DNA from: Candidatus Nanoarchaeia archaeon
Lineage (GTDB): Archaea > Nanobdellota > Nanobdellia > Woesearchaeales > ARS49
NCBI GenBank assembly: GCA_041489925.1
Contig: JBGPSD010000003.1
Coordinates: forward strand, 1,993 to 65,992
Direction of reading: 5' to 3'
Length of the DNA: 64,000 bases
Positions 1 to 64,000 of this stretch are shown here, piece after piece. Each line of letters starts with the position of its first letter. Positions within the stretch are counted from its first letter, which is position 1. The position numbers were made by a program, and so were the translations under genes. The notes beneath the pieces were generated by a model. That model had not been told where the DNA came from and made no database searches. It worked only from the letters and a program-made list of their open reading frames with translations.

Positions 1-2062
1 GTGCGACTATGACGTTGAAGGCGAAGTCATAGGGCTCAATGTCATACGCTACATCTGCCACCGCAATGACGCAAGGAGAATGAAATTCTCGACATTGACA
101 AAGGATGAGCTCATTGAGGCATATGAAAAAGCGTCCCCGCATTTGGACTGGGGGCAGGCAGAGGCAGGGGAAACCCGCCACTTCCTTGACTATTATTACG
201 GCATCAATATCTCGCGCGCGCTTACAACCGCGATAAAGACAGCAGGAATGTTCAAGATAATGAGCACAGGGCGGGTCCAGGGACCTGCTTTGAAAATAAT
301 TGTTGACCGCGAAAAGGAAATCAAGGCATTCAAGCCAGTGCCGTTCTGGGAAATTGAGCTTAACGCAGAGACAAAGAAAGAGCCGATAACTGCCTGGCAC
401 AAGACAGGCAAGTTCTGGAAAAAGCCAGAAGCAGAAACAGTGATGAAGCATGTCCACGGCGCAAAAGACGCCACAGTGATGTCTGTTGAGCGCAGAAGGT
501 TCAAGCAGAATCCGCCGTGCCCATTTGACCTTACCACTTTGCAGACAGAGGCATACAAGTGCCTTGGAGTAAGCCCAAAGGCAACCCTTGCGATTGCGCA
601 GGCGTTGTACACAGAAGGATTAATTTCATACCCGAGGACTTCATCCCAGCAATTGCCTCCTGCGATTGGCTTTAAGAAAATAATGGAGCATTTGGCAAAG
701 CAGTCGCGCTATGCCCCATTGTGCCACGCGCTTTTGACAAAAGGAAGCCTCCATCCGAACAATGGAGGCAAGACAGACCCTGCGCACCCGGCAATTTACC
801 CGACAGGAATCACCCCTGGCAAGCTTGAAGACCGCGAATTCAAGGTTTATGACCTCATTGTCAAGCGTTTCCTCAGCACTTTTGGCGAGGCAGCGACAAG
901 GGAAACAATGAATGTCGGAATTGATGTTAACAAGGAGCCTTTTGCCGCGACAGGGACAAGGACTGTTGAGAAAAACTGGCACACGTTTTACGAGCCTTAT
1001 GTCAGGTTGGAGGAGACAGAGCTGCCTGACGTGCAGGAAGGGGAAAAACTCAAAGTCAAGAAGATTCAGCTGCACGACCGCGAGACACAGCCTCCAAAGC
1101 GGTACACGCCGTCCTCAATAATCCGCGAGCTTGAAAAGAGGAACCTTGGCACAAAATCCACACGCGCTGAAATCATTGACACTTTGTTCAGGCGCAATTA
1201 TGTCCTTGGCGAGCCCATAACAGCAACAGACTTTGGAATCCGCGTCATTGAAGTCCTTGAAAAGTACGCGCCGAAGATTATTGATGAGGAGCTGACAAAG
1301 CACTTTGAAACAGACATGGAGTCAATCCGCGAGCGCCAGAAAAAGCCAGAACAGGTTCTCTCTGAGGCGCGCCACGTTCTTTTGGAAATCCTGGGCGACT
1401 TCAAGAAAAAGGAAAAGCAGGTCGGCGAAGAGCTCAGGACAACATTTACAGAGACAAGGGCTGCAATGACCACAATCGGGCCGTGCCCTGTGTGCAAAAA
1501 AGGCGAAATTGTCCTTAGAAAAGGAAAGTTCGGCAGGTTTGCAGCGTGCAACAAGTATCCTGACTGCAAGACCACTTTCAAGCTTCCAGTGTCAGGGCTT
1601 GTTGAAGTGAGCAAGGATGTCTGCCAGCACTGCGGCTATCCAATGGTTACAATGATTCGCAGGGCAAAAAGGCCTCAGACAGTGTGCATAAACCCTGACT
1701 GCCCTGCAAAAAAGATTCCATTTGAGGAAGGAAAGAAGTGCCCAAAGTGCAATGAGGGCGAATTAGTGCTGAGAAAATCTGTTTACGGCCAGTTCATCGC
1801 GTGCAACAAGTTCCCGAAGTGCAGGTATATTGAAAAGAGAAAGAAAGAAGACTCTGAATTCCCTGTAAAAGCTCCAAAATCAGGCAAAACCGCGAAGAAG
1901 CCAGCAGCAAAGACATCAGCGCCTTCAGTTGAAGCCCTACCAAAAGAAGCCTCATCAAAAGCACCCTATATAAAACTGGCAGTATCAAAAGAAATATCAG
2001 GCGAAGCAAAACAGAAAAAAGTATCTAAGCCGCGAAAGAAAGCTGCGAAGAAATCAGCCTAA
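1..2062 (+). CDS. topA: DNA topoisomerase IA, archaeal type (5' end lies before the window)
   Basis: Frame is open from base 2 with the TOPRIM acidic motif CDYDVEGE, upstream of the ORF-track start at 80. Also STGRVQGP, catalytic ISYPRTSS, LGTKSTR, C-terminal Zn ribbons (CPVC..CNKYPDC, CPKC..CNKFPKC) and a Lys-rich tail. Confidence 0.96.
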   Translation, partial: CDYDVEGEVIGLNVIRYICHRNDARRMKFSTLTKDELIEAYEKASPHLDWGQAEAGETRHFLDYYYGINISRALTTAIKTAGMFKIMSTGRVQGPALKIIVDREKEIKAFKPVPFWEIELNAETKKEPITAWHKTGKFWKKPEAETVMKHVHGAKDATVMSVERRRFKQNPPCPFDLTTLQTEAYKCLGVSPKATLAIAQALYTEGLISYPRTSSQQLPPAIGFKKIMEHLAKQSRYAPLCHALLTKGSLHPNNGGKTDPAHPAIYPTGITPGKLEDREFKVYDLIVKRFLSTFGEAATRETMNVGIDVNKEPFAATGTRTVEKNWHTFYEPYVRLEETELPDVQEGEKLKVKKIQLHDRETQPPKRYTPSSIIRELEKRNLGTKSTRAEIIDTLFRRNYVLGEPITATDFGIRVIEVLEKYAPKIIDEELTKHFETDMESIRERQKKPEQVLSEARHVLLEILGDFKKKEKQVGEELRTTFTETRAAMTTIGPCPVCKKGEIVLRKGKFGRFAACNKYPDCKTTFKLPVSGLVEVSKDVCQHCGYPMVTMIRRAKRPQTVCINPDCPAKKIPFEEGKKCPKCNEGELVLRKSVYGQFIACNKFPKCRYIEKRKKEDSEFPVKAPKSGKTAKKPAAKTSAPSVEALPKEASSKAPYIKLAVSKEISGEAKQKKVSKPRKKAAKKSA

Positions 2063-2773
2063 CTAAACTGCAACTGCCTGTTTTTTCAGCGCTGCGGCAA
2101 CAGCGGTTTCCAGTTCTGCAAATTCCTTTTTCTTCGGGGGCTCATACGGCTCCACTCCAAGCGCAATCAGGCTGTGAATCCACGCCGCAAGCCTGCGCAT
2201 ACTGTCAATAGCATCAGCCAGAGCCTTTGCCTCTTTTGCCTTTATGTCGTCTATCGCAGGGTCGTTTAGGACTTCAAGAAGCCCGGCCACATTCCTGATG
2301 TAAATGATAAGGTAGCTGTCAAGGTCGCGCCTGATGCTTGCCATTGTAGTGTAATGCACCCTGTTTTCAGGCCTCTGGCTCTCAATTGTGCCTGCTGTTT
2401 TTTGCGCCTGGCTTGCGTAAATCCCCATGCTGGCTATAATCCCGAGCTTTTGCCTTATCGAGCCTAATTCAACAACAGGCATTTGTGCGATTGCCTGGGC
2501 TTTTGGAATCAGCCCGTGCTTTATGAAATAATCCTGCGCGTTTATCATTGCCGCCTGCGCGCTCAGCACGAGCGTCCTTTTTGCCGCAATCCATCCTTTA
2601 AGGTTTTCAGCAGCCACAATCTGGTTGAATTTCGGAAGAAGCGTCTTCTCAACCATTAATGCCATATCCTGAATATCATCTTCTGTCTTGTAATAGTTAT
2701 TCTCAATATTCTGCCACACCTGCACCATTGCAGTGAGAAGGGATTCTGCGTGCCATTCATCTATGCGAACCAT
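2063..2773 (-). CDS. Hypothetical helical protein
   Basis: Long ORF convergent with topA; likely start at ATG 2773 (MVRIDEW); no recognised motif. Confidence 0.7.
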   Translation of the reverse strand: MVRIDEWHAESLLTAMVQVWQNIENNYYKTEDDIQDMALMVEKTLLPKFNQIVAAENLKGWIAAKRTLVLSAQAAMINAQDYFIKHGLIPKAQAIAQMPVVELGSIRQKLGIIASMGIYASQAQKTAGTIESQRPENRVHYTTMASIRRDLDSYLIIYIRNVAGLLEVLNDPAIDDIKAKEAKALADAIDSMRRLAAWIHSLIALGVEPYEPPKKKEFAELETAVAAALKKQAVAV

Positions 2774-2905
2774 AACTGGAGGTAAGAAACAACGCTTTAA
2801 AGATTTTGTCCTTTGGAAGCGCAAAAAGGAAGAGGGAAAGTAGCGCCAGCCGCCACAAATTCTTATAAGTGCCCGCAGGTTTACAGATGCAGGTGTCTGG
2901 GCGGT

Positions 2906-3802
2906 ATGGACAAAAAAACAATTGACTGGCTTCTTGAACAGATTGCAGAGTTTGAAAAGAAGGAAGGCAAAAAGGGCGCGATTGTTAAAGTGCAGAACAG
3001 GTCATTGGGCAGCTATTATGACACCATTGCCGAGAGCGAAAAGGTGGGGCTGAAAAAATGGGACGGCTGCGAGCTTTACCTTGCCCGCTTCACAAAGGGG
3101 CAGCTTGAGGTTGAGGCGTGCCAGCAGGATTTGAGGTTTGCACTTAAGGACAAGTCAATATGTAAGAAATTCGGCAGGAAAGCCGTTGTCTGCACAGTTG
3201 CATATTCCCGCGCGCGCAACCCTCCGCTCAAATGCAGGTGGCAGTACACAAGAGGATTTCCATTGGGCAATCCATTCAGCCCGCAGGTTACCCTTTGCAA
3301 CCTTAACGGAAGCTATACGGAAATAGGCGATGCCAGTGTGGAAACAATTGATGAAGTCCTTGAAAGTATGGAAAAGTTCGAGAGGAAAACAGGCAAAAAG
3401 CAAATTGCCCTCAAAACCCACAACAAGTTCTTCGCACATTACATCTACAAGGCATGCGCAGAGGACAAAAAGCCAGAACTTTTCACCTGGCAGGGCTTTG
3501 ACATTTTTATTGAATACATCACAAAAGAACAGCTTGAAATCAGCGCGTGCCTTATTGACGGCAGATACTCAAAATGGTACCGCGGCGAGTTGCAAGGGTA
3601 TAATGCAGGAACAGTCTGCACTCTTGACTGGGCATACCGTGAAAAGTGCAGGTTCTTCAACTTGACTTCCTGCGGTCCTTGGGGCCAGAAAATCCCTTAC
3701 TGCAAAAAATGGGACAGGGAGCCAAAGAACACCGGAACATTCCTACCGCCGCCCAACTGTTTGCCGCCAAGGCCGGTCGAAAAGAAAAAATATCAGAAAT
3801 AA
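2906..3802 (+). CDS. Hypothetical Cys-containing protein made of two tandem homologous domains
   Basis: Likely ATG at 2906. Internal duplication: KTIDWLLEQIAEFEKKEGKK..W.G..YL..TKGQLEVEAC..VCT versus ETIDEVLESMEKFERKTGKK..W.G..FI..TKEQLEISAC..VCT. Confidence 0.75.
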   Translation: MDKKTIDWLLEQIAEFEKKEGKKGAIVKVQNRSLGSYYDTIAESEKVGLKKWDGCELYLARFTKGQLEVEACQQDLRFALKDKSICKKFGRKAVVCTVAYSRARNPPLKCRWQYTRGFPLGNPFSPQVTLCNLNGSYTEIGDASVETIDEVLESMEKFERKTGKKQIALKTHNKFFAHYIYKACAEDKKPELFTWQGFDIFIEYITKEQLEISACLIDGRYSKWYRGELQGYNAGTVCTLDWAYREKCRFFNLTSCGPWGQKIPYCKKWDREPKNTGTFLPPPNCLPPRPVEKKKYQK

Positions 3803-3829
3803 GCGTTGTCTTTTACCCGAGCAAAGCAA

Positions 3830-4696
3830 TCAGCTGGCAGGCGGGGATTCTTCAGGTATTTTCATGTCATACTTCTTGCACTGGCTGCGGATAAACTCAG
3901 GCACATTAACTGTCACGCCTTCTCCTTTCAGTTCAATTGTGCACGGTTCCTTGTGCATATCAAGCAGGAGCGCCTGATCTAAGTTCCCTTTCGGCACATT
4001 GCTTAAATAAATAGCCAAAACAATTCCCTGCTTGAAATCTTCCAATTTGCTCTGCAATTCAGGCACTATTTTTGCCCCAAGTTCTTTTACCGCAACAAGA
4101 TAGTCCATGCTTGGATAGTAGGGTATTTCACGCAGGCGCTGTTTCAGCTGTTCATCAGTTATCTTGCCTTCCTTGCGCTCCTTTTGAACGCGCTGGTATT
4201 CCGACGGCAACATTGCATGGCCAAGATTAAAGTGCGCAGCAACATCAAGGTCTCCTGCGATTACTTCAAGGCTTGAGCTCAGAGTGCTTAAATCATGCGC
4301 TTCCTCTCCAAAAGCCCTGAATGGAAGTTCCTTGTTCAGATTGGCAATATGCAGTATGTCGATATCAATCGTCCCGTTCCGCTTTTCCCAGTGTTTCCCG
4401 CGCGTACTACTATATTCGTTGTAAAACACATAAGCTGCCGTTGGGATTCTGAGCAATGGAGGCATTTCTTCAAATATGGGTATTGTTTTTTGTGTGGGAA
4501 TTCCAAGAGCCATCTGAGTGCGCTGTGCGATATATCCTTTACTGCCAAAACCTGTGCATCCGTCATGTGTATCGCGGACTATCTTGACAAGCACCTGCTG
4601 TCCGATATGAGCGTCAATAAGCTGCTGAAGAGAATCTGTATTCTTTTTAATAAGCTCAATTCGCTCTTCCTGCTCTGCTATAGAAGGCATATCCAT
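3830..4696 (-). CDS. Hypothetical protein
   Basis: 288-aa ORF with GAGGTGGGGG ribosome site and a TTATAAA box upstream on the minus strand. Confidence 0.75.
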   Translation of the reverse strand: MDMPSIAEQEERIELIKKNTDSLQQLIDAHIGQQVLVKIVRDTHDGCTGFGSKGYIAQRTQMALGIPTQKTIPIFEEMPPLLRIPTAAYVFYNEYSSTRGKHWEKRNGTIDIDILHIANLNKELPFRAFGEEAHDLSTLSSSLEVIAGDLDVAAHFNLGHAMLPSEYQRVQKERKEGKITDEQLKQRLREIPYYPSMDYLVAVKELGAKIVPELQSKLEDFKQGIVLAIYLSNVPKGNLDQALLLDMHKEPCTIELKGEGVTVNVPEFIRSQCKKYDMKIPEESPPAS

Positions 4697-4758
4697 GTTT
4701 CCCCCACCTCAAAAGCAGTAATAATACTGGTCTTTATAACGATTTGTGGAGTGGAAAA

Positions 4759-4972
4759 TAGCTTTCGCTAATCGTCAACAAACCCCGGCAGACGCCCGTG
4801 AGGACGCCTGCGCAGGGAAAAAGAGGTGATTGTGATTATCTTCTTCTCGCGCGGTTGATGATGTAAACCCACGCAGGCAGCCGAAGCCACCTGCGCGGGA
4901 AAAAGAGGTGATAGATATTGATTTGAGTATGATTTTTTTAGCTCTCTCCCCTTTGACTACCCCCCTTATACA
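4759..4972 (-). ncRNA. Candidate structured non-coding RNA with two (AUCACCUCUUUUU + GC hairpin) units
   Basis: Lies downstream of a canonical BRE-TATA with no ORF of size. Hairpins CCCGCGCAGGUGGC-UUCG-GCUGCCUGCGUGGG and GCAGGCGUCC-UCAC-GGGCGUCUGC pair through G-U only on the minus strand. Ends in UAGC-GAAA-GCUA-UUUU. Confidence 0.55.
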
Positions 4973-4990
4973 CGCTAATATGCATATTAT

Positions 4991-5013
4991 AGTATATAAA
5001 CCTTTCGGTTTTT
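4991..5013 (-). promoter_or_regulatory. Archaeal BRE-TATA promoter
   Basis: Minus strand reads AAAAACCGAAAGGTTTATATACT (CGAAA BRE followed by TTTATATA). Confidence 0.75.
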
Positions 5014-5014
5014 A

Positions 5015-5035
5015 TGCTACTAGGGAGTAGTAGCA
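5015..5035. promoter_or_regulatory. Perfect inverted repeat, putative operator
   Basis: TGCTACTA-gggag-TAGTAGCA directly abutting the BRE above. Confidence 0.45.
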
Positions 5036-5126
5036 CGATTTGCCGGCAGAGCCCCCTGTTTGCTCTTCCAGCTTGCTTCCTAACCCCCTATAAGCTTATT
5101 AATGGGCTTTCTACTATTTAAATATT

Positions 5127-5696
5127 ATGCACAAGAAGGATTGCATCTGCAAGAAGCCTGCAAGGGTGTTTTTCACTCATTTAAGCCCTCTTTGCAAAGA
5201 GTGTTTTGCCCTATTATTAAGGAGAAGGGCAAGAAAAGCCATCCGTGACTATGGCGAACTCAAGCCAAACCAGAAAGTCTTTATCGACGGTAAAGGCGCG
5301 CTGCCAGTCCTCTTCAAGAGCGCAATAACAGGCCTTCCAGTCAAATACGTTCCAAAAGCAAAGGCAGACAGCGGCCGACTGCGGTCGTCCAGCCTGCGCG
5401 TCGGCTCCGCTGATGCTACGCCGACGGCAGAAATAATCATCACAGGCAAGACAGCTGATGACGAAGCAGTTGAATTTCTTGAACATTTATTCGCAGGTAA
5501 AAAGCAGAAAAAGAGCAAAGAATTGAACATCTTCGAGAACATAACTTCAGCAGAGCTTGAAAAATACTGCGAGCTAAAAAAAATAATCCGAAAAAACCGG
5601 AAGAAATCCGAACTCAGGCAAAAACTTGAAGAACTTGAGCAGCGCTACCCTGGAATTATGTTTGCATTGCAGAAAAGCAGGGAGTCATTCAGCTGA
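5127..5696 (+). CDS. Reduced TtuA/Ncs6(Ctu1)-like protein lacking the PP-loop
   Basis: N-terminal Zn finger C.CKKPA..LCKECF..RRARKAIRDY, TGKTADDEA (family TGHxxDD), LEELEQRYPGI; no SGGKDS and no CxxC Fe-S ligands. Confidence 0.6.
   Translation: MHKKDCICKKPARVFFTHLSPLCKECFALLLRRRARKAIRDYGELKPNQKVFIDGKGALPVLFKSAITGLPVKYVPKAKADSGRLRSSSLRVGSADATPTAEIIITGKTADDEAVEFLEHLFAGKKQKKSKELNIFENITSAELEKYCELKKIIRKNRKKSELRQKLEELEQRYPGIMFALQKSRESFS
5363..5431. repeat. In-frame 63-nt palindromic (REP/MITE-like) insertion flanked by GGCAGA direct repeats
   Basis: GGCAGA at 5363-5368 and 5426-5431. The GC-rich insert contains CGGCCG-actg-CGGTCG and CGTCGGC-N14-GCCGACG; removing it gives KAKAEIIITGK. Confidence 0.6.
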
Positions 5697-6520
5697 TGAA
5701 ACGCATTTTTATCGTCGTAACATTACTATTGCTCGCAGCCTGCGCCAGAAACATCCCGATAGAAACAGGCCCTGAAATTGAGGCATACTTCTGCGAGAAA
5801 GAGAACTGCACAACAATGCTTGCGAACTTAATCAACAACGCAGCTGACGCAAAATGCGCATTATACGACGTTAGCATTCTGGAAATCAGGAATGCATTGA
5901 AAAATATTGAGTGGAAGACAGAAGACGGCAAAAGCCCATTAATGCACAACAAATTCTGCATAATTAACAAGAGCGTTGTCTGGACAGGCTCCTGGAACCC
6001 GACAAAAACAACAAGGGCAAACAATGCAGTAATAATACACTCACCAAGCCTTGCGAGAAATTATCTTGACGAATACGACGAGCTTCCTGGCGGCAGAAGG
6101 CACGTTATCCACCCGAAAGTGAGCTACAACAACCAAATACTTGAGAACTATTTCTGCCCAGAAGACAGGTGCAAGGAGCATGTTTTGGAGCAATTGCGGC
6201 CTGCCAAAAAGGAAATTGTGTTCATGCTCGCAGACCTCACTGACGAGGATATTATCAAACAATTGCAAAGGACAGACATCAAAGTAGAAGGAATAATTGA
6301 CAAGTCTGAAAAAGACGCGATAAAAACCCTGCCATTTGCAAAAACAGGCAATATCCACAGCAAGGTCTTTATTATCGACGGAAACACAGTAATAACCGGC
6401 TCTTACAACCCGACAAGAAACGGCGATGAATACAACGATGAAAACATATTAATCATCCACGATTACGCAATCGCCAAGAAGTTCCTTGACGAATACAGCT
6501 CACTTTCAGCACTCCAGTAG
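5696..6520 (+). CDS. Phospholipase D-family (Nuc-like) lipoprotein, probable secreted nuclease
   Basis: Lipobox LLLAAC; two HKD-type motifs, MHNKFCIIN..TGSWN and IHSKVFIID..TGSYN. Confidence 0.85.
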   Translation: MKRIFIVVTLLLLAACARNIPIETGPEIEAYFCEKENCTTMLANLINNAADAKCALYDVSILEIRNALKNIEWKTEDGKSPLMHNKFCIINKSVVWTGSWNPTKTTRANNAVIIHSPSLARNYLDEYDELPGGRRHVIHPKVSYNNQILENYFCPEDRCKEHVLEQLRPAKKEIVFMLADLTDEDIIKQLQRTDIKVEGIIDKSEKDAIKTLPFAKTGNIHSKVFIIDGNTVITGSYNPTRNGDEYNDENILIIHDYAIAKKFLDEYSSLSALQ

Positions 6521-6550
6521 CTTTATAAAGCCCTCGACGGTATGTATTCT

Positions 6551-7648
6551 ATGACAAATCTGTTCGCAGTTAAGATTACGTATGCGGGAAAGCCCTATGT
6601 TTTCTGTGTTGCTGACTCGCAGGCAACAAACTCTCAGGACAGCACAAAGCACAGCGAGCAGAAACTTGTACAGCGCGGGCATAACCTGATTATGGATACA
6701 GGCAACGCAGGCATTGCATATGAGGTATATGAAAAACTCCGCGGAAAAGACGGCACTGCTCCTGAAATCGCAGAACTGATTCTGAAGCTTACTGAGGATT
6801 ATGCAAAGCGCAATGAAGGCAACATAAGAATGCATTCAGGTTTTCTCGTCGCTGGAAAGGACAAAAACGGCGTGGGAATGTATTCAGTATCTGCAATTAA
6901 TCATGAAAGATCAGTCAGAGGCGTGCAACCTATAGAAAGCAGTTATTCAGACGGCGTGGGCGGATACCATGTGAGGCCTGCATTCAATCGTGATATTGAA
7001 ATGGGCTACTTGAAGGCGCCTGAGACCCCCCTTGAGGCAATGTTCTTGTGCTTCAAGGCAGGAATCAAGGCAAATGTGGATATCGGTGTTGACAGCAAAC
7101 TGCAGTATGGCTTTGTCTCTGAAAATGCCGCAAGGCTGCTGATTCCTCCAGGGGTAAACCCTGCTTCTATCGAGGATGTAAACATGATATACACAGGAAT
7201 TACAGGAGTCAAATTCGAACTGACCAAGGAAAATTATCCAGACCTTATTGATGCATACCAGTCAGAAATAAGGACTGTTTATGCATTCTACCACGCAATG
7301 GAAACAATGATGCACAGGCTTGATGCAGTTGACATCAAGTGCAATATGCTCAATACAAAACTTAAGTCAGGAAAAGCAATTGAAGCAGAAGCCAAGAAAG
7401 AGCTAGGCGACCTGAGCCCGTTGGACAGGGCAATTTCTGATTACAAGATAAAAATTGAGCATTTGCAAAAGGCAAAAGCAAACTTACAGCCTTTTGTCGA
7501 CGCATTCCTGAAAGGCGGGCTTGACAATATTGTTCCTGTTGTCAGGGAATTTGACAAGCGGCAGGAAGAAGAATACGCAAATGCTTTGTCCTCGCTGGAA
7601 GCCCAAAGGTCAAGGGAAAGAGGAGAAGAGATTCCAGGTCCTATCTAA
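6551..7648 (+). CDS. Hypothetical protein with N-terminal Ntn-hydrolase (proteasome beta/HslV-like) domain and helical C-terminal extension
   Basis: Probable leaderless ATG at 6551 (TTTATAAA at 6522-6529) gives M-T start. Pattern T..FAV....VFCVADSQAT..QKL..TGNAG..FLVAG..DGVG resembles the proteasome-beta fold. Confidence 0.5.
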   Translation: MTNLFAVKITYAGKPYVFCVADSQATNSQDSTKHSEQKLVQRGHNLIMDTGNAGIAYEVYEKLRGKDGTAPEIAELILKLTEDYAKRNEGNIRMHSGFLVAGKDKNGVGMYSVSAINHERSVRGVQPIESSYSDGVGGYHVRPAFNRDIEMGYLKAPETPLEAMFLCFKAGIKANVDIGVDSKLQYGFVSENAARLLIPPGVNPASIEDVNMIYTGITGVKFELTKENYPDLIDAYQSEIRTVYAFYHAMETMMHRLDAVDIKCNMLNTKLKSGKAIEAEAKKELGDLSPLDRAISDYKIKIEHLQKAKANLQPFVDAFLKGGLDNIVPVVREFDKRQEEEYANALSSLEAQRSRERGEEIPGPI

Positions 7649-8113
7649 TCACTTTATCAGCTGATGCTTTCTAAGAAGTTCTTTCAGTCTTTCAAATTCA
7701 GAGCCTGACTTGAACTCGCTCATCTTCTCAGGCGGCAATTGCTTAATCACATAAAGCGCGATTTTTGCGATTTCCTTCATATCCTGCATATTCTCGTCCT
7801 TGACAAGCATCTGCTGGACTTGTTCTGCAGGCACACTTGCAGTGGCTTTTTCGCCCTTGCCAACCAAACCAAGCGACTCAAGAATCCTTGTCAAAGCCCC
7901 TTTCTTCTCAACCACATCTTCCTCGCCAGGCATTGTTTCAGGAATTTCTGCAGGGCTGCCCTCCTCATACTTCTGCACTTCCGGAGGCAGTTCTGGTTCT
8001 GGCATTTTTTTCTTCCTCTTGAACGCGCCAAATATGTCAGGGAATTTAATTCTTGCCCTGCGGCGCTGGGAAATGTACTGCTCTAGTTCTTTCTCAAATT
8101 CTCCCCTTGTCAT
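7649..8113 (-). CDS. Hypothetical protein
   Basis: 154-aa charged ORF with an AT-rich promoter region upstream. Confidence 0.75.
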   Translation of the reverse strand: MTRGEFEKELEQYISQRRRARIKFPDIFGAFKRKKKMPEPELPPEVQKYEEGSPAEIPETMPGEEDVVEKKGALTRILESLGLVGKGEKATASVPAEQVQQMLVKDENMQDMKEIAKIALYVIKQLPPEKMSEFKSGSEFERLKELLRKHQLIK

Positions 8114-8272
8114 CCCTCTGCCAGCAGAAGTGTCAGTATTTATTAATGTTGTGCTAGCTAATACACATAGCTCTCACTTTATTATAAATAGAACATCAAC
8201 TTATCTAAAATATATATCCAAATAGCTATTAAACCCAATTAAATTTATATACGCTCAGCATTAACCAAGCGT

Positions 8273-8542
8273 ATGGACGCATTGCTTACAGGCGCGCTTA
8301 TAGGCGGATTGGGCGGTTTGCTGAGGTCAATCATAGGGCTTGGCAAATCATTGGCTGCAAAGCGAAGAATCCGCTGGCCTTATTTCTTCATAACAGTGCT
8401 CCTCGCAGTAATTATAGGATTAATCCTTGGCGCATTAACAAGCGTGAGCAGGCCGATTGCTTTCCTTGCAGGCTATGGAGGAACTGATATTCTCGAAGGC
8501 ATTGGAAAAGTAATAAAGATTATTCCGGTGGAAATAAAGTGA
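8273..8542 (+). CDS. Small multi-pass membrane protein
   Basis: Three hydrophobic Gly-rich segments (GALIGGLGG, AFLAGYGGTDILE); TTTATATA upstream. Confidence 0.75.
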   Translation: MDALLTGALIGGLGGLLRSIIGLGKSLAAKRRIRWPYFFITVLLAVIIGLILGALTSVSRPIAFLAGYGGTDILEGIGKVIKIIPVEIK

Positions 8543-9099
8543 AGCGGGCAATAATTGTCCACGGCTGGTCAGACACCCCTGAAGGCTCATGGTTCCCCTG
8601 GCTGAAAAGAAAACTGGAAGAAAAAGGAATGAAAGTTGAAGTGCCGGCAATGCCTGACACAGACATTCCGAAAATTGACGCCTGGGTGAAAAAGCTGGAA
8701 GAAACCATCGGCAAGCCTGACAAGGACACTTTTCTCGTCGGACACAGCATTGGCTGCCAGGCAATAATGCGCTATCTGGAAAAAACCAGCGCAAAAGTGG
8801 GCGGTATCCTGTTTGTCGCAGGCTGGTTCACTTTGAAAGGGCTTGGAAATGATGAAAAGATTGTTGCAAAGCCCTGGCTGGAAACACCAATCAACACAGA
8901 CAAAGTCAAAAACGCAGCAAAGATAATTGCAATTTTCTGCGACGATGACCCTTATGTGCAGGTAAGCGAGGCAGAAACCTTCAAGAAGCGCCTCAATGCT
9001 GAAACAATCACAGTTACAGGCAAAGGCCACTTCTCAGGCGAATACGGAGTCACAGAACTTCCAGAAGCCCTCGATGCATTCCTAAAGCTCAGTCGCTAA
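8539..9099 (+). CDS. RBBP9/YdeN-family alpha/beta serine hydrolase
   Basis: IIVHGW..WFPWL, nucleophile elbow GHSIG, DDPYV, GHFS. Confidence 0.9.
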   Translation: MKRAIIVHGWSDTPEGSWFPWLKRKLEEKGMKVEVPAMPDTDIPKIDAWVKKLEETIGKPDKDTFLVGHSIGCQAIMRYLEKTSAKVGGILFVAGWFTLKGLGNDEKIVAKPWLETPINTDKVKNAAKIIAIFCDDDPYVQVSEAETFKKRLNAETITVTGKGHFSGEYGVTELPEALDAFLKLSR

Positions 9100-9307
9100 A
9101 AAGGTCTTCAAATTCTTTTATCTTGCGACGTGCCTTTCCAGCATATATCGCCTCGAGCCAGTGCTGTTTGTCTTTCTTGCTGGCTTTTCTCCAGATGTGC
9201 TGGGCAAGGATAAAACGAGCAAGTGCAGACACGGCAATTTCTTTTTTCTTGGCTTCTTTCTTAAGCGCGTTAAGAATTTCAGGCGGCAAACTTGTGTATA
9301 GCCTCAT
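9089..9307 (-). CDS. Small ribbon-helix-helix-like DNA-binding protein
   Basis: RLYTSLPPEILNALKKEAKKKEIAVSALARFIL fits the RHH pattern; follows the upstream lipoprotein stop by 2 nt. Confidence 0.5.
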   Translation of the reverse strand: MRLYTSLPPEILNALKKEAKKKEIAVSALARFILAQHIWRKASKKDKQHWLEAIYAGKARRKIKEFEDLFSD

Positions 9308-9309
9308 TT

Positions 9310-10176
9310 TCAGTAAATCGGCTTGTAGAATGCCTCATTCGGGGAAATCTGGTCCCTTGACCTGTGGATGACATCCTCTGGCTTTGCGCGGTTTATCACG
9401 AGGTTGTCGAAATCATACGTCTCAAGCGGTCCCTTTACAACGCGTATCGGCAGTCCTGCTGCAGGGAAGAAGAACATTTCAATTCCGTCCTTGAACGCAA
9501 CGCGCGTTGTCTCTACGCTGTTAAGGAAGTATTTCTCGTGCTCCTCGTCTCCGACGGCAAGGCGCAGGTATTCTGTCAGCCAGTCATCAGGCATCTTTAT
9601 CACAAATTCATCGTATGAAAGGTTGAATGCCTTGTCCATCAGCTTCAGGCTGTCACATTCCCTTCTGACTTCATCGGCAAACCCAAAGCAGTATCCTGTG
9701 GCGGTCTTATCAGTACGGTCAAAAATAAGCTCGTCAACAAAAATCTCAGGATACCTCACTGCAGAAAGGACAATACCGCGCTTGTTAATCGCGTTTCTTG
9801 GCAGATATCTGATTTTGTCGCCGCGCACATAGAACGTGCCCTTTGAAGTCTTGAACTGGTAAGAGTCAATTGTTTTGTAAGTATTCATCATGTCGCCGAC
9901 AACTGTTGTCCTGTTTCGCTGTGGAAGCGGCGCTGGATGTGAAATTGCCTCAACAATCCTCTCTTCTTCTGCCTTGATTACCTGCTCTTTTACAGTGTCA
10001 TCAAGCACCTGCTTTCTTTCAACCTGCACTTCCCCCCTGTCAATAACCACAGGCTCAGAAGGCGCTGCAACAACAGGCTCAGAGACTGTCTCGTTTGGCA
10101 CTGCCGGCGCCTGCTCCTGCGGGGCGCCGCAGGCTACAAGCATCAAAAGAACAAACAATGCAAGCAGTTTCCTCAT
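9310..10176 (-). CDS. Lipoprotein, paralog of 10210-11004, possible LolA-like fold
   Basis: Lipobox MLVAC, Pro-rich linker, beta-rich domain ending FFPAAGLPIRV; N-glycosylation sequons NET, NRT, NLS. Confidence 0.75.
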   Translation of the reverse strand: MRKLLALFVLLMLVACGAPQEQAPAVPNETVSEPVVAAPSEPVVIDRGEVQVERKQVLDDTVKEQVIKAEEERIVEAISHPAPLPQRNRTTVVGDMMNTYKTIDSYQFKTSKGTFYVRGDKIRYLPRNAINKRGIVLSAVRYPEIFVDELIFDRTDKTATGYCFGFADEVRRECDSLKLMDKAFNLSYDEFVIKMPDDWLTEYLRLAVGDEEHEKYFLNSVETTRVAFKDGIEMFFFPAAGLPIRVVKGPLETYDFDNLVINRAKPEDVIHRSRDQISPNEAFYKPIY

Positions 10177-10209
10177 ATTCAATCAACTCTCTCTTCTATT
10201 ATATTAATT

Positions 10210-11004
10210 TTACTCAGGAACCATCTTTTCGTTGAATCCCAGCGAGTTTCTTGAAAGCCTTTCGTAATGGTATTCAATGCCATTGTCAACAACAGCCACA
10301 GGAAGCCCGAATGAAGGGTCAATGTAAACGTCAACTGTCCTTGTCTGGGATATGTGCTTAAGGTGCACTGTTGTGCGGTCAGTTGCGAGCTTTGGAGCAT
10401 TAGCAACAGTCATGAAAAGGTTCTGGTACTCAACAAGCCAGTCCTCTGGCAGCGGAATCTTTACCTGCACGTATGGCATTGCGAACTTCTTGCCAAGCAC
10501 GTTCTGCTGTATGCACTGCCTCTTGATGTTGTCATCGCGGCCCTCACACACTCCGACTGCGGTGCGGTTCTCAAGGTCAAGGTAAATCGTGTCAATGAAC
10601 GGCGCGTGGTAAATGTTCTCCAGTACCCTGAATGGTATTATCTTTGCCCTCTTGCCCTCAACAAACCACTGGTCTGTCTTGTAATTGAACTTGTAATTCT
10701 TTGCCTCCTTCCTGAATATTACCTGATACTTAGCGATGCTTGGAGGGGCTTCTGGCTGCCTCTCATAAAATGATTTTTCTGTCTCATTTTCCTCAACAGG
10801 CTGAATAACAGGAGGCTGAACAACAGCAGGAGCTGTCACGTTTTCCTCAGGAGGATGCTCAACAAGAATATTAGGATTTGCAGCAGGCTGGGGCGCTGGA
10901 ATCGCCTGCTCAGAAGGCGTGACAGGCACGTCCTCAATAACAACAGGCTTGCAGGCTGCAAGAACAATGACAGCCAGCATTGCTATAATTAGTCCCCAAC
11001 GCAT
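10210..11004 (-). CDS. Lipoprotein, paralog of 9310-10176, possible LolA-like fold
   Basis: Lipobox VLAAC; shares the F.D....D...TA.G.C.G...C..P.DWL.EY and GLP motifs with its neighbour. Confidence 0.75.
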   Translation of the reverse strand: MRWGLIIAMLAVIVLAACKPVVIEDVPVTPSEQAIPAPQPAANPNILVEHPPEENVTAPAVVQPPVIQPVEENETEKSFYERQPEAPPSIAKYQVIFRKEAKNYKFNYKTDQWFVEGKRAKIIPFRVLENIYHAPFIDTIYLDLENRTAVGVCEGRDDNIKRQCIQQNVLGKKFAMPYVQVKIPLPEDWLVEYQNLFMTVANAPKLATDRTTVHLKHISQTRTVDVYIDPSFGLPVAVVDNGIEYHYERLSRNSLGFNEKMVPE

Positions 11005-11056
11005 GCGTTTTGGCAGTAAGGCAGGATTTATAAATCTACGCATCTCCTCGCACGCC

Positions 11057-11491
11057 ATGCCAAAGGAGGAGAAAAGCGCAGGAGTTGTGATTTTCAGGCG
11101 CGAAGAAGGTAAAATTCTCTATCTTTTGCTGTTCAAAAAGTACAAGACAGAATACTGGGACCTTGCAAAAGGCCACATTGAGAAGGGCGAGGACCCTATT
11201 GAGACAGCAAAAAGGGAGGCAATGGAAGAGACAGGCATCACAGCCCTCAAATTCATTTCCGGCTTTGAGGAAAAACTCAGCTGGCTGTACAAACTCGAAG
11301 GAAAGCTTATCAGCAAGACAGTGACTTATTACCTTGCTGAAACGCAGGCAAAAGAGGCAAAAATCTCATCAGAACACCTGAAATCAGGCTGGTTCACGCT
11401 TAAAGAGGCAGAAAAGGTATTAAAGCACAAAGATGCAAAGGAGCTTTTGAGGAAAGCGCAGAAATTCCTTGACTCGCATGAAAAACTCTGA
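11057..11491 (+). CDS. Nudix hydrolase, Ap4A hydrolase-like
   Basis: Nudix box GHIEKGEDPIETAKREAMEETGI plus SAGVVIFR and SSEH; start at ATG 11057. Confidence 0.9.
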   Translation: MPKEEKSAGVVIFRREEGKILYLLLFKKYKTEYWDLAKGHIEKGEDPIETAKREAMEETGITALKFISGFEEKLSWLYKLEGKLISKTVTYYLAETQAKEAKISSEHLKSGWFTLKEAEKVLKHKDAKELLRKAQKFLDSHEKL

Positions 11492-13193
11492 AATCGCTGA
11501 CATTTTCTTTGAAATGGCTGACCTGCTGGACATGCAGGGAGTGCAGTGGAAGCCCCGCGCGTACAGGAACGCGGCAAGGGCTGTTGATTCTGCAGAGGAT
11601 GTTGAGATAATCCTGAGAAAAGGCGGAAGAAAAGCCCTTCTTGAAATCCCAGGAGTGGGCGAGGCATTGGCTGACAAGATAATAGAGTATATTGAGACAG
11701 GAAAAGTGAAGGAATACGAGCGCCTGACAGGAAAACTGCCAGAAGGAGTGCACGCAATGATGCACATAATGGGCGTTGGTCCGAAAAAAGCCTGGCGCTT
11801 GTACAAAGAGCTCGGCATCAAGGGCGTTGACCAGCTTGAAAAGGCATGCAAAAAAGGAAAACTAAGAACTCACAAGGGCTTTGGCGAAAAAACAGAGGAA
11901 GACATACTCAAAGGCATAGCAACCCTGAGAACAGGGCAGGAAAGAATCCTCCTCGGAAGGGCGTGGGTTATCAGCCAGGAAATAATTAACCGCCTGAAAA
12001 AGCTGAAGCAAATCAGTGCAATAGAACCCGCAGGCTCATTAAGGAGGATGCAGGAAACAATCGGCGACATAGACATCCTTGTTATCTCGTCAAATCCTGA
12101 AATCGTAATGGACACGTTCATCACAATGCCTGATGTTGTCCGCGTCCTTGCAAAAGGAAGCACAAAGAGCTCTGTCCAGTTGAAAGAGGGCGTTAGCGCA
12201 GATGTCCGCGTGCTTGAGCCAAAGAGCTTTGGCGCTGCACTGCAATACTTCACAGGAAACAAGGAGCACAATATTGCAGTGCGCCAGATTGCGATAAAGA
12301 AAGGCTTGAAGCTAAGCGAGTATGGCGTATTCAGGAAAAACAAGCAAATCGCAGGAAAAACAGAAGAGGAAGTGTACAAAAAGCTCGGTCTTGAATGGAT
12401 TCCTCCTGAATTAAGGCAGAATGCAGGCGAAATAGAGGCTGCAAAAAACAAAAGCCTTCCCAAGCTTGTCAGCTATGACTCAATCAGGGGAGATTTGCAC
12501 ATGCACACCGAATATAGCGACGGTGTTAACACCCCTGAGGAAATGATTCAGGCAGCGATAAAGATGGGCTATGAGTATGTTGCAATCACAGACCACAGCA
12601 AAAGCGAGCACGTAGCTAATGGAATGGAGCCAAAAAGGCTGGTTAAGTATATTGCAGAAATCAACAAGCTGAAAAACAAGTACGCAAACAAAATCCATGT
12701 TCTCTGCGGCTCAGAAGTTGACATTCTTCCTGACGGCTCATTGGATTATTCTGACAAATTATTGAAAGAGCTTGACTGGGTTGTGGGTGCTGTTCATTCG
12801 CGCTTCAAGTCGTCGAAGGAGGAAATGACAAAACGCATCATCACTGCGATTGAAAGCGGAAACATGAATGCGCTTGCCCATCCGACAGGCAGGCTTATCG
12901 GCACAAGGGAGCCTTATGCAGTGGACATTGACAAAGTCATCAAAGCTGCCAAGGAAAACAATGTCGCCTTGGAAATAAACGCATTCCCAGCAAGGCTTGA
13001 CCTGAAAGACACGCACATAAGAATGGCTGTTGAGGCAGGCGCAAAGCTCTGCATTGGCACTGATTCGCACAACACAAACCATCTTCCCCTGATGAGGTTC
13101 GGCATTGCACAGGCAAGGCGGGGCTGGGCAGAGGAAAAAGACATAATTAACACTTTGCCGTGGAAGAAGTTAGAAAAGTATATAAGGCGATAA
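11478..13193 (+). CDS. polX: DNA polymerase X with C-terminal PHP domain
   Basis: AYRNAA, HhH IPGVG, AGSLRR..TIGDIDIL, DVR, YFTGNKEHN; PHP motifs DLHMHT, TDHS, AHPTGR, GTDSH are intact. Confidence 0.95.
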   Translation: MKNSEIADIFFEMADLLDMQGVQWKPRAYRNAARAVDSAEDVEIILRKGGRKALLEIPGVGEALADKIIEYIETGKVKEYERLTGKLPEGVHAMMHIMGVGPKKAWRLYKELGIKGVDQLEKACKKGKLRTHKGFGEKTEEDILKGIATLRTGQERILLGRAWVISQEIINRLKKLKQISAIEPAGSLRRMQETIGDIDILVISSNPEIVMDTFITMPDVVRVLAKGSTKSSVQLKEGVSADVRVLEPKSFGAALQYFTGNKEHNIAVRQIAIKKGLKLSEYGVFRKNKQIAGKTEEEVYKKLGLEWIPPELRQNAGEIEAAKNKSLPKLVSYDSIRGDLHMHTEYSDGVNTPEEMIQAAIKMGYEYVAITDHSKSEHVANGMEPKRLVKYIAEINKLKNKYANKIHVLCGSEVDILPDGSLDYSDKLLKELDWVVGAVHSRFKSSKEEMTKRIITAIESGNMNALAHPTGRLIGTREPYAVDIDKVIKAAKENNVALEINAFPARLDLKDTHIRMAVEAGAKLCIGTDSHNTNHLPLMRFGIAQARRGWAEEKDIINTLPWKKLEKYIRR

Positions 13194-13209
13194 ACAAGGA
13201 GGATAAAAA

Positions 13210-13482
13210 ATGACCTTCAAAGAAGTTCTCAAGAACAAAGTGCCTGCTCATTTGCAGCAGACGCCTGAATTCCCAATAATCATGAAAATGATTCAGGGCG
13301 AGAAAATAACAGGCGCTGAAAGCCTGAGGCACTGGCTTAATGTCGAGATGCAAAAGTGCAAAAACGACCTCAAGGAGTTTGACCAGGCAGGCTCAACAAT
13401 GAACCGCAAGCGCGTGCGCTGCGCAGACAAAATGCAGCTCCTTAACCTCGTCCAGGACAAGATTTTACCTTATGTCAAATGA
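13210..13482 (+). CDS. Hypothetical protein
   Basis: Strong AGGAGG ribosome site; in an operon with polX. Confidence 0.7.
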   Translation: MTFKEVLKNKVPAHLQQTPEFPIIMKMIQGEKITGAESLRHWLNVEMQKCKNDLKEFDQAGSTMNRKRVRCADKMQLLNLVQDKILPYVK

Positions 13483-13820
13483 TTAAGAACATCACCAAAG
13501 ACAAAATTCTCGCGCAAAACTGCAATATCTGCAGGAATTTTCTCACAAGAGGCGTCGGATTGATGTTCAAAAAGAAAATGACTCCCACAGTCCTTGCCTT
13601 CAGAAAGCAAAACACAGCAGCAATCCACACTTATTTTGTAAAACACTACCTTGATGTCCTCTTCCTGAATGACCAGTGGGAAGTCATAGACCTTGTGGAA
13701 GGCCTGCAGCCAAAGAACTTCTACACCCCAAAGCAAAAGGCAATGTTTGTCGTCGAGCTTCCGGAAGGCGCCATAACAAAATCAAAGACTACAATAGGCG
13801 ATGTGATAAACTTTAAATAG
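13479..13820 (+). CDS. DUF192 / UPF0127 family protein
   Basis: RGVGLMF, IHTYFV...LDVLFL, VVELPEG, GDVI. Confidence 0.85.
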   Translation: MIKNITKDKILAQNCNICRNFLTRGVGLMFKKKMTPTVLAFRKQNTAAIHTYFVKHYLDVLFLNDQWEVIDLVEGLQPKNFYTPKQKAMFVVELPEGAITKSKTTIGDVINFK

Positions 13821-13845
13821 AGCACAAGAAGTTATTCTCAATAAC

Positions 13846-13920
13846 GGGAGTGTAGTATAACTTGGCTTAGTATAGGGGCCTCCAGAGCCTCGGATCGGGG
13901 TTCAAATCCCTGCACTCCCA
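13846..13920 (+). tRNA. tRNA-Trp (CCA), intronless, CCA end not encoded
   Basis: Acceptor stem GGGAGTG/CACTCCC + A; anticodon arm GGGGC-CTCCAGA-GCCTC; T-arm CGGGG-TTCAAAT-CCCTG; TTTAAATA box at about 13812-13819. Confidence 0.93.
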
Positions 13921-13921
13921 C

Positions 13922-14578
13922 TTATTTTTTAATGACTTCTGTTAAGCACCCATTCAAGTTTTTTACAATCTGTGCCAGATGACGTTTCTTTTTAGGATGA
14001 TTAAAACCAACAAATTTGGCGTAATTAGCAATGGAATCCCTATAAATGGTAAGATGATACGAAAAGAATTGCCTGCATTTGTAAGGCCCGCGTAGGTTCG
14101 AGTTAATCCCGAATTCGCCCAGTACCTTTTGAACCTGTTTAAGCCCTTTTTCATTGACCATATTGAGCACAATCCTTTTTTGCGGCACAGAAACGTGCGC
14201 TTCATCGTCGAAAAAAGCCTGAAGCCACGCAGTTCTTACTTCACTGCTTGCAGAAATGACTTCTTCTGGAATAAACCACGTGAAAGACTTTAATGCCCCT
14301 AATCTTGTAACCATTTCATAAATCCATTTAGAAGAAACTTCGTATTCATATTTCTTCTTTGGCACCACTTTTCTGTTAAATTCTTTTTTGACGTCATCAG
14401 TAAATTGTTTAATCAAAGCAGGCTCGGTATTTACGTATCGCACATACCATCTTGTTTGAGTTTTCTTCTTTCTTGGATGTGAAATCAGCTCTTTTTCAGA
14501 CCGCTTTTGCTGGTAAACACAAGAATAACCGTCACCAGCAATATGCGCCACAATCCTTGCAAGCTCAGGGCTTATCAT
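13922..14578 (-). CDS. Free-standing two-motif LAGLIDADG endonuclease-like protein
   Basis: Motifs LARIVAHIAGDG and WLQAFFDDEA, then NEKGLKQVQKVLGEFGI and FVGFNHPKK; visibly AT-richer than its neighbours; stop codon 1 nt from the tRNA 3' end. Confidence 0.85.
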   Translation of the reverse strand: MISPELARIVAHIAGDGYSCVYQQKRSEKELISHPRKKKTQTRWYVRYVNTEPALIKQFTDDVKKEFNRKVVPKKKYEYEVSSKWIYEMVTRLGALKSFTWFIPEEVISASSEVRTAWLQAFFDDEAHVSVPQKRIVLNMVNEKGLKQVQKVLGEFGINSNLRGPYKCRQFFSYHLTIYRDSIANYAKFVGFNHPKKKRHLAQIVKNLNGCLTEVIKK

Positions 14579-14673
14579 CCAATTCCAAGAAATCTTCTGC
14601 TTTATAACCCGTGCGCGAGCCTGTCCAGTGACCAGTGTGATTTATTGGCGAGAAAATCCGGAAAGTTTGCGGC

Positions 14674-17145
14674 TTATTCAAGCCCAATCAGCTTCTTTGC
14701 CTGCTTTCTGAAGAATATCAGTGCGAGCACGATAAGGATCAATATTGAGTATCCAAGCACTCGTCCTGCGTTTCTCTTCCACCAGGTTGGAATCCTGTCT
14801 GGCTCAACAACAAGCTCAACAGGGTTGCTCCTGACTATTCCGCCCTTGCCGTCTTCTGCTGTGAACACAACGCGCTCTGTTCCATACCAGCCATAATGCG
14901 GTGTAAGAATTGCGTTGCTGCCTGAGAACATTACCTCAACATTGCTTGTCTGAGTCGAGCTGAATGTCAAAACGTCATTGTCAGGGTCCTTGAAATACTG
15001 GCCCAAATCAAGTGTTTGCTGTGTGTCCTGCTTCCATATCTGCGCAGGGATTCCGATTGTAGGAGTCCTGTTAACCTGCACTATAATCGCGATTGAAATA
15101 AGCGCTATCAACGCAACAATGATGAATATCGTGGGCAAAACCCACTTTGCAAGCCTGCTTTCCTTTTGCGCTTTCTTGCCTGGCTTTCCAACTATTGCGA
15201 ATTCGCCAAGGTTCTCTGCATCTGCAACAAAGTAAACATACTTGTCATCTGTGCTGACAGGCTCTGCGACTATGCTGTTCCACCTGTCTGTGCCAAGGTG
15301 GTAAAGCCTTACTGAGCTTGGCGCAACATTGTGCCTGAGCATCCAGGATTTCCTGACCTTGAACCTTACGCGCACATCAGAGACCATGTCCTTTTCAACA
15401 TTGGCGTCAACCACAAATGTCTGGTAGACGCAGTCTGAATATGGCGGCACAGTCGGCTTGCAGCGCTTTGCTGTCATAACCAGCTTCTCGACGACAGTGT
15501 TGAGCTTGAATGTGACTTCAGCAAGCCCTTTCTTCCACTTGGTCTCAAAGTGCAATACCTTATTGGCAAGTGCAAGCTTCCAGCTCCTGTGCGCAAACTT
15601 GTTCCTTCTTATGCGGTGCAAAATAAGTATGATAAGCAGTACAATTATTCCAAAGATTACTGTCTGGGCGCTGAGCAGCTCGCTGTAAGTCAATCCCAGT
15701 GCGATAACAGCCAAAACAATGAGCAGCAAGACAAACTTCAGGAGCCTCTTTGCAGGTATCCTGAAGCCCTTTACAACTTCATCCTTTGATATGACGAGGT
15801 TTTCCCTGCGAAGCTGTTTTTCATAGTCCTTCTGCGCCCTCTGCCTTTCTTTTTCAATTTCCTTCTGGCGCCTTTCCTCTTCCTTTGCCTCTTCCTCTTC
15901 CTCGCGCTTCTTCTGCTCTTCAAGCGCTTTCTTTTCGTCTTCGCGGGCTTTCTTCTTTGCTTCCTTCTCAATCCTGCGCTGTTCCTTCAAACGCGCCCTT
16001 TCAGCCCTTCTTTCTGCCCTTCTTGCCTTTGACTCAGGCGAATTATAGCTCTTTATGCCCTTTATTACAAGAACCAAAAGAACAATGAGGACAATTATTG
16101 CGAGTATTGTATAAATAAGGTATTCTGCGAACAATTTGTCAGCGAAATTCGGGTTTTTCAAAACAATGCTTAATTCCTTTGTGTATTCCTTTCCTGTTGC
16201 CTCAACTATCGCGGTAAGAACAATAGGATAGCTTCCCTGCGGAGTTGTTTCTGTCGGCTGGATGACCAGCTTTACGTTTTCGCTGTCGCGCGCTGCAATC
16301 GTGACCTGCTCAGGCTGGACTGTGATAAATGTGGCTCCTTCAAGGCGCAAAAGGTAAGTTGTGCTCCTGTCGCCTGTGTTGACAATCTCAAGCTGTGCTT
16401 CCTGTGGCTCAACAACAGCGCGTATCTTGTTGACTCCTGTTGCAATCTCAGGAATGTCTGAATCATTTATGTGCAAATACATCTCTATTTCTGCTGCAAT
16501 TTTGCTTTTCTCGGTTGAAACGCGCAATACAGGAGTGAAGTCGCCTGAGAGTGTGCAGTCCTGTGAATGCACTGTGATTGTGATTGGCGCGTTTTCGCGC
16601 GGCTCAAGTGTGAGTGTTTCGTCGCTAATCGCGGTTTCCTGAGGTGAACCGATGACGTTCAATTTGTATGTCTCTGCAAAATCAGCAGGGTTTGAAAGCG
16701 TAAAGTGGAAGTCTGCAGGCTCGCAGGGCATAATTTCCTTTGAAAACGCGACAGGGGTAAGCAAAAGGTTGTTTGGAGTCTGGACAATTATTTCCTGCGA
16801 GAGCATAAGCTCAAGCTCATTTGTAAGTATTGAAACATCAAGCAATTCATCCTCTGCGTCGCAGGGGATGCTGATAAATTCCTGCACAATCTGGCTCTGG
16901 CCCGGGTTAAGCGCGAATGATTCAGGCGAGAAAGTAACCCATTCCTTTGCATTTCCCTCTGCCACAAGCTCATAAACGCTTGGAACGTCGCCCGAGTTGG
17001 CGACAGTTACCTGCCCCTCTGCAGGGCTGCATGCGAATGTGAGAATCCTTCCTGTTCCTGATGCTGTAAAATCCTCTGCTGCGAGAACTGAAGATATTAC
17101 AAGCAGGAAAACCGCAAACCATGTCCAAACGTTTCTGCTTGTCAT
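14674..17145 (-). CDS. Large multi-pass surface protein: Ig/CARDB-like repeats, coiled coil, PGF-pre-PGF-like domain, cadherin-like Ig domain
   Basis: Signal peptide; repeated N.GD..Y.L..W..P..L.PG; charged coil; VYQTF..VRFKVRKSW..LY..W..YF.A..FAI; LDLGQYFKDPDND.LTF; five further TM segments. Confidence 0.75.
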   Translation of the reverse strand: MTSRNVWTWFAVFLLVISSVLAAEDFTASGTGRILTFACSPAEGQVTVANSGDVPSVYELVAEGNAKEWVTFSPESFALNPGQSQIVQEFISIPCDAEDELLDVSILTNELELMLSQEIIVQTPNNLLLTPVAFSKEIMPCEPADFHFTLSNPADFAETYKLNVIGSPQETAISDETLTLEPRENAPITITVHSQDCTLSGDFTPVLRVSTEKSKIAAEIEMYLHINDSDIPEIATGVNKIRAVVEPQEAQLEIVNTGDRSTTYLLRLEGATFITVQPEQVTIAARDSENVKLVIQPTETTPQGSYPIVLTAIVEATGKEYTKELSIVLKNPNFADKLFAEYLIYTILAIIVLIVLLVLVIKGIKSYNSPESKARRAERRAERARLKEQRRIEKEAKKKAREDEKKALEEQKKREEEEEAKEEERRQKEIEKERQRAQKDYEKQLRRENLVISKDEVVKGFRIPAKRLLKFVLLLIVLAVIALGLTYSELLSAQTVIFGIIVLLIILILHRIRRNKFAHRSWKLALANKVLHFETKWKKGLAEVTFKLNTVVEKLVMTAKRCKPTVPPYSDCVYQTFVVDANVEKDMVSDVRVRFKVRKSWMLRHNVAPSSVRLYHLGTDRWNSIVAEPVSTDDKYVYFVADAENLGEFAIVGKPGKKAQKESRLAKWVLPTIFIIVALIALISIAIIVQVNRTPTIGIPAQIWKQDTQQTLDLGQYFKDPDNDVLTFSSTQTSNVEVMFSGSNAILTPHYGWYGTERVVFTAEDGKGGIVRSNPVELVVEPDRIPTWWKRNAGRVLGYSILILIVLALIFFRKQAKKLIGLE

Positions 17146-17160
17146 TTTGTCTGCTCCAGG

Positions 17161-17204
17161 TGTGCCATGTGGTTCAGCGCAGGGCACAGGAGAAAAAATG
17201 AAAA
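17161..17204 (-). terminator. U-tract followed by hairpin after the S-layer-like gene
   Basis: Minus strand TTTTCATTTTTTCTCC-TGTGCC-N16-GGCACA; archaeal terminators are oligo-T tracts. Confidence 0.4.
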
Positions 17205-17213
17205 CTCACAAGC

Positions 17214-18494
17214 TTAGTAATAAGCCTGCGGTTGCTGATCTTGCTGTGGCTGTGCCTCTTCTCCCTCGTCACCCTTCAGGCGGCTGAATCCGATAACCAG
17301 CCCGAGTATAACGAGCAAAACCACGAGCACGATAAGGCCCCACTCGAGGACTGACCTTGCTGCGCCCTTGCCGCCCTTTGCGACATTTGCTGTCAGCTGG
17401 ATGTTCTCAAGTGATTGTCCGTTTGTGCTTATGGCTGCAGTCACAACCTGTGCTCCGACAGGCGCATCGCTTCCTGCTGTGACAAAGACATAGACAGTTT
17501 CTGTCTTGCCTGCGTCAAGCACGAGCGTGCTGGTCGGAGTTATCTTGACTGTTGCCCAATCGCCTGCCTCAACAGCTACGGTGTAGGACTTGCTTGTCCT
17601 TCCGGAGTTTGTGATTGTAAGCGGGAAAACCGCAGTGCCGCCCTGTGCGACGTTTTCAAGCTGGCTTCCAACCGATATGGTTGTCTTCGCCTTTGCTGTA
17701 GGGGCTGCTGAGCCGTCTTCGCAGGTGTCGTCCGCAAGGACTTCCATCTGCTTGACAGAGCGCTCCTTGCTGAATCCGTCGTCGTATGAAACCTCAACCT
17801 CGACGTCATAGACGCCTGGCTTTGCGCACTTTGGTATCCTCAAATAGAGCTCCTCAGTCTCCTTTTCCTCGTCGTTGTTCGGGACTTCATCAATGTAGTC
17901 CGAAGCTGTTACGCCGAGCTGTGGGATGCTTGCTGTTACCTTAACGTCAGTTTCGTCCTTTTCTCCCAGGTTCCTGACACGGATAACTCCGAGCAAGGCG
18001 CTTCCTGCCTTGATCTTTGTGTCCGGGTTGAATGAGATGTCACGGATCATCATTCCGTGGCGCGGGACGTCAATCTTGATGTTATAATTCTGGGTAAGCT
18101 CCTCAGCGTTGCGGTCTGAGAATATCAGGCGCAGCTTGTAGGAGTCTTCCTCAAAGAATGTGTGTATCGGTATGCTGAGTGTCTTGCGGTATGTGACATT
18201 TGCGTCTGCGTCAAAAGTGCCTGTTGCGTCTGAGGCAGGCATAATGTCGCTGTGCTCATCGCCGCTGAAGAACGCCTGGATTTCCATATCGTTGACGTCC
18301 TGTGAAGGCGTGAAAACAACCTTGACTTCTATCTTGTCGCCGCGGAGGACGTCAAAGCGGTTTGATGCATCTGCGTGCACCTCAACGTCGTCAACCTTGA
18401 CCTGCTCAACTGATATCGGCAGTGCAAATACTGTGGTTGCCAGTGCTATTGCGAGCACAAGCATCAATGCGATTTTGAGTGGATTCATCTTCAA
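17214..18494 (-). CDS. Putative S-layer / CARDB-domain surface protein with C-terminal TM anchor
   Basis: Signal peptide, three Ig-like modules (VRNLGEKDETDV, ITNSG..Y), C-terminal TM and acidic tail ending AYY; strong promoter upstream. Confidence 0.75.
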   Translation of the reverse strand: MKMNPLKIALMLVLAIALATTVFALPISVEQVKVDDVEVHADASNRFDVLRGDKIEVKVVFTPSQDVNDMEIQAFFSGDEHSDIMPASDATGTFDADANVTYRKTLSIPIHTFFEEDSYKLRLIFSDRNAEELTQNYNIKIDVPRHGMMIRDISFNPDTKIKAGSALLGVIRVRNLGEKDETDVKVTASIPQLGVTASDYIDEVPNNDEEKETEELYLRIPKCAKPGVYDVEVEVSYDDGFSKERSVKQMEVLADDTCEDGSAAPTAKAKTTISVGSQLENVAQGGTAVFPLTITNSGRTSKSYTVAVEAGDWATVKITPTSTLVLDAGKTETVYVFVTAGSDAPVGAQVVTAAISTNGQSLENIQLTANVAKGGKGAARSVLEWGLIVLVVLLVILGLVIGFSRLKGDEGEEAQPQQDQQPQAYY

Positions 18495-18542
18495 TATACC
18501 CCCATTGTTTTTGTGGTTCCTGGTGATTTGGAAGTTCAGCCC

Positions 18543-18559
18543 GTTTATAAAGGTTTCGC
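18543..18559 (-). promoter_or_regulatory. BRE-TATA promoter of the S-layer-like gene
   Basis: Minus strand GCGAAACCTTTATAAAC. Confidence 0.65.
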
Positions 18560-18595
18560 TTTTTTACCTATTCTGCAGTAGTGAAATACTATCAT

Positions 18596-19393
18596 CTACT
18601 GGTAGTCAATTACCTCGATTTCGCGGTGCACTATGCGCTGTGCGTCCTCGTTGTAGACCTGCAGCCTTACCGAGTATGTGCCCTCATCAATTTCCTCAGG
18701 CAGGTCAAGCAGGACTGTGCTTGTGACTTTCTCGCCGGCTTCAACATCCATCGGGCCGATTGTTGCCCTGACAGAAATGTCCGGTATCATTATGATGACC
18801 TTTGTGTTCTCAAGGTCATGTGTTCCCGTGTTCTGGAAGGTTATGCGCAGCGCTACCTGGTCGCCAGGCAGCTCCTCGTACGGGTTGTGCATGAAAATAT
18901 TGTGTATGAAAATCTTGAGTGACTCGTCGCTTTCAGGCGAAGGTGATGGTGAAGGTGTCGGAGTAGGAACAGGGCAAGTGCCTGTCTGTTCGCATGAAAC
19001 AGGAGGAATTACCGGAGGAGTTACCGGCGGTATCCTTATGTCATCGCCAGGCTGGTTTCCAGGAATGTCACCAAAAGGCCCAAGGTCATCGTCAAATGGG
19101 TCAAATCCGCCTGTGCTTGCTGAGCCGATTGACTGTGAGCCGGTTGCTGTGGCAGTGGTTCCGCTTGAGCCGCCATAGCCTGCGCCAGTAAAGCCGCTTA
19201 AGCCGGCGTCGGAGAACCCCTCGAATCCTGCATCAGAAAATCCACCAAATCCTCCATCTGAAAAGCCGCCGAAGCCGCCGTCAGAAGATCCGCCGAATCC
19301 TGCGTCGCTCGCCATTGCAAGGAAAGGAACGGCAATTATGACAAGCGCGACAATCGCGCTGAACATTGCCAGATTCCATTGCTTTGCTTTCAT
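18596..19393 (-). CDS. Secreted protein with Gly/Phe octapeptide repeats, Pro linker and CARDB domain
   Basis: Signal peptide; (SD[AG]GFGG[SF]) x6; PTPTPSPSP; FQNTGTHDLEN..GTYSVR. Confidence 0.75.
   Translation of the reverse strand: MKAKQWNLAMFSAIVALVIIAVPFLAMASDAGFGGSSDGGFGGFSDGGFGGFSDAGFEGFSDAGLSGFTGAGYGGSSGTTATATGSQSIGSASTGGFDPFDDDLGPFGDIPGNQPGDDIRIPPVTPPVIPPVSCEQTGTCPVPTPTPSPSPSPESDESLKIFIHNIFMHNPYEELPGDQVALRITFQNTGTHDLENTKVIIMIPDISVRATIGPMDVEAGEKVTSTVLLDLPEEIDEGTYSVRLQVYNEDAQRIVHREIEVIDYQ
19166..19309 (-). repeat. 24-nt coding tandem repeat, about 6 degenerate copies
   Basis: SDAGFGGS SDGGFGGF SDGGFGGF SDAGFEGF SDAGLSGF TGAGYGGS. Confidence 0.8.
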
Positions 19394-19428
19394 GGCGTAC
19401 GCTCTATAATCCTGATAAAAATGAAAAA

Positions 19429-20217
19429 TTATTTCTTCTCAGCTGGCTTTGGCAAATTATATCCCTTGCAGGTTTCACCAATCAGCCATGCCTCGTCAAC
19501 CTTGCCCCTTTCATACATGCGTGACTCTTTGTCGCGCTCGGCAGTGACAAGCTCAGTGAGGCGTTCTTTGGTAAACCAGCAGTTTGCCTTGTCAACAAGC
19601 TTCCCAACTTTCTCGTCGAAAACAACCTTCTCCCCGCCTTTCGAGCATAGAGGCAACCGTACTGCATATTTAGTCAGGTTGACTATGCGTCCGCCGCCTG
19701 CGTTAACAGGACCCTGTGTGACAATCCCGCCTTCGAATTTCTCTACAGGAACGACTTTTGACATAATCTTGTACGCATCTTCGCCGTAAATCTCAACAAG
19801 CTGTTCGCCTGTGACAGGTCCGATAAGCTCTGTTCCGGAAATTCCCCAGTTTGCAGGCTGGTTGCCGAACTTTGCAGTGTCACAGCCTGTGAATCCGAGG
19901 TAGAACTTCATGTTGTTACAGTTGCTGTTCTGTGCTCCATTGAGCATTTTGACAAGATGGTTATAGTGCTCGTGTGCAGCAACATCCGCCTTTGCCGGCT
20001 TTGTGTTTGAAACTATAGTGTAAAGCCTTGAGAGCTCAGCAGCTTCTGAAGCATCGCGCTTTCCGTCTTTGTCAATCTCGAGAACCCTGTTCTCAATCTG
20101 GCTGATGTATTCGCAGGCCATTGCCTGTGGCGCCTTGGCTTGCTCTGGCTTTGTCTCCTGGCCTGCACAGCCAGCAAGTGCAACTGCAATCATTCCCAAT
20201 GTTGTTCTTATGCTCAT
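19429..20217 (-). CDS. Hypothetical lipoprotein
   Basis: Lipobox ALAGC; several Cys; GGGGGTAA ribosome site. Confidence 0.75.
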   Translation of the reverse strand: MSIRTTLGMIAVALAGCAGQETKPEQAKAPQAMACEYISQIENRVLEIDKDGKRDASEAAELSRLYTIVSNTKPAKADVAAHEHYNHLVKMLNGAQNSNCNNMKFYLGFTGCDTAKFGNQPANWGISGTELIGPVTGEQLVEIYGEDAYKIMSKVVPVEKFEGGIVTQGPVNAGGGRIVNLTKYAVRLPLCSKGGEKVVFDEKVGKLVDKANCWFTKERLTELVTAERDKESRMYERGKVDEAWLIGETCKGYNLPKPAEKK

Positions 20218-20304
20218 CTTCTGTTACCCCCTACATATTGTTCAAAAACATCACTATGACACTACTATTGAGTAGGTATTTTTAAAGCTTCGGGTTTTAG
20301 GGGT

Positions 20305-21396
20305 TTATTCATCACGGTACACTGCAACCCCCCTTCGCTCAAGGTCTGCCAAAGTCTTTTTTGTTATCGTATCTTTGTAATCAATCGGATTACGGAGTAT
20401 AGAAATTTCCTTGAGCGCCTTTAAGTTGTCAAAACCCTCAAGCCTTTTTATTTTATTATCGTCAAGATCCAGCTTTTTCAGCTGCGCAAGATTGCTCAGC
20501 CCTTCAATCTTAACAATCTGGTTTTTGCTTAAATCAAGATATTTTAACTGCGTCAGATTATCAAGACCCTCAATTTTAACAATCGCATTCTCATTCAAGT
20601 AAAGGTATCCCAATTTTGATAGTTTATCAAGACCGCTGATTCTGCCAATCTGATTTTCTCTTAAATTAAGTTCGGCTAATTGTGTAAGGTTGTCAACGCC
20701 ATCTATGCTGGTAAGCGAGTGACCTGCAATGTCAAGCTTTTGCAAATAAGCCAGGTCTAAAATCTCCCAGGGCATTTTTTTAAGTTCATAAACAGAAGAA
20801 GGCGTGGATAATTCTAATGAACCCACATGATTATCACGGATATTGATATTAACAGAGAGATTTCTGGAGTTCTTAATATGCTCATACGCCTTGTATTCGT
20901 TCCTGAAGAGTGTCTCGCTACTATCGTTGATATTTGCTGAAACCAAATCATCTGGTGAAGGCAGTTTTTTATATTCTGAATTTTCCTTTTCCAGCTTTGA
21001 AGTCAAATCTTTATTTTCTGTTTGCAGCAAATTCACTGTTGCTTTAAGCTCGTTTTTCTCTTTTTCAACCAGGCTTTTATCGTCGGAAATCTTTTGCGCA
21101 AGTGTCTTGTAGGTTGACAGCTGCTGCTCATACTTGACTTTTTCACCAGAAAGTTTTTGCATAGCTGATTCTTGCTTTGTATTATAAAAGTACAATAAGC
21201 CAGCCAATCCAAATACTTCACTAACTGCTAAACATGCGAGTGCACCCAACATCGTCCTCTCCTTTCTAACGCGCTTTAGCTTTCCCCTTAGCTTATCGCA
21301 TTTTGAGCATGAATTACCGTCAGAATTCTCCTCTTGGTTAGCGCCTTTTAGCTTGTCACAGATGCCTATTAGCTCCAGCAAGCTTTGGACTTTCAT
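20305..21396 (-). CDS. Membrane-anchored coiled-coil + SDS22-like leucine-rich repeat protein
   Basis: TM segment, coiled coil, about five 22-aa repeats L..L..L.L..N.I..I.GL; AT-rich. Confidence 0.85.
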   Translation of the reverse strand: MKVQSLLELIGICDKLKGANQEENSDGNSCSKCDKLRGKLKRVRKERTMLGALACLAVSEVFGLAGLLYFYNTKQESAMQKLSGEKVKYEQQLSTYKTLAQKISDDKSLVEKEKNELKATVNLLQTENKDLTSKLEKENSEYKKLPSPDDLVSANINDSSETLFRNEYKAYEHIKNSRNLSVNINIRDNHVGSLELSTPSSVYELKKMPWEILDLAYLQKLDIAGHSLTSIDGVDNLTQLAELNLRENQIGRISGLDKLSKLGYLYLNENAIVKIEGLDNLTQLKYLDLSKNQIVKIEGLSNLAQLKKLDLDDNKIKRLEGFDNLKALKEISILRNPIDYKDTITKKTLADLERRGVAVYRDE

Positions 21397-21428
21397 ATTC
21401 GTTTAACTGAAAAAATGTAAAAATAAAA

Positions 21429-23321
21429 TTATTTCGCCTTTTTGCCCCAGTACAATGTAACTCCAGGCATTACGCGCCACTCATTGTCCCCTTCCTGAGC
21501 CCAAAGGTAGCCGCCTGTAACTGTTGCGTCAAGCGTAACATTGTCTCCGCTTGCGAGGCGCCAGCCGAATCCGACCTGAGGGCCATAGCGCACGTCATCG
21601 CTCTTGCTTCCCTTGACTTCGCTGTCAAGCGCCTGGTAAACTCCGAGCAGTTCGACAAATGCAGGGTTTCCGCTTATGCTTGTGTGCCACCTGACACCGC
21701 CTTCTGCTGTTATCTTATCCTGCGACATTGAGTCTCCATACTTTTCGTTCATTCCTGAAACGCCGGCTTCTGCTGAAACTTCAGGGCTGAGCATGAGCCT
21801 TCCTTTTGCGCTTGCGCGCCAAGCATCGTAATCGCCGTGGAAGTCTCCTGTTGCGTCTCCCCAGTTCTTTGTCCCTTGTAAGAGCACAAAGTTCTGCTTG
21901 TTTCCTACTCCGAAGTTTTCAGGGTCGTCAAGCTTTCCGTTTGTGAGGCCAAGCTTTCCATTGACAAATGCTCCCTTGTTTCCAAATTCAAGCTTTGAGC
22001 CGCTGTCAAAGTCAACAGTGTAGCTGCGGTCCTCATATCCGCCGTTTCCCTCGACAAATGCAAGAGTTTGCCCTGAAAGCGGCAAATACATGTGTGCTCC
22101 GCCCCAGAACCTTGCTCCTGTTCCGTCAACATTATAGTCTTTGTAGTGCTCGCTGTCAACAAACCCATTGCCGTAAAGGTTCAATCCCCAGTTTCCTGAG
22201 TCAAGTATTGCCTTTGCAGTCGCGCTGTCACCGACAACGTGCGGGTCAGCATATGCCTCGTCGTGCAAAATTGCCTTAAGTGTCAAGTTAACATTTCCGT
22301 CGCCAGAAGTTGCTGGCTGTGTAACAACCGGCTGCGGGCTGTATGGCACAGAAGAGTTCTGGAATGCAATATATTGAGACACCGGAACATATTCTGCTGG
22401 CTTTTCAACAGCCGGCGTTGGAGCTGGCTTTGGTGCAGGAGTTACTGGAGCAACTGCTGGAACCTTTGGAGCTTCAACGGGCGCTGCTTCAGTTGTGCTT
22501 GGCAAAGGAGTAGACATTCCCCTTGCCCTTGCTGTCCTGTACTCTTCACATCCGCTGTCTTCAGGCATTACTGAATCTGATTGGCTTGTTCCTGTGAACG
22601 GCCCTTTTGCAAGGATTACGTCATCCAAGCAGTGCTGGCAGTCATATTCATAACCTGTAGAAGTGTCAATAAACTTTGGAACATCAACAGTTGTTGCAGC
22701 AGGCGCTGGGCCTGTGGCTGGCTTTTCAGCGAAAGGATTCACTTCAGGAACTTTTGTTGGCTGCTGCGGTTTGTCAGCCGGTGATTTTGCAGATTCAGTC
22801 ACTGCTGTTTTAGGCTTGTAATAATTGTAGACTGCTACGCCCGCACCCAGTGCCAAAGCAGTAATAGCCGCAATGTATACCTTGCGAACGCTTCCAGCTG
22901 CCCTGCTTGGAACTGTGTGGAAATAGTCTCCTATCCTGCTGAGCAATCCTTTCTTTTCAGAAGGATTTGTGTCAACAATTTCTGCCGGCTGTGCTTCAAC
23001 TACAGATTCAAGGTTTTCAGGATTTGCAAGGCTGTCTGCGAGTGTTGTGTAGAGATTTTTTGCACGGCTCTTGAGGCTTTCATAGTCAACCTTTGCGCGC
23101 TTTTCCTTGGACATCTTGATGACATTGTCGTAAAGCTTTACCGCAGCAACAAGGTCGTCGTACTTTGCGTTGCTTCCGTTTGCGCGGTGCTCGAGAATTT
23201 GGAGTTTGTTTTCAGTGTTGTAGCTGAGTATTCCCAAATCTTTGATTTCAAGATTGCTATCTGCTGCCTGTTTTATCTCGTCTTTAGAAAAGTTATTTCG
23301 TTGAAAGCGGTAGTTTTCCAT
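21429..23321 (-). CDS. Membrane-tethered protein with Pro-rich linker and C-terminal beta-barrel-like domain
   Basis: N-terminal soluble region, TM VYIAAITALALGAGVAVY, P/A/T-rich linker, then about 290 aa of alternating Gly/aromatic beta-strands ending WRVMPGVTLYW. Confidence 0.7.
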   Translation of the reverse strand: MENYRFQRNNFSKDEIKQAADSNLEIKDLGILSYNTENKLQILEHRANGSNAKYDDLVAAVKLYDNVIKMSKEKRAKVDYESLKSRAKNLYTTLADSLANPENLESVVEAQPAEIVDTNPSEKKGLLSRIGDYFHTVPSRAAGSVRKVYIAAITALALGAGVAVYNYYKPKTAVTESAKSPADKPQQPTKVPEVNPFAEKPATGPAPAATTVDVPKFIDTSTGYEYDCQHCLDDVILAKGPFTGTSQSDSVMPEDSGCEEYRTARARGMSTPLPSTTEAAPVEAPKVPAVAPVTPAPKPAPTPAVEKPAEYVPVSQYIAFQNSSVPYSPQPVVTQPATSGDGNVNLTLKAILHDEAYADPHVVGDSATAKAILDSGNWGLNLYGNGFVDSEHYKDYNVDGTGARFWGGAHMYLPLSGQTLAFVEGNGGYEDRSYTVDFDSGSKLEFGNKGAFVNGKLGLTNGKLDDPENFGVGNKQNFVLLQGTKNWGDATGDFHGDYDAWRASAKGRLMLSPEVSAEAGVSGMNEKYGDSMSQDKITAEGGVRWHTSISGNPAFVELLGVYQALDSEVKGSKSDDVRYGPQVGFGWRLASGDNVTLDATVTGGYLWAQEGDNEWRVMPGVTLYWGKKAK

Positions 23322-23452
23322 GTCAGGTTACCCCTATTATTAGTTGGCAGGGAATATCGCCGGCTGTTTATAAATCTTCGTATTTATCACTACTTTACAG
23401 GAGTAAAGCATTTGTTCGCAATCTTTTTAACACAGCGCCAGCTCGCAAACCC

Positions 23453-24538
23453 ATGCGCATCGCTATCGTCGGGGCAGGGCCGTCTGGCAGTTATGCAGGC
23501 TTCCTCCTTTCAAAGGCAGGACACAATGTCACAATCTATGAAGACCACGAAAAAATAGGCGAGCCAATAGCGTGCACAGGGATTGTGACAAAAGCGCTTT
23601 TCGACCTTGTTGAATACAGCAAAGACTACATTATCAACGAGCTTGACGGCGTTGACATAATCGGGCCAAAAGGCGAAAAACTGCGCATTCCGCTGAAAGA
23701 ATACGTGCTTTGCAGGAAAAAGTTTGACAATTATCTTGCAAACAAAGCAAAAAATGCAGGCGCAAAAATACTGCTCAGCCACAGGTACACCGGAAGGGAA
23801 GGCAACACCCTAATTTTCAGGCATAACGGACAAATAGTCAAAAAAGAAACAGATATCCTCATCGGCGCAGACGGTCCTTTAAGCAAAGTCGCTGAAACTT
23901 CAGGGCTTGGAAAAAACAAAAACTTTTACGTTGGCCAGCAGGCGACAATCAAGGCAAAATATGACCCGAAAATATTCACAGTCTGGTTCGGCAGCATTGC
24001 CCCTGGATTTTTCGCGTGGAGCGTGCCTGAAAATTCAGAGTACTCGCGCATTGGCGTGGCGACAACAAAAGACAAGAACTGCGCACAATGCTTCCAGCGC
24101 CTGATGAAAATGTCAAAAGGAAAAATCACAGCAAGGCAGGCAGCACCAATCCCGTTGTACAACCATAAAAGAAAAGTGCAGAATGGCAGCACTTTCCTTG
24201 TCGGCGACGCAGCAGGCTTTGTCAAGGACACGACAGGCGGCGGAATCATCACAGGAATGCTCTCAAGCAAAGCCCTTGCTGAAAGCATAATCAGCAAAAC
24301 AAGCTACGAAAAGAACCTCAAGAAGCTGAGAAAAGAGCTCTGGCTCCACAGCAAGCTCAGGAGGATGCTTAACAAATTCTCAGACAATGATTACAGAAGG
24401 CTTATCAGGCTGATGTCAAACCAGAAAGTCAGGCGTATATTATATAGCCACCCGCGCGAATACCCATCCAGATTCCTCCTCAAGCTCCTGCTCGCAGAGC
24501 CGCGTTTAATTTATTTTGCGAAGCACGCATTTGCATAA
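23453..24538 (+). CDS. Geranylgeranyl reductase family flavoprotein
   Basis: IVGAGPSG, PIACTG, GADG, FFAWSVP, VGDAAG.VK.TTGGGI. Confidence 0.88.
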   Translation: MRIAIVGAGPSGSYAGFLLSKAGHNVTIYEDHEKIGEPIACTGIVTKALFDLVEYSKDYIINELDGVDIIGPKGEKLRIPLKEYVLCRKKFDNYLANKAKNAGAKILLSHRYTGREGNTLIFRHNGQIVKKETDILIGADGPLSKVAETSGLGKNKNFYVGQQATIKAKYDPKIFTVWFGSIAPGFFAWSVPENSEYSRIGVATTKDKNCAQCFQRLMKMSKGKITARQAAPIPLYNHKRKVQNGSTFLVGDAAGFVKDTTGGGIITGMLSSKALAESIISKTSYEKNLKKLRKELWLHSKLRRMLNKFSDNDYRRLIRLMSNQKVRRILYSHPREYPSRFLLKLLLAEPRLIYFAKHAFA

Positions 24539-24592
24539 TCCCGCGAAAGCTTTTTAAGCAAACCACATAAACAGCGGGCACAGGGGGATTGC

Positions 24593-27500
24593 ATGCCTGA
24601 AGACGACGAACTTTCAGTTGATTTTGGAAAAGTTGGCGATTGGTTCAAGAGAAAAAAGAAGCCCGAAGCAGAGCCAAAGCCAGAACACCAGCCTTCATTG
24701 CTCGCTGACAAGCACGCAGCAGCGCCGCACGAGCACCCGCCTGCAAGCGTTGAGAAAAAGGATGATGAGCTCAGCATTGATTTCTCAAAAATAAAATCCT
24801 GGTTTGCAAAAAAGGAGCATGAACCACAGGCTCATCAGCAAAAGAAGGAAGACGATGATATCTCGATTGACTTCTCAAAAATAAAGTCCTGGTTCACAAA
24901 AAAGGAGCATGCCGGCAAAGATGATGACAAAGAGGACCTTGGATTTGATTTCAGCAAGCCGTGGGCATGGATAAAAGCCCACCCCATCCTGATAATACTC
25001 GCAGTTCTCCTGATAATGCAGTTCGTTCCAAACAGGATTGATATTGGCGGCAAGGACTGGTACATGCCGTGGGGCGGGGTAAGCATGCGCCTAAGGAGCG
25101 AAAGCCTGCCAATGACAGACGGCTGGGCATCGAACCACGTCACAACCCTGCTCAAGAACCAGCTGGTTGACGCGATTAACAAGCAGTACCCAAACCTTCC
25201 TGACGAAAGAAAGCAAAAGCTGGTGAATGATGAATGGGACAAGGTATACAAGGAGCAGAAAGCCCAGATTGACCAGCAAATAGCTTCTGTCAACCAGCAG
25301 ATAAAGGAGTTCTGGATGTATGAAGCAGACGGCGTGAAATACACTTACATGCCTGACATTGACCCTTACACATACCTCAGGTATACCAGAAACCTGCTTG
25401 AGAAGGGCACGTATGCTGACGAAGTGAGGGACGGCAAATTAATCGACAACCATATGGTCGCGCCCTTGGGTGGCGGGATAAGCCGCGAGCTGCAACCATA
25501 CACTCTTCTGTGGCAGTACAAGATAATGCACATTTTCAGCCCGAAGATTGACCTTATGCAGGCAGCCTGTTATTTCCCAATAATATTCATCCTGCTCGCG
25601 CTGATTCCTGCGTTCTTCATCGGCAGGCGCTTTGCAGGAATTTCCGGAGGAATCATCACCGCAACAATGGTAGCAATACTGCCGTCAATTATTGTGAGAA
25701 CAGGCTGGGGCCACGCAGACACAGATGCTTACAACATTTTCTTCCCGCTCCTGTTGACCTGGCTTTACACGCTGATGATTGACGCAGAAGACCTCAAAAA
25801 GATTGTTGGATTGGGCGCATTGTCAGGGCTTGTTACGGGAATTTACTCTTTTGCCTGGCCTGGTGGCTGGTGGTATGTCTTTGATTTCATACTTGCTGCA
25901 TTCGGCATACTGGTCATAAGCGAAATTGCAAGGAACATCAAGCACAGGCAGAAGCTGATTGAAATAATAAAGAAGCGCGCAATCCTGTTAGTCACGTATA
26001 TAGCAGTTTCAGGAATATTTGTCAGCCTGTTTAGAAGCACCTCTGAGTTTTTCAATGCCCCGCTGGCGCCATTGGGATTTACAATCATCAAGGCAGCTGC
26101 GCACGTGAGCCTCTGGCCAAATGTTTACACCACTGTCGCAGAGCTCAACCCCACAGACCTTAACGGAGTCATCGGCTCTATGGGGGGATGGCTGTTCTTC
26201 TGGATTGCGGTTGCGGGAATGGCAATGCTCCTGATAAAGCGCTCAAACAATGAGTGGAAGTTTGATCTCAAGTATGCGCCCTTGTTTGTGCTCTGGTTCA
26301 TCGCAACGATTTACGCAAGCCTTAAGGGAGTCCGTTTCACATTGCTTATGGCTCCTGCATTCACAGTCGTGTTCGGAATTGCCCTTGGCAGGATTTACAA
26401 CTGGCTGGTCCGAATCAGCATAAAAGATTTGCATTTGAATGCAATAGTGGCTCATGCAGTGATGATTGTTATTGTGGTTCTGATGCTGTCAGGGCAGGCA
26501 AAAAGTGCCTATGACTCCTCAGGAAGCGACATTCCAATAATGAATGACGCCTGGTGGAGCACGCTCACCGCGATAAAGGCAGACTCAAAGCCTGACGCAA
26601 TAATCAACTCGTGGTGGGACTTTGGCCACCACTTCAAGTATGTCGCAGACCGCGCTGTCACGTTTGACGGCGCATCGCAGAACACCCCGCAGGCGCACTG
26701 GATTGGGAGAACGCTGGCAACTGACAATGAGACAGAGGCAGTCGGCATATTAAGGATGCTTGACTGCGGCTCCAATTCTGCATTCGATGTGATTAATGCC
26801 CAGTTCAATGACCCTGTAAAATCAGTCAATCTTCTCCGCAAGATTATCGTGGTTGACCGCAAGGCAGCGCTTGCAATACTCGCAAAGGACGGGGTTAATG
26901 AGCAGGAACAGGTATTGAAATTCACCCACTGCGACCCGCCCGAAGACTACTTCATAGCATCAGGCGACATGATTGGAAAGTCAGGCGTCTGGAGCCACTT
27001 TGGCTTCTGGAACTTTGAAAAAGCAAAGCTGTGGACGATCCTGAAGAACCAGCCGCAGGAAACAGCAGTGCAGTCAATGATGAGCGAGTGGAACTACACC
27101 AGCGAACAGGCAGAGCAGGCTTACTTTGACGTTCAGGCATTGGCCAATGAAAACGACGCAAACGCGTGGATTTCACCCTGGCTGGGCATACTTGGCGAGG
27201 CAGTTGACTGCGCAGCCCAGGACGACCTGATTGGCTGCGGAAACGGTTTCATAATCAACACCTCCAACAATGACGCGCGCATCAATACCGGCCAGGGGGT
27301 TGGCAAGCCAAGGGTTGTCATCCAGCCGACAGCAGACGGCGGATTCTCTGAAATCAAGTTTAACGACTCAAATACCGCGGTTGGAGTGCTTCTCTATCCG
27401 ACAGGACCAGGCGCTTACAAGGCGGTGTTAGGCTCTCCTGAGCTTTTGACAAGCATATTTGCCCGCCTTTACTTCCTTGAAGGCCACGGCTTGCAGCACT

Positions 27501-28006
27501 TTACTGCATTCAGCCAGCAGAGGGAATTAACAGGCGGCGGAATCTACACCTACAAGGTCAACTGGGCAGGCAACGCAACCAAAGTTTTCAGCGGCTTTGA
27601 AGCCCTGAAGGCTGCGAAGGAAGAAAACAAGACGAACAAAACAGAAAAGAAAGTTGAAAAGGGCGCAAAGGAAGGCGACACAGTGAGCGTTTACTACATC
27701 GGCTCCCTGCTTGATGGCAATGTGTTTGACAGTAGCATAAAGGACTGGAAGAAACAAGGCATCGTCGCGAATTCCTCATTTGACGATTATGAGCTTACAG
27801 GACCGTTGTCATTCAAAATAGGCGCAGGCCAGGTTATTGCGGGCTTTGATGCAGCAGTGCGCGGAATGGATATCAGCGATGAGCAGATTGTGCAGATTCC
27901 GCCCAAGGCAGCATATGGCCTTGACCCCAAGGCTCACGCCCTCGGCAACCAGACACTAAGATTCAAGATAAAGATGGTCCGCATAGAGCCTGCCGCAGCC
28001 AATTAA
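24593..28006 (+). CDS. aglB: Oligosaccharyltransferase AglB (STT3 family) fused to a C-terminal FKBP-type peptidyl-prolyl isomerase
   Basis: DIDPY, HADTD (DxD), TVAE, GVRF, SWWDFGH, DMIGK (DK motif); about 13 TM segments; C-terminal GDTVSVYYIGSLLDGNVFDSS..PLSFKIGAGQVIAGFD..GM..IPPKAAYG. Confidence 0.93.
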   Translation: MPEDDELSVDFGKVGDWFKRKKKPEAEPKPEHQPSLLADKHAAAPHEHPPASVEKKDDELSIDFSKIKSWFAKKEHEPQAHQQKKEDDDISIDFSKIKSWFTKKEHAGKDDDKEDLGFDFSKPWAWIKAHPILIILAVLLIMQFVPNRIDIGGKDWYMPWGGVSMRLRSESLPMTDGWASNHVTTLLKNQLVDAINKQYPNLPDERKQKLVNDEWDKVYKEQKAQIDQQIASVNQQIKEFWMYEADGVKYTYMPDIDPYTYLRYTRNLLEKGTYADEVRDGKLIDNHMVAPLGGGISRELQPYTLLWQYKIMHIFSPKIDLMQAACYFPIIFILLALIPAFFIGRRFAGISGGIITATMVAILPSIIVRTGWGHADTDAYNIFFPLLLTWLYTLMIDAEDLKKIVGLGALSGLVTGIYSFAWPGGWWYVFDFILAAFGILVISEIARNIKHRQKLIEIIKKRAILLVTYIAVSGIFVSLFRSTSEFFNAPLAPLGFTIIKAAAHVSLWPNVYTTVAELNPTDLNGVIGSMGGWLFFWIAVAGMAMLLIKRSNNEWKFDLKYAPLFVLWFIATIYASLKGVRFTLLMAPAFTVVFGIALGRIYNWLVRISIKDLHLNAIVAHAVMIVIVVLMLSGQAKSAYDSSGSDIPIMNDAWWSTLTAIKADSKPDAIINSWWDFGHHFKYVADRAVTFDGASQNTPQAHWIGRTLATDNETEAVGILRMLDCGSNSAFDVINAQFNDPVKSVNLLRKIIVVDRKAALAILAKDGVNEQEQVLKFTHCDPPEDYFIASGDMIGKSGVWSHFGFWNFEKAKLWTILKNQPQETAVQSMMSEWNYTSEQAEQAYFDVQALANENDANAWISPWLGILGEAVDCAAQDDLIGCGNGFIINTSNNDARINTGQGVGKPRVVIQPTADGGFSEIKFNDSNTAVGVLLYPTGPGAYKAVLGSPELLTSIFARLYFLEGHGLQHFTAFSQQRELTGGGIYTYKVNWAGNATKVFSGFEALKAAKEENKTNKTEKKVEKGAKEGDTVSVYYIGSLLDGNVFDSSIKDWKKQGIVANSSFDDYELTGPLSFKIGAGQVIAGFDAAVRGMDISDEQIVQIPPKAAYGLDPKAHALGNQTLRFKIKMVRIEPAAAN

Positions 28007-28059
28007 TGTGATTTCTTTATCCATAACCTTAATAAACCAACCTTTGCTCGTTTCCGTCT

Positions 28060-28752
28060 ATGGGGAATAAGGTATTTATCGTAATTGCAGCGTATAATGA
28101 GCAGAATTCTGTACCCAAAGTCATCAAGGAGCTTCAAAAGGCAGGATACAAGGATATTGTGGTTGTTGATGACGGCAGTAAAGACAAAACTTTCGAGGCA
28201 GCATTGAATGCAGGCGCAACAGTACTGCAGCACATCATAAACCGCGGCCAGGGCGCTGCATTAAAAACAGGTATTGATTATGCATTGGAGCAGGGCGCTG
28301 ACATCATCGTGACTTTTGACGCTGACGGCCAGCACCGCGTGGAAGACATTCCGGCAATGATAAAGCCTGTTGCGGGCGGAAAGGTTGACGTGACATTTGG
28401 CTCAAGATTCCTTACAAAGAAATCGCAGGAAAATGTCCCTTTTGTCAGGAAAGCCTGCCTCAAGGGGGGAATCCTTGTGCTTTGGCTCTTTTATGGCGTC
28501 AGAATGACAGATGCGCACAATGGCTTCCGCGCGCTCTCAAGAAATGCCGCGGAAAAAATCAGAATCACATCAGACCGCATGGCTCATGCCTCTGAAATAG
28601 TTGAGGAAGTCCACCGCCTTGACCTGAAATACAGGGAAGTACCTGTGGTCATCCGCTATACAGAGGAAACCTTGAAGAAGGGGCACGGCTCTTTCATGGA
28701 AGGAGTCAGGATACTTTACACGATGATTATGAAAAAATTCCTTTTGAGGTGA
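28060..28752 (+). CDS. GT2 glycosyltransferase, DPM1-like (polyprenyl-phosphate sugar synthase)
   Basis: AYNE, VVDDGSKD, NRGQGAA, FDADGQH, GSRF, TDAHNGFR. Confidence 0.9.
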   Translation: MGNKVFIVIAAYNEQNSVPKVIKELQKAGYKDIVVVDDGSKDKTFEAALNAGATVLQHIINRGQGAALKTGIDYALEQGADIIVTFDADGQHRVEDIPAMIKPVAGGKVDVTFGSRFLTKKSQENVPFVRKACLKGGILVLWLFYGVRMTDAHNGFRALSRNAAEKIRITSDRMAHASEIVEEVHRLDLKYREVPVVIRYTEETLKKGHGSFMEGVRILYTMIMKKFLLR

Positions 28753-28756
28753 AAAA

Positions 28757-29095
28757 ATGAACATATCAGTCTTGCAGGTTATTGTTGTTGTGTTCGCACT
28801 GTTCGCATGGAGCCGCGCAATGCTCAGGCTGCGCGACAGGCATATTTCATTCAGCGAGTTCCTTTTCTGGACCATAATCTGGGCTGCGGTCATTGTCACC
28901 TCAGTATTGCCTCAGACTGCTGATGTTGTTTCAAAGTTCTTAGGCATCAGCAGGCCGATTGACCTTGCGGTGTACGTCAGCATCCTCTTGCTGTTCTACC
29001 TAGTATTCCGCATTTACGTGAACCAGGACAAGCAGGCGCAGGAAATGACAAAGCTCGTGAGGGAAATTGCAGTCAAGCTGCCAAAGCAAAAATGA
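28757..29095 (+). CDS. DUF2304-family membrane protein
   Basis: Three TM segments, LGISRPID, TKLVREIA; typical partner downstream of a DPM1-like GT2. Confidence 0.8.
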   Translation: MNISVLQVIVVVFALFAWSRAMLRLRDRHISFSEFLFWTIIWAAVIVTSVLPQTADVVSKFLGISRPIDLAVYVSILLLFYLVFRIYVNQDKQAQEMTKLVREIAVKLPKQK

Positions 29096-30207
29096 AAATA
29101 CCCTTAATGCGCTGGATTGATAGGGTTGTCGGCACCATGCTGATAATCCCCATCTGGCGCATATCATTGCCGTTTCCAAAGGCAAAGCTTGAGACAAAGC
29201 GCATTCTCATAATCAAGCTCTGGGCATTGGGAGAAAGCCTGCTGACCTTGCCGATGATACAGGCAATAAAAAAGAAGTATCCAAAAGCAACAATTGATGT
29301 CCTTTGCAGAAGCAGGGTAAAGTCTGTTTACTCAGGCCAGAAATTCATAAGCAGCATAATCAGCGCAGAGCCATTGCATTGGATTGCACTAATTCCCCGG
29401 CTCAGGAAATACGACATCGCGATTGACTGCGAGCCATATCTTAACATCTCAGCACTGCTTGCGTGGTGGCTTGGCAGGCGCAGGATTGGCTTCAGCCACG
29501 GAATCCGCAGCCTGCTTTACACTGACAAAATCAAATATAATGACCAGCAGCACATCACTCTCACTTACATGGACATGGGCGCCCCAATCGGTGTTTCAGG
29601 TGTCCCAGAGCGCCTTGTCCCTGTCGCAACCACCCCTCAGGACGAGAAAAAAGTCCAGTCCCTGTTCAAAGAATGGGGAATCAAAAAGACTGACAAGGTG
29701 GTGTGTATTGCCCCAGGAACTGCAGAGTCATCAAAAAGCAGGATTTGGCTTGCAAAGCGCTTCGCAAAAGTCGCTGACGCGCTTGTGAAAGAGTTCCTTG
29801 TGAAAATAATCATCAGCGGAACAAAAGGGGAGCGCGGTTTCGCAGAGGAAATCGCGAAAAACATGAATTACACCCCGATAATTGCAACAGGAGAGACAAA
29901 TGTCAAGGAATTCGCAGCAATGCTCAAGCGCTGCGCATTAATGATTGGCAATGACTCAGGGCCAATGCACCTCTCAGCGGCAATGGGCACGAAAACAATA
30001 GGCCTTTTTTGCCCGAACACGCCTGTAAGATGGGCGCCTTATGGTCCTGGCAATGATTACGTCTACAAGCCTGTGCTTCCAAAGCCATGCATTAACACGC
30101 ACCTCGGCCAGATGCCTGAGTGCAAGGGCCACAATCACATGAGCTTAATAAAGAGCAGTGATGTGATTGAAAAAGCAAGGAGAATGCTACATGCAGGACA
30201 TAATTAA
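29092..30207 (+). CDS. GT9 family glycosyltransferase (heptosyltransferase-like)
   Basis: IIKLWALGE, APG..RIW, NDSGPMHLSAAMG..LF.P. Confidence 0.88.
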   Translation: MKIPLMRWIDRVVGTMLIIPIWRISLPFPKAKLETKRILIIKLWALGESLLTLPMIQAIKKKYPKATIDVLCRSRVKSVYSGQKFISSIISAEPLHWIALIPRLRKYDIAIDCEPYLNISALLAWWLGRRRIGFSHGIRSLLYTDKIKYNDQQHITLTYMDMGAPIGVSGVPERLVPVATTPQDEKKVQSLFKEWGIKKTDKVVCIAPGTAESSKSRIWLAKRFAKVADALVKEFLVKIIISGTKGERGFAEEIAKNMNYTPIIATGETNVKEFAAMLKRCALMIGNDSGPMHLSAAMGTKTIGLFCPNTPVRWAPYGPGNDYVYKPVLPKPCINTHLGQMPECKGHNHMSLIKSSDVIEKARRMLHAGHN

Positions 30208-30760
30208 GAGCGAAATTCAGGGCTCAATCGCCACAAAGCAGGAAGTTCTTGCAAAGCTGGTCCCTGATTTGGAAAAAACCGCAAATATCCTGATTAATGC
30301 CCTGAAAAACAACAATAAAGTCCTTGTCTGCGGCAATGGCGGCTCAGCAGCAGACGCCCAGCATTTCGCAGCAGAGCTCATTGTCCGCTTTGAGACAGAG
30401 AGAAAGGCGCTTCCTGCAATTGCTTTGACAACTGACTCAAGCATTCTTACTGCAGGAGCAAATGATTATGGCATTGACACTCTTTTTTCGCGCCAAATAG
30501 AAGGATTAGGCAGCAAGGGCGATGTCCTGATAGCAATTTCAACCTCAGGAAACTCGCCCAATATCCTCAAAGCGATAGAGGCTGCAAAAAAGAAAGGAAT
30601 GGAAGTCATTGGCTTGACAGGCAGGGATGCTGGAAAGATGAAATCCCTGCAAATCAACAACATAATCATCCCGTCGCAAATCACAGCAAGAATCCAGGAA
30701 TCTCACATAATGGCAATCCACATCTGGTGCAAATTAATTGATGGGGCATTTAGGCAATAA
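30191..30760 (+). CDS. gmhA: Sedoheptulose-7-phosphate isomerase
   Basis: CGNGGSAADAQHFAAEL, NDYG, STSGNS, RIQESH. Confidence 0.93.
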   Translation: MQDIIKSEIQGSIATKQEVLAKLVPDLEKTANILINALKNNNKVLVCGNGGSAADAQHFAAELIVRFETERKALPAIALTTDSSILTAGANDYGIDTLFSRQIEGLGSKGDVLIAISTSGNSPNILKAIEAAKKKGMEVIGLTGRDAGKMKSLQINNIIIPSQITARIQESHIMAIHIWCKLIDGAFRQ

Positions 30761-30804
30761 ACTTTTAAAGCAAGGTATTGATTGGTTTATCAGGAGTAAA
30801 AATA

Positions 30805-31290
30805 ATGGGAAAGATTGTAACGCGCGAGGAACTTGCAAAAATTGTTGCTGACTTGAAAAATCAGGGTAAAAAGATAGTTACCACCAACGGCACTTTTGAC
30901 CTGATGCACATAGGCCACGTGCGCGCATTGCAGCAGGCAAAATTATTTGGCGATATTCTTATCGTTGGCGTCAATTCTGACAGTTCAGTGAAGCAGTACA
31001 AAGGTGATAAGCGACCAGTAATACCTGAAAAAGAGAGGGCAGAAATGATTGCCTCAATAAGCTGTGTTGATTACGTGACAATCTTCAGTGAAAAAGACCC
31101 GCGCGCACTACTTGAAATTGTCAAGCCAAATTTCCACGTCAAGTCAGGCGACTGGGCTCCAGAGAAGATGATTGAAACAGAAATAGTCAGGAAGAACGGC
31201 GGAGAGGTCAAGATTGTGCCGTTCATAGGCAACTTCTCAACAACCAACATTATCCACAAAATCCGCGAAGTTTACAAGGATACGCCCTGA
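30805..31290 (+). CDS. hldC: D-glycero-beta-D-manno-heptose-1-phosphate adenylyltransferase (RfaE domain II)
   Basis: TNGTFDLMHIGH, GVNSDSSV..YKG..RP, VDYVTIF, STTNII. Confidence 0.85.
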   Translation: MGKIVTREELAKIVADLKNQGKKIVTTNGTFDLMHIGHVRALQQAKLFGDILIVGVNSDSSVKQYKGDKRPVIPEKERAEMIASISCVDYVTIFSEKDPRALLEIVKPNFHVKSGDWAPEKMIETEIVRKNGGEVKIVPFIGNFSTTNIIHKIREVYKDTP

Positions 31291-31336
31291 TAGCGACACC
31301 TTTTTAAACACTACTATTCTGGCTTCGTCGGGGGAG

Positions 31337-31449
31337 TGTCAAGAACCGCCAGTAATGGATACTATTGTAGCGGTTCTTGAGCATGCTCGGAAACTCCGTG
31401 CTCATCCAACAGGATGAAGCAAATTGTTTCCGTGCAGGAGTTTCCGACA
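31337..31449. repeat. Double-hairpin palindromic element between hldC and hldA
   Basis: TCAAGAACCGC/GCGGTTCTTGA and TCGGAAACTCC/GGAGTTTCCGA (two perfect 11-bp inverted repeats) joined by palindrome GAGCATGCTC and closed by TGTC/GACA. Confidence 0.8.
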
Positions 31450-31450
31450 T

Positions 31451-32398
31451 ATGGATACTGCGATAATTGACAAGTTCATTGAAAAGACAATTCTTGTCCT
31501 TGGCGATGTTATGCTCGACAGGTATATCTGGGGCAATGTCGCGAGGATTTCGCCTGAAGCCCCTGTGCCTGTTGTTGAAGTGCAGAACGAGACCTATGCC
31601 CCTGGCGGAGCCGCAAATGCGGCGAACAACATTGTCACGCTTGGTGGAAAGGCAGTGCTTGTCGGAATGGTCGGCGATGACCTTCACGAGGAAATTCTTG
31701 TCAAAGAGCTCGAACAGCGCGGAATTGCCTCGCAACTGGTGCTTGACAGCCGCCCAACAACCACAAAAATAAGGGTTATGGGCATGAAGCAGCAGCTCCT
31801 GAGGATAGACTACGAGCACAAGCACCCGATTGATGAGGAAACAGGAAAAAGAATCATTGACGTGATGAAAGACACCCCTTCTGACGGGATAATAATCTCA
31901 GACTATGCAAAAGGAACTATCACGCAGCAGCTTTACAATGACATACTCCACCTTGCAGAGGCGCTCAAAATCCCTGTTTTCGTTGACGTAAAGCCAAGGC
32001 GCCAGATAAATTATGCAGGGGCGACTGTTGTCAAGACAAATACCAAGGAAGCCTGCGAACTGGCAGGAGTTGAGGAGCACAATGGCGACCAGATTGAGGA
32101 AATAGGCAAAAAGCTTGTCCAGGACCTGAAGTCCAATGTAGTAATAACGCAGGGGGCAAAGGGAGTGAGCATTTTCAGCAAGGATGGAAACATCACTCAC
32201 ATTCCAACAAAGGCAAAGCAGGTCTTTGACGTGACAGGCGCAGGAGACACTTTCCTTGCCGCGTTCGCACTGGCATTTGTAAGCGGCGCAAGCCTGGAAG
32301 ATTCTGCAACAATAGCCAACCACGCAGCAGGAATCAAGGTAGGCAAGGTCGGAACTGCAAGCGTCACTGCAGAAGAACTAAGGCAGGATTTGGAATGA
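31451..32398 (+). CDS. hldA: D-glycero-beta-D-manno-heptose-7-phosphate kinase (RfaE domain I, PfkB family)
   Basis: GDVMLDRY..RISPEAPVPV, PGGAANAA, QQLLRID, ISDYAKG, DVTGAGDT. Confidence 0.92.
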   Translation: MDTAIIDKFIEKTILVLGDVMLDRYIWGNVARISPEAPVPVVEVQNETYAPGGAANAANNIVTLGGKAVLVGMVGDDLHEEILVKELEQRGIASQLVLDSRPTTTKIRVMGMKQQLLRIDYEHKHPIDEETGKRIIDVMKDTPSDGIIISDYAKGTITQQLYNDILHLAEALKIPVFVDVKPRRQINYAGATVVKTNTKEACELAGVEEHNGDQIEEIGKKLVQDLKSNVVITQGAKGVSIFSKDGNITHIPTKAKQVFDVTGAGDTFLAAFALAFVSGASLEDSATIANHAAGIKVGKVGTASVTAEELRQDLE

Positions 32399-32459
32399 TA
32401 AAGCGCGCAATCACCAAGGCAGGGGCAATCATGCTTATTGCAGAAATGAGGCAAAGAAA

Positions 32460-33182
32460 ATGAAAATCTCAGTTGTCATTCCTGCATACAACGAGGAAAA
32501 GCGCCTTCCGAATGCGCTCAGGCAGGTTCAGCGCCACCTTGACCGCAAAGGAGGGGATTATGAGATACTCGTGGTCAATGACGGCAGCAGGGACAGTACT
32601 CAGAAGGTTGTAAAGGAAGCGATGCAGAAGAACAAGCGCATCAAGCTGCTGGAGAATGGGCGCAACCGCGGAAAGGGATACACTGTAAGGCACGGAATGC
32701 AAAAGGCCAAGGGTGACTGGGTGTTGTTCACTGACGCAGACATGTCCACTCCAATACGCGAGCTTGACCGCTTCATGGAGCACACAAAGGACCATGAAAT
32801 CATAATCGGCTCGCGCAACCTTTCACAGTCGCAGATTACGGTAAAACAGCCAAAATTCCGCCAGCTTGCAGGCAAAACATTTCCGTTTGTGGTTCGCGTC
32901 CTTCTTGCCCTGCCAATAAAGGACACGCAGTGCGGGTTCAAGCTGTTCAGCAGGAAAGCTGCAAAGGAATTGTCCTCAATGCAGCGCCTTGAGCGCTGGG
33001 CATTTGATGCAGAGCTGCTGTTCATTGCAAACAGGCGCGGCTATAAAATCAGGGAAGTGCCTGTGGAGTGGGCAAATGATCCCGCAAGCAAACTTAATAT
33101 CGTTGGGGATTCCTGGCGGATGTTCTGCGAGATTCTCCGCGTGAGGAAAAACGCGGCACTTGGATATTACCCGCCCAGATAA
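32460..33182 (+). CDS. GT2 dolichyl-phosphate glycosyltransferase (ALG5/DPG synthase-like)
   Basis: IPAYNEE, NDGSRD, NRGKG, FTDADMSTP, DTQCGFKLF, FDAELL. Confidence 0.9.
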   Translation: MKISVVIPAYNEEKRLPNALRQVQRHLDRKGGDYEILVVNDGSRDSTQKVVKEAMQKNKRIKLLENGRNRGKGYTVRHGMQKAKGDWVLFTDADMSTPIRELDRFMEHTKDHEIIIGSRNLSQSQITVKQPKFRQLAGKTFPFVVRVLLALPIKDTQCGFKLFSRKAAKELSSMQRLERWAFDAELLFIANRRGYKIREVPVEWANDPASKLNIVGDSWRMFCEILRVRKNAALGYYPPR

Positions 33183-33186
33183 GCAA

Positions 33187-34761
33187 ATGAGAAAAGAAAT
33201 AATGCTCGGCATTGGCATTGCTTTGCTGTATTTCGTGGTCCTGCTCATCCAGCTTCCTGATTACGGCATTACCTGGGATGAGCCAATACAATACTCCTCA
33301 GGGCAGGCGTACACCGAGTACTTCAGCGGCAAGCCGCTTGTTGTTGGTGAAATCTCAAACATTGCAAACTACGGCCCTTTCATGGACATTATGGGCTCAT
33401 ACTCCTACATTATCCTGAGCAAGAATCTTGGGCTGATGGACCCGATTTCAGCGCACCGCGTGCCCACTGCATTCATGGCGGCGATTGCTGTTCTTGTTGT
33501 TTATTTGTTTGCCCTGCGCTATTACAACCTTTTTATTGCGATAATCAGCGCATTGGCGCTCGCCTGCTATCCTCATTTTTTTGCGCACGCCCATTTCAAT
33601 GTCAAGGACATCCCTATGGCAGGGATGTATACATTAGTGCTTGTCTTGTGGCACGAAGCCACCCTGAGAAAGAGCTGGAAGTGGTCAATTGCTGCAGGTG
33701 TTGCGCTCGGGCTTGCCGGCGCCACCAAGTTCAATGCCGCATTCATCCCCATTGTGCTGGTTTTGTGGTGGCTGGTGGCATTCCGCGACAAGCTCAAAGT
33801 GGACGGCAAGTTCGTGATCCCAAAACGGTGGGACATTATTGCAGGATTTCTTGTTTCAATCCCTGTCGCAGTCCTTGCCTGGCCGTGGCTGTGGTTTAGC
33901 ACTGTTGAACACGTAAAGGGCATCATTCAAACTTTCTCAAGTGTGGCTAAAGGCTTTGTGGTATTTTACTTTGGCCAGGGATATTCGTCTGGTGTTGATG
34001 TTCCATGGCATTATCCATTCGGCTACCTGTATGCTGTGACGCCGGTGATACTACTGATACTCGCGGTTATTGGGTTCATCATCGCGGTATATGACACAAA
34101 GACACTGAAGAACCGCGCATCAGTACTGGTTTTGCTGTGGTTTCTTGTCGCAACGCTAAAAATCAGCTTCTCAGGAATGGTTTATGACGGAATCAGGCAG
34201 TTCTTTGAGGTCGTTCCTGCGCTTGCCCTGTTCGCAGGCATGGGCGCATGGTTCTGCTTCAGGCTGTCCCGCAGTTTTACTAAAAACATTCTTTCAGCCG
34301 GCAAGTCGCAAGCCGCATTTGGAATCATCCTGCTGCTTTTGCTTTGGCCCACGCTTAGCGCAATGCACCGCCTTCATCCGTATGAAAGCAGTTATTACAA
34401 CGGCTTCATTGGCGGCACGCAAGGCGCTGTTGGCAATCTGCGCGTGAGCTACTGGGGAGAGCCTATAAAAGAAGGCGCAGAATGGCTCAACAAGAACGCA
34501 GAGCGCAATGCGCGCATCAATGCGCTTGAGGTGCCGAATCTCGTACTGTATTATACGCGGCCTGACCTTAGGGTTGGAATGGGGGATGGCGGCGATTACA
34601 TAATTACGCTGAACGCATTCCCTGCCCAGGCGCTGCACACAGTGTATGCCGATGGAGTGCCTATCCTTAATATTTATAAAGCCAATCCGAATGGCAACTT
34701 CACTGATTATAACGTAGAAGATGGCATTGACATCTTCTACAAACACGAGATAAAAAAATGA
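33187..34761 (+). CDS. GT-C fold (ArnT/PMT-like) membrane glycosyltransferase
   Basis: YGITWDE, HFNVKD, ATKF, VPWHY, YDGIRQF, HPYE..YYN; multi-TM. Confidence 0.82.
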   Translation: MRKEIMLGIGIALLYFVVLLIQLPDYGITWDEPIQYSSGQAYTEYFSGKPLVVGEISNIANYGPFMDIMGSYSYIILSKNLGLMDPISAHRVPTAFMAAIAVLVVYLFALRYYNLFIAIISALALACYPHFFAHAHFNVKDIPMAGMYTLVLVLWHEATLRKSWKWSIAAGVALGLAGATKFNAAFIPIVLVLWWLVAFRDKLKVDGKFVIPKRWDIIAGFLVSIPVAVLAWPWLWFSTVEHVKGIIQTFSSVAKGFVVFYFGQGYSSGVDVPWHYPFGYLYAVTPVILLILAVIGFIIAVYDTKTLKNRASVLVLLWFLVATLKISFSGMVYDGIRQFFEVVPALALFAGMGAWFCFRLSRSFTKNILSAGKSQAAFGIILLLLLWPTLSAMHRLHPYESSYYNGFIGGTQGAVGNLRVSYWGEPIKEGAEWLNKNAERNARINALEVPNLVLYYTRPDLRVGMGDGGDYIITLNAFPAQALHTVYADGVPILNIYKANPNGNFTDYNVEDGIDIFYKHEIKK

Positions 34762-35855
34762 TAAAGCAGATTGTAAGGACAATCACGATAAAACAAAAGC
34801 CCGTGCCGGTTGTAAACCCCACAAAAATCTGCATTTTCAAGATGGGGGCAATAGGCGACATAATCCTGACAACGCCAATGGTTCACGCGCTGAGGCAGCG
34901 CTATCCAAAGGCGCGGATTGACTACTGGGTCGGGCAGTGGGCTTCAAAAGCCCTCAAGGGAAACAAGGATGTAAGCCATGTTTTCGTTTTTGATGATGCC
35001 ACATTCATCAACAAGCGCGTTGACCTGGTGATAGCGCTCGCAAGGCAGATTGCGGCCCAGCGCTATGACGCAATGTTCATACTTGACAAGCACTGGTCAT
35101 TGGGCACATTTGGCAGGCTGTGCAATGTGCCAATAAGAATAGGCTTTGACCGCGAGGGAGAGGGGTTTGCGCACACAATCACTGTCCCATTCGGCCCTGC
35201 AAAGCACGAAGTGGATTACTACCTGCAATTGGCTTACAAGGCTGGAGCGAAAAAAGTTGCCCAGCCCAAGCTTGAATTCGAGCTCAGCAATGAAGACAAG
35301 CAGTTTGCAAAGAATTTTTTTGCAGCCCACAATCTCAACCCGAAAAAAACAATCGGAATCATCCCTGGCGGCGCAAAAAACCCAGGTCAGGAACTGCCGA
35401 TAAAGAGGTGGCCTGCTGAATATTACGCCATTGTCGCGCAGGCTTTGGAAAAAGAAGGATGGCGGATAATACTCATTGGAAGGTCTCCTGGCGATGATGA
35501 CGCACTGCAGATAATGAAGGAAACAGTGCCAAATGTTGTCAGCGCAATCAGCAACCTCACATTGCAGCAGTCAGGGGCATTGATGCAGAAATGCAGGATG
35601 ATAGTCTGCAATGACTCAGGACCCCTGCATATGGCGGCTGCAGTGGGCACGCCGACTGTCGCAATCTTCGGCCCGACAGACCCAAAGCGCTGGGCTCCAA
35701 GGGGCAAAAACCATTTGTGGATATGGAACCGCATTGAATGCACCCGCGCAATGATGTACGGTAAGTATGACTCTCCTGGATTGAGGGAAAATATCCTTAA
35801 AGTGCAGCCAAAGCACGTTCTCAAGGCAGTTCATAAGCTGCTGAAACAAAAATGA
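34758..35855 (+). CDS. GT9 family glycosyltransferase (heptosyltransferase-like)
   Basis: KMGAIGDIIL, HEVDY, KRWP, NDSGPLHMAAAVG..FGPTDP. Confidence 0.9.
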   Translation: MIKQIVRTITIKQKPVPVVNPTKICIFKMGAIGDIILTTPMVHALRQRYPKARIDYWVGQWASKALKGNKDVSHVFVFDDATFINKRVDLVIALARQIAAQRYDAMFILDKHWSLGTFGRLCNVPIRIGFDREGEGFAHTITVPFGPAKHEVDYYLQLAYKAGAKKVAQPKLEFELSNEDKQFAKNFFAAHNLNPKKTIGIIPGGAKNPGQELPIKRWPAEYYAIVAQALEKEGWRIILIGRSPGDDDALQIMKETVPNVVSAISNLTLQQSGALMQKCRMIVCNDSGPLHMAAAVGTPTVAIFGPTDPKRWAPRGKNHLWIWNRIECTRAMMYGKYDSPGLRENILKVQPKHVLKAVHKLLKQK

Positions 35856-37492
35856 ACCGCGAACAAATTATTGAAATTGCGTTCCTGCTTATAATTTTTG
35901 GGGGCTTGCTTTACATCGGTCCAGGAGAGGTTTTCCAGCACAAACTAATTCATGAAAAGTCAGTGCAGTTCGGCGCAACAGACGGCTTCCTGTACGTCAT
36001 GCTCACAAGGCATGTTGCAGAGGCAGGCAATTTCCGCTACAATCCTTTCTACAGCGTTGCAGGCTTCAATGACTCAATCGCATATCATCCGCCATTAATG
36101 ATGCACATTGCAGGGGCATTTTCCCGCCTAAGCGGCTTGGAGGCGCATGATTCAATTTCGCTCATGATGGCGCTGTGCGCAATTTTCGGCGCGTTTATGA
36201 TTTACTGGCTGATAAGGGGCTTTAACAAGACTGTCGCGATTCTTGCCGCCCCTCTTTTCGTGTTCCTTTACATCAACAAATTCATCATAGGGTATGCCTG
36301 GGGTGAGGCGCTTCTTTATGGCGGCAGTTTTTTCCTTGTCGCGCTGTTCTTTTTGATGAGCAAGCCCGAACTTAAGCATTGGTGGGTGCCTGCAGGAATA
36401 CTCATAGGGGCTGCAATGAGCACCCACACCAGCGAGGCAATATTTTTTTACGGCTTTGCTGTCTTTTATATTGCCATGAAATTTTTGCTGAAGAAGCTTA
36501 CAAAAAGTGAGCTCAAGTGGCTTCTCAGGCAGCTTTGCCTTGCAACAATTCTCGCACTGGCTCTCTCATTTAACTATTTAATAATATTTTATAACGGCTA
36601 TTACCAGATTACCGGCGGATCATACACATCTCTAAGGGCAGTGAGCCCTGAGGAATTTGAGGCAATACGTGTTCCGCCATTGAATGACTTCAAATGGTTT
36701 GCAATGGCTGCAATCATCATAGGCGCAGTGGTTGCCCTGCTTCTTGCGCGCAAAGACCCGCATACAGCGCTCCTTGCAGCGGGATTCATGTTTCTTGTTG
36801 GGCTTACCAACTATGTCGGTCTGCATTACCGCGCATTCCAGACCCGCTTCCTGTGGCCGATATACCTTGCCTTGTTTTTTGGACTGGCGGTTTATTTCGT
36901 GCTGAAGCAGGTCCGCGTGGGAGGCGTCATTGTTCCTGCAATAATCGGGATTGCCATTGCTGCATTTTTCATCCATTCATACTACATCCAAATGCATCCT
37001 GACATGATTTATGACGGCCAGTGGGAGGGATTCAAGTGGGTTGAGAAGAACACCCCTGAAAGCGCAAGGACGCTTTTCACATACGGCGACGGTTACAGCC
37101 AGAGCCTGAGGCTGATTCAGCGCCAAGTTTTCCTGCTTGACCCGAATGACCTTATTGCAATTGCGCAGGAAGGAAAATTGCGCCGGATGATCAGGGCAGA
37201 CCCGATTCTGGTGAGCGAGATGTACCTGATTTACCGCAAAAGCCTGTTTGACTTTGGCTTTTACGGCAGGGAGCAGAACCTGACAATTTTCAACGCGCCG
37301 ATGGACGTGTGCGGGTTTGATTATTATGTGGTTGACCGCCAGAGCGCGTATGCGCCGCAGCTCGCGCAGATTGCCGCACAGGTGGCAAGCGTGATTCTAA
37401 CACACAATGCAACTCCTGTCTTCCAGAATGACCAGATTGTGATACTGAAAAACAACAATGTGGGGGGTGAATGCCTTGGCGAACCACAGTGA
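35852..37492 (+). CDS. GT-C-like multi-pass membrane protein, paralog of 39262-40881
   Basis: Multi-TM; TD..YHPPL, W...NTP...R; C-terminal ILKNN..G.C shared with 39262-40881. Confidence 0.65.
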   Translation: MNREQIIEIAFLLIIFGGLLYIGPGEVFQHKLIHEKSVQFGATDGFLYVMLTRHVAEAGNFRYNPFYSVAGFNDSIAYHPPLMMHIAGAFSRLSGLEAHDSISLMMALCAIFGAFMIYWLIRGFNKTVAILAAPLFVFLYINKFIIGYAWGEALLYGGSFFLVALFFLMSKPELKHWWVPAGILIGAAMSTHTSEAIFFYGFAVFYIAMKFLLKKLTKSELKWLLRQLCLATILALALSFNYLIIFYNGYYQITGGSYTSLRAVSPEEFEAIRVPPLNDFKWFAMAAIIIGAVVALLLARKDPHTALLAAGFMFLVGLTNYVGLHYRAFQTRFLWPIYLALFFGLAVYFVLKQVRVGGVIVPAIIGIAIAAFFIHSYYIQMHPDMIYDGQWEGFKWVEKNTPESARTLFTYGDGYSQSLRLIQRQVFLLDPNDLIAIAQEGKLRRMIRADPILVSEMYLIYRKSLFDFGFYGREQNLTIFNAPMDVCGFDYYVVDRQSAYAPQLAQIAAQVASVILTHNATPVFQNDQIVILKNNNVGGECLGEPQ

Positions 37493-37901
37493 GGCAAGAC
37501 CAGCGGAACCGCAGTTACGCGCTGCCTTGCATAATAAGACACAAATAACTCAGGAACTGAAATGGCTCGCCCTTGGCTATGTGGCGCTGAGCATTGCATT
37601 CTTTGTTGCATTCCAAAAAACTGAAACCGGAGCCCTGCTGCGCGCCACGGCAAGCATTTACTGGATGTTTGTCCTGCCTGGCTACGCGCTCTCGTTGTGC
37701 TCACGTCAGGGCTTTGTGGAAAGGTTTATAATAGGGGTATCAGTGCAGGCAGCTGTGTTTGGTCTTGCAAGTTATTATGCAGGACTGCTCGGCTGGCACG
37801 TGGCAACGCACGGCTTGGTGCTGCCATTTCTGAGCATAATAATCGGAATAATACTGTGGTGGAAGCGTGAAAAAACTGACAATCGTCATGCCGGTGTTTA
37901 A
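37476..37901 (+). CDS. Small membrane protein (DUF1616-like)
   Basis: FVLPGYAL..ERFIIG; probable TTG start after GGGGGTGA; paralog of 40878-41213. Confidence 0.6.
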   Translation: MANHSEARPAEPQLRAALHNKTQITQELKWLALGYVALSIAFFVAFQKTETGALLRATASIYWMFVLPGYALSLCSRQGFVERFIIGVSVQAAVFGLASYYAGLLGWHVATHGLVLPFLSIIIGIILWWKREKTDNRHAGV

Positions 37902-38559
37902 CGAGGCAAATACAATCCGCACAATACTGAAGCGCGTGCAGGATGTAAAGCTTCCTGTCAAAAAGGAAATAATAATCGTTGATGATTTCTCAACAGACGG
38001 CACGCGCGGCATCCTGAAAAGGCTAAAGGGCGTCAGGGTTTTGTACCATACAAGGAACAGGGGAAAGGGCGCTGCAATACGCACAGGGCTTGAGCATGCC
38101 ACAGGAGACATCATCACAATCCAGGACGCTGACCTTGAGTATGACCCCCGCGATTACGCAGTCCTTCTTGAGCCGATTCTTGCAGGCAGGGCAAAAGTGG
38201 TTTATGGCTCAAGGTTCAAGGGGCACCTGCTTAGCAGGGAAACACTGACAATCCCGACCCACTACATAGGCAACAGGTCACTTTCACTTGTGACAACCTT
38301 GCTTTACGGCCAGTGGGTAAGCGACATGGAAACCTGCTACAAGATGTTCACGCGAGAGGTCCTTAACAAGCTTCATCTGACTGCTGAGCGCTTTGATTTC
38401 GAGCCTGAAATAACAGCGAAAATACTGAAGCTGGGCCACAGGATACATGAAATACCAATCCACTTTCACCCGCGCGACTGGAAGCACGGCAAGAAGATAA
38501 ACTGGCGCGATGGCATCAAGGCATTGTACTGCCTGGTCAAATACAGAATAATGGACTGA
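37867..38559 (+). CDS. GT2 glycosyltransferase, DPM1-like
   Basis: PVFNE, VDDFSTDGT, NRGKGAA, QDADLEYDP, DMETCYK, FEPEIT. Confidence 0.9.
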   Translation: MKKLTIVMPVFNEANTIRTILKRVQDVKLPVKKEIIIVDDFSTDGTRGILKRLKGVRVLYHTRNRGKGAAIRTGLEHATGDIITIQDADLEYDPRDYAVLLEPILAGRAKVVYGSRFKGHLLSRETLTIPTHYIGNRSLSLVTTLLYGQWVSDMETCYKMFTREVLNKLHLTAERFDFEPEITAKILKLGHRIHEIPIHFHPRDWKHGKKINWRDGIKALYCLVKYRIMD

Positions 38560-38561
38560 GC

Positions 38562-39272
38562 ATGGCAGAAAACACTGGCAAAGAGACATTGGAGCGCATA
38601 AAGCCAATGCGCAATTACAACCGCTGGATTTATGAGAGGATTGCGCCTTTTGTCGGACAGCGCGTGCTTGAGGTGGGCTGCGGCATTGGCAACATGTTCC
38701 AGTTCTTCGCTGACCGAGAGCGCGTTGTCGGAATTGACATTGACCCAAAGCAGGTTGCAATGATAAAAAAAGCATTCAAAGGAAAGGAAAATATTCGGTT
38801 CGCTGTTGAAGACATTGAAAAGATTGATGTTAAAAAATATGCGCGCGAGAAATTTGACACAATTATCTGCCTTAATGTGCTTGAGCACATAAGGAATGAC
38901 GCAAAGGCATTGCGGATTTTTCAGAGGATTCTCGCCCCTGGCGGAACCCTTGTTCTGCAGATTCCGGCGCACAAATTCCTTTACAGCACCCTTGACAGGG
39001 GGCTGTCTCATTTCAGGCGCTATACGCGCAAGGGTTTGCTTTCAAAAACAATGCGGGCAGGCTTCACAACAGCACACTGCTCTTACATGAACATTTTCGG
39101 CATTCCCGGCTGGTTTGTCAATGGCAGATTATTACGAAGGAACATCCTTCCTGCCGGGCAATTAAAGGGTTTTGACAGGCTCCTGCCTATCCTGAAGCGC
39201 CTTGACCGCGCATTCAACCGCGTGGCAGGATTATCAATCATTTACGCAGGGAGGAAGCAGCATGGAGCGTAA
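38562..39272 (+). CDS. Class I SAM-dependent methyltransferase
   Basis: VLEVGCGIG, NVLEHI, L.PGG, HFRRY. Confidence 0.88.
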   Translation: MAENTGKETLERIKPMRNYNRWIYERIAPFVGQRVLEVGCGIGNMFQFFADRERVVGIDIDPKQVAMIKKAFKGKENIRFAVEDIEKIDVKKYAREKFDTIICLNVLEHIRNDAKALRIFQRILAPGGTLVLQIPAHKFLYSTLDRGLSHFRRYTRKGLLSKTMRAGFTTAHCSYMNIFGIPGWFVNGRLLRRNILPAGQLKGFDRLLPILKRLDRAFNRVAGLSIIYAGRKQHGA

Positions 39273-40881
39273 CGACCTCTTGTGCATCATTGCCATTGTC
39301 CTTGTAGCATTCATTGGGCTGTTCGCAAGGTATGCAATTTACGACGGCAAAATCACGCACGACTTCCCGATCACAGTAAATGCAGGAGACCCCAACTCGC
39401 GCTTGAGCGAAGTGGAGGGAATTCAGGAAAGCAGCAGCGCAAAATACATCCCGCCATGGTCAACCGGCGAGGCTGACCTGCTGATGATTGAGCCGCCGCT
39501 CCATCTTGTGATAGCGGCGCTGATGGCAGGCGCGTCTGGCGCTCAAATTTTTGACATACTCTATTTTGACGCAGTGATTGCAGGCATAGGAGCTGCGCTG
39601 TGCTTCTTCATTGTCTTCTCGCGGATATTGAACAACAGGGCGCTCGGGCTTATCGTGGCAGTTCTGCTGGTGTATCCGCTTGAGCAGTTTTTCCATTATC
39701 AGATAAACATAGGGATGTACGCAACCTTTTCTACCATTTTATTCTACCCGCTTGTCCTGTTCTTCCTGCATGAGCTGCTGAAGAAGCCGTCCTGGACCAA
39801 TGTCATCCTTGTGGCGCTGCCGTTCGCATTCCAGTTCCTGATGCACTCAAGCGAAGCGCTGGTATTTGGAATGGCAATCGGCCTGTATCTGCTGATATTC
39901 GAACGCAAAACCGTTGGCTGGAAAAAGGTCATTGGAATTGGCGTTTTTGTCCTGCTGTTTACACTGCCGTACTGGCCGCCGTTCGGCATGAATTACCTCA
40001 CAGGCGAAGGTCACGGTGTTTCCCTGTTTCAGGGCAAAGAAATCCTGCCGCCAACTTATGAACCGCAAATTTTCCTTACAAATGTGCTCCATCCCGCGTT
40101 TTACCTGCTTGCCCTGCTCGCGCTGGTGTTCACCTGGAACAAAAAGGATTACCGCCTTCTGAACTTCCTGTTTGTGTTCTATTTTCTGGTCATATTCGTG
40201 CTTGCCAAGTTTGGCATTGGCGCTTATCCAATCACCATGCGCGCGCGCCCGATATTCTTTATTTACGCATATCCCATTGTCGGCATAGGAATTTTCATTG
40301 TTGCTGACACAATAAGGCGCCTTATTTCGCTTCCGCGCAATATTTTCATTGGGGCAGTGGTTGTGCTACTGCTTATTGCGCAGGGGCATTATGCAATAAA
40401 CACTGAGCCTCTTGCCGGAACCCTGTTCACTCCTGACATCTACAAGGGCTTTGTCTGGATACGCGATAATTCGCCCAAGGACGCAAGAGTGCTTTGCATG
40501 GGCTGCAACCAGCTGGAAGGCGGCCGCTCCCACAGGATAGCAGGGCAGGCGGTCTATTGGGAAGAACCAAGCCTTCGGATGCTCGTGAACATCGCGAACA
40601 AGAACGGCACGCAGCTGCACGTCCAGCCTTACACTGCAACATACACTGACAAGAGGGTTATCAGCACCGGATTCTTAAGATTTGCCAACAGGGGATACCT
40701 GCCTGAAGAACGGCCGAGCATATGCTCGTATAATTACATTGCATTCAGAAGTGCTCCTGAGCAGGTCGCGCCTGTGTTCACAGCGATTGCCAAGAACCTG
40801 ATTGAAAAGAATGCCACGATTGTGTTTAGCACTCCAACAATGCTCGTACTCAAAAACAACCTCAAGGAGGGCTGCATATGA
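39262..40881 (+). CDS. GT-C-like multi-pass membrane protein, paralog of 35852-37492
   Basis: Start ATG 39262 after GGGAGG; GDP..EPPL, H.SE, WIRDNSP, LKNN..GC. Confidence 0.65.
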   Translation: MERNDLLCIIAIVLVAFIGLFARYAIYDGKITHDFPITVNAGDPNSRLSEVEGIQESSSAKYIPPWSTGEADLLMIEPPLHLVIAALMAGASGAQIFDILYFDAVIAGIGAALCFFIVFSRILNNRALGLIVAVLLVYPLEQFFHYQINIGMYATFSTILFYPLVLFFLHELLKKPSWTNVILVALPFAFQFLMHSSEALVFGMAIGLYLLIFERKTVGWKKVIGIGVFVLLFTLPYWPPFGMNYLTGEGHGVSLFQGKEILPPTYEPQIFLTNVLHPAFYLLALLALVFTWNKKDYRLLNFLFVFYFLVIFVLAKFGIGAYPITMRARPIFFIYAYPIVGIGIFIVADTIRRLISLPRNIFIGAVVVLLLIAQGHYAINTEPLAGTLFTPDIYKGFVWIRDNSPKDARVLCMGCNQLEGGRSHRIAGQAVYWEEPSLRMLVNIANKNGTQLHVQPYTATYTDKRVISTGFLRFANRGYLPEERPSICSYNYIAFRSAPEQVAPVFTAIAKNLIEKNATIVFSTPTMLVLKNNLKEGCI

Positions 40882-41213
40882 AACGCGTGCTGCAAACGCT
40901 TGGCGCTGCTTCAGCAATAATCCTTATGCTGGTCTGGAGCTTTACCCGGACTCCGGGAGAGGCATTTGGGATTACCATTGCAGCAGTGATGCTCTGGCTG
41001 GTGCCTGGCTATACGCTTGTGCATTTCACTGTTAAAGACCTGAAGGAATACGAGAAAGTGGTAATTGGCATTTTCATGGGCTATGGATTGACTGCCTGGC
41101 TTTTGTATTATCCTAATTTTTTCGGTTTGCCGACAGTAAGGCCCATCTTGGGATACCTGATTGGAATTGCCTGCTTGGCAGCGCTCCTTTTAATTGAAAG
41201 CAGGAAAAAATAA
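40878..41213 (+). CDS. Small membrane protein (DUF1616-like)
   Basis: LVPGYTL..YEKVVIG; four hydrophobic segments. Confidence 0.6.
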   Translation: MKRVLQTLGAASAIILMLVWSFTRTPGEAFGITIAAVMLWLVPGYTLVHFTVKDLKEYEKVVIGIFMGYGLTAWLLYYPNFFGLPTVRPILGYLIGIACLAALLLIESRKK

Positions 41214-41214
41214 T

Positions 41215-42135
41215 TCAGTTCTTTGCTTCCTTAAGCTTTAGATAGTCCTCAAGGAACCCTGTTACTGCATTTGAAGTGCCTGCGTGGTAGCGCGACGCCT
41301 CAAGCAGTGCAGGAGAGACTGTTGGAATCGCGTTTACAGGCTGAGCGACCTTCAGTACGGCGCGATAAGCCAGCTTTTTCATCTTAAGGGCTTCATTTGC
41401 ATCTTCTGCTGCTGCGCTTTCCCATTTCTTTGGCAATCGCACGCTTCCAAGGATAATGCGCAGTTTTGAGCCTTCAAGCTGGCGTGCAGTTTCATTTACC
41501 TCCTGTGCAGACAGGTCAATTATTTTGCTTAAATCAGCATAATCAGTGAAGGTTTTGTTGGCAATCCCCTGTTCCACATATTGGTCAAGAAGCCTGCCCC
41601 AGAATATGCTGAAATAGCTTTCCCTAACCGTCGGCAGTGCTGCCTGCTTTATTGTTGCGGCAATGTCGCGCGCCTGCTCATATCCAAAACAGCAGGTGAT
41701 ATTCAAGGCAACACCTTTTGAAGCAAGCTCTGCCATGACAGGAAGAGTGTCAATGTATGCGCGTTTTCCTTCAGGCCCATCAGTGACTTTGACTGAAGAA
41801 GGCGGGTTTTGCATTATTCCCGGACTGCACCGTTCTGCAGTGCGCTCATCAAGATAGAATGGCGCAGGAATCTTCACGACAATCCTGTTTTTGTCCCACT
41901 CATGAAACTTTTGCGCATCCTCAACCATTTTTTCAGGAATTATTGAGGTGACTTCAATGCTGAGCACTTTGCGTTCCAATACTTTCAAAATGTCCTGGCA
42001 GTGCGACTCGTACTTTTCCTCAGGGATTCCCATCTTTGACATCAGTGATGGGTTTGTTGTCCCGCCTGAAATCAGGTTTTTGTGCATTTTATACGCTTCA
42101 ATGTCCGGTGTGTCCAAAAAAAGTTCAACTGTCAT
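41215..42135 (-). CDS. tal: Transaldolase (TalC-type with insertions)
   Basis: LFLDT, GTTNPSL, SIEV, Schiff-base VVKIP, NITC, SIFWGR, GSVR. Glu in SIEV and Phe in SIF are the transaldolase, not the FSA, signature. Confidence 0.82.
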   Translation of the reverse strand: MTVELFLDTPDIEAYKMHKNLISGGTTNPSLMSKMGIPEEKYESHCQDILKVLERKVLSIEVTSIIPEKMVEDAQKFHEWDKNRIVVKIPAPFYLDERTAERCSPGIMQNPPSSVKVTDGPEGKRAYIDTLPVMAELASKGVALNITCCFGYEQARDIAATIKQAALPTVRESYFSIFWGRLLDQYVEQGIANKTFTDYADLSKIIDLSAQEVNETARQLEGSKLRIILGSVRLPKKWESAAAEDANEALKMKKLAYRAVLKVAQPVNAIPTVSPALLEASRYHAGTSNAVTGFLEDYLKLKEAKN

Positions 42136-42146
42136 TTTTATCCCCC

Positions 42147-42773
42147 CTAAGTCTGGTGTTTCTCTATCAGTTCCTTGAGCCTGAAAATCATCAAGTGCTG
42201 GATATCAGAATGAAACCCTTCAACAAGAGGTGTTGAGTCCTTTGGCACAATTATTGTTGCGTCGCAAATATCCTTGAATGCCCCGCCGTCAAATCCTGCC
42301 ATTCCGATTGCCTTGCCTCCGTGGTCTTTGACATATTGCATTGCCTTTGTGAGGTTCTGGCTCCATGTTCCTGCATTTCCCTTGCCTTTGCCGCCGTGCA
42401 CGCTGATTCCCAGCACAACGTCGCCGGGCTGCATGAAGTTCTCTATCTGGCCCACAAACACGTTTTCCCAGCCTTCATCATTTGTCCATGCTGTTGTAAG
42501 CGCGGGATTCTCAACAAGGGACATTGCCTTGAACCTCTTCTTGCCTTTGCACATTGTGGTCTTTGCGAGGTCTGCGGCAAAATGGCTTGCTGTTGCTGCG
42601 CTTCCTCCGCAGCCCATAACAAACACGTGGCTTCCGCTCCTCCATGCCTCAAACAGGATTTCGATTGCCTTATCGATCTGTGCGCGGTCAATTTTAGCAA
42701 TTATTTCGCCAACTTCTGCCAGGTAATTGTCAATGTGGCTCTTGTTGTCCGGAAATGATTGTGTTTGCTCCAT
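42147..42773 (-). CDS. gmhA: Second SIS-domain phosphoheptose isomerase (GmhA-like)
   Basis: GCGGSAATASHFAADL, TAWTNDEG, ISVHG, GFDGG, VEGFH. Confidence 0.8.
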   Translation of the reverse strand: MEQTQSFPDNKSHIDNYLAEVGEIIAKIDRAQIDKAIEILFEAWRSGSHVFVMGCGGSAATASHFAADLAKTTMCKGKKRFKAMSLVENPALTTAWTNDEGWENVFVGQIENFMQPGDVVLGISVHGGKGKGNAGTWSQNLTKAMQYVKDHGGKAIGMAGFDGGAFKDICDATIIVPKDSTPLVEGFHSDIQHLMIFRLKELIEKHQT

Positions 42774-42781
42774 TTTGCACC

Positions 42782-43789
42782 TCAGAAGGCCCTGCCGTCA
42801 TACACTATGCGGCTGCCTTCAAAATCAAACTTGAACGGTGTCTTGACAAGCCCTTCCTTGCCAAGAACGCCTGCAATCCTGTCGTGGTTGTCTTCGGCAT
42901 ACACCAGCAGGAATCCCCCGCCTCCTGCGCCGATAACCTTGCCGCCGAGCGCGCCGTTTTCCATTGCAAGCCGGTACCATTTGTCTATTGCCGAATTTGA
43001 CATCTTGTTAGTCAGCTTGCGCTTGAGCTCCCAATGGATATTCATCCATTCCCCAAAGCGCTTCAGTTCGCCGCGCTCAAAGCACTTCAGGCTTTCATTG
43101 CCTATTTTCTGTATTTCGTGGTAATAGTCAAAAATTGAATCAGATTTCTCGCTTCCGGAATCTTTCTCTGCTTTCTGCTTTTGTTCTGAAAGAATTTCGT
43201 TTGTTGACCTGCTTATTCCTGTGAAGAACAGCATAAGGTTGCGTTCGAGCAGCTTGACATTGTCGTGCGTTATGTTCACCGGCGACACTGTCACGCGCTG
43301 GTTTTTGCTTATCTTGAGGCTGCTTATGTTGCCAAATGCTGCTGCATACTGGTCCTGCTTGCCGCAAGGCTCCTTTAATACGCCCATTGTAATTGTTGAG
43401 GCGTCTTCTGCAAGCTTGTACTTGGATACAATCTCGCCGTTATAGTAATAGAGCGCGTTTAACAATCCCACAAGGAAGCTTTGCGAGGAGCCCAAACCAG
43501 TTCCTGCATTAACATCTGAGACAGAGTGGATTTCAATTCCTCCAGTGATGCCGACAAATTTCAGGGCTTCGCGGATAAGCGGATGCTCTATCTGGTCAAC
43601 ACTGTCCGCGAGTTCTGTTTTTGAATAGTTCAGCTTTATCTTTGAATCCATGCGCGGGCTTACTGTGATGTAGATGTACTTGTTTATCGCAGCAGTGACC
43701 AATGAGGAACCAAACTTTTCACAGTAGAAAGGCAAATCTGTTCCTCCCCCACCAAGTGAAATCCGCATCGGAGTGCGTGAAACCAGCAT
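42782..43789 (-). CDS. hddA: D-glycero-alpha-D-manno-heptose-7-phosphate kinase (GHMP family)
   Basis: RTPMRISLGGGGTD, GTGLGSS, GKQDQY, GGKVIGAGGGGF. Confidence 0.88.
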   Translation of the reverse strand: MLVSRTPMRISLGGGGTDLPFYCEKFGSSLVTAAINKYIYITVSPRMDSKIKLNYSKTELADSVDQIEHPLIREALKFVGITGGIEIHSVSDVNAGTGLGSSQSFLVGLLNALYYYNGEIVSKYKLAEDASTITMGVLKEPCGKQDQYAAAFGNISSLKISKNQRVTVSPVNITHDNVKLLERNLMLFFTGISRSTNEILSEQKQKAEKDSGSEKSDSIFDYYHEIQKIGNESLKCFERGELKRFGEWMNIHWELKRKLTNKMSNSAIDKWYRLAMENGALGGKVIGAGGGGFLLVYAEDNHDRIAGVLGKEGLVKTPFKFDFEGSRIVYDGRAF

Positions 43790-43851
43790 AAAACGCAGAA
43801 AAAGTATTCTATATAAAAAGCTTCCTAGACAAAGCTTATAAACTGGTGGTG

Positions 43852-44694
43852 TTACTTCTGTTCAGCAAATAAATTATCATCAATCCTGCGCAATGTGTAC
43901 AATGAGCCAGCAAGCAGCTCTTTCTTCTTGTCAAAAGTTGCAGGGTCATCCCACACTGCACTCAATACTTTGCCAGTGATTTGCCTGCCAGCCTCGCTGG
44001 CAAGATAAAGCGCGAGCTGCGCTGCTTTTTCAGGAGAGGTTCCTCCTGTTTCTTTCTGTCTTCTGCTTGCTTCAAGAAAATCAATGCCTGCGGCATCGCC
44101 TGCGGCAAGCACCTGGTCAAGCAGCCTGGTGTTTACTGCGCCAGGCGCAATCGCATTTACCTGGATGTTATATTGCTTGAGCTCATTGGCAAGCGCTTCT
44201 GTGAATCCGCATACTCCAAATTTGGAAGTGACATACGCAGAAAGATTTGGCTTCACAGAACCTCCCACTCCGCCTCCTGCAAGCGTGATTATTGTACCAT
44301 GCCCCTGCTGTTTCATAAGCGGAACCGCGGCATGTGCAGCATTTACAGTGCCCATGAGATTGACATCAATAGCTTCCTTCCAGGCTTCAGGAGTTGCCTG
44401 GTCAAAAGCGCCAATGGGGCCGTATATTCCTGCGCATGCAACCAGAACGTCAAGCCTTCCTGCGCGCTGATAAATCTCTCCGGCAACAGCCTTAAGCCTG
44501 CCTGCATCACGGACATCAGCAACAAATCCCTCGCAATTGCCGCCAAGCCCGCGAATATCCTCAATTGTGCGCTCAATGTCTGGTTTTGTGCGCGCACAAA
44601 CATACACATTATCCCGCGCTTTTGCAAATGCGGCAGCGACTGCCTTTCCTATTCCCTGGCTTCCGCCTGTAACAAACACTGCCTTACCTTGCAT
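43852..44694 (-). CDS. Short-chain dehydrogenase/reductase
   Basis: TGGSQGIG, CAGI, YVTSK, VNAIAPG; start ATG 44694 overlaps the upstream stop. Confidence 0.9.
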   Translation of the reverse strand: MQGKAVFVTGGSQGIGKAVAAAFAKARDNVYVCARTKPDIERTIEDIRGLGGNCEGFVADVRDAGRLKAVAGEIYQRAGRLDVLVACAGIYGPIGAFDQATPEAWKEAIDVNLMGTVNAAHAAVPLMKQQGHGTIITLAGGGVGGSVKPNLSAYVTSKFGVCGFTEALANELKQYNIQVNAIAPGAVNTRLLDQVLAAGDAAGIDFLEASRRQKETGGTSPEKAAQLALYLASEAGRQITGKVLSAVWDDPATFDKKKELLAGSLYTLRRIDDNLFAEQK

Positions 44695-45973
44695 AGTCCA
44701 CCCCAATGCCATGATATTCCAAATGCCCCTTGACTTTGTCTGCATAAGAGTTGGTTGTGTCAAGCATGACAGGATTGCGCATCAGCTTTGCAATCGCCGC
44801 ATAATCAATGCGGCTGAACTCATCCCAGGGGGTTGTAATAATAATTGCGTCTGCTGCTATTGCAGCTTCCTGCGGGCTCCCGCAGATGCTGATATTCGGG
44901 TGAGTTGCGATTTTGCCGCGGATTGCAGGGTCATAAGCGCGCACGCTCGGGAGTTCGCACGCAATCTGGTCAATGATTTGCAATGCGAGTGAGCGCTTAA
45001 GCGTGTCTGTGTTTGGCTTGTACGTGAGCCCGAAGAAAGCAAGGCCCTTTCCTGAAAGCGTGCCGAGAATTGAGCGCAGCCTGCCAGGAACATAATTCAG
45101 GCGCGCATTTCTCGTGTCGAGCACGGCATCAAAAACCCGTGTTGGGACTGCGTGTTCCCTTCCCAGACTGCGAAGCATCTGGATGTCCCTTGCCAGCGTG
45201 CCGCCCCCAAAACCAAGGCCCGGTGCAATTGGCGCTTGCGGGCTGACGCGCTTTTCAGTGCGCAATGCATGCATAACATCAAGGGCATTTGCCCCTGTCT
45301 TCTCGCAAAGGTCGCTTATTTCGCATGAAAAGGATATCATCGTTGCCAGATAGCTGTTTAGCGCGTGTTTTGCCATCTCTGCACTTTCAAGGCTCATGTA
45401 AAGCCGTTCCCCAGGAATGCCTGCATAAAGCTCTTCAACTCTTTGCCTGAGCTCAGGGGAAGACAAGCCAAAAACCGTCCGCTCAGGTGAAAGGAAGCGC
45501 TCGATTGCCGTGCCCAGCCTGAGGTTTTCAGGGATGTAGCACAAGCCATTTTCTTTGTTTTCTTTGCGAAGCCTGTCAAGCAATCCGCGCGAAGTTCCTA
45601 TCGGGACCTGGCTGGACAGCAAGACAATTGCACCACCAGACAAATAATGCAGCATTTTGTCAAAAAGTATTTCCACAGGGCGTATGTCTGCCTTGTCTTC
45701 CCCATCAACAGGGGTGTCAAGCGCAACATATGCAAAATTTGCTTTGGATACTGCGCTTGCAATGTCTGTGGTAAACCCAATCATGTCCTGGCCGGCAGCA
45801 GCCCTGATTGTTTCTTCCAGGCCAGGCTCAAATATTGGAGGCTTGCATTGCCGCAGGTCAGCAATGACTTTTGCATCATTATCATAACCAATAACCTTGT
45901 GCCCGAGCTTGGCAAAACATGCAGCAGTAACACATCCCAAATGAGACATCCCAAGAATGCCTACGCTGCTCAT
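44684..45973 (-). CDS. UDP-glucose/GDP-mannose 6-dehydrogenase family protein with catalytic Cys replaced
   Basis: PIFEPGL, DTPV, PENLRLG, EMAKHALN, GFGGGTLARD (canonical GFGGxCxxKD), GLTYKPNTD. Confidence 0.85.
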   Translation of the reverse strand: MSSVGILGMSHLGCVTAACFAKLGHKVIGYDNDAKVIADLRQCKPPIFEPGLEETIRAAAGQDMIGFTTDIASAVSKANFAYVALDTPVDGEDKADIRPVEILFDKMLHYLSGGAIVLLSSQVPIGTSRGLLDRLRKENKENGLCYIPENLRLGTAIERFLSPERTVFGLSSPELRQRVEELYAGIPGERLYMSLESAEMAKHALNSYLATMISFSCEISDLCEKTGANALDVMHALRTEKRVSPQAPIAPGLGFGGGTLARDIQMLRSLGREHAVPTRVFDAVLDTRNARLNYVPGRLRSILGTLSGKGLAFFGLTYKPNTDTLKRSLALQIIDQIACELPSVRAYDPAIRGKIATHPNISICGSPQEAAIAADAIIITTPWDEFSRIDYAAIAKLMRNPVMLDTTNSYADKVKGHLEYHGIGVDYAR

Positions 45974-46554
45974 TGCGCCCCCCTGTGCCCAAGCGCGTAT
46001 TGCACTGCTTCTAATAATGAACTGGCGGTGTATTCTGGTGTTATTCCCACGGTTTTGAGCCGCTGCTCATCGCGGCTCATGCTTCCAGAGCCAGCCACAA
46101 GAATCCCTCTTGCTCCGGCTGCTTGCCCTGTGACTATGTCTGTAAGCGAGTCGCCAATCATCCAAGACATTGCCAGGTCAATACTGTGTTCTTTTGCTGC
46201 ACAAAGCAATAGCCCTGGCTTTGGCTTTCTGCAGCCGCACACAATTTTAAGTTCAGGGACTTCTCCTAAAAAGCCTTTTTCAGGATGGTGCGGACAGACA
46301 TAGACTGCGTCAATTTTTGCAGGCGCGATTAGAGCCCTCATTTTTTCATGGACGCGCTCCATGTCAGCAAATGTGAAATATCCTTTTGCAATATCTGGCT
46401 GGTTTGTTGCCACAATTGCAAGATAGCCTGCATTATTTATTGCATGGATGGCCTCAGGCACGCCCTCCCTGAGCTCAAACTGGCTTTCGTGCTTGAGGTC
46501 AGGGACATAACGGTTTATTGTGCCGTCGCGGTCAAGGAAGATTGCGCGATTCAT
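45970..46554 (-). CDS. gmhB: D,D-heptose-1,7-bisphosphate phosphatase (HAD IIIA)
   Basis: FLDRDGTIN, TNQ, CPHHP..C.CRKPKPG, IGDS..D. Confidence 0.9.
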   Translation of the reverse strand: MNRAIFLDRDGTINRYVPDLKHESQFELREGVPEAIHAINNAGYLAIVATNQPDIAKGYFTFADMERVHEKMRALIAPAKIDAVYVCPHHPEKGFLGEVPELKIVCGCRKPKPGLLLCAAKEHSIDLAMSWMIGDSLTDIVTGQAAGARGILVAGSGSMSRDEQRLKTVGITPEYTASSLLEAVQYALGHRGAQ

Positions 46555-47297
46555 GGGAATACCTTCCCCTTTTGGGCAACTTCCTCGGTTAATTGGTGAT
46601 ATTTATCCATGTTGTTTACATCCCTGAAAAATCCAGTACCGACCATTCCATACACCGGAAGCTTTTTAGCAAGCAGGCCGGGAATTAACTGCTTTGCAAA
46701 ATCACACTTTTCGCCCTGGGGGATATGGGCGAATACATCTGGATTTATGACGTACATTCCATTATTAATGAACGTCTGTCCTGAGCTATATTGCGCAAAT
46801 TCTTCTTCAGATGGTTTCTCACGGAAGAGTGTGACCCTGCCTGTTTCGTCCAGAGTGATAAGGCTTGTGCTGATGTATCCTTCAGGCCGCGGCCTGACCA
46901 CGATGGTGAACATGCTGCCTTTCTGCTTGTGAAAATCAACAAGGTCATCAAGGCAAATTGAAGCAAGGTTGTCGCCATAATGCACAATGCTGGCGCCATT
47001 GACAAGAGGTTCGCAGAGCTTTACCGCTCCGGCTGTTCCAAGAAGTTCAGGCGGCTCGTGCGAATAGCGCGCATTTATGCCAAATGCAGCGCCATCCCTG
47101 AAGTAATCCTGGATTTTATCAGCGAGGTGGCTGACACAGAAGACAATGTCAGTGTAGCCCTGGTCGCGGAATTGCTCAATCTGATGCTGGACCAAAGGCT
47201 TTCCGGCAATGTCAAGAAGGCATTTGGGAATGTCAGGCAACTGCTCTTTGAGCCGGGTGGCAAGGCCTCCTGCCACAATTAATATTGTTGGTTTCAT
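46551..47297 (-). CDS. Nucleotidyltransferase, heptose-1-phosphate guanylyltransferase (HddC)-like
   Basis: AGGLATRL..PK, LGTAGA, YGD, FREKP, INNGMY; context with hddA, gmhA and gmhB. Confidence 0.78.
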   Translation of the reverse strand: MKPTILIVAGGLATRLKEQLPDIPKCLLDIAGKPLVQHQIEQFRDQGYTDIVFCVSHLADKIQDYFRDGAAFGINARYSHEPPELLGTAGAVKLCEPLVNGASIVHYGDNLASICLDDLVDFHKQKGSMFTIVVRPRPEGYISTSLITLDETGRVTLFREKPSEEEFAQYSSGQTFINNGMYVINPDVFAHIPQGEKCDFAKQLIPGLLAKKLPVYGMVGTGFFRDVNNMDKYHQLTEEVAQKGKVFP

Positions 47298-48256
47298 CGC
47301 AGCTCCAGTATTTCAGGATGATTTTTGAGCCATTGTGTTGTGCGGCGAACGCAGTCTGGAATGCTGAGCGTCGGCTTCCAGCCAAGATTTTTCATTTTGG
47401 CAATGTCAAGATGTATGAACGGGCTGTCTCCAACCCAGCCGCGCTCTCCTCCAGCATACTTGAAATTCACATTGCTTAGCCCAAGCTCTTCGCACACAAT
47501 TTGCGCAATGGGAGTTACCTGGATGTTATCATCGTGGCCAAGGTTGTAAGTGTTTACCGGCTCATCTGATGATGCCACTGCATTAAGCATGCCGCGAACT
47601 CCGTCCTGGACGTAGAGATAGGATTTTTTCTGCCTGCCGTCACCCAGGATTTCAAGCTCCCTGGGATTCGCGCTGAGCTTGCGCATAAAATCATAAACAC
47701 ACCCGTGCGTATAGCGCTCACCCATGAATGACACAAACCTGAATATGTATGCCTTCATGCCATATCCGATTGCATATGCGTGGGCAAGCCCTTCGCCTGC
47801 AAGCTTTGATGCGCCATACATTGAAGTCTGCACAGGAAATGGCGCATTCTCAGGTGTTGGGTGGATGTTTGGCTCGCCATACACGCTTCCTGTGGAAGGG
47901 AAGGCAATGCCCTGCACGCCATTCTTGCGCATTGCCTCAAGAACATTGCTCGTGGCAATTGTATTCTGCTCCAGCACGGTCTCAGGATGCTTGAGGTTTT
48001 CCTTTACATCTGCGTGCGCAGCCATATGGAACACAAAGTCAACGCCTGCAAGCATATCATCAAGTGTCCTGCGGTCAAGCAGGTCAGCATGAACAAATTT
48101 GATCCTGTTCTTTGAAGCTTCAAGAAACTCGCGCCGCCCTGTGGAAAGATTGTCATAAACAGTCACTTTGCACATAGGAACAAGGGCATCAACAAGATTG
48201 CTTCCTATAAATCCTGCTCCACCAGTAACAAGGACGTGCTTTCCATTCAAATCCAT
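47294..48256 (-). CDS. NAD-dependent nucleotide-sugar epimerase/dehydratase
   Basis: TGGAGFIG, STGSVYG, YGASK, LGDGRQKKSY, GWVGD. Confidence 0.88.
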   Translation of the reverse strand: MDLNGKHVLVTGGAGFIGSNLVDALVPMCKVTVYDNLSTGRREFLEASKNRIKFVHADLLDRRTLDDMLAGVDFVFHMAAHADVKENLKHPETVLEQNTIATSNVLEAMRKNGVQGIAFPSTGSVYGEPNIHPTPENAPFPVQTSMYGASKLAGEGLAHAYAIGYGMKAYIFRFVSFMGERYTHGCVYDFMRKLSANPRELEILGDGRQKKSYLYVQDGVRGMLNAVASSDEPVNTYNLGHDDNIQVTPIAQIVCEELGLSNVNFKYAGGERGWVGDSPFIHLDIAKMKNLGWKPTLSIPDCVRRTTQWLKNHPEILELR

Positions 48257-48341
48257 ATGAATCCCCCTTTGAAGAGGACCTGCAGGGTATTTTTAAACCT
48301 ATGCAAGCACCTTTTTAACTTGCAACTTACTCGTGCGGATT

Positions 48342-49349
48342 ATGACTTATTATGTTGGAATTGTGGGTTGCGGCCGCATTGGCAATAGGCGGGCTGAGAC
48401 TCTAAAGAAGTTCCCGCAGGCAGAACTGACCGCGGTTGCAGATGCTGATGCGCCGCGCGCAGAAAAGCTGGCAAAAACATATGGCGGCATTGTTTTTCCG
48501 GACTGGCATTCAATCACGCGCAATAACTGCATAAACACTGTTCTTGTATGCACTACCAATGACCTTCTCGTTCCAATTACAATAGATGCGCTCGCAAACA
48601 AAAAGCACGTGCTTGTGGAAAAGCCTGCTGCGCGCAATCTGGGAGAGCTTGAAACTGTAATCGCGGAATATGAAGCAGCAGGGAAGCGCAATCGTGTCAA
48701 GGTCGGATTCAACCACAGATTCCATCCTGCATTCAGCAAGGCAAAGGAAATCATCGCAACAGAAAATATTGGCGAAATCATGTGCATCCGGGCACGCTAC
48801 GGGCACGGCGGGCGCCTTGGGTATGACAAGGAATGGCGTTCGCAGCCTGAAATTTCAGGGGGCGGTGAGCTGCTTGACCAGGGAGTGCATGTAATTGACC
48901 TTGGGCGGTATTTTGTGGGTGATTTTTCACGGGTCTCAGGGCAGTGCTACACCCTGTTCTGGAATGCGCCTGTGGAGGACAACTGTTTTGCCCTGCTTGA
49001 AACCCCAAAGGGGCAGGCGCTGCAGTTCCACGTTTCAACAACGCAATGGAAAAACATATTTTCCATGGAAATCTTCTGCAGGACCGGCCAGCTGAATATT
49101 GACGGCATGGGCGGCAGTTATGGAAAAGAGACACTGACATTCTACAAGATGAAGCCTGAGATGGGCCCTCCTGACAGGCAGGTATACGAATGGGATGGCC
49201 CGGACAAATCTTGGGAACTTGAATTTGCAGACTTCCTGGATGCAATAGAACACAATCGCGAGCCGAATGGATCGCTGTATGATGCGCGCGCCGCCCTGAA
49301 GGCGGTCAAGGAAATATACGCATCAGGCAGGCGTGGGCTAAACATTTAA
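48342..49349 (+). CDS. Gfo/Idh/MocA family oxidoreductase
   Basis: GCGRIG, HVLVEKP, GFNHRF, GGELLDQGVH; probably leaderless after TTTTTAA at about 48312. Confidence 0.9.
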   Translation: MTYYVGIVGCGRIGNRRAETLKKFPQAELTAVADADAPRAEKLAKTYGGIVFPDWHSITRNNCINTVLVCTTNDLLVPITIDALANKKHVLVEKPAARNLGELETVIAEYEAAGKRNRVKVGFNHRFHPAFSKAKEIIATENIGEIMCIRARYGHGGRLGYDKEWRSQPEISGGGELLDQGVHVIDLGRYFVGDFSRVSGQCYTLFWNAPVEDNCFALLETPKGQALQFHVSTTQWKNIFSMEIFCRTGQLNIDGMGGSYGKETLTFYKMKPEMGPPDRQVYEWDGPDKSWELEFADFLDAIEHNREPNGSLYDARAALKAVKEIYASGRRGLNI

Positions 49350-49375
49350 AAATAGAATTAGGTGTTCCCGACGAA

Positions 49376-50098
49376 ATGACAAAGCAGCACGACTTATCCG
49401 TCATAATCCCCACATACAGGGAAGAGGTGAATATCACGCGCTGTATCATCGAATCCCTGGAATTCTTCAGGAATAACCCGCGAATAAGGGAGTTTGAAAT
49501 CATTTTTGTTGCTGACAATGCAGGCGACCGCACGATTGACATAATCCGCAAGCACCTTCCGGCAAACCCTGAGATCCGACTGCTTGTGAACAAAAAGCGG
49601 CTGCAGAAGGGATTCTCTGTCAGGCGCGGTGTGTTCGAGGCGAAATACAGCACAATCATGTTCTACGATGCTGACCTGAGCACTCCGCTTTACGAAACCA
49701 ACAAGTTCCTTGACCGCATCAGCGATTATGATATGGTAATCGCATCGCGCGGTTTGAGGAACTCAAAGGTCAAGAAAAAATGGTCCAAAATGTTCTTCAG
49801 CAGGGGATTCTCTTTCCTCAAAAAGACTTTGTTGGGCATTGACTTCACAGATACGCAGTGCGGGTTCAAGATGTTCACGCACAGGTGCAAAGAGCTTTTT
49901 GAGAAACAGACAATTAGCTCAAGCACATTTGATTTGGAAATCCTTTATCTTGCAAAGAACAAGGGCTTTTCTGTCAAGGAGCTTCCAGTCACATGGATTG
50001 ACAGCGACGCGAGCAATTTCACTACTTTGGGCAATATCAGACAGTGCTTCAAAGACATATTCCTTATCCTGAAGAGGCACAGGTGGAAGCATGGGTGA
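49376..50098 (+). CDS. GT2 dolichyl-phosphate glycosyltransferase-like (variant)
   Basis: IPTYREE, DADLSTP, DTQCGFKMF, FDLEIL; usual DDGSxD replaced by ADNAGD. Confidence 0.85.
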   Translation: MTKQHDLSVIIPTYREEVNITRCIIESLEFFRNNPRIREFEIIFVADNAGDRTIDIIRKHLPANPEIRLLVNKKRLQKGFSVRRGVFEAKYSTIMFYDADLSTPLYETNKFLDRISDYDMVIASRGLRNSKVKKKWSKMFFSRGFSFLKKTLLGIDFTDTQCGFKMFTHRCKELFEKQTISSSTFDLEILYLAKNKGFSVKELPVTWIDSDASNFTTLGNIRQCFKDIFLILKRHRWKHG

Positions 50099-50906
50099 AC
50101 GCACCTGCCGGCTTTGCGGGCATCAGGGCACACGCACCATCCGGAAGCTGAAGAAGCACACACTCCAACAGTGCATGCAGTGCAGGATTATTTTCCTGGA
50201 CCCATTCCCTGATGACACTGAAACAATATATCGCGAGGACGCGCTGAATAATGCTGAATATTACGATGCCAACCGCGCGCACGACCTTGCGAGCTTCGGC
50301 AGGCGGTTGGCGATTGTACGCAGGGTGACGCAACAGGCGCGTGGAAGGGTGCTTGATTACGGGTGTAGCACTGGCAATTTCATGGAAGCCGCACGCTCAG
50401 CCGGCTACTCTGTTGTTGGCAAGGAGCTTAACAGGGAGTCAATAAAGCTCTGCAAGAAAAAGGGGTTTTCAGTCAACACAGGAATCAAGCCAGGCGCATA
50501 CAACATTGTGCACGCCAGCGATGTCATCGAGCACGTGCGGGATATCAATGCATTCCTGAGAGAGCTACGCGGCCTTGCCAAGGACAACGGCATTGTAGTT
50601 ATTTCAACTCCAGATTATGAAAATTTCTTCGCGCGCCACACGCAGGTGAAGCCGCGCGAGCACCTGTACTATTTCACGAAGGCAACTCTTGCCGAAGCCC
50701 TGCACAAAGCAGGGTTTGACGTCCTGTACATCAAGAACTTCAGCAGGAAGCGCTCGCTGGACTCGCTGCTGTGCAGCGCAACCACAGAGCAGCGCCGTGT
50801 CCGTTATCCGCTGAAGCTGTTCCGCGCGCTGCGCCTTGGCTTCATAATCAACCCGATACTAAGCCATCTCCAGGATGACATCCTGGCAATCGCCCGAAAA
50901 GCATGA
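50091..50906 (+). CDS. Class I SAM methyltransferase with N-terminal Zn-binding CxxC pairs
   Basis: CRLC..CMQC, VLDYGCSTG, DVIEH, EHLYYF. Confidence 0.85.
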   Translation: MGERTCRLCGHQGTRTIRKLKKHTLQQCMQCRIIFLDPFPDDTETIYREDALNNAEYYDANRAHDLASFGRRLAIVRRVTQQARGRVLDYGCSTGNFMEAARSAGYSVVGKELNRESIKLCKKKGFSVNTGIKPGAYNIVHASDVIEHVRDINAFLRELRGLAKDNGIVVISTPDYENFFARHTQVKPREHLYYFTKATLAEALHKAGFDVLYIKNFSRKRSLDSLLCSATTEQRRVRYPLKLFRALRLGFIINPILSHLQDDILAIARKA

Positions 50907-52600
50907 TACTAAGAAAAACAACCCTGGTGCTTGCAGCCCTGCTGCTGATTTTCTTCGTGCGAGGCTGCGCGCTGAACAACTACCAAAGCATGACTTCAGA
51001 TGAGCCGCCAAGCTTTGCAATGGGCGCAACATACTGGCTGCAGGGCGACTTTTCTTATTCGCCGACACACCCGCCGCTGAAAAGCTATCTCACGTACTGG
51101 TTCACGCAGCACCTGAACCCTAACAACACAGTGCATCGCGAGCAGGGCGTGGATGAGTTCCTCGCAGGCAGGCTCTACCTGTTTAAGGAGAACAATGCAA
51201 TCTTCCAAAAGCTCATCTGGTGGGGCAGGCTTCCGTTCCTGCTGGTTGGTTTGCTCGGTGCAGTCTATGTCTACCGCTGGGCAAAGGAAGTGAGCGACCG
51301 CAAGTCCGCCTTGTTCGCAACAGCACTGTACGTGTTCCTTCCCACGATTGCCGCGCTGAGCTCGGTTCTCATCAATGATATCCTTGTCTCGACGTTCTCG
51401 CTGATGACTCTCTACTATTTCCGCCACTACATTTCCTCAGGCACGTGGAAGGATGCGTGGCTCACAGGGCTCTGCCTTGGTGTCGCGCTGCTCAGCAAGC
51501 ACACTGCAATCCTGCTGGTGCCGTTAATGCTAATCATCGCGCTTGTCCTGCTGTTCAGCGGCCACCCTGTGCCGATGCTTCCAAGGTTCCGCAGGGAGAA
51601 TGAACAGGGAAAGGGCAGGCAGGCGCTTGCTGTTGCGGCATTCTTCGTGTTTATCGGGCTGGTTTCCGGAGTTGTGCTGAATGCAGGGTATTTCTTTGAC
51701 GGCACTATGACTCCGCTGCGCGACTACAAGTTTGACCAGCATTTCTTCAAGACATTCAACAATCCCGCAATCAGCTGGATGCCTGTGCCTCTTCCTTACT
51801 GGTATTTCAAGGGCCTTGAAACCAACCAGATATTCTCGAAAGACGCGCACTACTTCCATGGAAAGTTTGTGACGACCGAGGACTGGTATTTCTTCCTGTT
51901 CAGCTTTGTCACCAAGACGCCGCTCGCGCTGCTTGCAATGCTCGCCATTGGGCTCGCGCTGTATCCAAAACTGAAAAAGGGCAGGGCTGTTGATATGGCA
52001 TTCATTGCAATGGTGATAATCGGAATCATCGGGTTCTTCAGCATTGAACAGTACAAGCTGGGCATCAGGCACGTGCTGCCTGTCTATCCGTTCATATTCA
52101 TTTTTGCGGCATTGGTTTGGCATTATGCGCATGCTGAGAAGAAAAAGGCGCTGCGCTACACGCTCTATGCGCTCTTTGCATGGTATATTATTGCCTCTGT
52201 GCTGGTGCATCCATACTACATGTCATATTTCAATGAGCTCATTGGCGGCTCACAAAACGGCTACAAGTATTTCCTTGATTCAAATGTGGACTGGGGCCAG
52301 GACCTTAATGCAGTGAAGGCATGGATGGATGAAACAGGGAATTCTGAGATAGGGCTCAGCTATTTTGGCAGTGATGTGCCTGAATTGCGAGGCATAAAAT
52401 CTCACATGATTCCCTGCGAGCCGGCTCCTGGCCTGCAGGTGCTTTCTGTAAATAACCTGTTCGGGCAGATTTTTACAGGCCAGCCAAAGGAATGCTATTC
52501 CTGGCTGCGGAAAGTTGAGCCGAGTGACCGCATAGCATACAGCATTCTTGTTTTTAATATCCCGGAAAAGGCAAATCAAAGCATTGCAACGCCATCCTGA
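50903..52600 (+). CDS. GT-C fold (ArnT/PMT-like) glycosyltransferase
   Basis: TSDE, HPPL, SKHT, KTP, GIRHVLP, SYFNE..GG, DSNVDWGQDL. Confidence 0.85.
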   Translation: MILRKTTLVLAALLLIFFVRGCALNNYQSMTSDEPPSFAMGATYWLQGDFSYSPTHPPLKSYLTYWFTQHLNPNNTVHREQGVDEFLAGRLYLFKENNAIFQKLIWWGRLPFLLVGLLGAVYVYRWAKEVSDRKSALFATALYVFLPTIAALSSVLINDILVSTFSLMTLYYFRHYISSGTWKDAWLTGLCLGVALLSKHTAILLVPLMLIIALVLLFSGHPVPMLPRFRRENEQGKGRQALAVAAFFVFIGLVSGVVLNAGYFFDGTMTPLRDYKFDQHFFKTFNNPAISWMPVPLPYWYFKGLETNQIFSKDAHYFHGKFVTTEDWYFFLFSFVTKTPLALLAMLAIGLALYPKLKKGRAVDMAFIAMVIIGIIGFFSIEQYKLGIRHVLPVYPFIFIFAALVWHYAHAEKKKALRYTLYALFAWYIIASVLVHPYYMSYFNELIGGSQNGYKYFLDSNVDWGQDLNAVKAWMDETGNSEIGLSYFGSDVPELRGIKSHMIPCEPAPGLQVLSVNNLFGQIFTGQPKECYSWLRKVEPSDRIAYSILVFNIPEKANQSIATPS

Positions 52601-52640
52601 CCTTCCAGCTCTGGCATCAGAAGTTTGTTGCAGGGAGTAA

Positions 52641-53663
52641 CTAGGATTTTGTGGGCTTTGGCAGGATTTCTTCGTATTCGCTGAAACCTATGCGCTTTAT
52701 TTGGGCAATATTTTCCATCCCTTCCAGCGAGACCAGGTCTGCGCCGAACGCTGCCCGCAGTTTCTCAAGGAATGCTGCGAATTCCTGTGTGGTGCGCGTA
52801 TAAACATTGATGCGGAAGTGCGCCATGCTGAATGTGCGCCAGTAGCGGCTGCAGTAGCGCAGTGAAGTGAATACTTCGCGTGCCTTTGCCTCGTTCTTCC
52901 GGATGTTGCGGATATTCAAGAGCAGTGTGCGCTGCGTGAATCCAAGCTTGGCAATGGATGAGACAGAATCAAAGCGGCTGATGACCCCGCTTGCAATGAG
53001 CCGCGCGATTTTGGCGCGCGCAGTTCTGTAGGAAATTCCTGCTTTTTTTGCAATCTCAAGTATTCCCGCACGGACATTCTTTCCAAGAAGAGTAAGCAGT
53101 TTGCGGTCTGTGGCATCAAGCGCAACAGATTCCTGCAGCTTGGCAGCCTTGAAGTACGATGTGAATGAAATGCGTTCTGCAGGGATTTGCGGCAGTGGCT
53201 CGTTTTCAGGCACAAGCATTCCCCAGCCTGGCCCCTGCTCTTCAACGATGAACAGGGGCTGAAGTTCGTGGATTTCAGGAAACTGTGTGTTGAGCAGGTC
53301 TATAAATTTGCTTAGCTGGCTGTTGTTTGCATAAAGCACGGTAATTATGTAATCCCAGCCCCCAATAACCTTTAGCACAAGAACTGCGTTTGGCTCGCGC
53401 TTAAGGAATTCCTCAAATTCGCGGATACGCTCGCCAGTGCAGCCATGCATCCGCAGGTAAAGCTGAATGTGGACCAGCCCAAGCGCATTTGGGTTTATGT
53501 TCAGCGCTGCGCCCTGAAGAATGCCCTGTTTCTGAAGCCTGCGTATCCTGAAATTAACCAATTCGCGCGGCAGCCTCAGCGCTTTTGCGACAGCAGTATT
53601 TGAAAGCCTGGCATTCCTCCCGATTAAGTACAAAATCTTACCATCTATTGCGTCAAGGTTCAT
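52641..53663 (-). CDS. Tandem (duplicated) Lrp/AsnC-family transcription regulator
   Basis: Two HTH modules (LDAIDGKIL..NARL..RIRRL..GIL and LDATDRKLL..NVR..KIARL..GVI), each followed by a RAM-like region. Confidence 0.85.
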   Translation of the reverse strand: MNLDAIDGKILYLIGRNARLSNTAVAKALRLPRELVNFRIRRLQKQGILQGAALNINPNALGLVHIQLYLRMHGCTGERIREFEEFLKREPNAVLVLKVIGGWDYIITVLYANNSQLSKFIDLLNTQFPEIHELQPLFIVEEQGPGWGMLVPENEPLPQIPAERISFTSYFKAAKLQESVALDATDRKLLTLLGKNVRAGILEIAKKAGISYRTARAKIARLIASGVISRFDSVSSIAKLGFTQRTLLLNIRNIRKNEAKAREVFTSLRYCSRYWRTFSMAHFRINVYTRTTQEFAAFLEKLRAAFGADLVSLEGMENIAQIKRIGFSEYEEILPKPTKS

Positions 53664-53736
53664 TTTTTATCAATTTATGTAGAAAAAGTGTTGTTAAGAT
53701 ATAAATTTATTGCTTTAATAATGCCCTTCTGGTAAC

Positions 53737-54753
53737 ATGAAACAAACTATAGACAGAACAATTGCGAGGATTTGCGCACAAAATTCCCTTGAGGCAGGCA
53801 GGGAAATCAGGAACGCAATCCAGAACCTTAGCCTCAGGGAGCGCTGGCATACACAGCAGTCAATTCTAAAGCGGTCATCGCAGTCAAGGGCTGCAGACGC
53901 GGTTGGCGAAGCGATTGGGCTGCGCCACCTCGAGCGCCTTGCCTGTGCGACAGGATACAACATCCAGATGGTTGTGGGCCCCTCAGAGACTTATCAAATT
54001 GGAAAGCAGAAGCGGCCGGAAAGCATCTATGTATTTTTTGACGCGATTGACGGAACATCAAAGGTGGTGGGGCTTGGGGGAGCACAGTATCAGGCAAATG
54101 ACGGCAACTGGGGCATTGGGTTTGCGTTCACAAATCCCACGCACAAACCGCTTGAAGATTTGATGATTGACGATTTCGTCAGCGCTGCAGTCATATCAGG
54201 AAACCCGCGCGTGCAGGAGTGCGCGCCGCAGGAGGTTTACGCAATAAAAACCCCTGAGGAATGCGCAGCTTATGACTCGTCAGGCAGGCAGGTTTATACT
54301 ACCACGCAGAACAAGCTGTGCAGGACATTTGCTCATTTTGAATCATTCCAGGCATTTGACCGCAAAACCACAGACCGCGATACCGGGTTGCTCGCCACAA
54401 AGCTTTATTCCGGGCTCATCGACAGAAACTCAGGAGGCGCATTTGACGTGCTGCGCACATACGGCAACCTGAGCGCGTTTATTGCTGCAATGCTGGGCTG
54501 GCGCGATAACAAACTGCCTGAATCCCAGGGCGGCGTATTCATTGTCCTTAATGAAAACCTCTGGAACATGATTCCCTGCACAATCATCAATGAGGCAGCG
54601 GGCGGAATCTCAACTGATTTGTGCGGAAAATCTCTTTCCAGGCGGGCGCTGAAGGATGGCAGGGCTAATGTGATGCACGCTGCCAACCAGGAATTGTATA
54701 AGCAGGCGATGCAGTGTGTGCAGTATGCGCAAAAGGCAGTAAAGACAGCCTGA
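53737..54753 (+). CDS. Divergent inositol monophosphatase/FBPase superfamily protein
   Basis: SE..FFDAIDGT (DPIDGT-like), RTYG, LWN..EAAGG..TD..G, HAAN; WD changed to WN. Confidence 0.65.
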   Translation: MKQTIDRTIARICAQNSLEAGREIRNAIQNLSLRERWHTQQSILKRSSQSRAADAVGEAIGLRHLERLACATGYNIQMVVGPSETYQIGKQKRPESIYVFFDAIDGTSKVVGLGGAQYQANDGNWGIGFAFTNPTHKPLEDLMIDDFVSAAVISGNPRVQECAPQEVYAIKTPEECAAYDSSGRQVYTTTQNKLCRTFAHFESFQAFDRKTTDRDTGLLATKLYSGLIDRNSGGAFDVLRTYGNLSAFIAAMLGWRDNKLPESQGGVFIVLNENLWNMIPCTIINEAAGGISTDLCGKSLSRRALKDGRANVMHAANQELYKQAMQCVQYAQKAVKTA

Positions 54754-54812
54754 TACATCTTGCGCAGAAGATTTAAATAGAGCACCCGAATAGACCGGAC
54801 AAGTGGTTTGCC

Positions 54813-55532
54813 ATGAAAATAGTAATAGTAATGCCTGCTTACAATGCGGCAAAAACAATTGAAAGCGTATTTGACCGAATTCCAAAGGATTTCTGGCACA
54901 AGATTGACCATGTTCTTATTGTAAATGACGGCAGCAAGGACAACCTGCCTGAAGTTATTGAGCGCATCAGGAAAAAATACCATAAAATCGGCGTGCTTAC
55001 GCACCCGCAAAACCGCGGCTATGGCGCAGCCCAGAAGACAGGCTTCACAGAGGCAGTTCGCTTAGGAGCGGATATCGCGGTTTTGCTGCACTCAGACGGC
55101 CAGTATGCGCCTGAGATTTTGCAGAAGATGGTTGACCCGATCGAGCAGGGGGTTGCAGACGTTGTGCTTGGCTCGCGAATGCTTGGAGGAATGGCGCTCA
55201 AGGGAGGAATGCCTTTGTACAAGTATTTGGGCAACCGCGGGCTGACAATGATAGAAAATCTTGCATACGGCATGCGCATCTCCGAGTACCACACCGGCTA
55301 CATGATTTATTCAAGGAAAGCGCTTGCAGCAATCACTTTCACAAGGCTAAGCAACACTTTCCATTTTGACGGAGAGATGATCATGATGTCAGGCAAGAAG
55401 AGGCTCCGCATCAGGGAAGTGCCCATCCCGACAAGGTATGCCGAAGAAAAATCAAACCTTAAACCAATAAAGTACGGCATTGACGTGCTCAAGATAATCT
55501 GGAGAAACTGGACAGGAAAATATGACTTCTAA
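54813..55532 (+). CDS. GT2 glycosyltransferase, DPM1-like
   Basis: PAYNA, NDGSKD, NRGYGAAQK, HSDGQY, GGMPLYK, EYHTGY. Confidence 0.9.
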   Translation: MKIVIVMPAYNAAKTIESVFDRIPKDFWHKIDHVLIVNDGSKDNLPEVIERIRKKYHKIGVLTHPQNRGYGAAQKTGFTEAVRLGADIAVLLHSDGQYAPEILQKMVDPIEQGVADVVLGSRMLGGMALKGGMPLYKYLGNRGLTMIENLAYGMRISEYHTGYMIYSRKALAAITFTRLSNTFHFDGEMIMMSGKKRLRIREVPIPTRYAEEKSNLKPIKYGIDVLKIIWRNWTGKYDF

Positions 55533-57327
55533 ATATTTGCTCCGCGGTCTTGGAATCGCCCTTGTCATTTTGGGAAGTGTGGTCAGCACTGAATGGATGC
55601 TCGCGCTCATCAAATCTCTCATTAATCCCGCGACAGTCATCAGGCCTGAATGGGTGCAGGATTTGGCGCGCGTCAAGATTGTGGCAATAATCGCAGGAAT
55701 CCTGCTGGTCTTAGGCACATTTGTGAATCTTTCATTTGAAAAGGTGAAGGTGACTGTACCGCGGAAATTGCGCCTGCAGAGGTTTGTCGCGGTTATGCTC
55801 CTGCTGGCTTTCCTGGCAGGTGCATACTGGGCGTTTCGCCCGATTGATGTCAATGTGGGAAGCCTATACATTGATGATTCTTTTTATTTCCTGAAAATCG
55901 CGGAAAATGTTCCCAAGTATGGCATGGTGACATTTGACGGCACAAATCCCTCAAATGGGTTTCAGCCATTGTGGCTCATTATTCTGATAGCATTGACTGC
56001 AGCAATTCCCAGCAAGATTGCACTTATCACAATCGCCACTCTCATACTTGTACTGGGGCACGTGCTGACTGCGTATATCCTGTATCGCATCTGCGCAATG
56101 TATGGTTATGAGCGGGCAGGGGCTGTGCTTGCATTGTTCTGGGCTTTCAACCCGTTCATTCTCTGGACTGCTGCTTCAGGCCTTGAAACAGGATTGTACC
56201 TGTTCCTGCTGAGCGCAAGCCTGTGGTATTATCTCTGCCACAGGGATTTCCTTAAGCCAAAGCAGAGCGCAATTCTCGGCTTGCTTCTTGGGCTCACATT
56301 CCTTACGCGGCTTGATGCGGCAATTTTTGCAATTGCCATTGCACTGGATTATCTTTTCCTGAATCGCAAGAAGTTTGTTGATGCATTCCTGCAGCTGGTG
56401 CCTTGCGGCATTGTGCTCATACTGTTCACAATGTCCTGGTTTTTGTTCAGCTGGTGGCACTCGCATGCTCTCACTCCTTTAAGCGGCGCCACCAAGGCAT
56501 TGGTATCATACGTTGGCTATTATACAGGAATCGCGGACTTGGTAATCAAAAGGGCGTTCACTACTCTTGCGCTCATCAAGGAAGGGATGGAATTCATTGG
56601 GTTCTGGAATTTGCAGGGATTTGTGTATGCTGCGGCAATTGCAGCATTATGGCTTGCCGCAATGGTTTTGCTTGCAAGGAAGACCCGCATAAATACCCGC
56701 CCAGCAATTTTCCTGTGCGCGTACTGCGTGATGCTTTTTGGCTATTATATTTCCACAAGCGTGGATATCAGGTATTTGATGCCCATTGTCCTGCTGTCAA
56801 TGCTCGGCACTGCGCTGTTGCTTGCGCATACATACCGTGCGCACCCTGCGAAAAATGCAGTGCGTTGGATATACCTTGCAGTTGGGCTCTTTCTTGCTGT
56901 AAACATTCTGGTGAGCGCAATACAGGCTGCAAAAACAGGCCAGCTTAGCGGCGAATGGAATCCATTGCAGTACACAATGTACGAGGACGGAATTGGATGG
57001 ATGCGTGCAAACACGCCCCCTGACACAGTCATCGGCGCATTTAATTCAGGAGTGTACGGCTATTTCAGCGGCAGAAAGGTTGTGAACCTTGACGGCGTGA
57101 TTAATGACAATGCATACCGCGCGCTAAGGGACAATCGCATGTACGCGTATATCACGGAGCAGAACATTTCATACATCCTTGACTGGGAGTATGTTGAGGA
57201 TTATTATTTCAACAGGTTCGGCGGCGACACAAACATGTCTGCGCACCTGACGCGCGTGGCTGTGCTGCCAAAAAGGGATGAGCCGCACAAGGGTTTGCCG
57301 CTTATCGTGTATAAGGTGAACCAGTGA
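55522..57327 (+). CDS. GT-C fold membrane glycosyltransferase
   Basis: DDSFYF..A.N..TFDG..NGFQPLW, SGLET, TRLD, RY, FNSG..GYFS..VNLDGVIN. Confidence 0.8.
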   Translation: MTSKYLLRGLGIALVILGSVVSTEWMLALIKSLINPATVIRPEWVQDLARVKIVAIIAGILLVLGTFVNLSFEKVKVTVPRKLRLQRFVAVMLLLAFLAGAYWAFRPIDVNVGSLYIDDSFYFLKIAENVPKYGMVTFDGTNPSNGFQPLWLIILIALTAAIPSKIALITIATLILVLGHVLTAYILYRICAMYGYERAGAVLALFWAFNPFILWTAASGLETGLYLFLLSASLWYYLCHRDFLKPKQSAILGLLLGLTFLTRLDAAIFAIAIALDYLFLNRKKFVDAFLQLVPCGIVLILFTMSWFLFSWWHSHALTPLSGATKALVSYVGYYTGIADLVIKRAFTTLALIKEGMEFIGFWNLQGFVYAAAIAALWLAAMVLLARKTRINTRPAIFLCAYCVMLFGYYISTSVDIRYLMPIVLLSMLGTALLLAHTYRAHPAKNAVRWIYLAVGLFLAVNILVSAIQAAKTGQLSGEWNPLQYTMYEDGIGWMRANTPPDTVIGAFNSGVYGYFSGRKVVNLDGVINDNAYRALRDNRMYAYITEQNISYILDWEYVEDYYFNRFGGDTNMSAHLTRVAVLPKRDEPHKGLPLIVYKVNQ

Positions 57328-58961
57328 AAAACATTCTGAAGAATCCACGGGCGTGGTATGCGGCATTGCTTGTTATTTTTCTCGCATTCCGTTTGTTTAC
57401 GGCCAATGAAGCGTATTTTATCAGCGGTGATGAGGCAAAGTATCTCAAAGGCGCGCTGACATTCCCAAAATATTTGGTGTGGAACAACCAGTTTGATGTT
57501 TACAATCCGCCTGTGCTTTCAGCGCTGTTTGCGATTAACGGCTGGGTGTTTGGCGACCTGTTACGCGGCGCACAGATTGTTGAACTGTTCTTTGCAATCC
57601 TTTTTTTCATTTACTGCATCAAGCTGTTCAAGCTTCTGGGAAAACCCGACCCATGGATTTGGATTGCAATGCTGTTCATCTCGCTCGCGCATGAAATGAT
57701 AATGATGGCATATCGGCTTTACAAAGAACAAGTATACGTTGCATTGTTTGTGATGATGCTGTATTATTTCCTGCGCGCACTGAGGGGCGAAAACAGGCAT
57801 TATATCACCGCTGCAGTGATAGGCGCGGTTACTGCATACACTGCAGACCACATGTTCTTGTTCATCCCAATCATGGCGCTTATGCTGGCAGTATTTTGCA
57901 CGAAAAAAACAAGCGTTATCAAAGCGCTTGCATGCATTGCATTGATAAGCATTGTCTATTGCAGCTGGCTTGGCATCCGTGTCTGGGTTTACGAGACAAA
58001 TGACTGGTATCCTGTCGGGGTTGACGGCACCCCTGAATATGTGCGCGATTACGGCCTGCGGCAGATTTTGTCGCCGCCTGCATTCCCTGACACTATGGCG
58101 CTGACAGGGTATTATATTGGCATCCGCCCTGCCCATGCTGCAGCGTATCTTGCATACTTACTGAATCTGGAACCCGGGCTGATTCCTACAGACCTCACAT
58201 ATGATACTGCGCAGGCATTGCTCGGTCTCAAGCCGGTGCTCCTGATGATTCTTTTATACATCCCCCTGATTGCAGTAATACTTTTTGGGGCATGGCGGTC
58301 CCGCAAATCGCTCTTCACCACGCATTTGCATTGGAAGTTTTTGCGGGGAAACATCCCTTTTTTCTTTGCCGCCACATACCTGATACTTAACATATTCATA
58401 ATTTACAGGGGGTTCTCAAACCGCTATTCTCTCGGAGCAATGATTCCGCTGGCTTTCTTTCTCACAGAAGGAATAAGCGCACTTGCACGCAAATTTAAGC
58501 TGGACTTTTCAATGGCTGCCAAGGCATTAATCGTAATAGCGCTCATTGTCCTTGTGCCATTGCACCTTGCTTCACACAGGACATTTGTGCTTGCAATTCC
58601 GTTTGAGGCGGATGCACAGAATACTGCGCTGTTCCTTGCAGGCCTTCCCGGAGATGGCATTATGGTGCAGGCAGGATATACACCGGAGATTACTTGGCTG
58701 ACACACCCTAAACGGGTGCTTTCGCTCCCAAGAACTCCGGAACATTTTGAATCGCTCATAAAAAAGTATGATGTTCATTACGTGGCATTCGGCGAACGAT
58801 ACTGGGCGGCACCCACTCCGGAAAACAAAGAAAAAGTCTGGGATTATGACGCCATCGATTATATCAGGTCAAATCCTGCGCAGTTTGAATTGCTCAAAAC
58901 AATAACTGAGCAGTATCAGGCATCTGACGCAGACAAACTGTACGTCTATCGGGTGCGTTGA
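57324..58961 (+). CDS. GT-C-like membrane glycosyltransferase
   Basis: SGDEAKY..NPP, multi-TM, NRY, C-terminal soluble domain; GTG start overlaps the upstream stop. Confidence 0.7.
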   Translation: MKNILKNPRAWYAALLVIFLAFRLFTANEAYFISGDEAKYLKGALTFPKYLVWNNQFDVYNPPVLSALFAINGWVFGDLLRGAQIVELFFAILFFIYCIKLFKLLGKPDPWIWIAMLFISLAHEMIMMAYRLYKEQVYVALFVMMLYYFLRALRGENRHYITAAVIGAVTAYTADHMFLFIPIMALMLAVFCTKKTSVIKALACIALISIVYCSWLGIRVWVYETNDWYPVGVDGTPEYVRDYGLRQILSPPAFPDTMALTGYYIGIRPAHAAAYLAYLLNLEPGLIPTDLTYDTAQALLGLKPVLLMILLYIPLIAVILFGAWRSRKSLFTTHLHWKFLRGNIPFFFAATYLILNIFIIYRGFSNRYSLGAMIPLAFFLTEGISALARKFKLDFSMAAKALIVIALIVLVPLHLASHRTFVLAIPFEADAQNTALFLAGLPGDGIMVQAGYTPEITWLTHPKRVLSLPRTPEHFESLIKKYDVHYVAFGERYWAAPTPENKEKVWDYDAIDYIRSNPAQFELLKTITEQYQASDADKLYVYRVR

Positions 58962-59620
58962 GCAACAATAACAAATTGGAATGCAAAAAGTGTTTTCCAG
59001 CAGCGCGTGGCAAAATACGACAACGCGTGAATGAATCCCAATGGCCTGCGCAGCGCAAACCACTGCGAAATTGTCGGCAGGGGGATTGGCGTGGGGATTA
59101 TTTCCTTGATGCGGTAACCATTCTCGGCAAGCAGCCGCTTCATTGTCTTAAGGGTATAAAACCTCAAATGCGTCTTGTCCATGATTCCCCGTTCTGTATA
59201 TTCAAATCTTCCGAACAACAGGTTCAGCCTGATCCAGAAATGTGCGACATTGGGTATGGACGCAATAAGTCGCCCGGATGGCGCGAGATTGCGCTTGAGC
59301 CTGCGTAGGAATATATCAGGCCTCTTGAAATGCTCAAGCACATCTGCACAAATAATGTAATCAAATGTGCGCCTGGGAAGCGGCATTGTTTCAATATCAC
59401 CCACAAAGACTGCGGAACAATATTTCCGCGCTTGCCTTGCAACTGCAGGATCAATTTCAATTCCGGTTACGCAGCAGCTTTTGCGGGCGAGTGCTTCAGC
59501 AAGATACCCTTGTGCGCATCCAACATCAAACACAGATGAGGAAGGTTTTATTGCTGCAAGTATTCTGCCATGGCTGCTCCAATTGTCTGGCTTAAACCGG
59601 TAGGTAAACTGCTGGGACAT
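58946..59620 (-). CDS. Class I SAM methyltransferase
   Basis: FDVGCAQG, ADVLEH, SIPNVAH, GIMDKTHLRF. Confidence 0.88.
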   Translation of the reverse strand: MSQQFTYRFKPDNWSSHGRILAAIKPSSSVFDVGCAQGYLAEALARKSCCVTGIEIDPAVARQARKYCSAVFVGDIETMPLPRRTFDYIICADVLEHFKRPDIFLRRLKRNLAPSGRLIASIPNVAHFWIRLNLLFGRFEYTERGIMDKTHLRFYTLKTMKRLLAENGYRIKEIIPTPIPLPTISQWFALRRPLGFIHALSYFATRCWKTLFAFQFVIVAQRTR

Positions 59621-59741
59621 CGCCTGCAATAATTCATGGCAGGTTATAAATGTTATTAAGCATATCCGGCAGCCAACCGCACTTAAAATGCAGATAATGC
59701 GAGCACAAGCTTAATAAATAAGACCTGATAGGAGGAGGCAT

Positions 59742-60755
59742 ATGGGGAAGTGCATACTGGTTACTGGCGCAGCGGGATTTATGGGCTCGCACCTTGTGGA
59801 CGCGCTGTTAGCTGAAGGCCACGAGATCCACGCGCTTGATGACCTTAGCGGCGGTTATCGCGAAAATGTCAATCCCAAGGCAGTGTTCCATCAGGTGGAC
59901 CTGCGGGATGAGATTTCCACGCGGAAGGCTGTTGAGAAGATAAAGCCAGAACTCATCTATCACCTTGCTGCTGACGCGACAGAAGGCAGGAGCCAGTTTT
60001 TGCCTCTGGACTGCACACGCCGCAATTATCTCGCTTACCTCAACCTGCTGGTTCCTGCCGTCAAGAACGGGATGAAGAAAATAGTCCTGTTTTCTAGCAT
60101 GGCGGTGTATGGCGCGCAGAAGCCGCCGTTCCACGAGGGCCTTGAGCCCAAGCCGGAGGATATTTACGGCATTTCCAAATTCGCAATGGAAGAGGCAACA
60201 AAGGTGCTCGGAGACATTCACAAGTTCAAATGGACAATTCTCAGGCCGCACAATGTGTACGGTCCGAGGCAGAATATGGCAGACCCGTACAGGAACGTGG
60301 TCGCCATTTTCATGAACAGCCTGCTGCGTGACAAGCACTTCTACGTTTATGGCGATGGCGAGCAGAAGCGCTCGTTCAGCTACATCGAGGACCAGACGCC
60401 GTGCATTATGCGCGCAGGATTTTCAGAAGAGTGCAACAGCCACATCATTAACATAGGCCCGACCAAGGAATACACGATTAACGAGCTTGCAAAAATCATT
60501 CTCGATATTACTGGAAAGAATCACCTGAAGCAGCAGCACCTCCCTTCCCGGCCGCGAGAGGTCAAGGATGCGTGGTGCACGAATGACAAGGCATGCAGGA
60601 TGCTCGGCTACAAGGACCGCTTCAGCCTTAATGAAGGGCTTGCGCGAATGTGGGAGTGGGCAAAGCAGCGCGGCCCGATGCAGCCAAAATACATTGATGC
60701 CCTTGAGCTTGAAACAGATGAAGTTCCTGCGACCTGGAGAAACAAGCTCATCTGA
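59742..60755 (+). CDS. NAD-dependent epimerase/dehydratase (GalE-like)
   Basis: TGAAGFMG, SSMAVYG, YGISK, HNVYGPRQ; GGAGGAGG ribosome site. Confidence 0.9.
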   Translation: MGKCILVTGAAGFMGSHLVDALLAEGHEIHALDDLSGGYRENVNPKAVFHQVDLRDEISTRKAVEKIKPELIYHLAADATEGRSQFLPLDCTRRNYLAYLNLLVPAVKNGMKKIVLFSSMAVYGAQKPPFHEGLEPKPEDIYGISKFAMEEATKVLGDIHKFKWTILRPHNVYGPRQNMADPYRNVVAIFMNSLLRDKHFYVYGDGEQKRSFSYIEDQTPCIMRAGFSEECNSHIINIGPTKEYTINELAKIILDITGKNHLKQQHLPSRPREVKDAWCTNDKACRMLGYKDRFSLNEGLARMWEWAKQRGPMQPKYIDALELETDEVPATWRNKLI

Positions 60756-60846
60756 AGCGCTTTACTTCTCGCAATGACGCGCGGGCATATCAACTAGTGG
60801 AAATCGTGACATTTATAAAGCTCAATGCACGGACTAAAACAGGGTC

Positions 60847-61932
60847 ATGCAAATGTATGAGACGCGATTGGTTTTCAAGCCGTTCCTCGCGGCAATTGAC
60901 ACTGTTGGTTACACAGGATTCTGGTGGCGCAAGCTGAGGAGAATGCCCGAGCCAAAAAAGATTCTCTGCATACGCATTGACCACATTGGTGATGTGCTGC
61001 TCACAACTCCTGCATTCCGCGCGCTGCGGAAGCGCTTCCCCAAGGCGCGGATTGATGTCCTTGTGCGCTCATTCTCAGAAGGCATCCTCACAGGCAACAG
61101 GAACATTGACAGGGTTATCGCGTTTGACGCCCCCTGGCTTGGGCTGCATGGCAGGCGCGCAACTGCTGCTGAAACAAGGAAAAAGGCGGATGAGCTGGCA
61201 AAGGAAAAATATGACATTGTCATTGACTTTCATGCAGACCCCCGGAACATTCTGCTCGCGCGCAAACTCGGCAAATACACTGTGGGCTATGGCATCCGCG
61301 GCTTTGGCTTCATGCACAACAAAGTGGTGCAGTATCCTCAGCAGGCACACCAGATTCAGCGGAATCTGGCACTTGTGCGCGCGCTTGGCGCAGACAGCTC
61401 TCCTGATATGGATTTGCCAGTTTCCGGCGCCGCGGCAAGGAAGGCGCAGGCGCTCCTGAAAAAGGCAGGCAGACGGAAGATTGTCTGCATTACCCCTGCG
61501 AGCGGTCGCAAGGAAAAATACTGGCTGAATGAGCGTTGGGCTGCTGTTGCAGACGCGCTGGTGGAAAAGTATGGAGCACGCATCGCGCTCACAGGCGGCA
61601 AAGGCGACCTTGGAGACATTGATGCAATAATAAGCGCAATGCAGCGCAAGGATGCAGTCATCAATCTCGCTGGAAAGACATCATTGCAGGAATTGTGCGC
61701 TGTGATAAGGCGCTGTGCCCTTTTTGTCGGGCCTGACACAGGCCCTGCGCATATTGCGCGGGCTCTCAAAGTGCCCCTGCTGGCTTTGTTCGGCCCTGAA
61801 AACCCCCGCAGGTGGGGCTACTCAGAGGGAAATTACAGGAGTATATGGAAGAAAAGGATGAGCGATATCACCGTTGATAATGTTCTTGGCGAGATTGCAA
61901 AAATGAAAGTGCTTCGCGCAGTTCGGGAATGA
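60847..61932 (+). CDS. GT9 family glycosyltransferase (heptosyltransferase-like)
   Basis: RIDHIGDVLL, LAGKTSL, DTGPAHIA..LFGP. Confidence 0.9.
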   Translation: MQMYETRLVFKPFLAAIDTVGYTGFWWRKLRRMPEPKKILCIRIDHIGDVLLTTPAFRALRKRFPKARIDVLVRSFSEGILTGNRNIDRVIAFDAPWLGLHGRRATAAETRKKADELAKEKYDIVIDFHADPRNILLARKLGKYTVGYGIRGFGFMHNKVVQYPQQAHQIQRNLALVRALGADSSPDMDLPVSGAAARKAQALLKKAGRRKIVCITPASGRKEKYWLNERWAAVADALVEKYGARIALTGGKGDLGDIDAIISAMQRKDAVINLAGKTSLQELCAVIRRCALFVGPDTGPAHIARALKVPLLALFGPENPRRWGYSEGNYRSIWKKRMSDITVDNVLGEIAKMKVLRAVRE

Positions 61933-61977
61933 ACTTTACCAGCGCAAAGCCTTAAAAGCCGGAAGTATTCACGCTCA

Positions 61978-62502
61978 ATGATGAAACGACTCAACATAGG
62001 ATGCGGCAATGATGCCAGAGCGGGCTATGTCAATTTGGACGTAAACCCCTGCAAGGGTGTTGATATCGTGCATAACCTTAACAAATGCCCTTACCCGTTT
62101 AAGGATGGAACATTTGACGAAATTATTGCGTACAGCATCCTGGAGCACGTGCAGGATTTAATCAAGACCATGGCAGAGCTGCACCGCATCTTAAAGCCAG
62201 GAGGCAAGCTGGATATTATCGTGCCGCACTATAACGGACCGCTTGCATGGGGCAATCCAACGCATTTGCGCACATTCTCGCATGACACGTTCAGGTTCTT
62301 TGTAAAGGGCCACGCGCAGGAAAAGTATGCTGAGCCAGAATGCCTGTTTTCCAAAGCAACCATCCGTTACCGTTTTGGCAAGGGATTTGCAGTCTGGAAC
62401 TGGCTCATTGAGCCGCTCGCGAACCTGTATCCGGGGCTGTATGAGAACACACCATTGAGTGTTTTCCCTCTCGAGGGCTTGCGCATTGTTCTGGTCAAGT
62501 AA
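61978..62502 (+). CDS. Methyltransferase type 11-like protein
   Basis: LNIGCG, VNLD, ILEH, RILKPGG, PTH. Confidence 0.85.
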   Translation: MMKRLNIGCGNDARAGYVNLDVNPCKGVDIVHNLNKCPYPFKDGTFDEIIAYSILEHVQDLIKTMAELHRILKPGGKLDIIVPHYNGPLAWGNPTHLRTFSHDTFRFFVKGHAQEKYAEPECLFSKATIRYRFGKGFAVWNWLIEPLANLYPGLYENTPLSVFPLEGLRIVLVK

Positions 62503-63280
62503 GCTTCACGCCAAGCTTGCCAAGGAAGACAAACCAGTATAGAAGAAAGTTATAGAGCGCGTGCTGGAAGGATGTGCTGATGTCTGCCTTGGTGAAAAGC
62601 GCACGCTTTATCAGGTAATAATATCCGAGGTAGAGGAAAAACCATAGCGGTGCCTTGAAAAGATACCAAATTGATGGTTTGGTCGCGAGTTTCTTTTTCA
62701 GGAGCTGGTCTGCGTGGATGCGCGTGATACGCACGTCGCGCTTGAGGAACATGCGGAGCGTGCCGCGTTCGCCTTCCTGCAAATGGATTATGCTGTAGGG
62801 TGTGTCCACAACCTTGCCGCGCACGAGCACAGCCTCGTTAGGAAGCCCGCGGAAGCGCGTGATGGCGCTTTTGCGGAAGAGGATGCGTTTTTGCGCCTTG
62901 GAGAAAAAGCCCTTGGTAACCTTTTTGTTTCCGTACTTAATGGGCCAATGGACAGTATATGCGCCAACATCCTTGCGCGCTGTTAGTTTTTTGATATTTT
63001 TGCGAAGCAGGGGCGTGAGCCTCTCGTCCTGGTCAATCCACAGTATCCAGTCGCCGCTTGCTTTGGCAAACGTGAAAGGCCGGTGTGGCTCTGCCTCGCC
63101 AACGAATGGCCTGACATATACTTTCTTTGTGTATTCCCTACAGATGGCAAGCGTGCGGTCTTTGCACGGCCCGTCGTGCACAACAACAATATCGTCAACA
63201 ACGCATTTTATGCTTTCAAGGCATTTGCGGATTAGCTTTTCCCCATTCCAAACAACAAGGCATGCTGAGATTGTAGCCAC
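62495..63280 (-). CDS. GT2 glycosyltransferase (beta-glucosyltransferase-like)
   Basis: ISACLVVWN, HDG..D.T, DWILWIDQDE, RILF. Confidence 0.82.
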   Translation of the reverse strand: MATISACLVVWNGEKLIRKCLESIKCVVDDIVVVHDGPCKDRTLAICREYTKKVYVRPFVGEAEPHRPFTFAKASGDWILWIDQDERLTPLLRKNIKKLTARKDVGAYTVHWPIKYGNKKVTKGFFSKAQKRILFRKSAITRFRGLPNEAVLVRGKVVDTPYSIIHLQEGERGTLRMFLKRDVRITRIHADQLLKKKLATKPSIWYLFKAPLWFFLYLGYYYLIKRALFTKADISTSFQHALYNFLLYWFVFLGKLGVKLT

Positions 63281-63379
63281 GCAGTAAAACTCGGATAGAC
63301 TGTATTTAAAGATTATGGACGTATTGCGCCAATCCTGAAAAAGTGAATGTTTTTAAATGCCTAAACCGCAGGTGAAGTT

Positions 63380-64000
63380 ATGTCCAAAACGTGCATTCTT
63401 TGCGGCTCGCGGAACACAAAATTACTGTTCCTTGGCCATGACCGGATGTATGGGGTGCAAGGAACATTCCGTGTTGTTAGATGCAGGCATTGCGGACTCA
63501 GCCAGCTTGACCCGCAGCCAAGCGCCCAAGAGCTTGCGAAGTATTATCCTGCAAAATATTACGCTTATGGCAGCTACAATCCAAAAAGGAATCAGGAGCG
63601 TTTCACAATCTTCCTCTACAAGCTTTTCTTCGGTGAAAAGAAAGGAAACCTTTTGCTGCGGCTGGCTTTTCTGCCATTCAAGCACCTGCTTCGCGGCACC
63701 CGCATTATTCCTGGCGGAAAAATCCTTGATGTCGGCTGCGGAAGCGGCTCTTTCCTGTATAAGATGCGCGCTGCAGGAATGGACGCATATGGGGTAGAAC
63801 CATCTCGCGAAGGCTGCGCTCAAGCCAGAAAGCTGGGGCTCAATGTTAGGCAGGGCACACTTGAAGCGCAGAAATACCCGCCCCGGTTCTTCGATATAAT
63901 CACGCTAAACCACGTTTTCGAGCACGTTTCCCAGCCAGTGCATACGCTGCGCGAACTGAAACGCATCCTCAGGAAGGGCGGCAGGCTCATCATAGCTGTA
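63380..64000 (+). CDS. Class I SAM methyltransferase with Zn-binding N-terminus (runs off the window; absent from the ORF track)
   Basis: AGGTGA site then ATG 63380: MSKTCILCG..RCRHCGL..ILDVGCGSG..HVFEHV; no stop before 64000. Confidence 0.88.
   Translation, partial: MSKTCILCGSRNTKLLFLGHDRMYGVQGTFRVVRCRHCGLSQLDPQPSAQELAKYYPAKYYAYGSYNPKRNQERFTIFLYKLFFGEKKGNLLLRLAFLPFKHLLRGTRIIPGGKILDVGCGSGSFLYKMRAAGMDAYGVEPSREGCAQARKLGLNVRQGTLEAQKYPPRFFDIITLNHVFEHVSQPVHTLRELKRILRKGGRLIIAV

Follow-up and report, generated by a model that had tools for sequence, protein, structure and literature searches.

The window analysed here is a 64-kb stretch of a 99%-complete archaeal genome (G000); coordinates without a prefix refer to this window, and those with a prefix to contigs of the genome. 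On its minus strand, two exact copies of the tail AUCACCUCUUUUUCCC lie within 4780-4912, each followed by a GC hairpin and then by GGGUUU. Unit 1 (4865-4912) opens with its tail at 4897..4912, composed of a look-alike of the anti-Shine–Dalgarno (anti-SD) sequence, five uridines (U5), and the CCC that closes the stem. It continues into a hairpin of 14 pairs with a UUCG loop and a following UUU (4865..4899, the hairpin proper at 4868-4899). After a spacer of 34 nt comes unit 2 (4780-4830), with its tail at 4815..4830 and a hairpin of 15 pairs with one bulge and a UCAC loop, again followed by UUU (4780..4817, the hairpin proper at 4783-4817). A small UAGC-GAAA-GCUA hairpin (4759..4770) stands 3' of unit 2, and TTAGCG-like sequence recurs within the genus. 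The 16-mer ATCACCTCTTTTTCCC has two exact matches in the 64-kb window (4897-4912 and 4815-4830), both on the minus strand, while none of 100 shuffles of the window held two or more. The next gene on this strand (3830..4696, 288 aa) has its own TATA box (4732-4739) and a GAGGTGG (4704-4710) before its ATG. A family search with it gave no match, it is kept at this place only in the closest relative, and it lies outside the RNA gene. The region between has no credible open reading frame (ORF). Within 4759-4972, ORFs of at least 25 aa are limited to a GTG frame of 40 aa at 4768-4890 on the minus strand and a plus-strand frame of 27 aa, and neither is conserved, since the spacing between units varies among relatives. 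In all of this, the original prediction of about 210 nt of noncoding RNA with a repeated sequence and two long GC stems, one of them capped by UUCG, ahead of a separately promoted gene, was borne out.

When folded as RNA, the minus strand of 4759-4972 reaches -79.2 kcal/mol (z -4.5), with 0 of 200 shuffles as good, compared with -60.8 kcal/mol (z -1.2) for the plus strand, where 27 of 200 shuffles are as good. The G.U pairs in both stems agree with the better folding of the minus strand, the only strand on which the stems had been expected to work. Several known classes were considered and rejected. For a tRNA or tmRNA, ARAGORN finds only a tRNA-Trp in the window, at 13846-13921. A divergent SRP RNA or RNase P RNA is not a candidate either, as both are found above cut-off elsewhere (G000:C13:8833-9106 and 21507-21927). 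A CRISPR array or solitary repeat does not fit units that share a tail but differ through the stem, are spaced 50-110 nt apart, and stand singly at many loci. By eye, there is no CUGA D box as in a C/D-box RNA, and the stems are perfect, without the pocket of an H/ACA RNA. In a permissive scan of window positions 4000-6000 with Rfam 15, nothing reached a gathering threshold; the best scores were 20.9 bits for YenS (cut-off 80) and 16.6 bits for mir-2300 (cut-off 90).

The RNA is preceded by a predicted promoter at 4993..5008 on the minus strand, with a BRE (CCGAAAGG) and a TATA box (TTTATATA) approximately 23-26 nt upstream of 4970. This is the leftward BRE-TATA of the original prediction, and the pattern CGAAAG-TTTAWATA precedes the first unit in nearly every related locus; BRE and TATA elements stand ahead of viral copies too. 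Directly upstream of the BRE lies a palindrome, GCTACTACT-CCC-TAGTAGC (5016..5034, minus strand), which is a possible operator and whose strict pattern has its sole match in the own genome here. Relatives have an ACTACT box before the BRE and an ACTAC...AGTAG box between the TATA and the expected start, and these boxes, too, may be operators. Two other places in the genome, G000:C1:30548(-) and C20:4256(+), have strong CGAAAG-TTTATATA promoters with palindromes (GTAGCCACT..AGTGGCTAC and GCTACTAATTAGTAG) placed before the BRE as at the RNA gene, and a shared transcription factor may serve all three. In one RNA run (X1, share 0.06), five short contigs were at least 85% like the locus; strand, start, and end are not readable from these contigs. 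Three of them cover parts of 4803-4913 and come from relatives, and the flanking genes are covered as well.

Between the promoter and unit 1 lies a leader of approximately 58 nt (4913..4970, minus strand) with purine runs that could pair with the tail of unit 1, namely GGGGGG at 4960-4965 and AAAGGGGAGAGAG at 4942-4954. The minimum free energy fold pairs leader positions 4957-4967 with 4903-4914. Among relatives, the leader ranges from a few nucleotides to approximately 85 nt, and many leaders hold GGGGUGG, GAGGUGA, or GGUGAU, each able to pair with the tail. The leader–tail duplex beats at least 95% of shuffles in 23 of the 45 leaders evaluated (mean z -1.9); these 45 come from 66 loci, the other 21 having an unmatched TATA pattern or a leader shorter than 12 nt. 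The tail is often paired to the leader in full-length folds and is unpaired in folds of the unit. Since several hosts and the viral copies (below) are almost without a leader, the unit appears to be the core of the RNA. Many relatives and viral contigs carry single-unit loci. The data thus support the unit, tail plus hairpin, as the probable functional module.

A covariance model (R1) was built from the units of relatives, which in all of these comparisons are kin and not independent samples. Within its own genome, R1 finds the two units only, at 67.7 and 62.4 bits (the latter for unit 2), and the next match reaches 21 bits (C10:25943). That match was rejected as a third member: it is 22 nt of tail-like sequence without a hairpin, in the sense 5' UTR of another gene. 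With two copies in the genome, the locus is not part of a dispersed DNA repeat. All eight genomes of the genus carry the RNA, and the intergenic DNA around it is recognizable in the seven others, while in most genera of the family the units alone are recognizable, at loci with one or two of them. At the level of the order, 133 of 151 sampled genomes have R1 units, one to three and at most four per genome (130 of 148 without the unpublished G135, G144, and G155, all three of which matched). R1 likewise matches 133 of 151 genomes in the phylum-wide sample, among them 27 of 34 from other orders of the class. These counts are lower bounds, since a diverged version (CUCACCUCUUUUCCUG...CAGGAA) occupies the syntenic position in two R1-negative genomes, though not in a third. 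When Bacteria and Archaea were scanned for the exact pattern with one genome per species, at least 120 loci came up. Among the 80 matches listed, the titles read Woesearchaeota, Nanoarchaeota, Nanoarchaeia, Nanobdellota, "archaeon", or "uncultured Methanosarcinales archaeon", and no bacterial record was found among them; taxon names here are the titles of named records only. Consequently, the RNA is no orphan, as it had been called. Judging from these matches, the conservation of the predicted RNA gene extends through a class of archaea with small genomes, and the gene is among the most widely conserved small RNA genes of that class, though no Rfam family covers it.

The stems differ in sequence and keep their pairing, as had been noted for the two in the window. 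An alignment of 34 units made with MAFFT, not fitted to the model and without the unpublished genome G015, gave a 13-pair consensus stem with RNAalifold and compensatory changes in 10 of the 13 pairs. A second alignment, of 65 R1 hits at 40 loci that represent different families, was fitted to R1, which favours structure; in it, 95.5% of cells are paired and all 13 pairs show compensatory changes. None of 500 shuffles of the 65 hits reached this level, and pairing falls to 30-59% when the partner is slid by one to three columns. Cells with G.U far outnumber those with A.C (98 versus 7 in the fitted alignment, 86 versus 5 in the MAFFT alignment), which indicates that the helix is selected on the ATCACC strand. 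The constraint is uneven. All 61 of 61 units have the tail core ACCUCU unchanged, the common tail variants being confined to positions 1-2 (AACACC, CUCACC), and the tail, the CCC/GGG closure, and the GCA/UGC step of the lower stem are near-fixed, while the upper stem varies freely. On this comparison, the module is a single-stranded 5' tail, AUCACCUCUUUUU, with a predicted hairpin of 12-15 bp closed by CCC/GGG and a short U-tract. The locus as a whole is a predicted minus-strand gene for a small structured RNA, with its own promoter and one to four such modules.

The genes around the RNA are also conserved in part. Divergent from it lies a gene for a 189-aa zinc-finger protein with an N-terminal CxC...CxxC finger (5127..5696, plus strand). 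A profile of 10 homologues matches the NcsA/TtuA tRNA thiolases (6scy) at E 2e-15 and at both ends, but the protein lacks approximately 90 residues of the PP-loop catalytic core, seen as a long gap in the 6scy alignment. The alignment marks this protein as a putative shortened relative of NcsA/TtuA without the central PP-loop core. Among family-level loci, such a gene (170-205 aa) is upstream and divergent in 15 of 27 (14 of 26 when the unpublished L027 is set aside), and among order-level loci in 14 of 40. A gene for a Lon-type S16 membrane protease (approximately 500 aa) lies near the RNA in 18 of 27 family-level loci, downstream and convergent in 17 and co-directional in one, and at the level of the order it has this downstream, convergent position in 22 of 40 loci. 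In six published loci (L012, L015, L017, L019, L020, and L021), the Lon-like ORF runs on through the strand opposite the last unit and ends at the TGA inside GAGGTGAT, giving a basic C-terminus, ...KTLQAPPKRRLRGKKR (...LRGKKR). One stretch of DNA thus serves as RNA hairpin and as coding sequence. In other loci, the Lon-like gene ends just before the unit, with the C-terminus ...RKKR. In the genus of the window, the Lon-like gene has moved away and both units are intact, so the RNA does not depend on this overlap. Because the gene downstream varies between lineages, the RNA is not a cis leader.

This arrangement raises an alternative that we consider unlikely, namely that the element acts in cis as a transcription stop, an insulator, or an antisense at the end of the convergent Lon-like gene, and in viruses between terminase and portal. 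Its working part would then be the T5-hairpin-T3-8 stretch, and the promoter would only drive convergent transcription. The 3' end of the RNA abuts or overlaps the Lon-like stop codon in 13 of 26 family-level loci (counted without L027), five thymidines is a length at which archaeal RNA polymerase terminates, and the same CCTC(C)-T-run is found at the ends of 16S genes in the clade. The viral positions given below, after terL in three contigs and after a gene without a visible TATA in the fragment L209, would also suit a stop. However, the genus of the window keeps two perfect units with the Lon-like gene 1 kb away or not nearby, and one locus per genome (two hits in the own genome) is not what a general terminator would show. 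The ATCACCTC part of the tail is invariant and yet has no role in termination, and the Lon strand reads A-tracts rather than T-tracts. The T-run after each stem is only 3 nt in the window (T3 to T8 in relatives), and a terminator scan of 4600-5200 for a GC hairpin with a T-run of at least five found no site.

Copies of the unit are also carried by viruses. A scan of IMG/VR gave 14 loci, seven of which score 33-56 bits with R1. The other seven (L203/L204, L205, L208, L213, and L214/L215) score below 26 bits, with TTCACC or CTCACC tails and poor stems, and were not accepted as members. One unit lies in a 37.9-kb record, rated 98% complete, with genes for terminase, portal, major head, tail, and DNA polymerase. 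In three related head–tail contigs, the unit follows terL, and the portal gene comes next in the two whose downstream region is covered; in the fragment L209, the unit follows a gene without a visible TATA. The sense of the viral unit is that of all the viral genes, and a TATA-like box would start transcription at or just before the tail. Six viral units were folded, and all have a free 13-nt tail and a hairpin closed by CCC/GGG. The exact 16-mer is common to viruses and hosts. One of the viral genomes (G263) encodes QueC-, QueD-, and QueE-like proteins and a GTP cyclohydrolase (L216:14717-17381), proteins of a 7-deazaguanine pathway; its other products include a DNA polymerase of family B and a nuclease of the ERCC4 type.

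The shared 16-mer could suggest that the conserved entity is a site in the DNA, bound by a protein or used as an att site common to viruses and hosts, as occurs with tRNA genes, or that GGGAAAAAGAGGTGAT is the ribosome site of small plus-strand ORFs. The motif is a perfect, strong ribosome site on the plus strand, often with an NTG 5 nt after it, and the original prediction had named decayed small genes with such sites as the case that would count against it. Yet the plus-strand mini-ORFs have 2 to 21 codons or are absent, and their sequence differs between relatives. The excess of G.U over A.C fixes the strand as that of the RNA, the compensatory changes would not be expected of a DNA site, and viral genes all run in the sense of the RNA. 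As for an att site in the RNA gene, no integrase family was found at E <=1e-6 among the ORFs tested (35 of 38 in G263 and 20 of 37 in G266), and in the own genome the two adjacent units stand alone, with no third copy to mark an inserted element. We regard this alternative as largely refuted and very improbable.

The tail resembles the 3' end of 16S rRNA closely. AUCACCUC is the 16S 3' end of the own genome (G000:C1:6105-6123), which confirms the match to the archaeal 16S 3' end claimed at the outset. The own 16S gene ends with GGATCACCTCC and then TTTT, and the same end with an immediate T-run was found in 30 of 30 sampled relatives (L222-L251; own gene, G000:C1:6105-6140), the run being TTTT or longer in 26 of them. 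Compared with the gene end plus its T-tract, the tail AUCACCUC-UUUUU agrees at 12 of 13 positions; given the T-run directly after the 16S gene, the tail thus copies the gene end together with the T-tract. The difference is that the tail has CCUCU where 16S has CCUCC, which makes for weaker pairing to GGAGG. One further idea, that the RNA is a deletion derivative of the 16S gene with its promoter, leader, and tail, was rejected, as the approximately 300-nt 16S leader (G000:C1) showed, by eye, no evident similarity or complement.

A likeness of this kind may be read by a protein rather than by mRNA, and this is the main rival to an action on ribosome sites. The RNA would imitate the 3' terminus of (pre-)16S rRNA (AUCACCUCC-UUUU) as a decoy or ribonucleoprotein, binding a factor that reads the 16S end or U-rich RNA, and its pairing to mRNA would be incidental. 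The factor might be a Dim2-like protein of the KH type, a 3'-5' exonuclease, the Sm-like protein, or the NcsA/TtuA-like neighbour with its catalytic core stripped away. The agreement at 12 of 13 positions includes the U-tract, and the 30 relatives all show the gene end in question. The U5, the CCC/GGG closure, and the lower stem are invariant in their sequence itself, beyond pairing, and the zinc-finger neighbour, syntenic in the fractions given above, is kin to tRNA thiolases that act on U-rich loops. Copies of host RNAs that interact with the host's machinery are common in viruses. On the other side, the h45 hairpin is 5' of this sequence in 16S rRNA and the hairpin of the unit is 3' of it, and in one genome (G141) the zinc-finger gene is retained directly behind the Lon-like gene, without the RNA there or an R1 match anywhere in the genome. 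A specific candidate was archaeal Nob1, which, in the excerpt of the in vitro work available (PMC3326319), binds and cuts short RNAs with the 16S 3'-end site. Nob1 as the target is disfavoured, as its PIN_6 domain was matched in four archaeal control genomes but not in the own, 99%-complete genome; the Nob1 Zn-ribbon model had no match anywhere, controls included, and so carries no weight. The missing PIN_6 match suggests that the 16S 3' end is formed by termination and trimming, and it may be that termination, and not D-site cleavage, makes this end. Overall, we think a protein decoy possible but doubtful.

The other partner of the tail would be the ribosome site. The tail is complementary to GAGGUGAU sites, and GAGGTGA(T) is the common ribosome site in the own genome; the site that the original prediction had cited as an example, before 28757, is indeed a GAGGTGA preceding an ATG. 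Elsewhere in the own genome, ATCACCTC nearly always occurs as the reverse complement of a real ribosome site. The genome has 141 GGTGA-type sites, and where the tail is predicted to form its best duplexes, the site mostly lies 6-30 nt before a long ORF. Specificity beyond this core was sought. Among the Shine–Dalgarno (SD) contexts of the own genome, none match at least 13 nt of the tail and only two match 12 nt. Thirty exact 14-nt complements were inspected in other genomes, of which five are units of the RNA itself, 13 precede unrelated-looking ORFs, and 12 precede none (judged by eye, unclustered). No recurring or conserved mRNA target was found among the SD contexts, duplex sites, and 14-nt complements examined.

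Some other sequences in the genome resemble parts of this picture. At G000:C10:25860-26010 (L028), a 22-nt look-alike of the tail (CTATCACCTTTTTTTCCCGCGC), without a hairpin and in the opposite sense, sits inside a structured 5' UTR of approximately 110 nt that belongs to a gene with its own TATA; it is also present in the closest relative, and the UTR has no Rfam match. A motif of the form AGAGGCAGC-hairpin-GCUGGUCUCUUUU(U) has four copies (L283-L286; G000:C2:103272(-), C6:33303(+), C6:60405(-), and C11:23922(+)), each standing 8-15 nt ahead of a AAAAAGAGGUG ribosome site and each at a different gene. It has no Rfam match at E <=0.1 and might either terminate the gene before it or be a 5'-UTR element that these genes share. 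G000:C17:2900-6800 holds a row of genes, every one with a TATATAAA box of its own and a complete GAGGTGAT site, and several of the products start MAEEG or MSEG; the G+C of contig C17 is 0.448, below that of the genome.

Taken from sequence and predicted folds, the RNA probably acts on the start of protein synthesis. Our best reading, which we prefer without holding it to be probable outright, is a 5'-seed anti-SD small RNA (sRNA) that acts in trans and is often masked by its SD-like leader. The locus combines a predicted promoter of its own and no conserved ORF with an accessible strand complementary to ribosome sites. The tail would work in trans, like that of a 5'-seed regulatory sRNA: CACCUC(U) would pair with SD sites of the GAGGUG type and compete with the 16S anti-SD, reducing initiation on SD-led mRNAs. 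The U5 and the hairpin would lend stability and offer a landing site for an Sm-like protein, the gene for which is present (G000:C24:3799-3990). In many species, an SD-like stretch of the leader (GGGGUGG, GGUGAU) would mask the tail until the leader is removed or bound, and tandem units would raise the dose. This anti-SD reading fits the 5'-seed architecture, the common GAGGTGA(T) sites, the self-masking leaders, and the sRNA41 precedent discussed below. Action in trans is also suggested by a tail that is single-stranded in folds of the unit and near-invariant, and by the single-unit, near-leaderless versions in hosts and viruses.

Several considerations weigh against the anti-SD reading. Pairing explains nothing beyond the 8-nt anti-SD, and the invariance of the U5, the CCC/GGG closure, and the GCA/UGC step of the lower stem points to a protein or polymerase signal. 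An anti-SD of 8 nt would touch more than 100 genes, a blunt effect with no obvious benefit. For viruses, a simple shut-off of the host that spares viral genes is not supported, since most genes of the RNA-carrying virus have GGAGG-type ribosome sites, which the tail could also pair with. A broader proposal, which we offer tentatively and do not think likely, is that this class-wide look-alike of the 16S 3' terminus acts on the entire translation apparatus. Its free tail would soak up either SD sites or a factor that recognizes the 16S end, and free 30S subunits would bind the SD-like leader. The RNA would then report or buffer the balance between ribosomes and SD-bearing mRNAs; lytic viruses with a copy of their own would tilt that balance.

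How the RNA family relates to known systems depends on which feature is compared. The precedent closest to the anti-SD reading is sRNA41 of Methanosarcina mazei, proposed to mask ribosome binding sites in the portion of the account available (PMC5867862). As described in that portion, both are archaeal and independently transcribed (here by prediction), with pyrimidine-rich, anti-SD-like single strands and more than one element per RNA. However, sRNA41 as portrayed there is genus-level with defined operon targets, whereas the present family is class-wide, has no specific target found, and is carried by viruses; its tail is letter for letter the 16S end plus a U-tract, unlike sRNA41 so far as that text goes. 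A sequence relation between them is not expected, and the two are set apart here by description. With the 16S 3' terminus itself, the family has in common AUCACCUC and the U-run that follows, but it has CCUCU in place of CCUCC, a hairpin 3' of the tail instead of the 5' h45, and the form of a free RNA of 50-200 nt. Bacterial 5'-seed sRNAs of the Hfq type and those of the C-rich RsaE/RoxS class consist of a seed located at or close to the 5' end, a U-rich stretch, a GC hairpin, and a U-tail, and the seed is anti-SD-like. The archaeal family matches them in architecture and in its anti-SD-like seed; it differs in being archaeal and in a seed far more conserved than typical sRNA seeds, and the role of the Sm-like protein, whose gene is present, is putative. 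Finally, a fragment of Haloferax Val-tRNA is, in the part of its report available (PMC11009984), a ribosome-targeting archaeal noncoding RNA that binds the 30S subunit. On that partial account, the likeness is a small RNA with a global effect on translation initiation (putative for the family here), and the difference is that the Haloferax fragment derives from a tRNA and binds 30S, whereas the present RNA has a dedicated gene and would bind mRNAs or a protein.

In the literature covered, which included a term search of one 2026 preprint on intergenic clusters (supplements were outside its scope), this RNA was not described. What is already known is the kind, an sRNA that bears an anti-SD. What is new is how exactly the RNA mimics the 16S end with its U-tract, its conservation throughout the class, its modular build with tandem units, the leader that opposes the tail, and the presence of copies in viruses.

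The hosts of this RNA are uncultured archaea with genomes of approximately 1 Mb, and their gene regulation is almost unexplored. The family is missing from Rfam 15, though it is present in most of these archaea, and its covariance model can serve as a marker for genome annotation and for linking viruses to hosts in the class. The combination of a 16S-like tail, an opposing SD-like leader, and viral carriage makes control of SD recognition in trans directly testable. With a stretch of 13-16 nt that is as conserved as rRNA, the RNA likely belongs to the core of the RNA biology of these archaea.

Follow-up and report, generated by a model that had tools for sequence, protein, structure and literature searches.

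The AglB-FKBP gene and its neighbourhood

We analysed a 64,000-nucleotide stretch of DNA (the window) from a Candidatus Nanoarchaeia archaeon. One of its genes encodes an oligosaccharyltransferase (OST) of the STT3/AglB type that carries a peptidyl-prolyl cis-trans isomerase (PPIase) domain of the FKBP type at its C-terminus (Table 1). The protein consists of a disordered repeat tail, the STT3/AglB part, a K/E-rich linker, and the FKBP domain, in this order. It is the sole STT3 match in this 1.06-Mb, 99%-complete Woesearchaeota-type genome. The flavoprotein encoded upstream is a possible polyprenol/dolichol reductase, which may have a role in dolichol saturation. The downstream cluster comprises genes for a PpgS/AglJ-like GT2 enzyme, a DUF2304 protein, two GT9 heptosyltransferase-like proteins, GmhA, RfaE domains II and I, more GT2s, two PMT_2 GT-C enzymes, and a methyltransferase.

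Table 1. Features of the AglB-FKBP locus (window coordinates)
Feature	Residues	Position	Strand	Evidence
Geranylgeranyl-reductase family flavoprotein (upstream)		23453..24538	+	NCBIfam TIGR02032, 180.5 bits vs 158.8; Pfam FAD_binding_3, GGR_cat
AglB-FKBP gene	1137 aa	24593..28006	+	single ORF, ATG start, zero internal stops
Cytoplasmic N-terminal tail	1-125	24593..24967	+	regex scan; DDELSxDF(S/G)K..WF.KK-type repeats
Membrane (GT-C) domain	126-645	24968..26527	+	Pfam STT3, hydropathy, AF2 helices, invariant acidic residues
Extracytoplasmic globular domain	646-995	26528..27577	+	Pfam STT3-PglB_core, Foldseek, conservation
K/E-rich linker	996-1025	27578..27667	+	AF2 (helix predicted 1000-1020); two NKT sequons
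C-terminal FKBP-type PPIase domain, with stop codon	1026-1137	27668..28006	+	Pfam, PDB, Foldseek
Glycosylation cluster (downstream)		28060..39272	+	Pfam, NCBIfam

According to the original prediction, Pro-rich surface proteins encoded next door would be the clients of a single-chain glycosylation and folding machine. We rejected this assignment of clients, because sequons are scarce in these neighbours and prolines are scarce around the sequons. Of the neighbours, two contain Pro-rich stretches; both are encoded on the opposite strand, and their sequons number 0 and 5. In the six neighbours taken together, three of the 13 sequons have a proline at a distance of ≤5 residues. An FKBP-like protein of 330 aa is encoded on contig C10; it has an N-terminal membrane anchor of its own and many sequons, which rules out that AglB-FKBP is the only extracytoplasmic PPIase of the cell. 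A 264-aa FKBP encoded on contig C23 is without a signal sequence.

The OST part and the FKBP domain

Both Pfam profiles for the OST part scored above their cut-offs: STT3 (PF02516) at aa 248-632 with 113.7 bits (cut-off 24.5), and STT3-PglB_core (PF21436) at aa 671-722 with 25.8 bits (cut-off 23). As predicted, the DxD, TVAE, WWDFG, and DK motifs are all present, namely D255-I-D257, a second DxD (D376-T-D378), TVAE at 514-517, WWDFG at 674-678, and a DK-type motif, D740-P-V-K743, whose region reads DxxKSV in the alignment consensus. According to the PglB/AglB literature, the acidic residues of the DxD in loop 1, of the second DxD, and of the T-x-x-E motif in loop 5 presumably serve in metal/acceptor binding. 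D257, D376, D378, E517, and W674-W675-D676-x-G678 are kept in 116 of 116 aligned sequences and D255 in 106; P509 and N510, close to the catalytic E517, are also invariant. An AF2 model of the protein (pLDDT 89.8, pTM 0.82) was compared with solved structures by Foldseek. It matched PglB (6gxc) with an E value of 6e-22 and a TM score of 0.68 on the target, and E values over the OST structures ranged from 6e-22 to 3e-12, in agreement with the profile matches. The probability was 1.00 for 6gxc, 8pn9, and AglB 7e9s, and STT3A was also matched. The protein scored 58.1 bits with NCBIfam TIGR04154, whose cut-off is 450, and is thus not a member of the archaeosortase-A-associated STT3 subfamily. Judged by its sequence, it is an OST of the STT3/AglB/PglB family whose catalytic site looks intact and which is predicted to transfer lipid-linked glycans to the Asn residue of N-x-S/T sequons.

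The GT-C domain and the outer globular domain are shared with AglB from Archaeoglobus fulgidus (3waj/5gmy/7e9s) and PglB from Campylobacter lari (3rce/5ogl/6gxc), as are the DxD, second DxD, T-x-x-E, and WWD(Y/F)G motifs. In contrast to these enzymes, AglB-FKBP has a C-terminal PPIase, an insertion of ∼100 aa in external loop 1, and a repeat-bearing cytoplasmic tail of 125 aa. No PPIase is described for any of the solved OSTs matched by sequence, profile, or Foldseek. The helical insertion (∼aa 150-250, with QYPNLPD at 198-204) is clade-specific. The tail contains four copies of its repeat (aa 10-18, 63-71, 93-101, and 119-127; regex scan), the last of which extends into the membrane domain, to nt 24973, and its AF2 pLDDT is below 50 at aa 1-92 and 103-114. 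The repeat motif was seen in relatives both with and without a PPIase, and a regex scan did not find it in other ORFs of the same genome. Conserved cysteines of the globular domain are located at positions 725, 780, 873, and 882.

The FKBP domain follows in frame through a Lys/Glu-rich linker, as originally proposed. Pfam FKBP_C (PF00254) matched aa 1024-1128 (nt 27662-27976) with 64.2 bits (cut-off 21.1, E 1.4e-17). In 116 sequences, W991 and G1028 are spaced 10-57 aa apart (median 19 aa), with 13% K and 13% E. Sequence matches to the FKBP domain in the PDB included 1ix5, 3jxv, and FKBP25, while Foldseek matched it to FKBP13, FKBP12, and FKBP25 with TM scores of 0.70-0.82 on the target (0.82 for FKBP13, 4nnr).

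We take the pocket residues of FKBP12 to be Y26, F36, D37, F46, V55, I56, W59, Y82, and F99. According to the PDB alignments, their counterparts are Y1035, F1045, D1046, F1074, V1081, I1082, F1085 (Phe for Trp), Y1108, and F1124. Most of these are strongly conserved among the 116 sequences: Y1035 in 114, F1045 in 105, D1046 in 115, F1074 in 99, I1082 in 98, F1085 in 107, Y1108 in 113, and F1124 in all of them. Position 1081 varies, with Val in 63 of the 116 and M, L, or I in the rest. The pocket looks intact, and we regard the domain as a putative PPIase. Its best sequence match in the PDB was MtFKBP17 (1ix5, E 1e-11), with which it shares an extra loop after the FDSS motif as well as the exchange of the FKBP12 Trp for Phe. 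MtFKBP17 presumably carries an insert-in-flap chaperone domain, as SlyD-type proteins do. The alignment to 1ix5 ends at residue 83 of the 151 residues of this chain, where the insert would begin, and in the domain of AglB-FKBP the last strand follows only ∼12 residues after A1107-Y-G. Therefore, we read the insert-in-flap domain as absent from AglB-FKBP.

All hydropathy segments are located between aa 127 and 640. Past aa 650, no hydrophobic segment was found (the maximum 19-residue Kyte-Doolittle mean is 1.23), the model superposes on the PglB, STT3, and AglB structures, and sequons are enriched in the FKBP domains (2.44 per domain vs 0.69 in shuffles). Based on these observations, we place the FKBP domain on the extracytoplasmic face, in line with the C-terminal topology first assumed.

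Distribution of the fusion and exchange of the PPIase fold

Among 259 collected relatives, which extend down to 35% identity for the FKBP-bearing ones, 122 have a C-terminal FKBP domain in frame, each ending ≤30 aa from the C-terminus. In public protein sets, 93 of the 120 matches listed carry PF00254 (hand count of the table). The phmmer FKBP calls include P0086, P0089, and P0096, whose precomputed annotation is without PF00254; their tails are divergent, and a separate Pfam scan of P0086 gave no FKBP_C. These three sequences, together with P0129, P0155, P0203, and P0101, are left out of alignment A1, and L052, which has 2 stops, was left out of the comparison.

Logan contigs from four runs matched with zero differences and zero indels. 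Runs X1 and X2 may represent the source sample; X4 is from a different one. Record 12 of X4 spans positions 27568-27729, so the linker, at the junction of 27.6-27.7 kb that was to be checked, is crossed unchanged by a contig from another sample. A frameshift between the two parts, which the original prediction had named as a possible refutation, was found in the 76%-complete genome G047, where AglB and FKBP lie in two overlapping frames. The probability that assembly or gene calling has joined two separate genes is nevertheless negligible and this reading is already refuted, since, against the single case of G047, one AglB-FKBP frame is present in >100 independent assemblies and the contigs of four runs contain no indels. 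The join of AglB and FKBP is in frame, conserved, and genuine.

FKBP is not the only PPIase at this position. A C-terminal parvulin was found in 9 of the 259 relatives and a cyclophilin in one (P0247), while 127 had no PPIase at all, and sister sequences often differ in this respect. Therefore, the domain is dispensable and has often been lost or gained. In a sample of 151 genomes from the order, AglB is joined to a PPIase in at least 34: FKBP in 16 (plus the frameshift-split G047), parvulin in 16, and cyclophilin in one. Among the PPIase matches listed in frames of ≥1000 aa, all are part of an AglB (FKBP 15/15, parvulin 15/15, cyclophilin 1/1). A 749-aa cyclophilin-bearing protein of G072 was considered as well and is not an AglB. 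In a tree calculated from the AglB part only (254 rows), the distribution of FKBP requires 16 changes, at least 14 of which are forced by well-supported branches, and the 9 parvulin rows require 9 changes. Records named Nitrososphaera and Cenarchaeum (Nitrososphaerota), among them one named 'Ca. Nitrososphaera sp. FF02', contain a different type of AglB fused to a cyclophilin. No separate PPIase gene adjoins an unfused AglB in the order sample, with the exception of G047 (coordinates compared by eye); the cyclophilins encoded 14-16 kb from AglB in G150, G025, and G031 we take as chance. The occurrence of three unrelated folds at one AglB site points to a prolyl-isomerase or proline-binding function beside the OST as the selected property, and not the FKBP fold itself.

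No described fusion of this kind was known at first. Full-text literature searches and term look-ups in papers on archaeal N-glycosylation, which extended neither to supplements nor to the study of AglB evolution by Nikolayev et al. 2020, revealed no published description of an AglB-PPIase fusion. But the search for the domain architecture revealed that it is widespread and not rare, and such proteins are auto-named in public protein sets, as 'FKBP-type peptidyl-prolyl cis-trans isomerase' or 'STT3 domain-containing protein'.

Possible role of a PPIase tethered to AglB

The reading we consider probable is that the sole AglB of this cell carries a tethered extracytoplasmic FKBP foldase acting on AglB's own unfolded substrates. 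A short charged linker tethers the FKBP domain to the end of the AglB extracytoplasmic domain. AglB is expected to act on chains that have just been exported and are still unfolded. The PPIase would encounter these chains as well, only a few nanometres away from where they are glycosylated, and may catalyse the isomerisation of Xaa-Pro segments there or at least bind them. The outcome could be faster folding right after glycan transfer; alternatively, sequon-bearing segments could be kept accessible to AglB. The idea of coupling contained in the original prediction is strengthened by the exchange of FKBP for parvulin and cyclophilin, whereas its Pro-rich clients had to be given up. Against a tethered foldase stand the dispensability of the domain, AglB residues that do not track PPIase presence (the largest frequency difference in both PPIase sets is ∼0.34), and a second membrane-anchored FKBP-like protein in the genome.

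OST is disfavoured by nearby prolines. Ost3/Ost6 (TUSC3/MagT1) are folding-linked subunits of the eukaryotic OST that are thought to keep substrates competent for glycosylation; they belong to the thioredoxin-like oxidoreductases, have cysteines as their targets, and are separate polypeptides. AglB-FKBP resembles them in that a folding catalyst accompanies the OST as an accessory module, but this module is a PPIase domain and forms part of the OST polypeptide itself. AglB-FKBP also resembles the parvulin foldases of the PpiD/PrsA/SurA type, which are extracytoplasmic PPIase chaperones bound to the membrane close to where proteins are exported. These have an anchor of their own and a SurA_N domain. 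AglB-FKBP is without both, and AglB serves as the body; no Pfam match to SurA_N or Rotamase was found in the protein, so it is not a foldase of this type.

It is unlikely, though not to the same degree as the explanations below, that AglB is a mere anchor of convenience, its outer C-terminus hosting a general foldase unlinked to glycosylation because these cells have no closed periplasm. About half of the relatives do without the domain and no AglB residue co-varies with it, as would be expected in this case. Furthermore, 12 of 16 AglB-FKBP genomes in the order sample are without any parvulin match, compared to 37 of the 135 others, which fits a substitution for SurA_N-parvulins, proteins of 400-626 aa encoded by relatives. 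But one N-terminal helix suffices as an anchor, and these genomes make use of it: anchoring alone needs no AglB, as the SurA_N-parvulins of the relatives and the anchored FKBP-like protein show. In addition, all 31 PPIases among the matches listed in frames of ≥1000 aa are located in AglB, which was also picked independently as the partner in Nitrososphaerota.

Still less probable, in our view, is a non-catalytic adaptor that docks the Sec translocon, an S-layer protein, or a regulator, so that isomerase activity would be irrelevant. A study on human FKBP11 (PMC12804085; PDB 9n9j, which was among our fold matches) places this protein in the lumen beside the STT3 subunit of the ribosome-SEC61-OST-A translocon. 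The authors regard it as an adaptor that recruits CCDC134 to OST-A, with its nominal catalytic site buried, and not as an isomerase, which also speaks against a tethered foldase. Both cases have an FKBP fold on the outer side, next to STT3, as chains emerge. FKBP11, in contrast, is a separate, substrate-recruited protein with its own anchor, whereas the archaeal FKBP is covalently attached, its pocket residues are strongly conserved, and parvulin or cyclophilin can take its place. A docking surface shared by three unrelated folds is unlikely; common to them are proline-peptide binding and catalysis.

We give slightly less credit again to an action in cis, in which the domain would help the outer domain of AglB to fold or isomerise a proline such as P509, thereby gating the catalytic cycle. 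The short linker and the invariant P509 and N510 beside E517 in external loop 5 would suit this idea, but the loop is unchanged in close relatives without a PPIase, and no residue, proline or other, sets the PPIase-bearing AglBs apart.

Returning to the tethered foldase, we tentatively propose a bolder version that we ourselves consider doubtful. Where proteins are exported, N-glycosylation might have prolyl isomerisation as its rate-limiting partner, so that whichever PPIase fold was at hand was welded onto the OST, at least twice at the phylum level and many times within Woesearchaeales. The fused PPIase would then directly raise sequon occupancy or widen the usable sequon context. If true, AglB-FKBP would correspond, within a single chain, to the accessory subunits of the eukaryotic OST and would offer a natural system for testing whether proline geometry limits glycosylation.

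AglB-PPIase proteins of 1000-1100 aa are often labelled only 'peptidylprolyl isomerase', and our finding corrects such names. The access to sequons before folding and the coordination of glycosylation with folding have been studied mostly for the eukaryotic multi-subunit OST. In two archaeal phyla, unrelated prolyl isomerases, three in all, have become fused to AglB at one and the same position, which provides gene-fusion evidence of the 'Rosetta-stone' kind and points to a hitherto unexamined functional link between prolyl isomerisation and N-glycosylation. This suggests that the glycosylation and the proline-dependent folding of exported proteins are coupled, a link that can be tested within one polypeptide.

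Architecture and reality of the AglB-FKBP fusion

The oligosaccharyltransferase (OST) AglB and its C-terminal FKBP domain are encoded by a single 1137-aa open frame with an ATG start codon, and the start MPEDDELSVDFGK is common to its closest relatives. A PDB sequence search returned STT3A, PglB and many FKBPs, and a profile from 116 aligned sequences also reached A. fulgidus AglB. With this alignment as input, AlphaFold2 gave a model (mean pLDDT 89.8, pTM 0.82) with disorder at residues 1-92 and 103-114, a helix across the linker (1000-1020) and a well-defined FKBP domain. In Foldseek, the model aligned with PglB 6gxc (E 6e-22), AglB 7e9s and STT3 of human and yeast, and its C-terminal tail with FKBP13, FKBP12 and FKBP25. 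All AglB motifs named in the original prediction were found and are conserved (D255-x-D257, TVAE 514-517, WWDFG 674-678, D740-x-x-K743); a further acidic motif, D376-x-D378, is invariant in the aligned sequences.

A hydropathy scan detected no hydrophobic segments C-terminal to residue 650. The FKBP domain and the AglB globular domain therefore face the same side, which, from the topology of the solved enzymes, we take by homology to be the outside of the cell. The tether from W991 to G1028 has a family median of 19 residues and measures 36 in this protein. Of the FKBP pocket residues, all but V1081 (V, M, L or I) are conserved in 98-116 of the 116 sequences. The FKBP domains carry 2.44 sequons each versus 0.69 in shuffles, a richness that fits an outer, glycosylated domain; one sequon, in the loop after FDSS, is conserved.

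The N-terminal tail of AglB, disordered and cytoplasmic, holds four copies of a DDELSxDF(S/G)K..WF.KK-type motif, which is absent from every other ORF of the genome and occurs in one to three copies in relatives, with or without a peptidyl-prolyl isomerase (PPIase); a role at the membrane surface or in partner binding is possible. External loop 1 contains a clade-specific, sequon-poor insertion (0.06 versus 0.55 in shuffles) in which three long helices are predicted and QYPNLPD (aa 198-204) is invariant.

The in-frame fusion is real: one ORF, relatives and contigs of other samples agree. Contigs of four sediment sequencing runs match 26800-28300 without differences, and one from run X4, whose sample is not flagged as a possible source, spans the linker (27568-27729). 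A homologue search gave 704 matches; among the 120 listed, 93 combine STT3 and FKBP_C (89% down to 37% identity), most of them named Woesearchaeota or Nanoarchaeia. In G047, a 76%-complete genome, the AglB part (804 aa) and the FKBP part (338 aa) lie in two frames with a 13-nt overlap, a frameshift due to sequencing error or gene decay. Some fused AglBs are filed under bacterial names (Dojkabacteria, Firmicutes, Dehalococcoidia; proteins P0037 and P0101, loci L041 and L042), probably through misbinning of metagenome-assembled genomes.

Features of the AglB-FKBP gene, its surroundings and related loci
Feature	Position	Strand	Remark
AglB-FKBP gene	24593-28006	+	
STT3	aa 248-632		Pfam, 1.9e-32
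STT3-PglB_core	aa 671-722		Pfam
FKBP_C	aa 1024-1128		Pfam, 1.4e-17
AglB N-terminal tail	aa 1-127 (24593-24973)		
External loop 1	about aa 150-250 (about 25040-25340)		
Row of probable surface proteins	14674-23321	-	
Pro-rich neighbour	18596-19393	opposite to AglB	8.7% Pro (background 4.47%)
Pro-rich neighbour	21429-23321	opposite to AglB	6.3% Pro (background 4.47%)
Geranylgeranyl-reductase family gene	upstream of AglB	same as AglB	
PpgS/AglJ-like GT2; DUF2304	AglB cluster	same as AglB	
Two GT9 heptosyltransferase-like genes	AglB cluster, 28060-39272	+	
GmhA, RfaE domain II, RfaE domain I	AglB cluster, 28060-39272	+	
Further GT2 and PMT_2 enzymes	AglB cluster	same as AglB	
330-aa protein, contig C10 of own genome	L004 862-1854	-	FKBP_C, 1.4e-5
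749-aa protein, genome G072	L005 2800-5049	-	cyclophilin, 2e-55
Split AglB/FKBP, genome G047	L007 476-3894		
AglB-cyclophilin loci	L021 501-3254; L043 462-3125		records named Nitrososphaera, Nitrososphaeraceae, Cenarchaeum

Three isomerase folds at the AglB C-terminus

We collected 259 relatives, including the 150 best cluster representatives of an exhaustive search. FKBP is C-terminal in 122 (phmmer), parvulin takes its place in 9 (confirmed by Pfam in P0083, P0228 and P0256) and cyclophilin in one (P0247; PF00160, 2e-45); 127 end at about query position 990-1000 without a PPIase. Among 151 evenly drawn genomes of the order (about 136 families, including the unpublished G121 and G132, neither fused), 132 encode AglB of this type (E 1e-20 or better). 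Open frames and coordinates place FKBP_C inside the AglB frame in 16 genomes and in an overlapping second frame in G047; they place parvulin inside the AglB frame in 16 (in G051 confirmed as a single 1067-aa ORF) and cyclophilin in one (G074, 1116-aa ORF). AglB is thus joined to a PPIase in at least 34 of 151 genomes, a lower bound because 29 FKBP matches fall outside those listed. Among the PPIase matches listed, every open frame of at least 1000 aa is an AglB (FKBP 15/15, parvulin 15/15, cyclophilin 1/1).

A phylum-wide sample of 401 genomes, searched with aa 960-1137, contained FKBP in frames of at least 1000 aa in 38, all from the own genome or the same genus, family or order; the family contributes 21 of its 28 genomes (unpublished G324 and G455 among the 21). 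The four same-class matches are in shorter frames (193-309 aa). In the ESM Atlas, STT3+FKBP_C forms one cluster (67 members) and STT3+Rotamase another (149 members). Genome G072 encodes a multi-span protein whose PMT_2 match is weak and whose C-terminal cyclophilin match is strong; it was rejected as an AglB, being dissimilar to AglB and to the PMT_2 proteins of the window, and may represent a further GT-C enzyme that ends in a PPIase.

A FastTree phylogeny of the AglB part alone (254 rows, 759 columns, PPIase tails cut off, 6 proteins under 800 aa left out) requires 16 changes for FKBP, at least 14 of them forced by well-supported branches, and 9 for the 9 parvulin rows. Such a tree cannot show whether a change was a gain or a loss, and a bootstrap would be stronger than FastTree support. 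All labels together need 26 changes versus a mean of 91 in shuffles, and FKBP is present in 94 of the 99 rows of the clade of our protein. Fused AglBs are also scattered over many families of the order sample, in agreement with the tree.

A search with the cyclophilin end of P0247 retrieved further STT3-cyclophilin proteins (P0262-P0264) and AglBs of another, shorter type (925-949 aa; P0302, P0305, P0317, P0327), in which an AglB_core-like domain is followed by a C-terminal cyclophilin and whose cluster members are named Nitrososphaera sp. or Thaumarchaeota. Records titled 'Candidatus Nitrososphaera sp. FF02' and 'Cenarchaeum sp.' encode STT3 and Pro_isomerase in single ORFs of 917 and 887 aa, respectively. 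In many other Nitrososphaera records the match is confined to the AglB part (residues 1 to about 760), and many sister records have an unfused AglB. The fusion is patchy in Nitrososphaerota as well.

Genomic surroundings

AglB lies inside a long same-strand gene cluster. GmhA and both RfaE domains make up an ADP-heptose pathway, which next to an archaeal OST hints at a heptose-containing glycan. The row of probable surface proteins comprises an Ig-like/DUF2207_C protein, two NPCBM_assoc proteins, an LRR protein and a protein of 630 aa that has a Pro-rich stretch and one membrane helix but no Pfam match. The original prediction had taken the Pro-rich neighbours as AglB clients, but nothing ties them to the enzyme: both genes are on the other strand, and their products have 0 and 5 sequons, respectively.

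The genome (1.06 Mb, 25 contigs, 99% complete) contains one STT3 match, which is this AglB gene, three FKBP matches, one small parvulin and no cyclophilin match. A second outer FKBP-like protein is probably encoded on contig C10: 330 aa long, it matches FKBP_C weakly, has a membrane anchor at its N-terminus and carries many N-x-S/T sequons.

Probable function of the isomerase module

The FKBP of the genome's only OST is on the outer side. FKBP, parvulin and cyclophilin have nothing in common but peptidyl-prolyl binding and isomerisation. Selection for this function next to the OST is therefore the best explanation of their exchange at one site.

The strongest alternative would make AglB no more than a convenient anchor for a general foldase. 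Half of the relatives do without a PPIase domain, and relatives otherwise encode SurA_N-parvulin foldases (SurA_N + Rotamase, 400-626 aa). A parvulin match (PF00639) is missing in 12 of 16 FKBP-fused genomes versus 37 of 135 others, a contrast between kin genomes that is no statistical test; AglB-FKBP may functionally substitute for the free parvulin, but these genomes are not independent. However, one helix is enough for anchoring and is so used in these genomes, yet wherever a large PPIase fusion is listed its partner is AglB, and this holds in two phyla. A role as adaptor, by analogy with human FKBP11 at OST-A (PMC12804085), does not sit easily with three different folds at one position. 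Action of the PPIase domain on AglB itself finds no backing in AglB residue patterns.

The PPIase domain probably works on the unfolded exported chains that AglB also scans, and may act either as a foldase right after glycan transfer or by holding Pro-containing segments accessible. The proposed coupling of glycosylation and folding keeps its support from the PPIase swap and the outer location, but not its neighbouring clients. As to rarity, the architecture proved common in databases, under automatic names such as 'FKBP-type peptidyl-prolyl cis-trans isomerase', 'peptidylprolyl isomerase' or 'STT3 domain-containing protein'. A full-text literature search that also covered FKBP11/translocon work found no description of an OST-PPIase fusion, nor did term look-up in a 2024 archaeal N-glycosylation review, the Agl24 paper and a 2025 Nitrososphaerota glycoproteome paper. 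The protein is an AglB with a built-in, interchangeable PPIase module.

Follow-up and report, generated by a model that had tools for sequence, protein, structure and literature searches.

A heptose gene island behind aglB that most likely serves protein glycosylation in an uncultured archaeon

Results

The window (the whole 64-kb stretch of DNA analysed) carries, downstream of aglB, a heptose island made up of gmhA, hldC, hldA and three GT9 genes, together with a minus-strand alpha-route operon that encodes a TAL-like protein, a second GmhA, an HddA-family kinase, GmhB and a sugar-1-P nucleotidyltransferase as well as an SDR, an NDP-sugar dehydrogenase and a GalE-type epimerase (Table 1). Pfam and NCBIfam profile scans recovered every gene named in a sequence-only reading of this DNA where that reading had placed it, although its minus-strand operon was short of three genes (the SDR, the dehydrogenase and the epimerase). 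As that reading held, this archaeal locus, led by aglB, encodes two NDP-heptose routes, one beta (HldA/HldC) and one alpha (HddA-type), along with three GT9 genes. Neighbouring genes in the two arrays share 4 bp at six boundaries (29092/29095, 34758/34761, 35852/35855, 40878/40881, 45970/45973, and 46551/46554).

Table 1 Features of the aglB-heptose locus (positions are those of the window; scores in bits, "vs" giving the model cut-off).
Feature	Position	Strand	Assignment and evidence
aglB	24593..28006	+	STT3-type oligosaccharyltransferase; N-terminal repeat region and C-terminal FKBP domain
GT2a	28060..28752	+	Short polyprenyl/dolichyl-phosphate sugar synthase; NCBIfam PpgS 191.7 (vs 370), AglJ 106.9
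DUF2304	28757..29095	+	Small membrane protein, GT2a partner; PF10066 84.1; four hydrophobic segments
GT9_1	29092..30207	+	Heptosyltransferase-family GT-B enzyme; PF01075 117.3 (vs 22)
gmhA	30167..30760	+	Sedoheptulose-7-P isomerase; TIGR00441 214.9 (vs 209.45)
hldC	30778..31290	+	TIGR02199 (rfaE_dom_II) 187 (vs 181.5)
hldA	31424..32398	+	Heptose-7-P 1-kinase; TIGR02198 (rfaE_dom_I) 338.3 (vs 345); ribokinase model 94.6
GT2b + PMT2a	32460..34761	+	Polyprenyl-P-sugar synthase and ArnT/PMT-type GT-C; PF00535 113.4; PMT_2 49
GT9_2	34758..35855	+	WaaF-like; PF01075 145.2; TIGR02195 140.1 (vs 134.6)
Core tail	35852..41213	+	PMT2b (GT-C), unk147, GT2c, methyltransferase, unk559, unk111
TAL-like	41215..42135	-	Long transaldolase-like protein; PF00923 78.1; residues 4-91 match transaldolase 3s0c
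gmhA2	42147..42773	-	Divergent phosphoheptose isomerase (SIS); TIGR00441 94.9 (vs 209.45)
HddA-family GHMP kinase	42782..43789	-	Heptose-7-P kinase giving alpha-1-phosphate; NF049969 167.3 (vs 600)
SDR	43852..44763	-	Classical SDR oxidoreductase; PF00106 170.4
NDP-sugar 6-dehydrogenase	44684..45973	-	UDP-glucose dehydrogenase family; TIGR03026 291.6 (vs 189.8); TuaD 253, AglM 204
gmhB	45970..46554	-	Heptose-1,7-bisphosphate 7-phosphatase; NF006506 145.3 (vs 178); TIGR00213 124.3 (vs 149.6)
Sugar-1-P nucleotidyltransferase, HddC position	46551..47297	-	PF00483 103.5
GalE-type NDP-sugar 4-epimerase	47294..48256	-	Best solved relative GalE-1 (3ehe), 286.7
Rest of strain-specific block	48333..60755	mixed	GFO/IDH oxidoreductase, GT2d, methyltransferase, PMT2c, double-HTH Lrp/AsnC regulator (minus strand), unk338, GT2e, PMT2d, unk545, methyltransferase (minus strand), SDR epimerase
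GT9_3	60847..61932	+	PF01075 127.9; TIGR02201 149.6 (vs 170.2)

AglB matches the STT3 profile PF02516 (113.7 bits), the STT3-PglB core (25.8 bits) and FKBP_C (64.2 bits), has the motifs WWDFG at residue 674 and DxD at residue 255, and is predicted to be catalytically intact; GT2a is a candidate for the initiating enzyme. All three GT9 genes exceed the Pfam cut-off for PF01075. The N-terminal motif is GE in GT9_1 vs GD in GT9_2 and GT9_3 (Glu for Asp), and GT9_2, in which KRW and NDSGPLH are also visible, aligns over its full length with the solved structure 3tov (102.7 bits) and matches WaaF (1psw, 93.5 bits).

That HldC might be a TagD-type glycerol-3-P cytidylyltransferase, a possibility raised by the sequence-only reading, was ruled out at the sequence level, the TagD model scoring 38.7 bits (cut-off 165.4) against 187 bits for rfaE_dom_II. 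Its C-terminal motif, FIGNFSTT, lacks the Arg found in the (F/L)XXGRSTT motif as given in an excerpt of PMC11573728. HldA, whose probable start is at 31451, falls 6.7 bits below its cut-off and is 95% identical to its counterpart in locus L003. HldD was not found in the window, where the best candidate (59742-60755) scored 110 against a cut-off of 274.6. The core is without GmhB both here and in L001-L004 (nor does the fetched stretch of L002 or L003 contain one), and the only copy in the window lies in a strain-specific block, so that the beta route is incomplete as seen.

In the minus-strand operon, HddA, GmhA2, GmhB and the nucleotidyltransferase all score well below their equivalog cut-offs. 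Among the solved relatives listed for GmhA2, 13 of 15 are phosphoheptose isomerases and 2 of 15 DiaA, the best being 1tk9 (77.2 bits). Each of the four best solved relatives of the kinase (4n3o at 136.2, 3k85 at 135.6, and 4usm/4usk at 121-124 bits) is a known or putative heptose-7-P kinase, and galactokinase reaches 56 bits, which argues against the use of hexoses by HddA that the sequence-only reading had allowed for. GmhB scores 106 bits against two solved D,D-heptose 1,7-bisphosphate phosphatases, 3l8e and 2gmw, and residues D8, E61, K88, T147, F178 and R181 of the TAL-like protein are invariant with short transaldolases. Fusion proteins found elsewhere join TAL to the GHMP kinase (HddA), with 2 such cases among 120 listed relatives, and the nucleotidyltransferase to a GmhB-type HAD domain (23/115 relatives) or to a GmhA-type SIS domain (2/115), and these tie the alpha-route genes to heptose. 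In six cases a relative of the nucleotidyltransferase and one of the kinase lie on contigs whose lengths are the same, which suggests that the two are neighbours elsewhere too.

What can be observed directly in this DNA and its relatives are enzyme families, operon structure, synteny and variability. For the latter two we used a comparison set of 11 archaeal and 13 bacterial loci, each represented by its fetched flanks. The order aglB, GT2a-like and GT9_1-like genes accompanies heptose genes in 6 of the 11 archaeal loci (L001, L002, L003, L007, L010, and L017), giving a syntenic core of aglB, a PpgS-like GT2, (DUF2304), GT9, gmhA/hldC/hldA and GT9. AglB orthologues are 72-90% identical in L001-L003 and 35-42% in L007, L010 and L017. 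GT2a directly follows aglB in L001-L003, L007 and L010, with a gap of about 2 kb in L017; DUF2304 is kept after GT2a in L001-L003, L010 and L017. GT9_1 orthologues (33-80% identity) occur in nine archaeal loci, and L007, with an AglB 37% identical, keeps both GT9_1-type and GT9_2-type orthologues. A GT9 gene lies within the fetched flank of 10 of 11 archaeal loci but of none of the 13 bacterial ones. No aglB was seen in the available flanks of L005, L006 and L019, and the contigs of L004 and L018 end short of its expected place. Because the core order recurs in six other archaeal loci, the clustering is not due to chance, and heptose genes, GT9 and aglB are linked more strongly than the sequence-only reading could tell. 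The taxon labels disagree: those of the syntenic loci are mostly Woesearchaeota or Nanoarchaeota, but L003 (one of the three closest-labelled records), L017 and, outside the syntenic six, L018 are called Methanosarcinales.

The alpha-route operon is part of a strain-specific 19.6-kb block (41.2-60.8 kb) that two of three close relatives lack: between unk111 and GT9_3, L002 and L003 have no counterpart of it, and GT9_3 orthologues (66-67% identity) directly follow unk111 in both. The GT2b + PMT2a cassette is likewise extra to the core: L001-L003 do not have it here, although L001 carries a GT2b orthologue at another place. These three loci keep the order PMT2b, unk147, GT2c, unk559 and unk111, with no counterpart of the methyltransferase. 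The island encodes six ArnT/PMT-type GT-C proteins. Unk559 is GT-C-like, with 11 hydrophobic segments and a full-length alignment with PMT2b (E 2e-10); for unk545 there is a lead towards an ArnT-like protein.

Discussion

The locus is probably an island for protein glycosylation, and the uncultured archaeon that carries it is most likely of the DPANN (Woesearchaeota/Nanoarchaeota) type. The reading that we favour, by a little over an even chance, is that the GT9 enzymes add ADP-D,D-heptose to a dolichol-linked glycan that AglB would transfer to protein, with strain-variable decoration by alpha-heptose and uronic acid; we infer the acceptor, AglB's part in the transfer, the alpha-route nucleotide and the consumers of alpha-heptose. 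The conserved core would span 24.6-41.2 kb plus GT9_3. Within it, the PpgS/AglJ-like GT2 and its DUF2304 partner would place the first sugar onto dolichyl phosphate, and the beta-route enzymes would depend on a GmhB-type phosphatase, their product staying D,D-heptose since there is no 6-epimerase. At the cytoplasmic face GT9_1, GT9_2 and GT9_3 would put heptose on the lipid-linked glycan, which would be flipped and then transferred by AglB to Asn of surface proteins. Outside the membrane, pairs of short GT2 (Dol-P-sugar synthase) and ArnT/PMT-type GT-C proteins, with methyltransferases, may decorate it. The strain-specific block would contribute a second, alpha-anomer route, in which the TAL-like protein is proposed as a dedicated transaldolase supplying sedoheptulose-7-P, and GmhA2, the HddA-type kinase, GmhB and the nucleotidyltransferase would yield NDP-D-glycero-alpha-D-manno-heptose, probably with GDP as the nucleotide. 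The NDP-sugar dehydrogenase and 4-epimerase probably serve uronic acid formation, and the block would also bring two more GT2/GT-C modules.

That heptose goes to an N-glycan rather than to lipid or polysaccharide is an assignment we infer, and an unlikely yet serious alternative is that the heptose and GT9 genes make a membrane glycolipid, lipoglycan or surface polysaccharide, AglB being a mere neighbour in a general cell-surface island. The characterised GT9 enzymes matched here all act on lipid-anchored LPS cores, the six GT-C proteins could modify a lipid or polysaccharide, three loci show no aglB near the heptose genes in the flanks available, and N-X-S/T sequons are scarce in the two surface proteins encoded immediately upstream (1 in 426 aa and 2 in 837 aa), so that there is no sign of those proteins being acceptors. 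Mere neighbourhood, however, poorly explains a gene order kept in six loci with AglB identity as low as 35-42%, and no Wzx, Wzy, Wzz or ABC transporter for polysaccharide export or polymerisation was recognised in the window. Counting against the N-glycan reading, family scans of the window recognised no Wzx/AglR-type flippase, and the Glu of GT9_1, the incomplete beta route and the scores below cut-off weigh the same way. A GT9 route to protein that dispenses with lipid carrier and AglB, as in the bacterial autotransporter heptosyltransferases TibC/Aah, is very improbable: ADP-heptose-dependent protein heptosylation is known in bacteria (described in an excerpt of PMC4358343), but the five solved-structure matches of GT9_2 (E up to 0.001) comprise 3tov, WaaF and WaaC with no TibC-type chain among them, and the genes go together with aglB and a polyprenyl-P sugar synthase. 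We give as little credence to the suggestion of the sequence-only reading that a heptose-rich surface resembling the LPS inner core mimics a bacterial host. Bacteria do build the LPS inner core with GT9 enzymes and ADP-heptose, and lineage labels point to DPANN archaea, some cultivated members of which are ectosymbionts (according to part of the preprint 10.1101/2023.10.27.564410). Yet, in line with what that reading itself had noted about lipid A and Kdo genes, no Lpx, Kds or WaaA family was found among the 59 ORFs scanned (about 100 aa up) in the 64-kb window. The usual LPS-core sugar is L,D-heptose, and the missing HldD points to a D,D-heptose product instead. In the HldA tree the nearest bacterial sequences (13 rows) lie on one side of a branch with support 93/96 and the archaeal sequences apart, a topology that gives no hint of a recent gain from a bacterial partner. 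The window itself holds no information on a host. "LPS-core-like" goes beyond the data, which show only GT9 use, mimicry is unsupported, and the ALPK1 agonism invoked alongside has no bearing on an environmental archaeon.

It is somewhat unlikely, though a real prospect, that the minus-strand operon makes no GDP-heptose, either because it uses UDP, dTDP, CDP or ADP, or because its nucleotidyltransferase serves a hexose such as mannose or glucose and another enzyme activates heptose-1-P. This enzyme scores 113.2 bits on the mannose-1-P guanylyltransferase (ManC-type) model vs 86.8 (cut-off 300) on HddC; the solved relative that it matches best carries the annotation UTP-glucose-1-P uridylyltransferase (121.7 bits), 5xhw and 6jq8, Yersinia entries of HddC type, match residues 5-113 only (55 bits), its closest relatives go by the name of mannose-1-P guanylyltransferase in one source, and a dehydrogenase and GalE-type epimerase for UDP-hexose share the operon. 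In the sequence-only reading "GDP"-heptose is an assumption; the enzyme that it called hddC-like is closer to ManC/UGPase-type enzymes. Against this alternative stand the 4-bp overlap with gmhB, the GmhB- and GmhA-type fusions and the lack of any other nucleotidyltransferase in the operon; the equal-length contigs are suggestive and no proof of neighbourhood. That bacterial DNA was misjoined to an archaeal contig is scarcely credible. Heptose and GT9 genes are typically bacterial, and a topoisomerase search of one protein atlas listed bacterial clusters only (a lead), but the same window carries an archaeal-type topoisomerase I (TIGR01057, 589 bits vs 458), geranylgeranyl reductase, a PGF-pre-PGF surface protein and AglB, its G+C is even (0.43-0.54), and the gene order recurs in independent archaeal assemblies.

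Heptose has been reported in the N-glycan of Thermoplasma acidophilum (in an excerpt of PMC11407970), and archaeal NDP-heptose enzymes have been reported as functional, with a role called elusive (in excerpts of PMC11573728 and PMC11461863). New here are the synteny of the aglB-GT9-heptose core, the strain-variable alpha-route block and the fusion proteins tying alpha-route genes to heptose. The presence of two activated heptose forms and GT9 enzymes right behind AglB suggests what archaea use heptose for. GT9-type enzymes normally build the bacterial outer-membrane core, and under the N-glycan reading that we favour the GT9 step would resemble the action of WaaC and WaaF on a lipid-anchored acceptor.

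Heptose and GT9 genes behind aglB

Of the open reading frames (ORFs) listed for the window, 59 were compared with the families of Pfam and NCBIfam. The protein families recognized mark the window as archaeal DNA: the topoisomerase I is of the archaeal type (TIGR01057, 589 bits against a cut-off of 458), and genes for a geranylgeranyl reductase, a PGF-pre-PGF surface protein, an S-layer-like protein and an oligosaccharyltransferase of the STT3/AglB type fit the same setting. G+C content is even throughout (0.43–0.54). The sole RNA gene, that for tRNA-Trp (13846–13921), is abutted by a LAGLIDADG-type endonuclease gene on the minus strand (13922–14578). Between 2063 and 11058, nine of the 12 scanned ORFs have no Pfam family and none of the 12 matches NCBIfam; the only recognizable genes are a PLD-like gene and a serine-hydrolase gene and, further on, a PolX gene. 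Directly upstream of the aglB island lies a run of predicted surface proteins that comprises the PGF-pre-PGF protein (with Ig-like domains), the S-layer-like protein, two NEW3-domain proteins, an LRR protein and a 630-aa protein without family. Enrichment in N-X-S/T sequons, sought in these upstream proteins as a sign of N-glycan acceptors, was not found; each has one or two.

The AglB protein carries an STT3 domain with WWDFG, a form of the catalytic motif WWDXG, at residue 674. It is a 1137-aa fusion with a C-terminal FKBP peptidyl-prolyl isomerase domain (64.2 bits), and within its N-terminal ~125 aa an acidic (D/E)LSIDFSKIKSWF-like motif occurs three or four times. Directly behind aglB runs a plus-strand array of co-directional, partly overlapping genes that ends at 41213. 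In this array, the short glycosyltransferase GT2a, most like the polyprenyl-phospho-HexNAc synthase PpgS at a score below that model's cut-off of 370 bits, and a small DUF2304 membrane protein are followed by the glycosyltransferase gene GT9_1 and by gmhA, hldC and hldA, the genes of the beta route to heptose. After hldA come a second short glycosyltransferase (GT2b), a GT-C protein of the PMT_2 type, GT9_2 and another GT-C protein; the array closes with a small membrane protein, GT2c, a methyltransferase, a 559-aa GT-C-like protein (unk559) and a further small membrane protein. Coordinates and scores are collected in the table.

Features of the window and of related loci (window coordinates unless a locus is named)
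Feature	Position	Strand	Basis
Surface-protein run directly upstream of the island	14674–23321	-	predicted
aglB	24593–28006		PF02516 113.7 bits
GT2a	28060–28752	+	best match PpgS 191.7 bits; AglJ 106.9
DUF2304, small membrane protein	28757–29095	+	
GT9_1	29092–30207	+	PF01075 117.3 bits, cut-off 22
gmhA, sedoheptulose-7-P isomerase	30167–30760	+	TIGR00441 214.9 bits, cut-off 209.45
hldC, heptose-1-P adenylyltransferase	30778–31290	+	TIGR02199 187 bits, cut-off 181.5
hldA, PfkB-fold heptose-7-P kinase	31424–32398	+	TIGR02198 338.3 bits, cut-off 345
GT9_2	34758–35855	+	PF01075 145.2 bits, cut-off 22
GT-C proteins	33160–34761, 35852–37492, 39202–40881, 50903–52600, 55522–57327, 57324–58961		
Transaldolase-like, 306 aa	41215–42135	-	
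gmhA2, divergent GmhA	42147–42773	-	13 of 15 solved relatives phosphoheptose isomerases, 2 DiaA
Classical SDR	minus-strand operon, between dehydrogenase and GHMP kinase	-	
NDP-sugar dehydrogenase	minus-strand operon	-	TIGR03026 291.6 bits, cut-off 189.8
gmhB	45970–46554	-	D,D-heptose 1,7-bisphosphate phosphatase structures 3l8e, 2gmw, 106 bits
GalE-type epimerase	47294–48256	-	best solved relative GalE-1 (3ehe), 286.7 bits
GT9_3	60847–61932	+	PF01075 127.9 bits, cut-off 22
Single ORFs with GmhB and HldC, in either order	L005 6676–7677; L007 10948–11940; L010 10970–11959		
HldC-GmhB fusion and HldE-type kinase-adenylyltransferase	L017 8507–9553 and 9543–10988		
335–336-aa ORF, no Pfam family, absent from the window	L003 8415–9422; L004 725–1735	- (opposite strand)	

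Of the three beta-route proteins, GmhA and HldC pass their models. HldA falls 6.7 bits short of its curated cut-off, with the next family, ribokinase, at 94.6 bits; to judge by these scores it clearly belongs to the HldA/HldE domain I family. The sequence-only reading had named a glycerol-3-phosphate cytidylyltransferase as the identity of HldC that would speak against the pathway, and this identity we reject, as the TagD-type model gives 38.7 bits (cut-off 165.4) compared with 187 bits for heptose-1-phosphate adenylyltransferase. The C-terminal motif of HldC is FIGNFSTT, that is, without the Arg of (F/L)XXGRSTT, a motif for which a link to CTP/UTP use is reported (PMC11573728). The corresponding STTR5 motif was also considered as a sign of CDP- or UDP-heptose synthesis and set aside, Arg preceding STT in none of ten archaeal HldC proteins inspected. 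Because this Arg is absent from the window protein and from all ten, we find no support for HldC promiscuity; the motif is reported not to be strictly required (PMC11461863). The only GmhB-like gene in the window (145.3 bits against 178) lies in the strain-specific operon on the other strand, and the beta route has no phosphatase of its own there. No window gene reaches the model for HldD, the ADP-heptose 6-epimerase that leads to L,D-heptose, the best being 59742–60755 with 110.2 bits against 274.6.

GT9 and GT-C proteins of the locus

All three GT9 proteins are far above the threshold of the heptosyltransferase family. GT9_2 can be aligned from end to end with two solved structures, 3tov (GT9) and 1psw (WaaF), and has the motifs GD, K-R-W and NDSGPLH; GT9_3 keeps variant forms of these, and in GT9_1 the GD motif is altered to GE, with Glu for Asp. 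None of the five solved relatives of GT9_2 is a TibC-type chain. Use of ADP-heptose by these enzymes on a lipid-anchored acceptor is a prediction; what the sequences show is conservation of the motifs. The sequence-only reading had further inferred N-glycans or glycolipids like the core of lipopolysaccharide (LPS), which the data do not support. Among the LPS-core equivalog models GT9_2 passes one (TIGR02195, 140.1 against 134.6), no other GT9 protein passes any, all three are far below the cut-offs of the RfaF, RfaC and RfaQ models and so are no WaaC/WaaF/WaaQ equivalogs by that measure, and the scanned ORFs of the window include no Kdo or lipid A genes.

Up to six membrane proteins of the ArnT/PMT_2 type of GT-C glycosyltransferase are encoded within 25 kb, and most adjoin a short GT2 protein of the Dol-P-sugar-synthase type. 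Four were called by Pfam and unk559 by likeness over its full length to PMT2b, another of the set (E 2e-10), so that five of the calls rest on sequence; the sixth, unk545, comes from an atlas lead alone (score 0.99).

A minus-strand operon with enzymes of the alpha route

Immediately beyond the plus-strand array, a minus-strand array (48256–41215) encodes, in order of transcription, a GalE-type epimerase, a sugar-1-phosphate nucleotidyltransferase, GmhB, an NDP-sugar dehydrogenase, a short-chain dehydrogenase (SDR), a GHMP kinase, GmhA2 and a transaldolase-like protein. The first four genes overlap by 4 bp (47294/47297, 46551/46554, 45970/45973), and gmhA2 and gmhB, both below their equivalog cut-offs, belong to one co-directional and partly overlapping array. 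We considered the epimerase as a GDP-heptose 4,6-dehydratase, which would make 6-deoxyheptose, and dropped this assignment because its best solved relatives are GalE-type 4-epimerases.

The GHMP kinase scores 167.3 bits with the HddA model (NF049969, cut-off 600), and its four best solved relatives are heptose-7-phosphate kinases, annotated or putative (121–136 bits), followed by galactokinase at 56 bits. Sequence likeness thus places the kinase with HddA, and the use of a hexose, which the sequence-only reading had raised as a point against the pathway, is the less favored alternative. One source gives its many relatives (46–93% identity) the name D-glycero-alpha-D-manno-heptose-7-phosphate kinase. 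Those with a stated organism belong to Aenigmarchaeota, Nanoarchaeota, Woesearchaeota, Lokiarchaeota and a Sigynarchaeum, and bacterial ones turn up at about 49% identity. Two of the 120 kinase relatives listed (P0089 and P0105, 548 aa) are fusions of transaldolase and kinase, as confirmed with Pfam. The proposed HddC, and with it the assignment of the product to GDP-heptose, fared less well: the nucleotidyltransferase is not an HddC equivalog (NF049965, 86.8 bits against a cut-off of 300), a ManC-type model fits it better (113.2 bits), and the solved protein most like it carries a UGPase annotation. However, among 115 relatives of this protein, 23 have a fused HAD domain of the GmhB type and two a fused SIS domain; together with its position in the operon, these fusions tie its family to heptose.

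The transaldolase-like protein matches known transaldolases in pairwise searches over residues 4–91 only. In an alignment with eight long relatives and four short proteins of the transaldolase family, residues D8, E61, K88, T147, F178 and R181 are kept, which we take to be the active-site set of transaldolase type (with K88 as the Schiff-base Lys) and not that of fructose-6-phosphate aldolase. Relative to 230-aa transaldolases, the long family has three insertions, the largest directly after the strand of the Schiff-base Lys. The family (301–362 aa) is rare, with eight relatives at 46–75% identity among 5.8 billion proteins. We read this protein as a putative dedicated supplier of sedoheptulose-7-phosphate.

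Synteny of aglB, GT9 and heptose genes in related loci

A scan of representative genomes with HldA yielded 24 loci, 11 archaeal and 13 bacterial, against which all window proteins were compared by tblastn (E ≤ 1e-10, query coverage ≥ 50%). Three close relatives (L001–L003; HldA 80–95% and AglB 72–90% identical to the window) share the gene order geranylgeranyl reductase, aglB, GT2a, DUF2304, GT9_1, gmhA, hldC, hldA and GT9_2, followed by a GT-C protein, unk147 (a small membrane protein), GT2c, unk559 and unk111 (another small membrane protein). Three more distant loci (L007, L010 and L017; AglB 35–42% identical) likewise have aglB, a GT2a-like gene, a GT9_1-like gene and heptose genes, so that this synteny is found in six of the 11 archaeal loci. 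The contigs of L004 and L018 end short of the expected position of aglB, and no aglB was seen in the available flank of L005, L006 and L019. Of the 11 archaeal loci, 10 have a GT9 gene in the flank, compared with none of the 13 bacterial loci. The FKBP tail of AglB is kept in L001–L003; L017 instead has an FKBP-like stretch upstream of aglB. A 41% identical homologue of the S-layer-like gene adjoins aglB in L007.

The more distant relatives encode the complete L,D-heptose route, because their clusters contain an HldD-type epimerase (L005, L006, L007 and L010; 269–297 bits against 274.6) and GmhB fused to, or adjoining, HldC (L005, L007, L010 and L017). The order of the fusion was confirmed with NCBIfam as GmhB-HldC in L007 and HldC-GmhB in L017, and the single ORFs of L005 and L010 were deduced from tblastn matches and ORF limits. 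As L017 has an HldE-type protein besides its HldC-GmhB fusion, it has two HldC domains. The core of the sub-lineage formed by the window and L001–L004 is without GmhB and without HldD. A gmhB gene was also sought between gmhA and hldC in L003 and L004; what lies there instead is the ORF of 335–336 aa entered in the table.

A maximum-likelihood tree built from 25 HldA sequences sets the 13 bacterial rows (Cloacimonadota and Armatimonadota) apart on one side of a branch with support 93/96 and makes the window sister to L003 (100/97). This tree, which is mute on deep origin because its sequences were sampled by likeness to the window protein, argues against recent transfer into this genome. The labels of the archaeal loci disagree: eight are Woesearchaeota, Nanoarchaeota, Nanoarchaeia or Pacearchaeota, and three (L003, L017 and L018) are "uncultured Methanosarcinales archaeon". 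The latter are syntenic with loci labeled Woesearchaeota or Nanoarchaeota, L003 being the closest relative of the window, and the two sets of labels cannot both be right. We favor the first set, which is carried by several independent series of records that have this synteny. A protein-atlas search with the topoisomerase, meant to place the lineage, listed bacterial topoisomerase clusters only and was of no help.

A conserved core beside variable cassettes

Because the GT9_3 orthologue stands directly after unk111 in L002 and L003, the 41.2–60.8 kb section of the window is an extra block of 19.6 kb. It contains the alpha-route operon, two GT2/GT-C modules, a double-HTH regulator of the Lrp/AsnC type, methyltransferases and oxidoreductases. 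GT2b with PMT2a (32460–34761) is likewise extra at its position. In L002 the GT9_3 orthologue is split into overlapping ORFs (16700–17398, 232 aa; 17376–17672, 98 aa), which reflects either a frameshift or an assembly error. Comparison of the window (22841–61820) with L003 at the DNA level gave 90–92% identity from the reductase gene through gmhA, and in hldA, and only 65–74% in hldC, GT9_2, the GT-C gene, GT2c, unk559 and GT9_3. By sequence comparison, the locus is a mosaic in which the left part is conserved, the right part diverges fast and cassettes can be swapped, the same pattern that a review describes for variable N-glycosylation clusters of haloarchaea (PMC11407970).

Discussion

The position of the heptose and GT9 genes behind that of an oligosaccharyltransferase makes a dolichol-linked glycan, and not Kdo2-lipid A, the likely acceptor for the GT9 enzymes. 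In the pathway that we propose, GmhA, HldA, a GmhB-type phosphatase and HldC would produce ADP-D,D-heptose. GT2a, together with DUF2304, would load the first sugar on dolichyl phosphate, and the GT9 enzymes would heptosylate the lipid-linked glycan on the cytoplasmic side. The heptosylated glycan would then be flipped (no flippase was recognized among the scanned window ORFs), and AglB would move it to Asn. Outside, pairs of short GT2 and ArnT/PMT-type GT-C proteins, with methyltransferases, may decorate it, and the strain-specific block would contribute an alpha-linked NDP-heptose and probably a uronic acid. Sequence shows the enzyme families, the operons, the synteny and the variability, while the acceptor, the transfer by AglB, the nucleotide and the linkage are inferred. 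For a role of the clustered glycosyltransferases in making the glycan used by AglB, the support is the synteny conserved in six of 11 archaeal loci. A more far-reaching and tentative reading, which we place slightly below an even chance, is that a whole lineage of the DPANN type may have taken ADP-heptose and two or three GT9 enzymes, the chemistry of the bacterial LPS inner core, into AglB-dependent N-glycosylation, giving surface proteins with a conserved heptose core glycan and strain-swappable cassettes that include a self-sufficient alpha-heptose module with a new long transaldolase for sedoheptulose-7-phosphate.

NDP-heptose enzymes are reported to be functional in archaea, with a role described as elusive (PMC11461863, PMC11573728). 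The authors of the 2024 work that found these enzymes wrote that the purpose of archaeal manno-heptose "remains elusive" and pointed to conserved neighbor genes as a possible hint (PMC11573728). The window locus and its relatives offer such a hint, with heptose genes set between an oligosaccharyltransferase gene and GT9 genes in one archaeal lineage, and yield a concrete, testable proposal, namely heptose in N-glycans that is built on dolichol by GT9 enzymes. If the recruitment reading is true, archaeal NDP-heptose would gain its first assigned physiological role, and these would be the first GT9 enzymes that act on dolichol-linked acceptors. Should the long transaldolase supply the pathway, it would also show how an organism could obtain sedoheptulose-7-phosphate. 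Relatives that share about 90% DNA identity have a conserved core in common and differ in the cassettes beside it, as would be expected if viruses or partners put diversifying pressure on surface glycans, and such variability matters for small archaea whose lifestyle may depend on cell-cell contact.

With the bacterial ADP-L-glycero-beta-D-manno-heptose/WaaC-WaaF-WaaQ system, the window shares GmhA, an HldA-type kinase, an HldC-type adenylyltransferase and a GmhB-type phosphatase, as well as the GT-B motifs of GT9 (GD, K-x-W and (N/P)D(S/T)GP-x-H). Unlike the LPS route, the genes stand in an archaeal host, kinase and adenylyltransferase are separate, and HldD and the Kdo and lipid A genes are lacking from the window. 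The GDP-D-glycero-alpha-D-manno-heptose pathway (GmhA, HddA, GmhB and HddC) serves bacterial S-layer glycans and capsules, as in Aneurinibacillus, Campylobacter and Burkholderia (WcbL). The same four enzyme types occur in one operon of the window, whose kinase is closest to solved heptose-7-phosphate kinases (136 bits); the window differs in its archaeal host, in a nucleotidyltransferase that is no HddC equivalog and in the additional genes for the long transaldolase-like protein, the SDR, the NDP-sugar dehydrogenase and the GalE-type epimerase. Mycobacterial PpgS (Rv3631) works with a small membrane partner and a GT-C transferase, and there are three-component systems of the GtrA/GtrB/GtrC type. 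The window similarly sets a short GT2 polyprenyl-phosphate-sugar synthase beside DUF2304, with ArnT/PMT-type GT-C proteins nearby, but GT2a lies below the PpgS cut-off and the lipid carrier is archaeal.

Like the agl cluster of Haloferax volcanii and other archaeal aglB clusters, the window has aglB flanked by an AglJ-like GT2, glycosyltransferases, methyltransferases and sugar-nucleotide genes, and combines a conserved with a strain-variable part; variable second N-glycosylation clusters have been described in Archaea (PMC11407970). It differs from these clusters in its GT9 and NDP-heptose genes, in up to six ArnT/PMT-type GT-C proteins and in the AglB-FKBP fusion. In the full-text literature searched, in which subscription journals are thinly covered, we found no paper that connects aglB loci of archaea to GT9 or heptose genes. 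The same review reports heptose in the N-glycan of Thermoplasma acidophilum, in a passage that names no biosynthetic genes for it (PMC11407970), nor did the literature searched link it to GT9. Thermoplasma acidophilum, from a phylum other than that of the window, is a precedent for heptose in an archaeal Asn-linked glycan.
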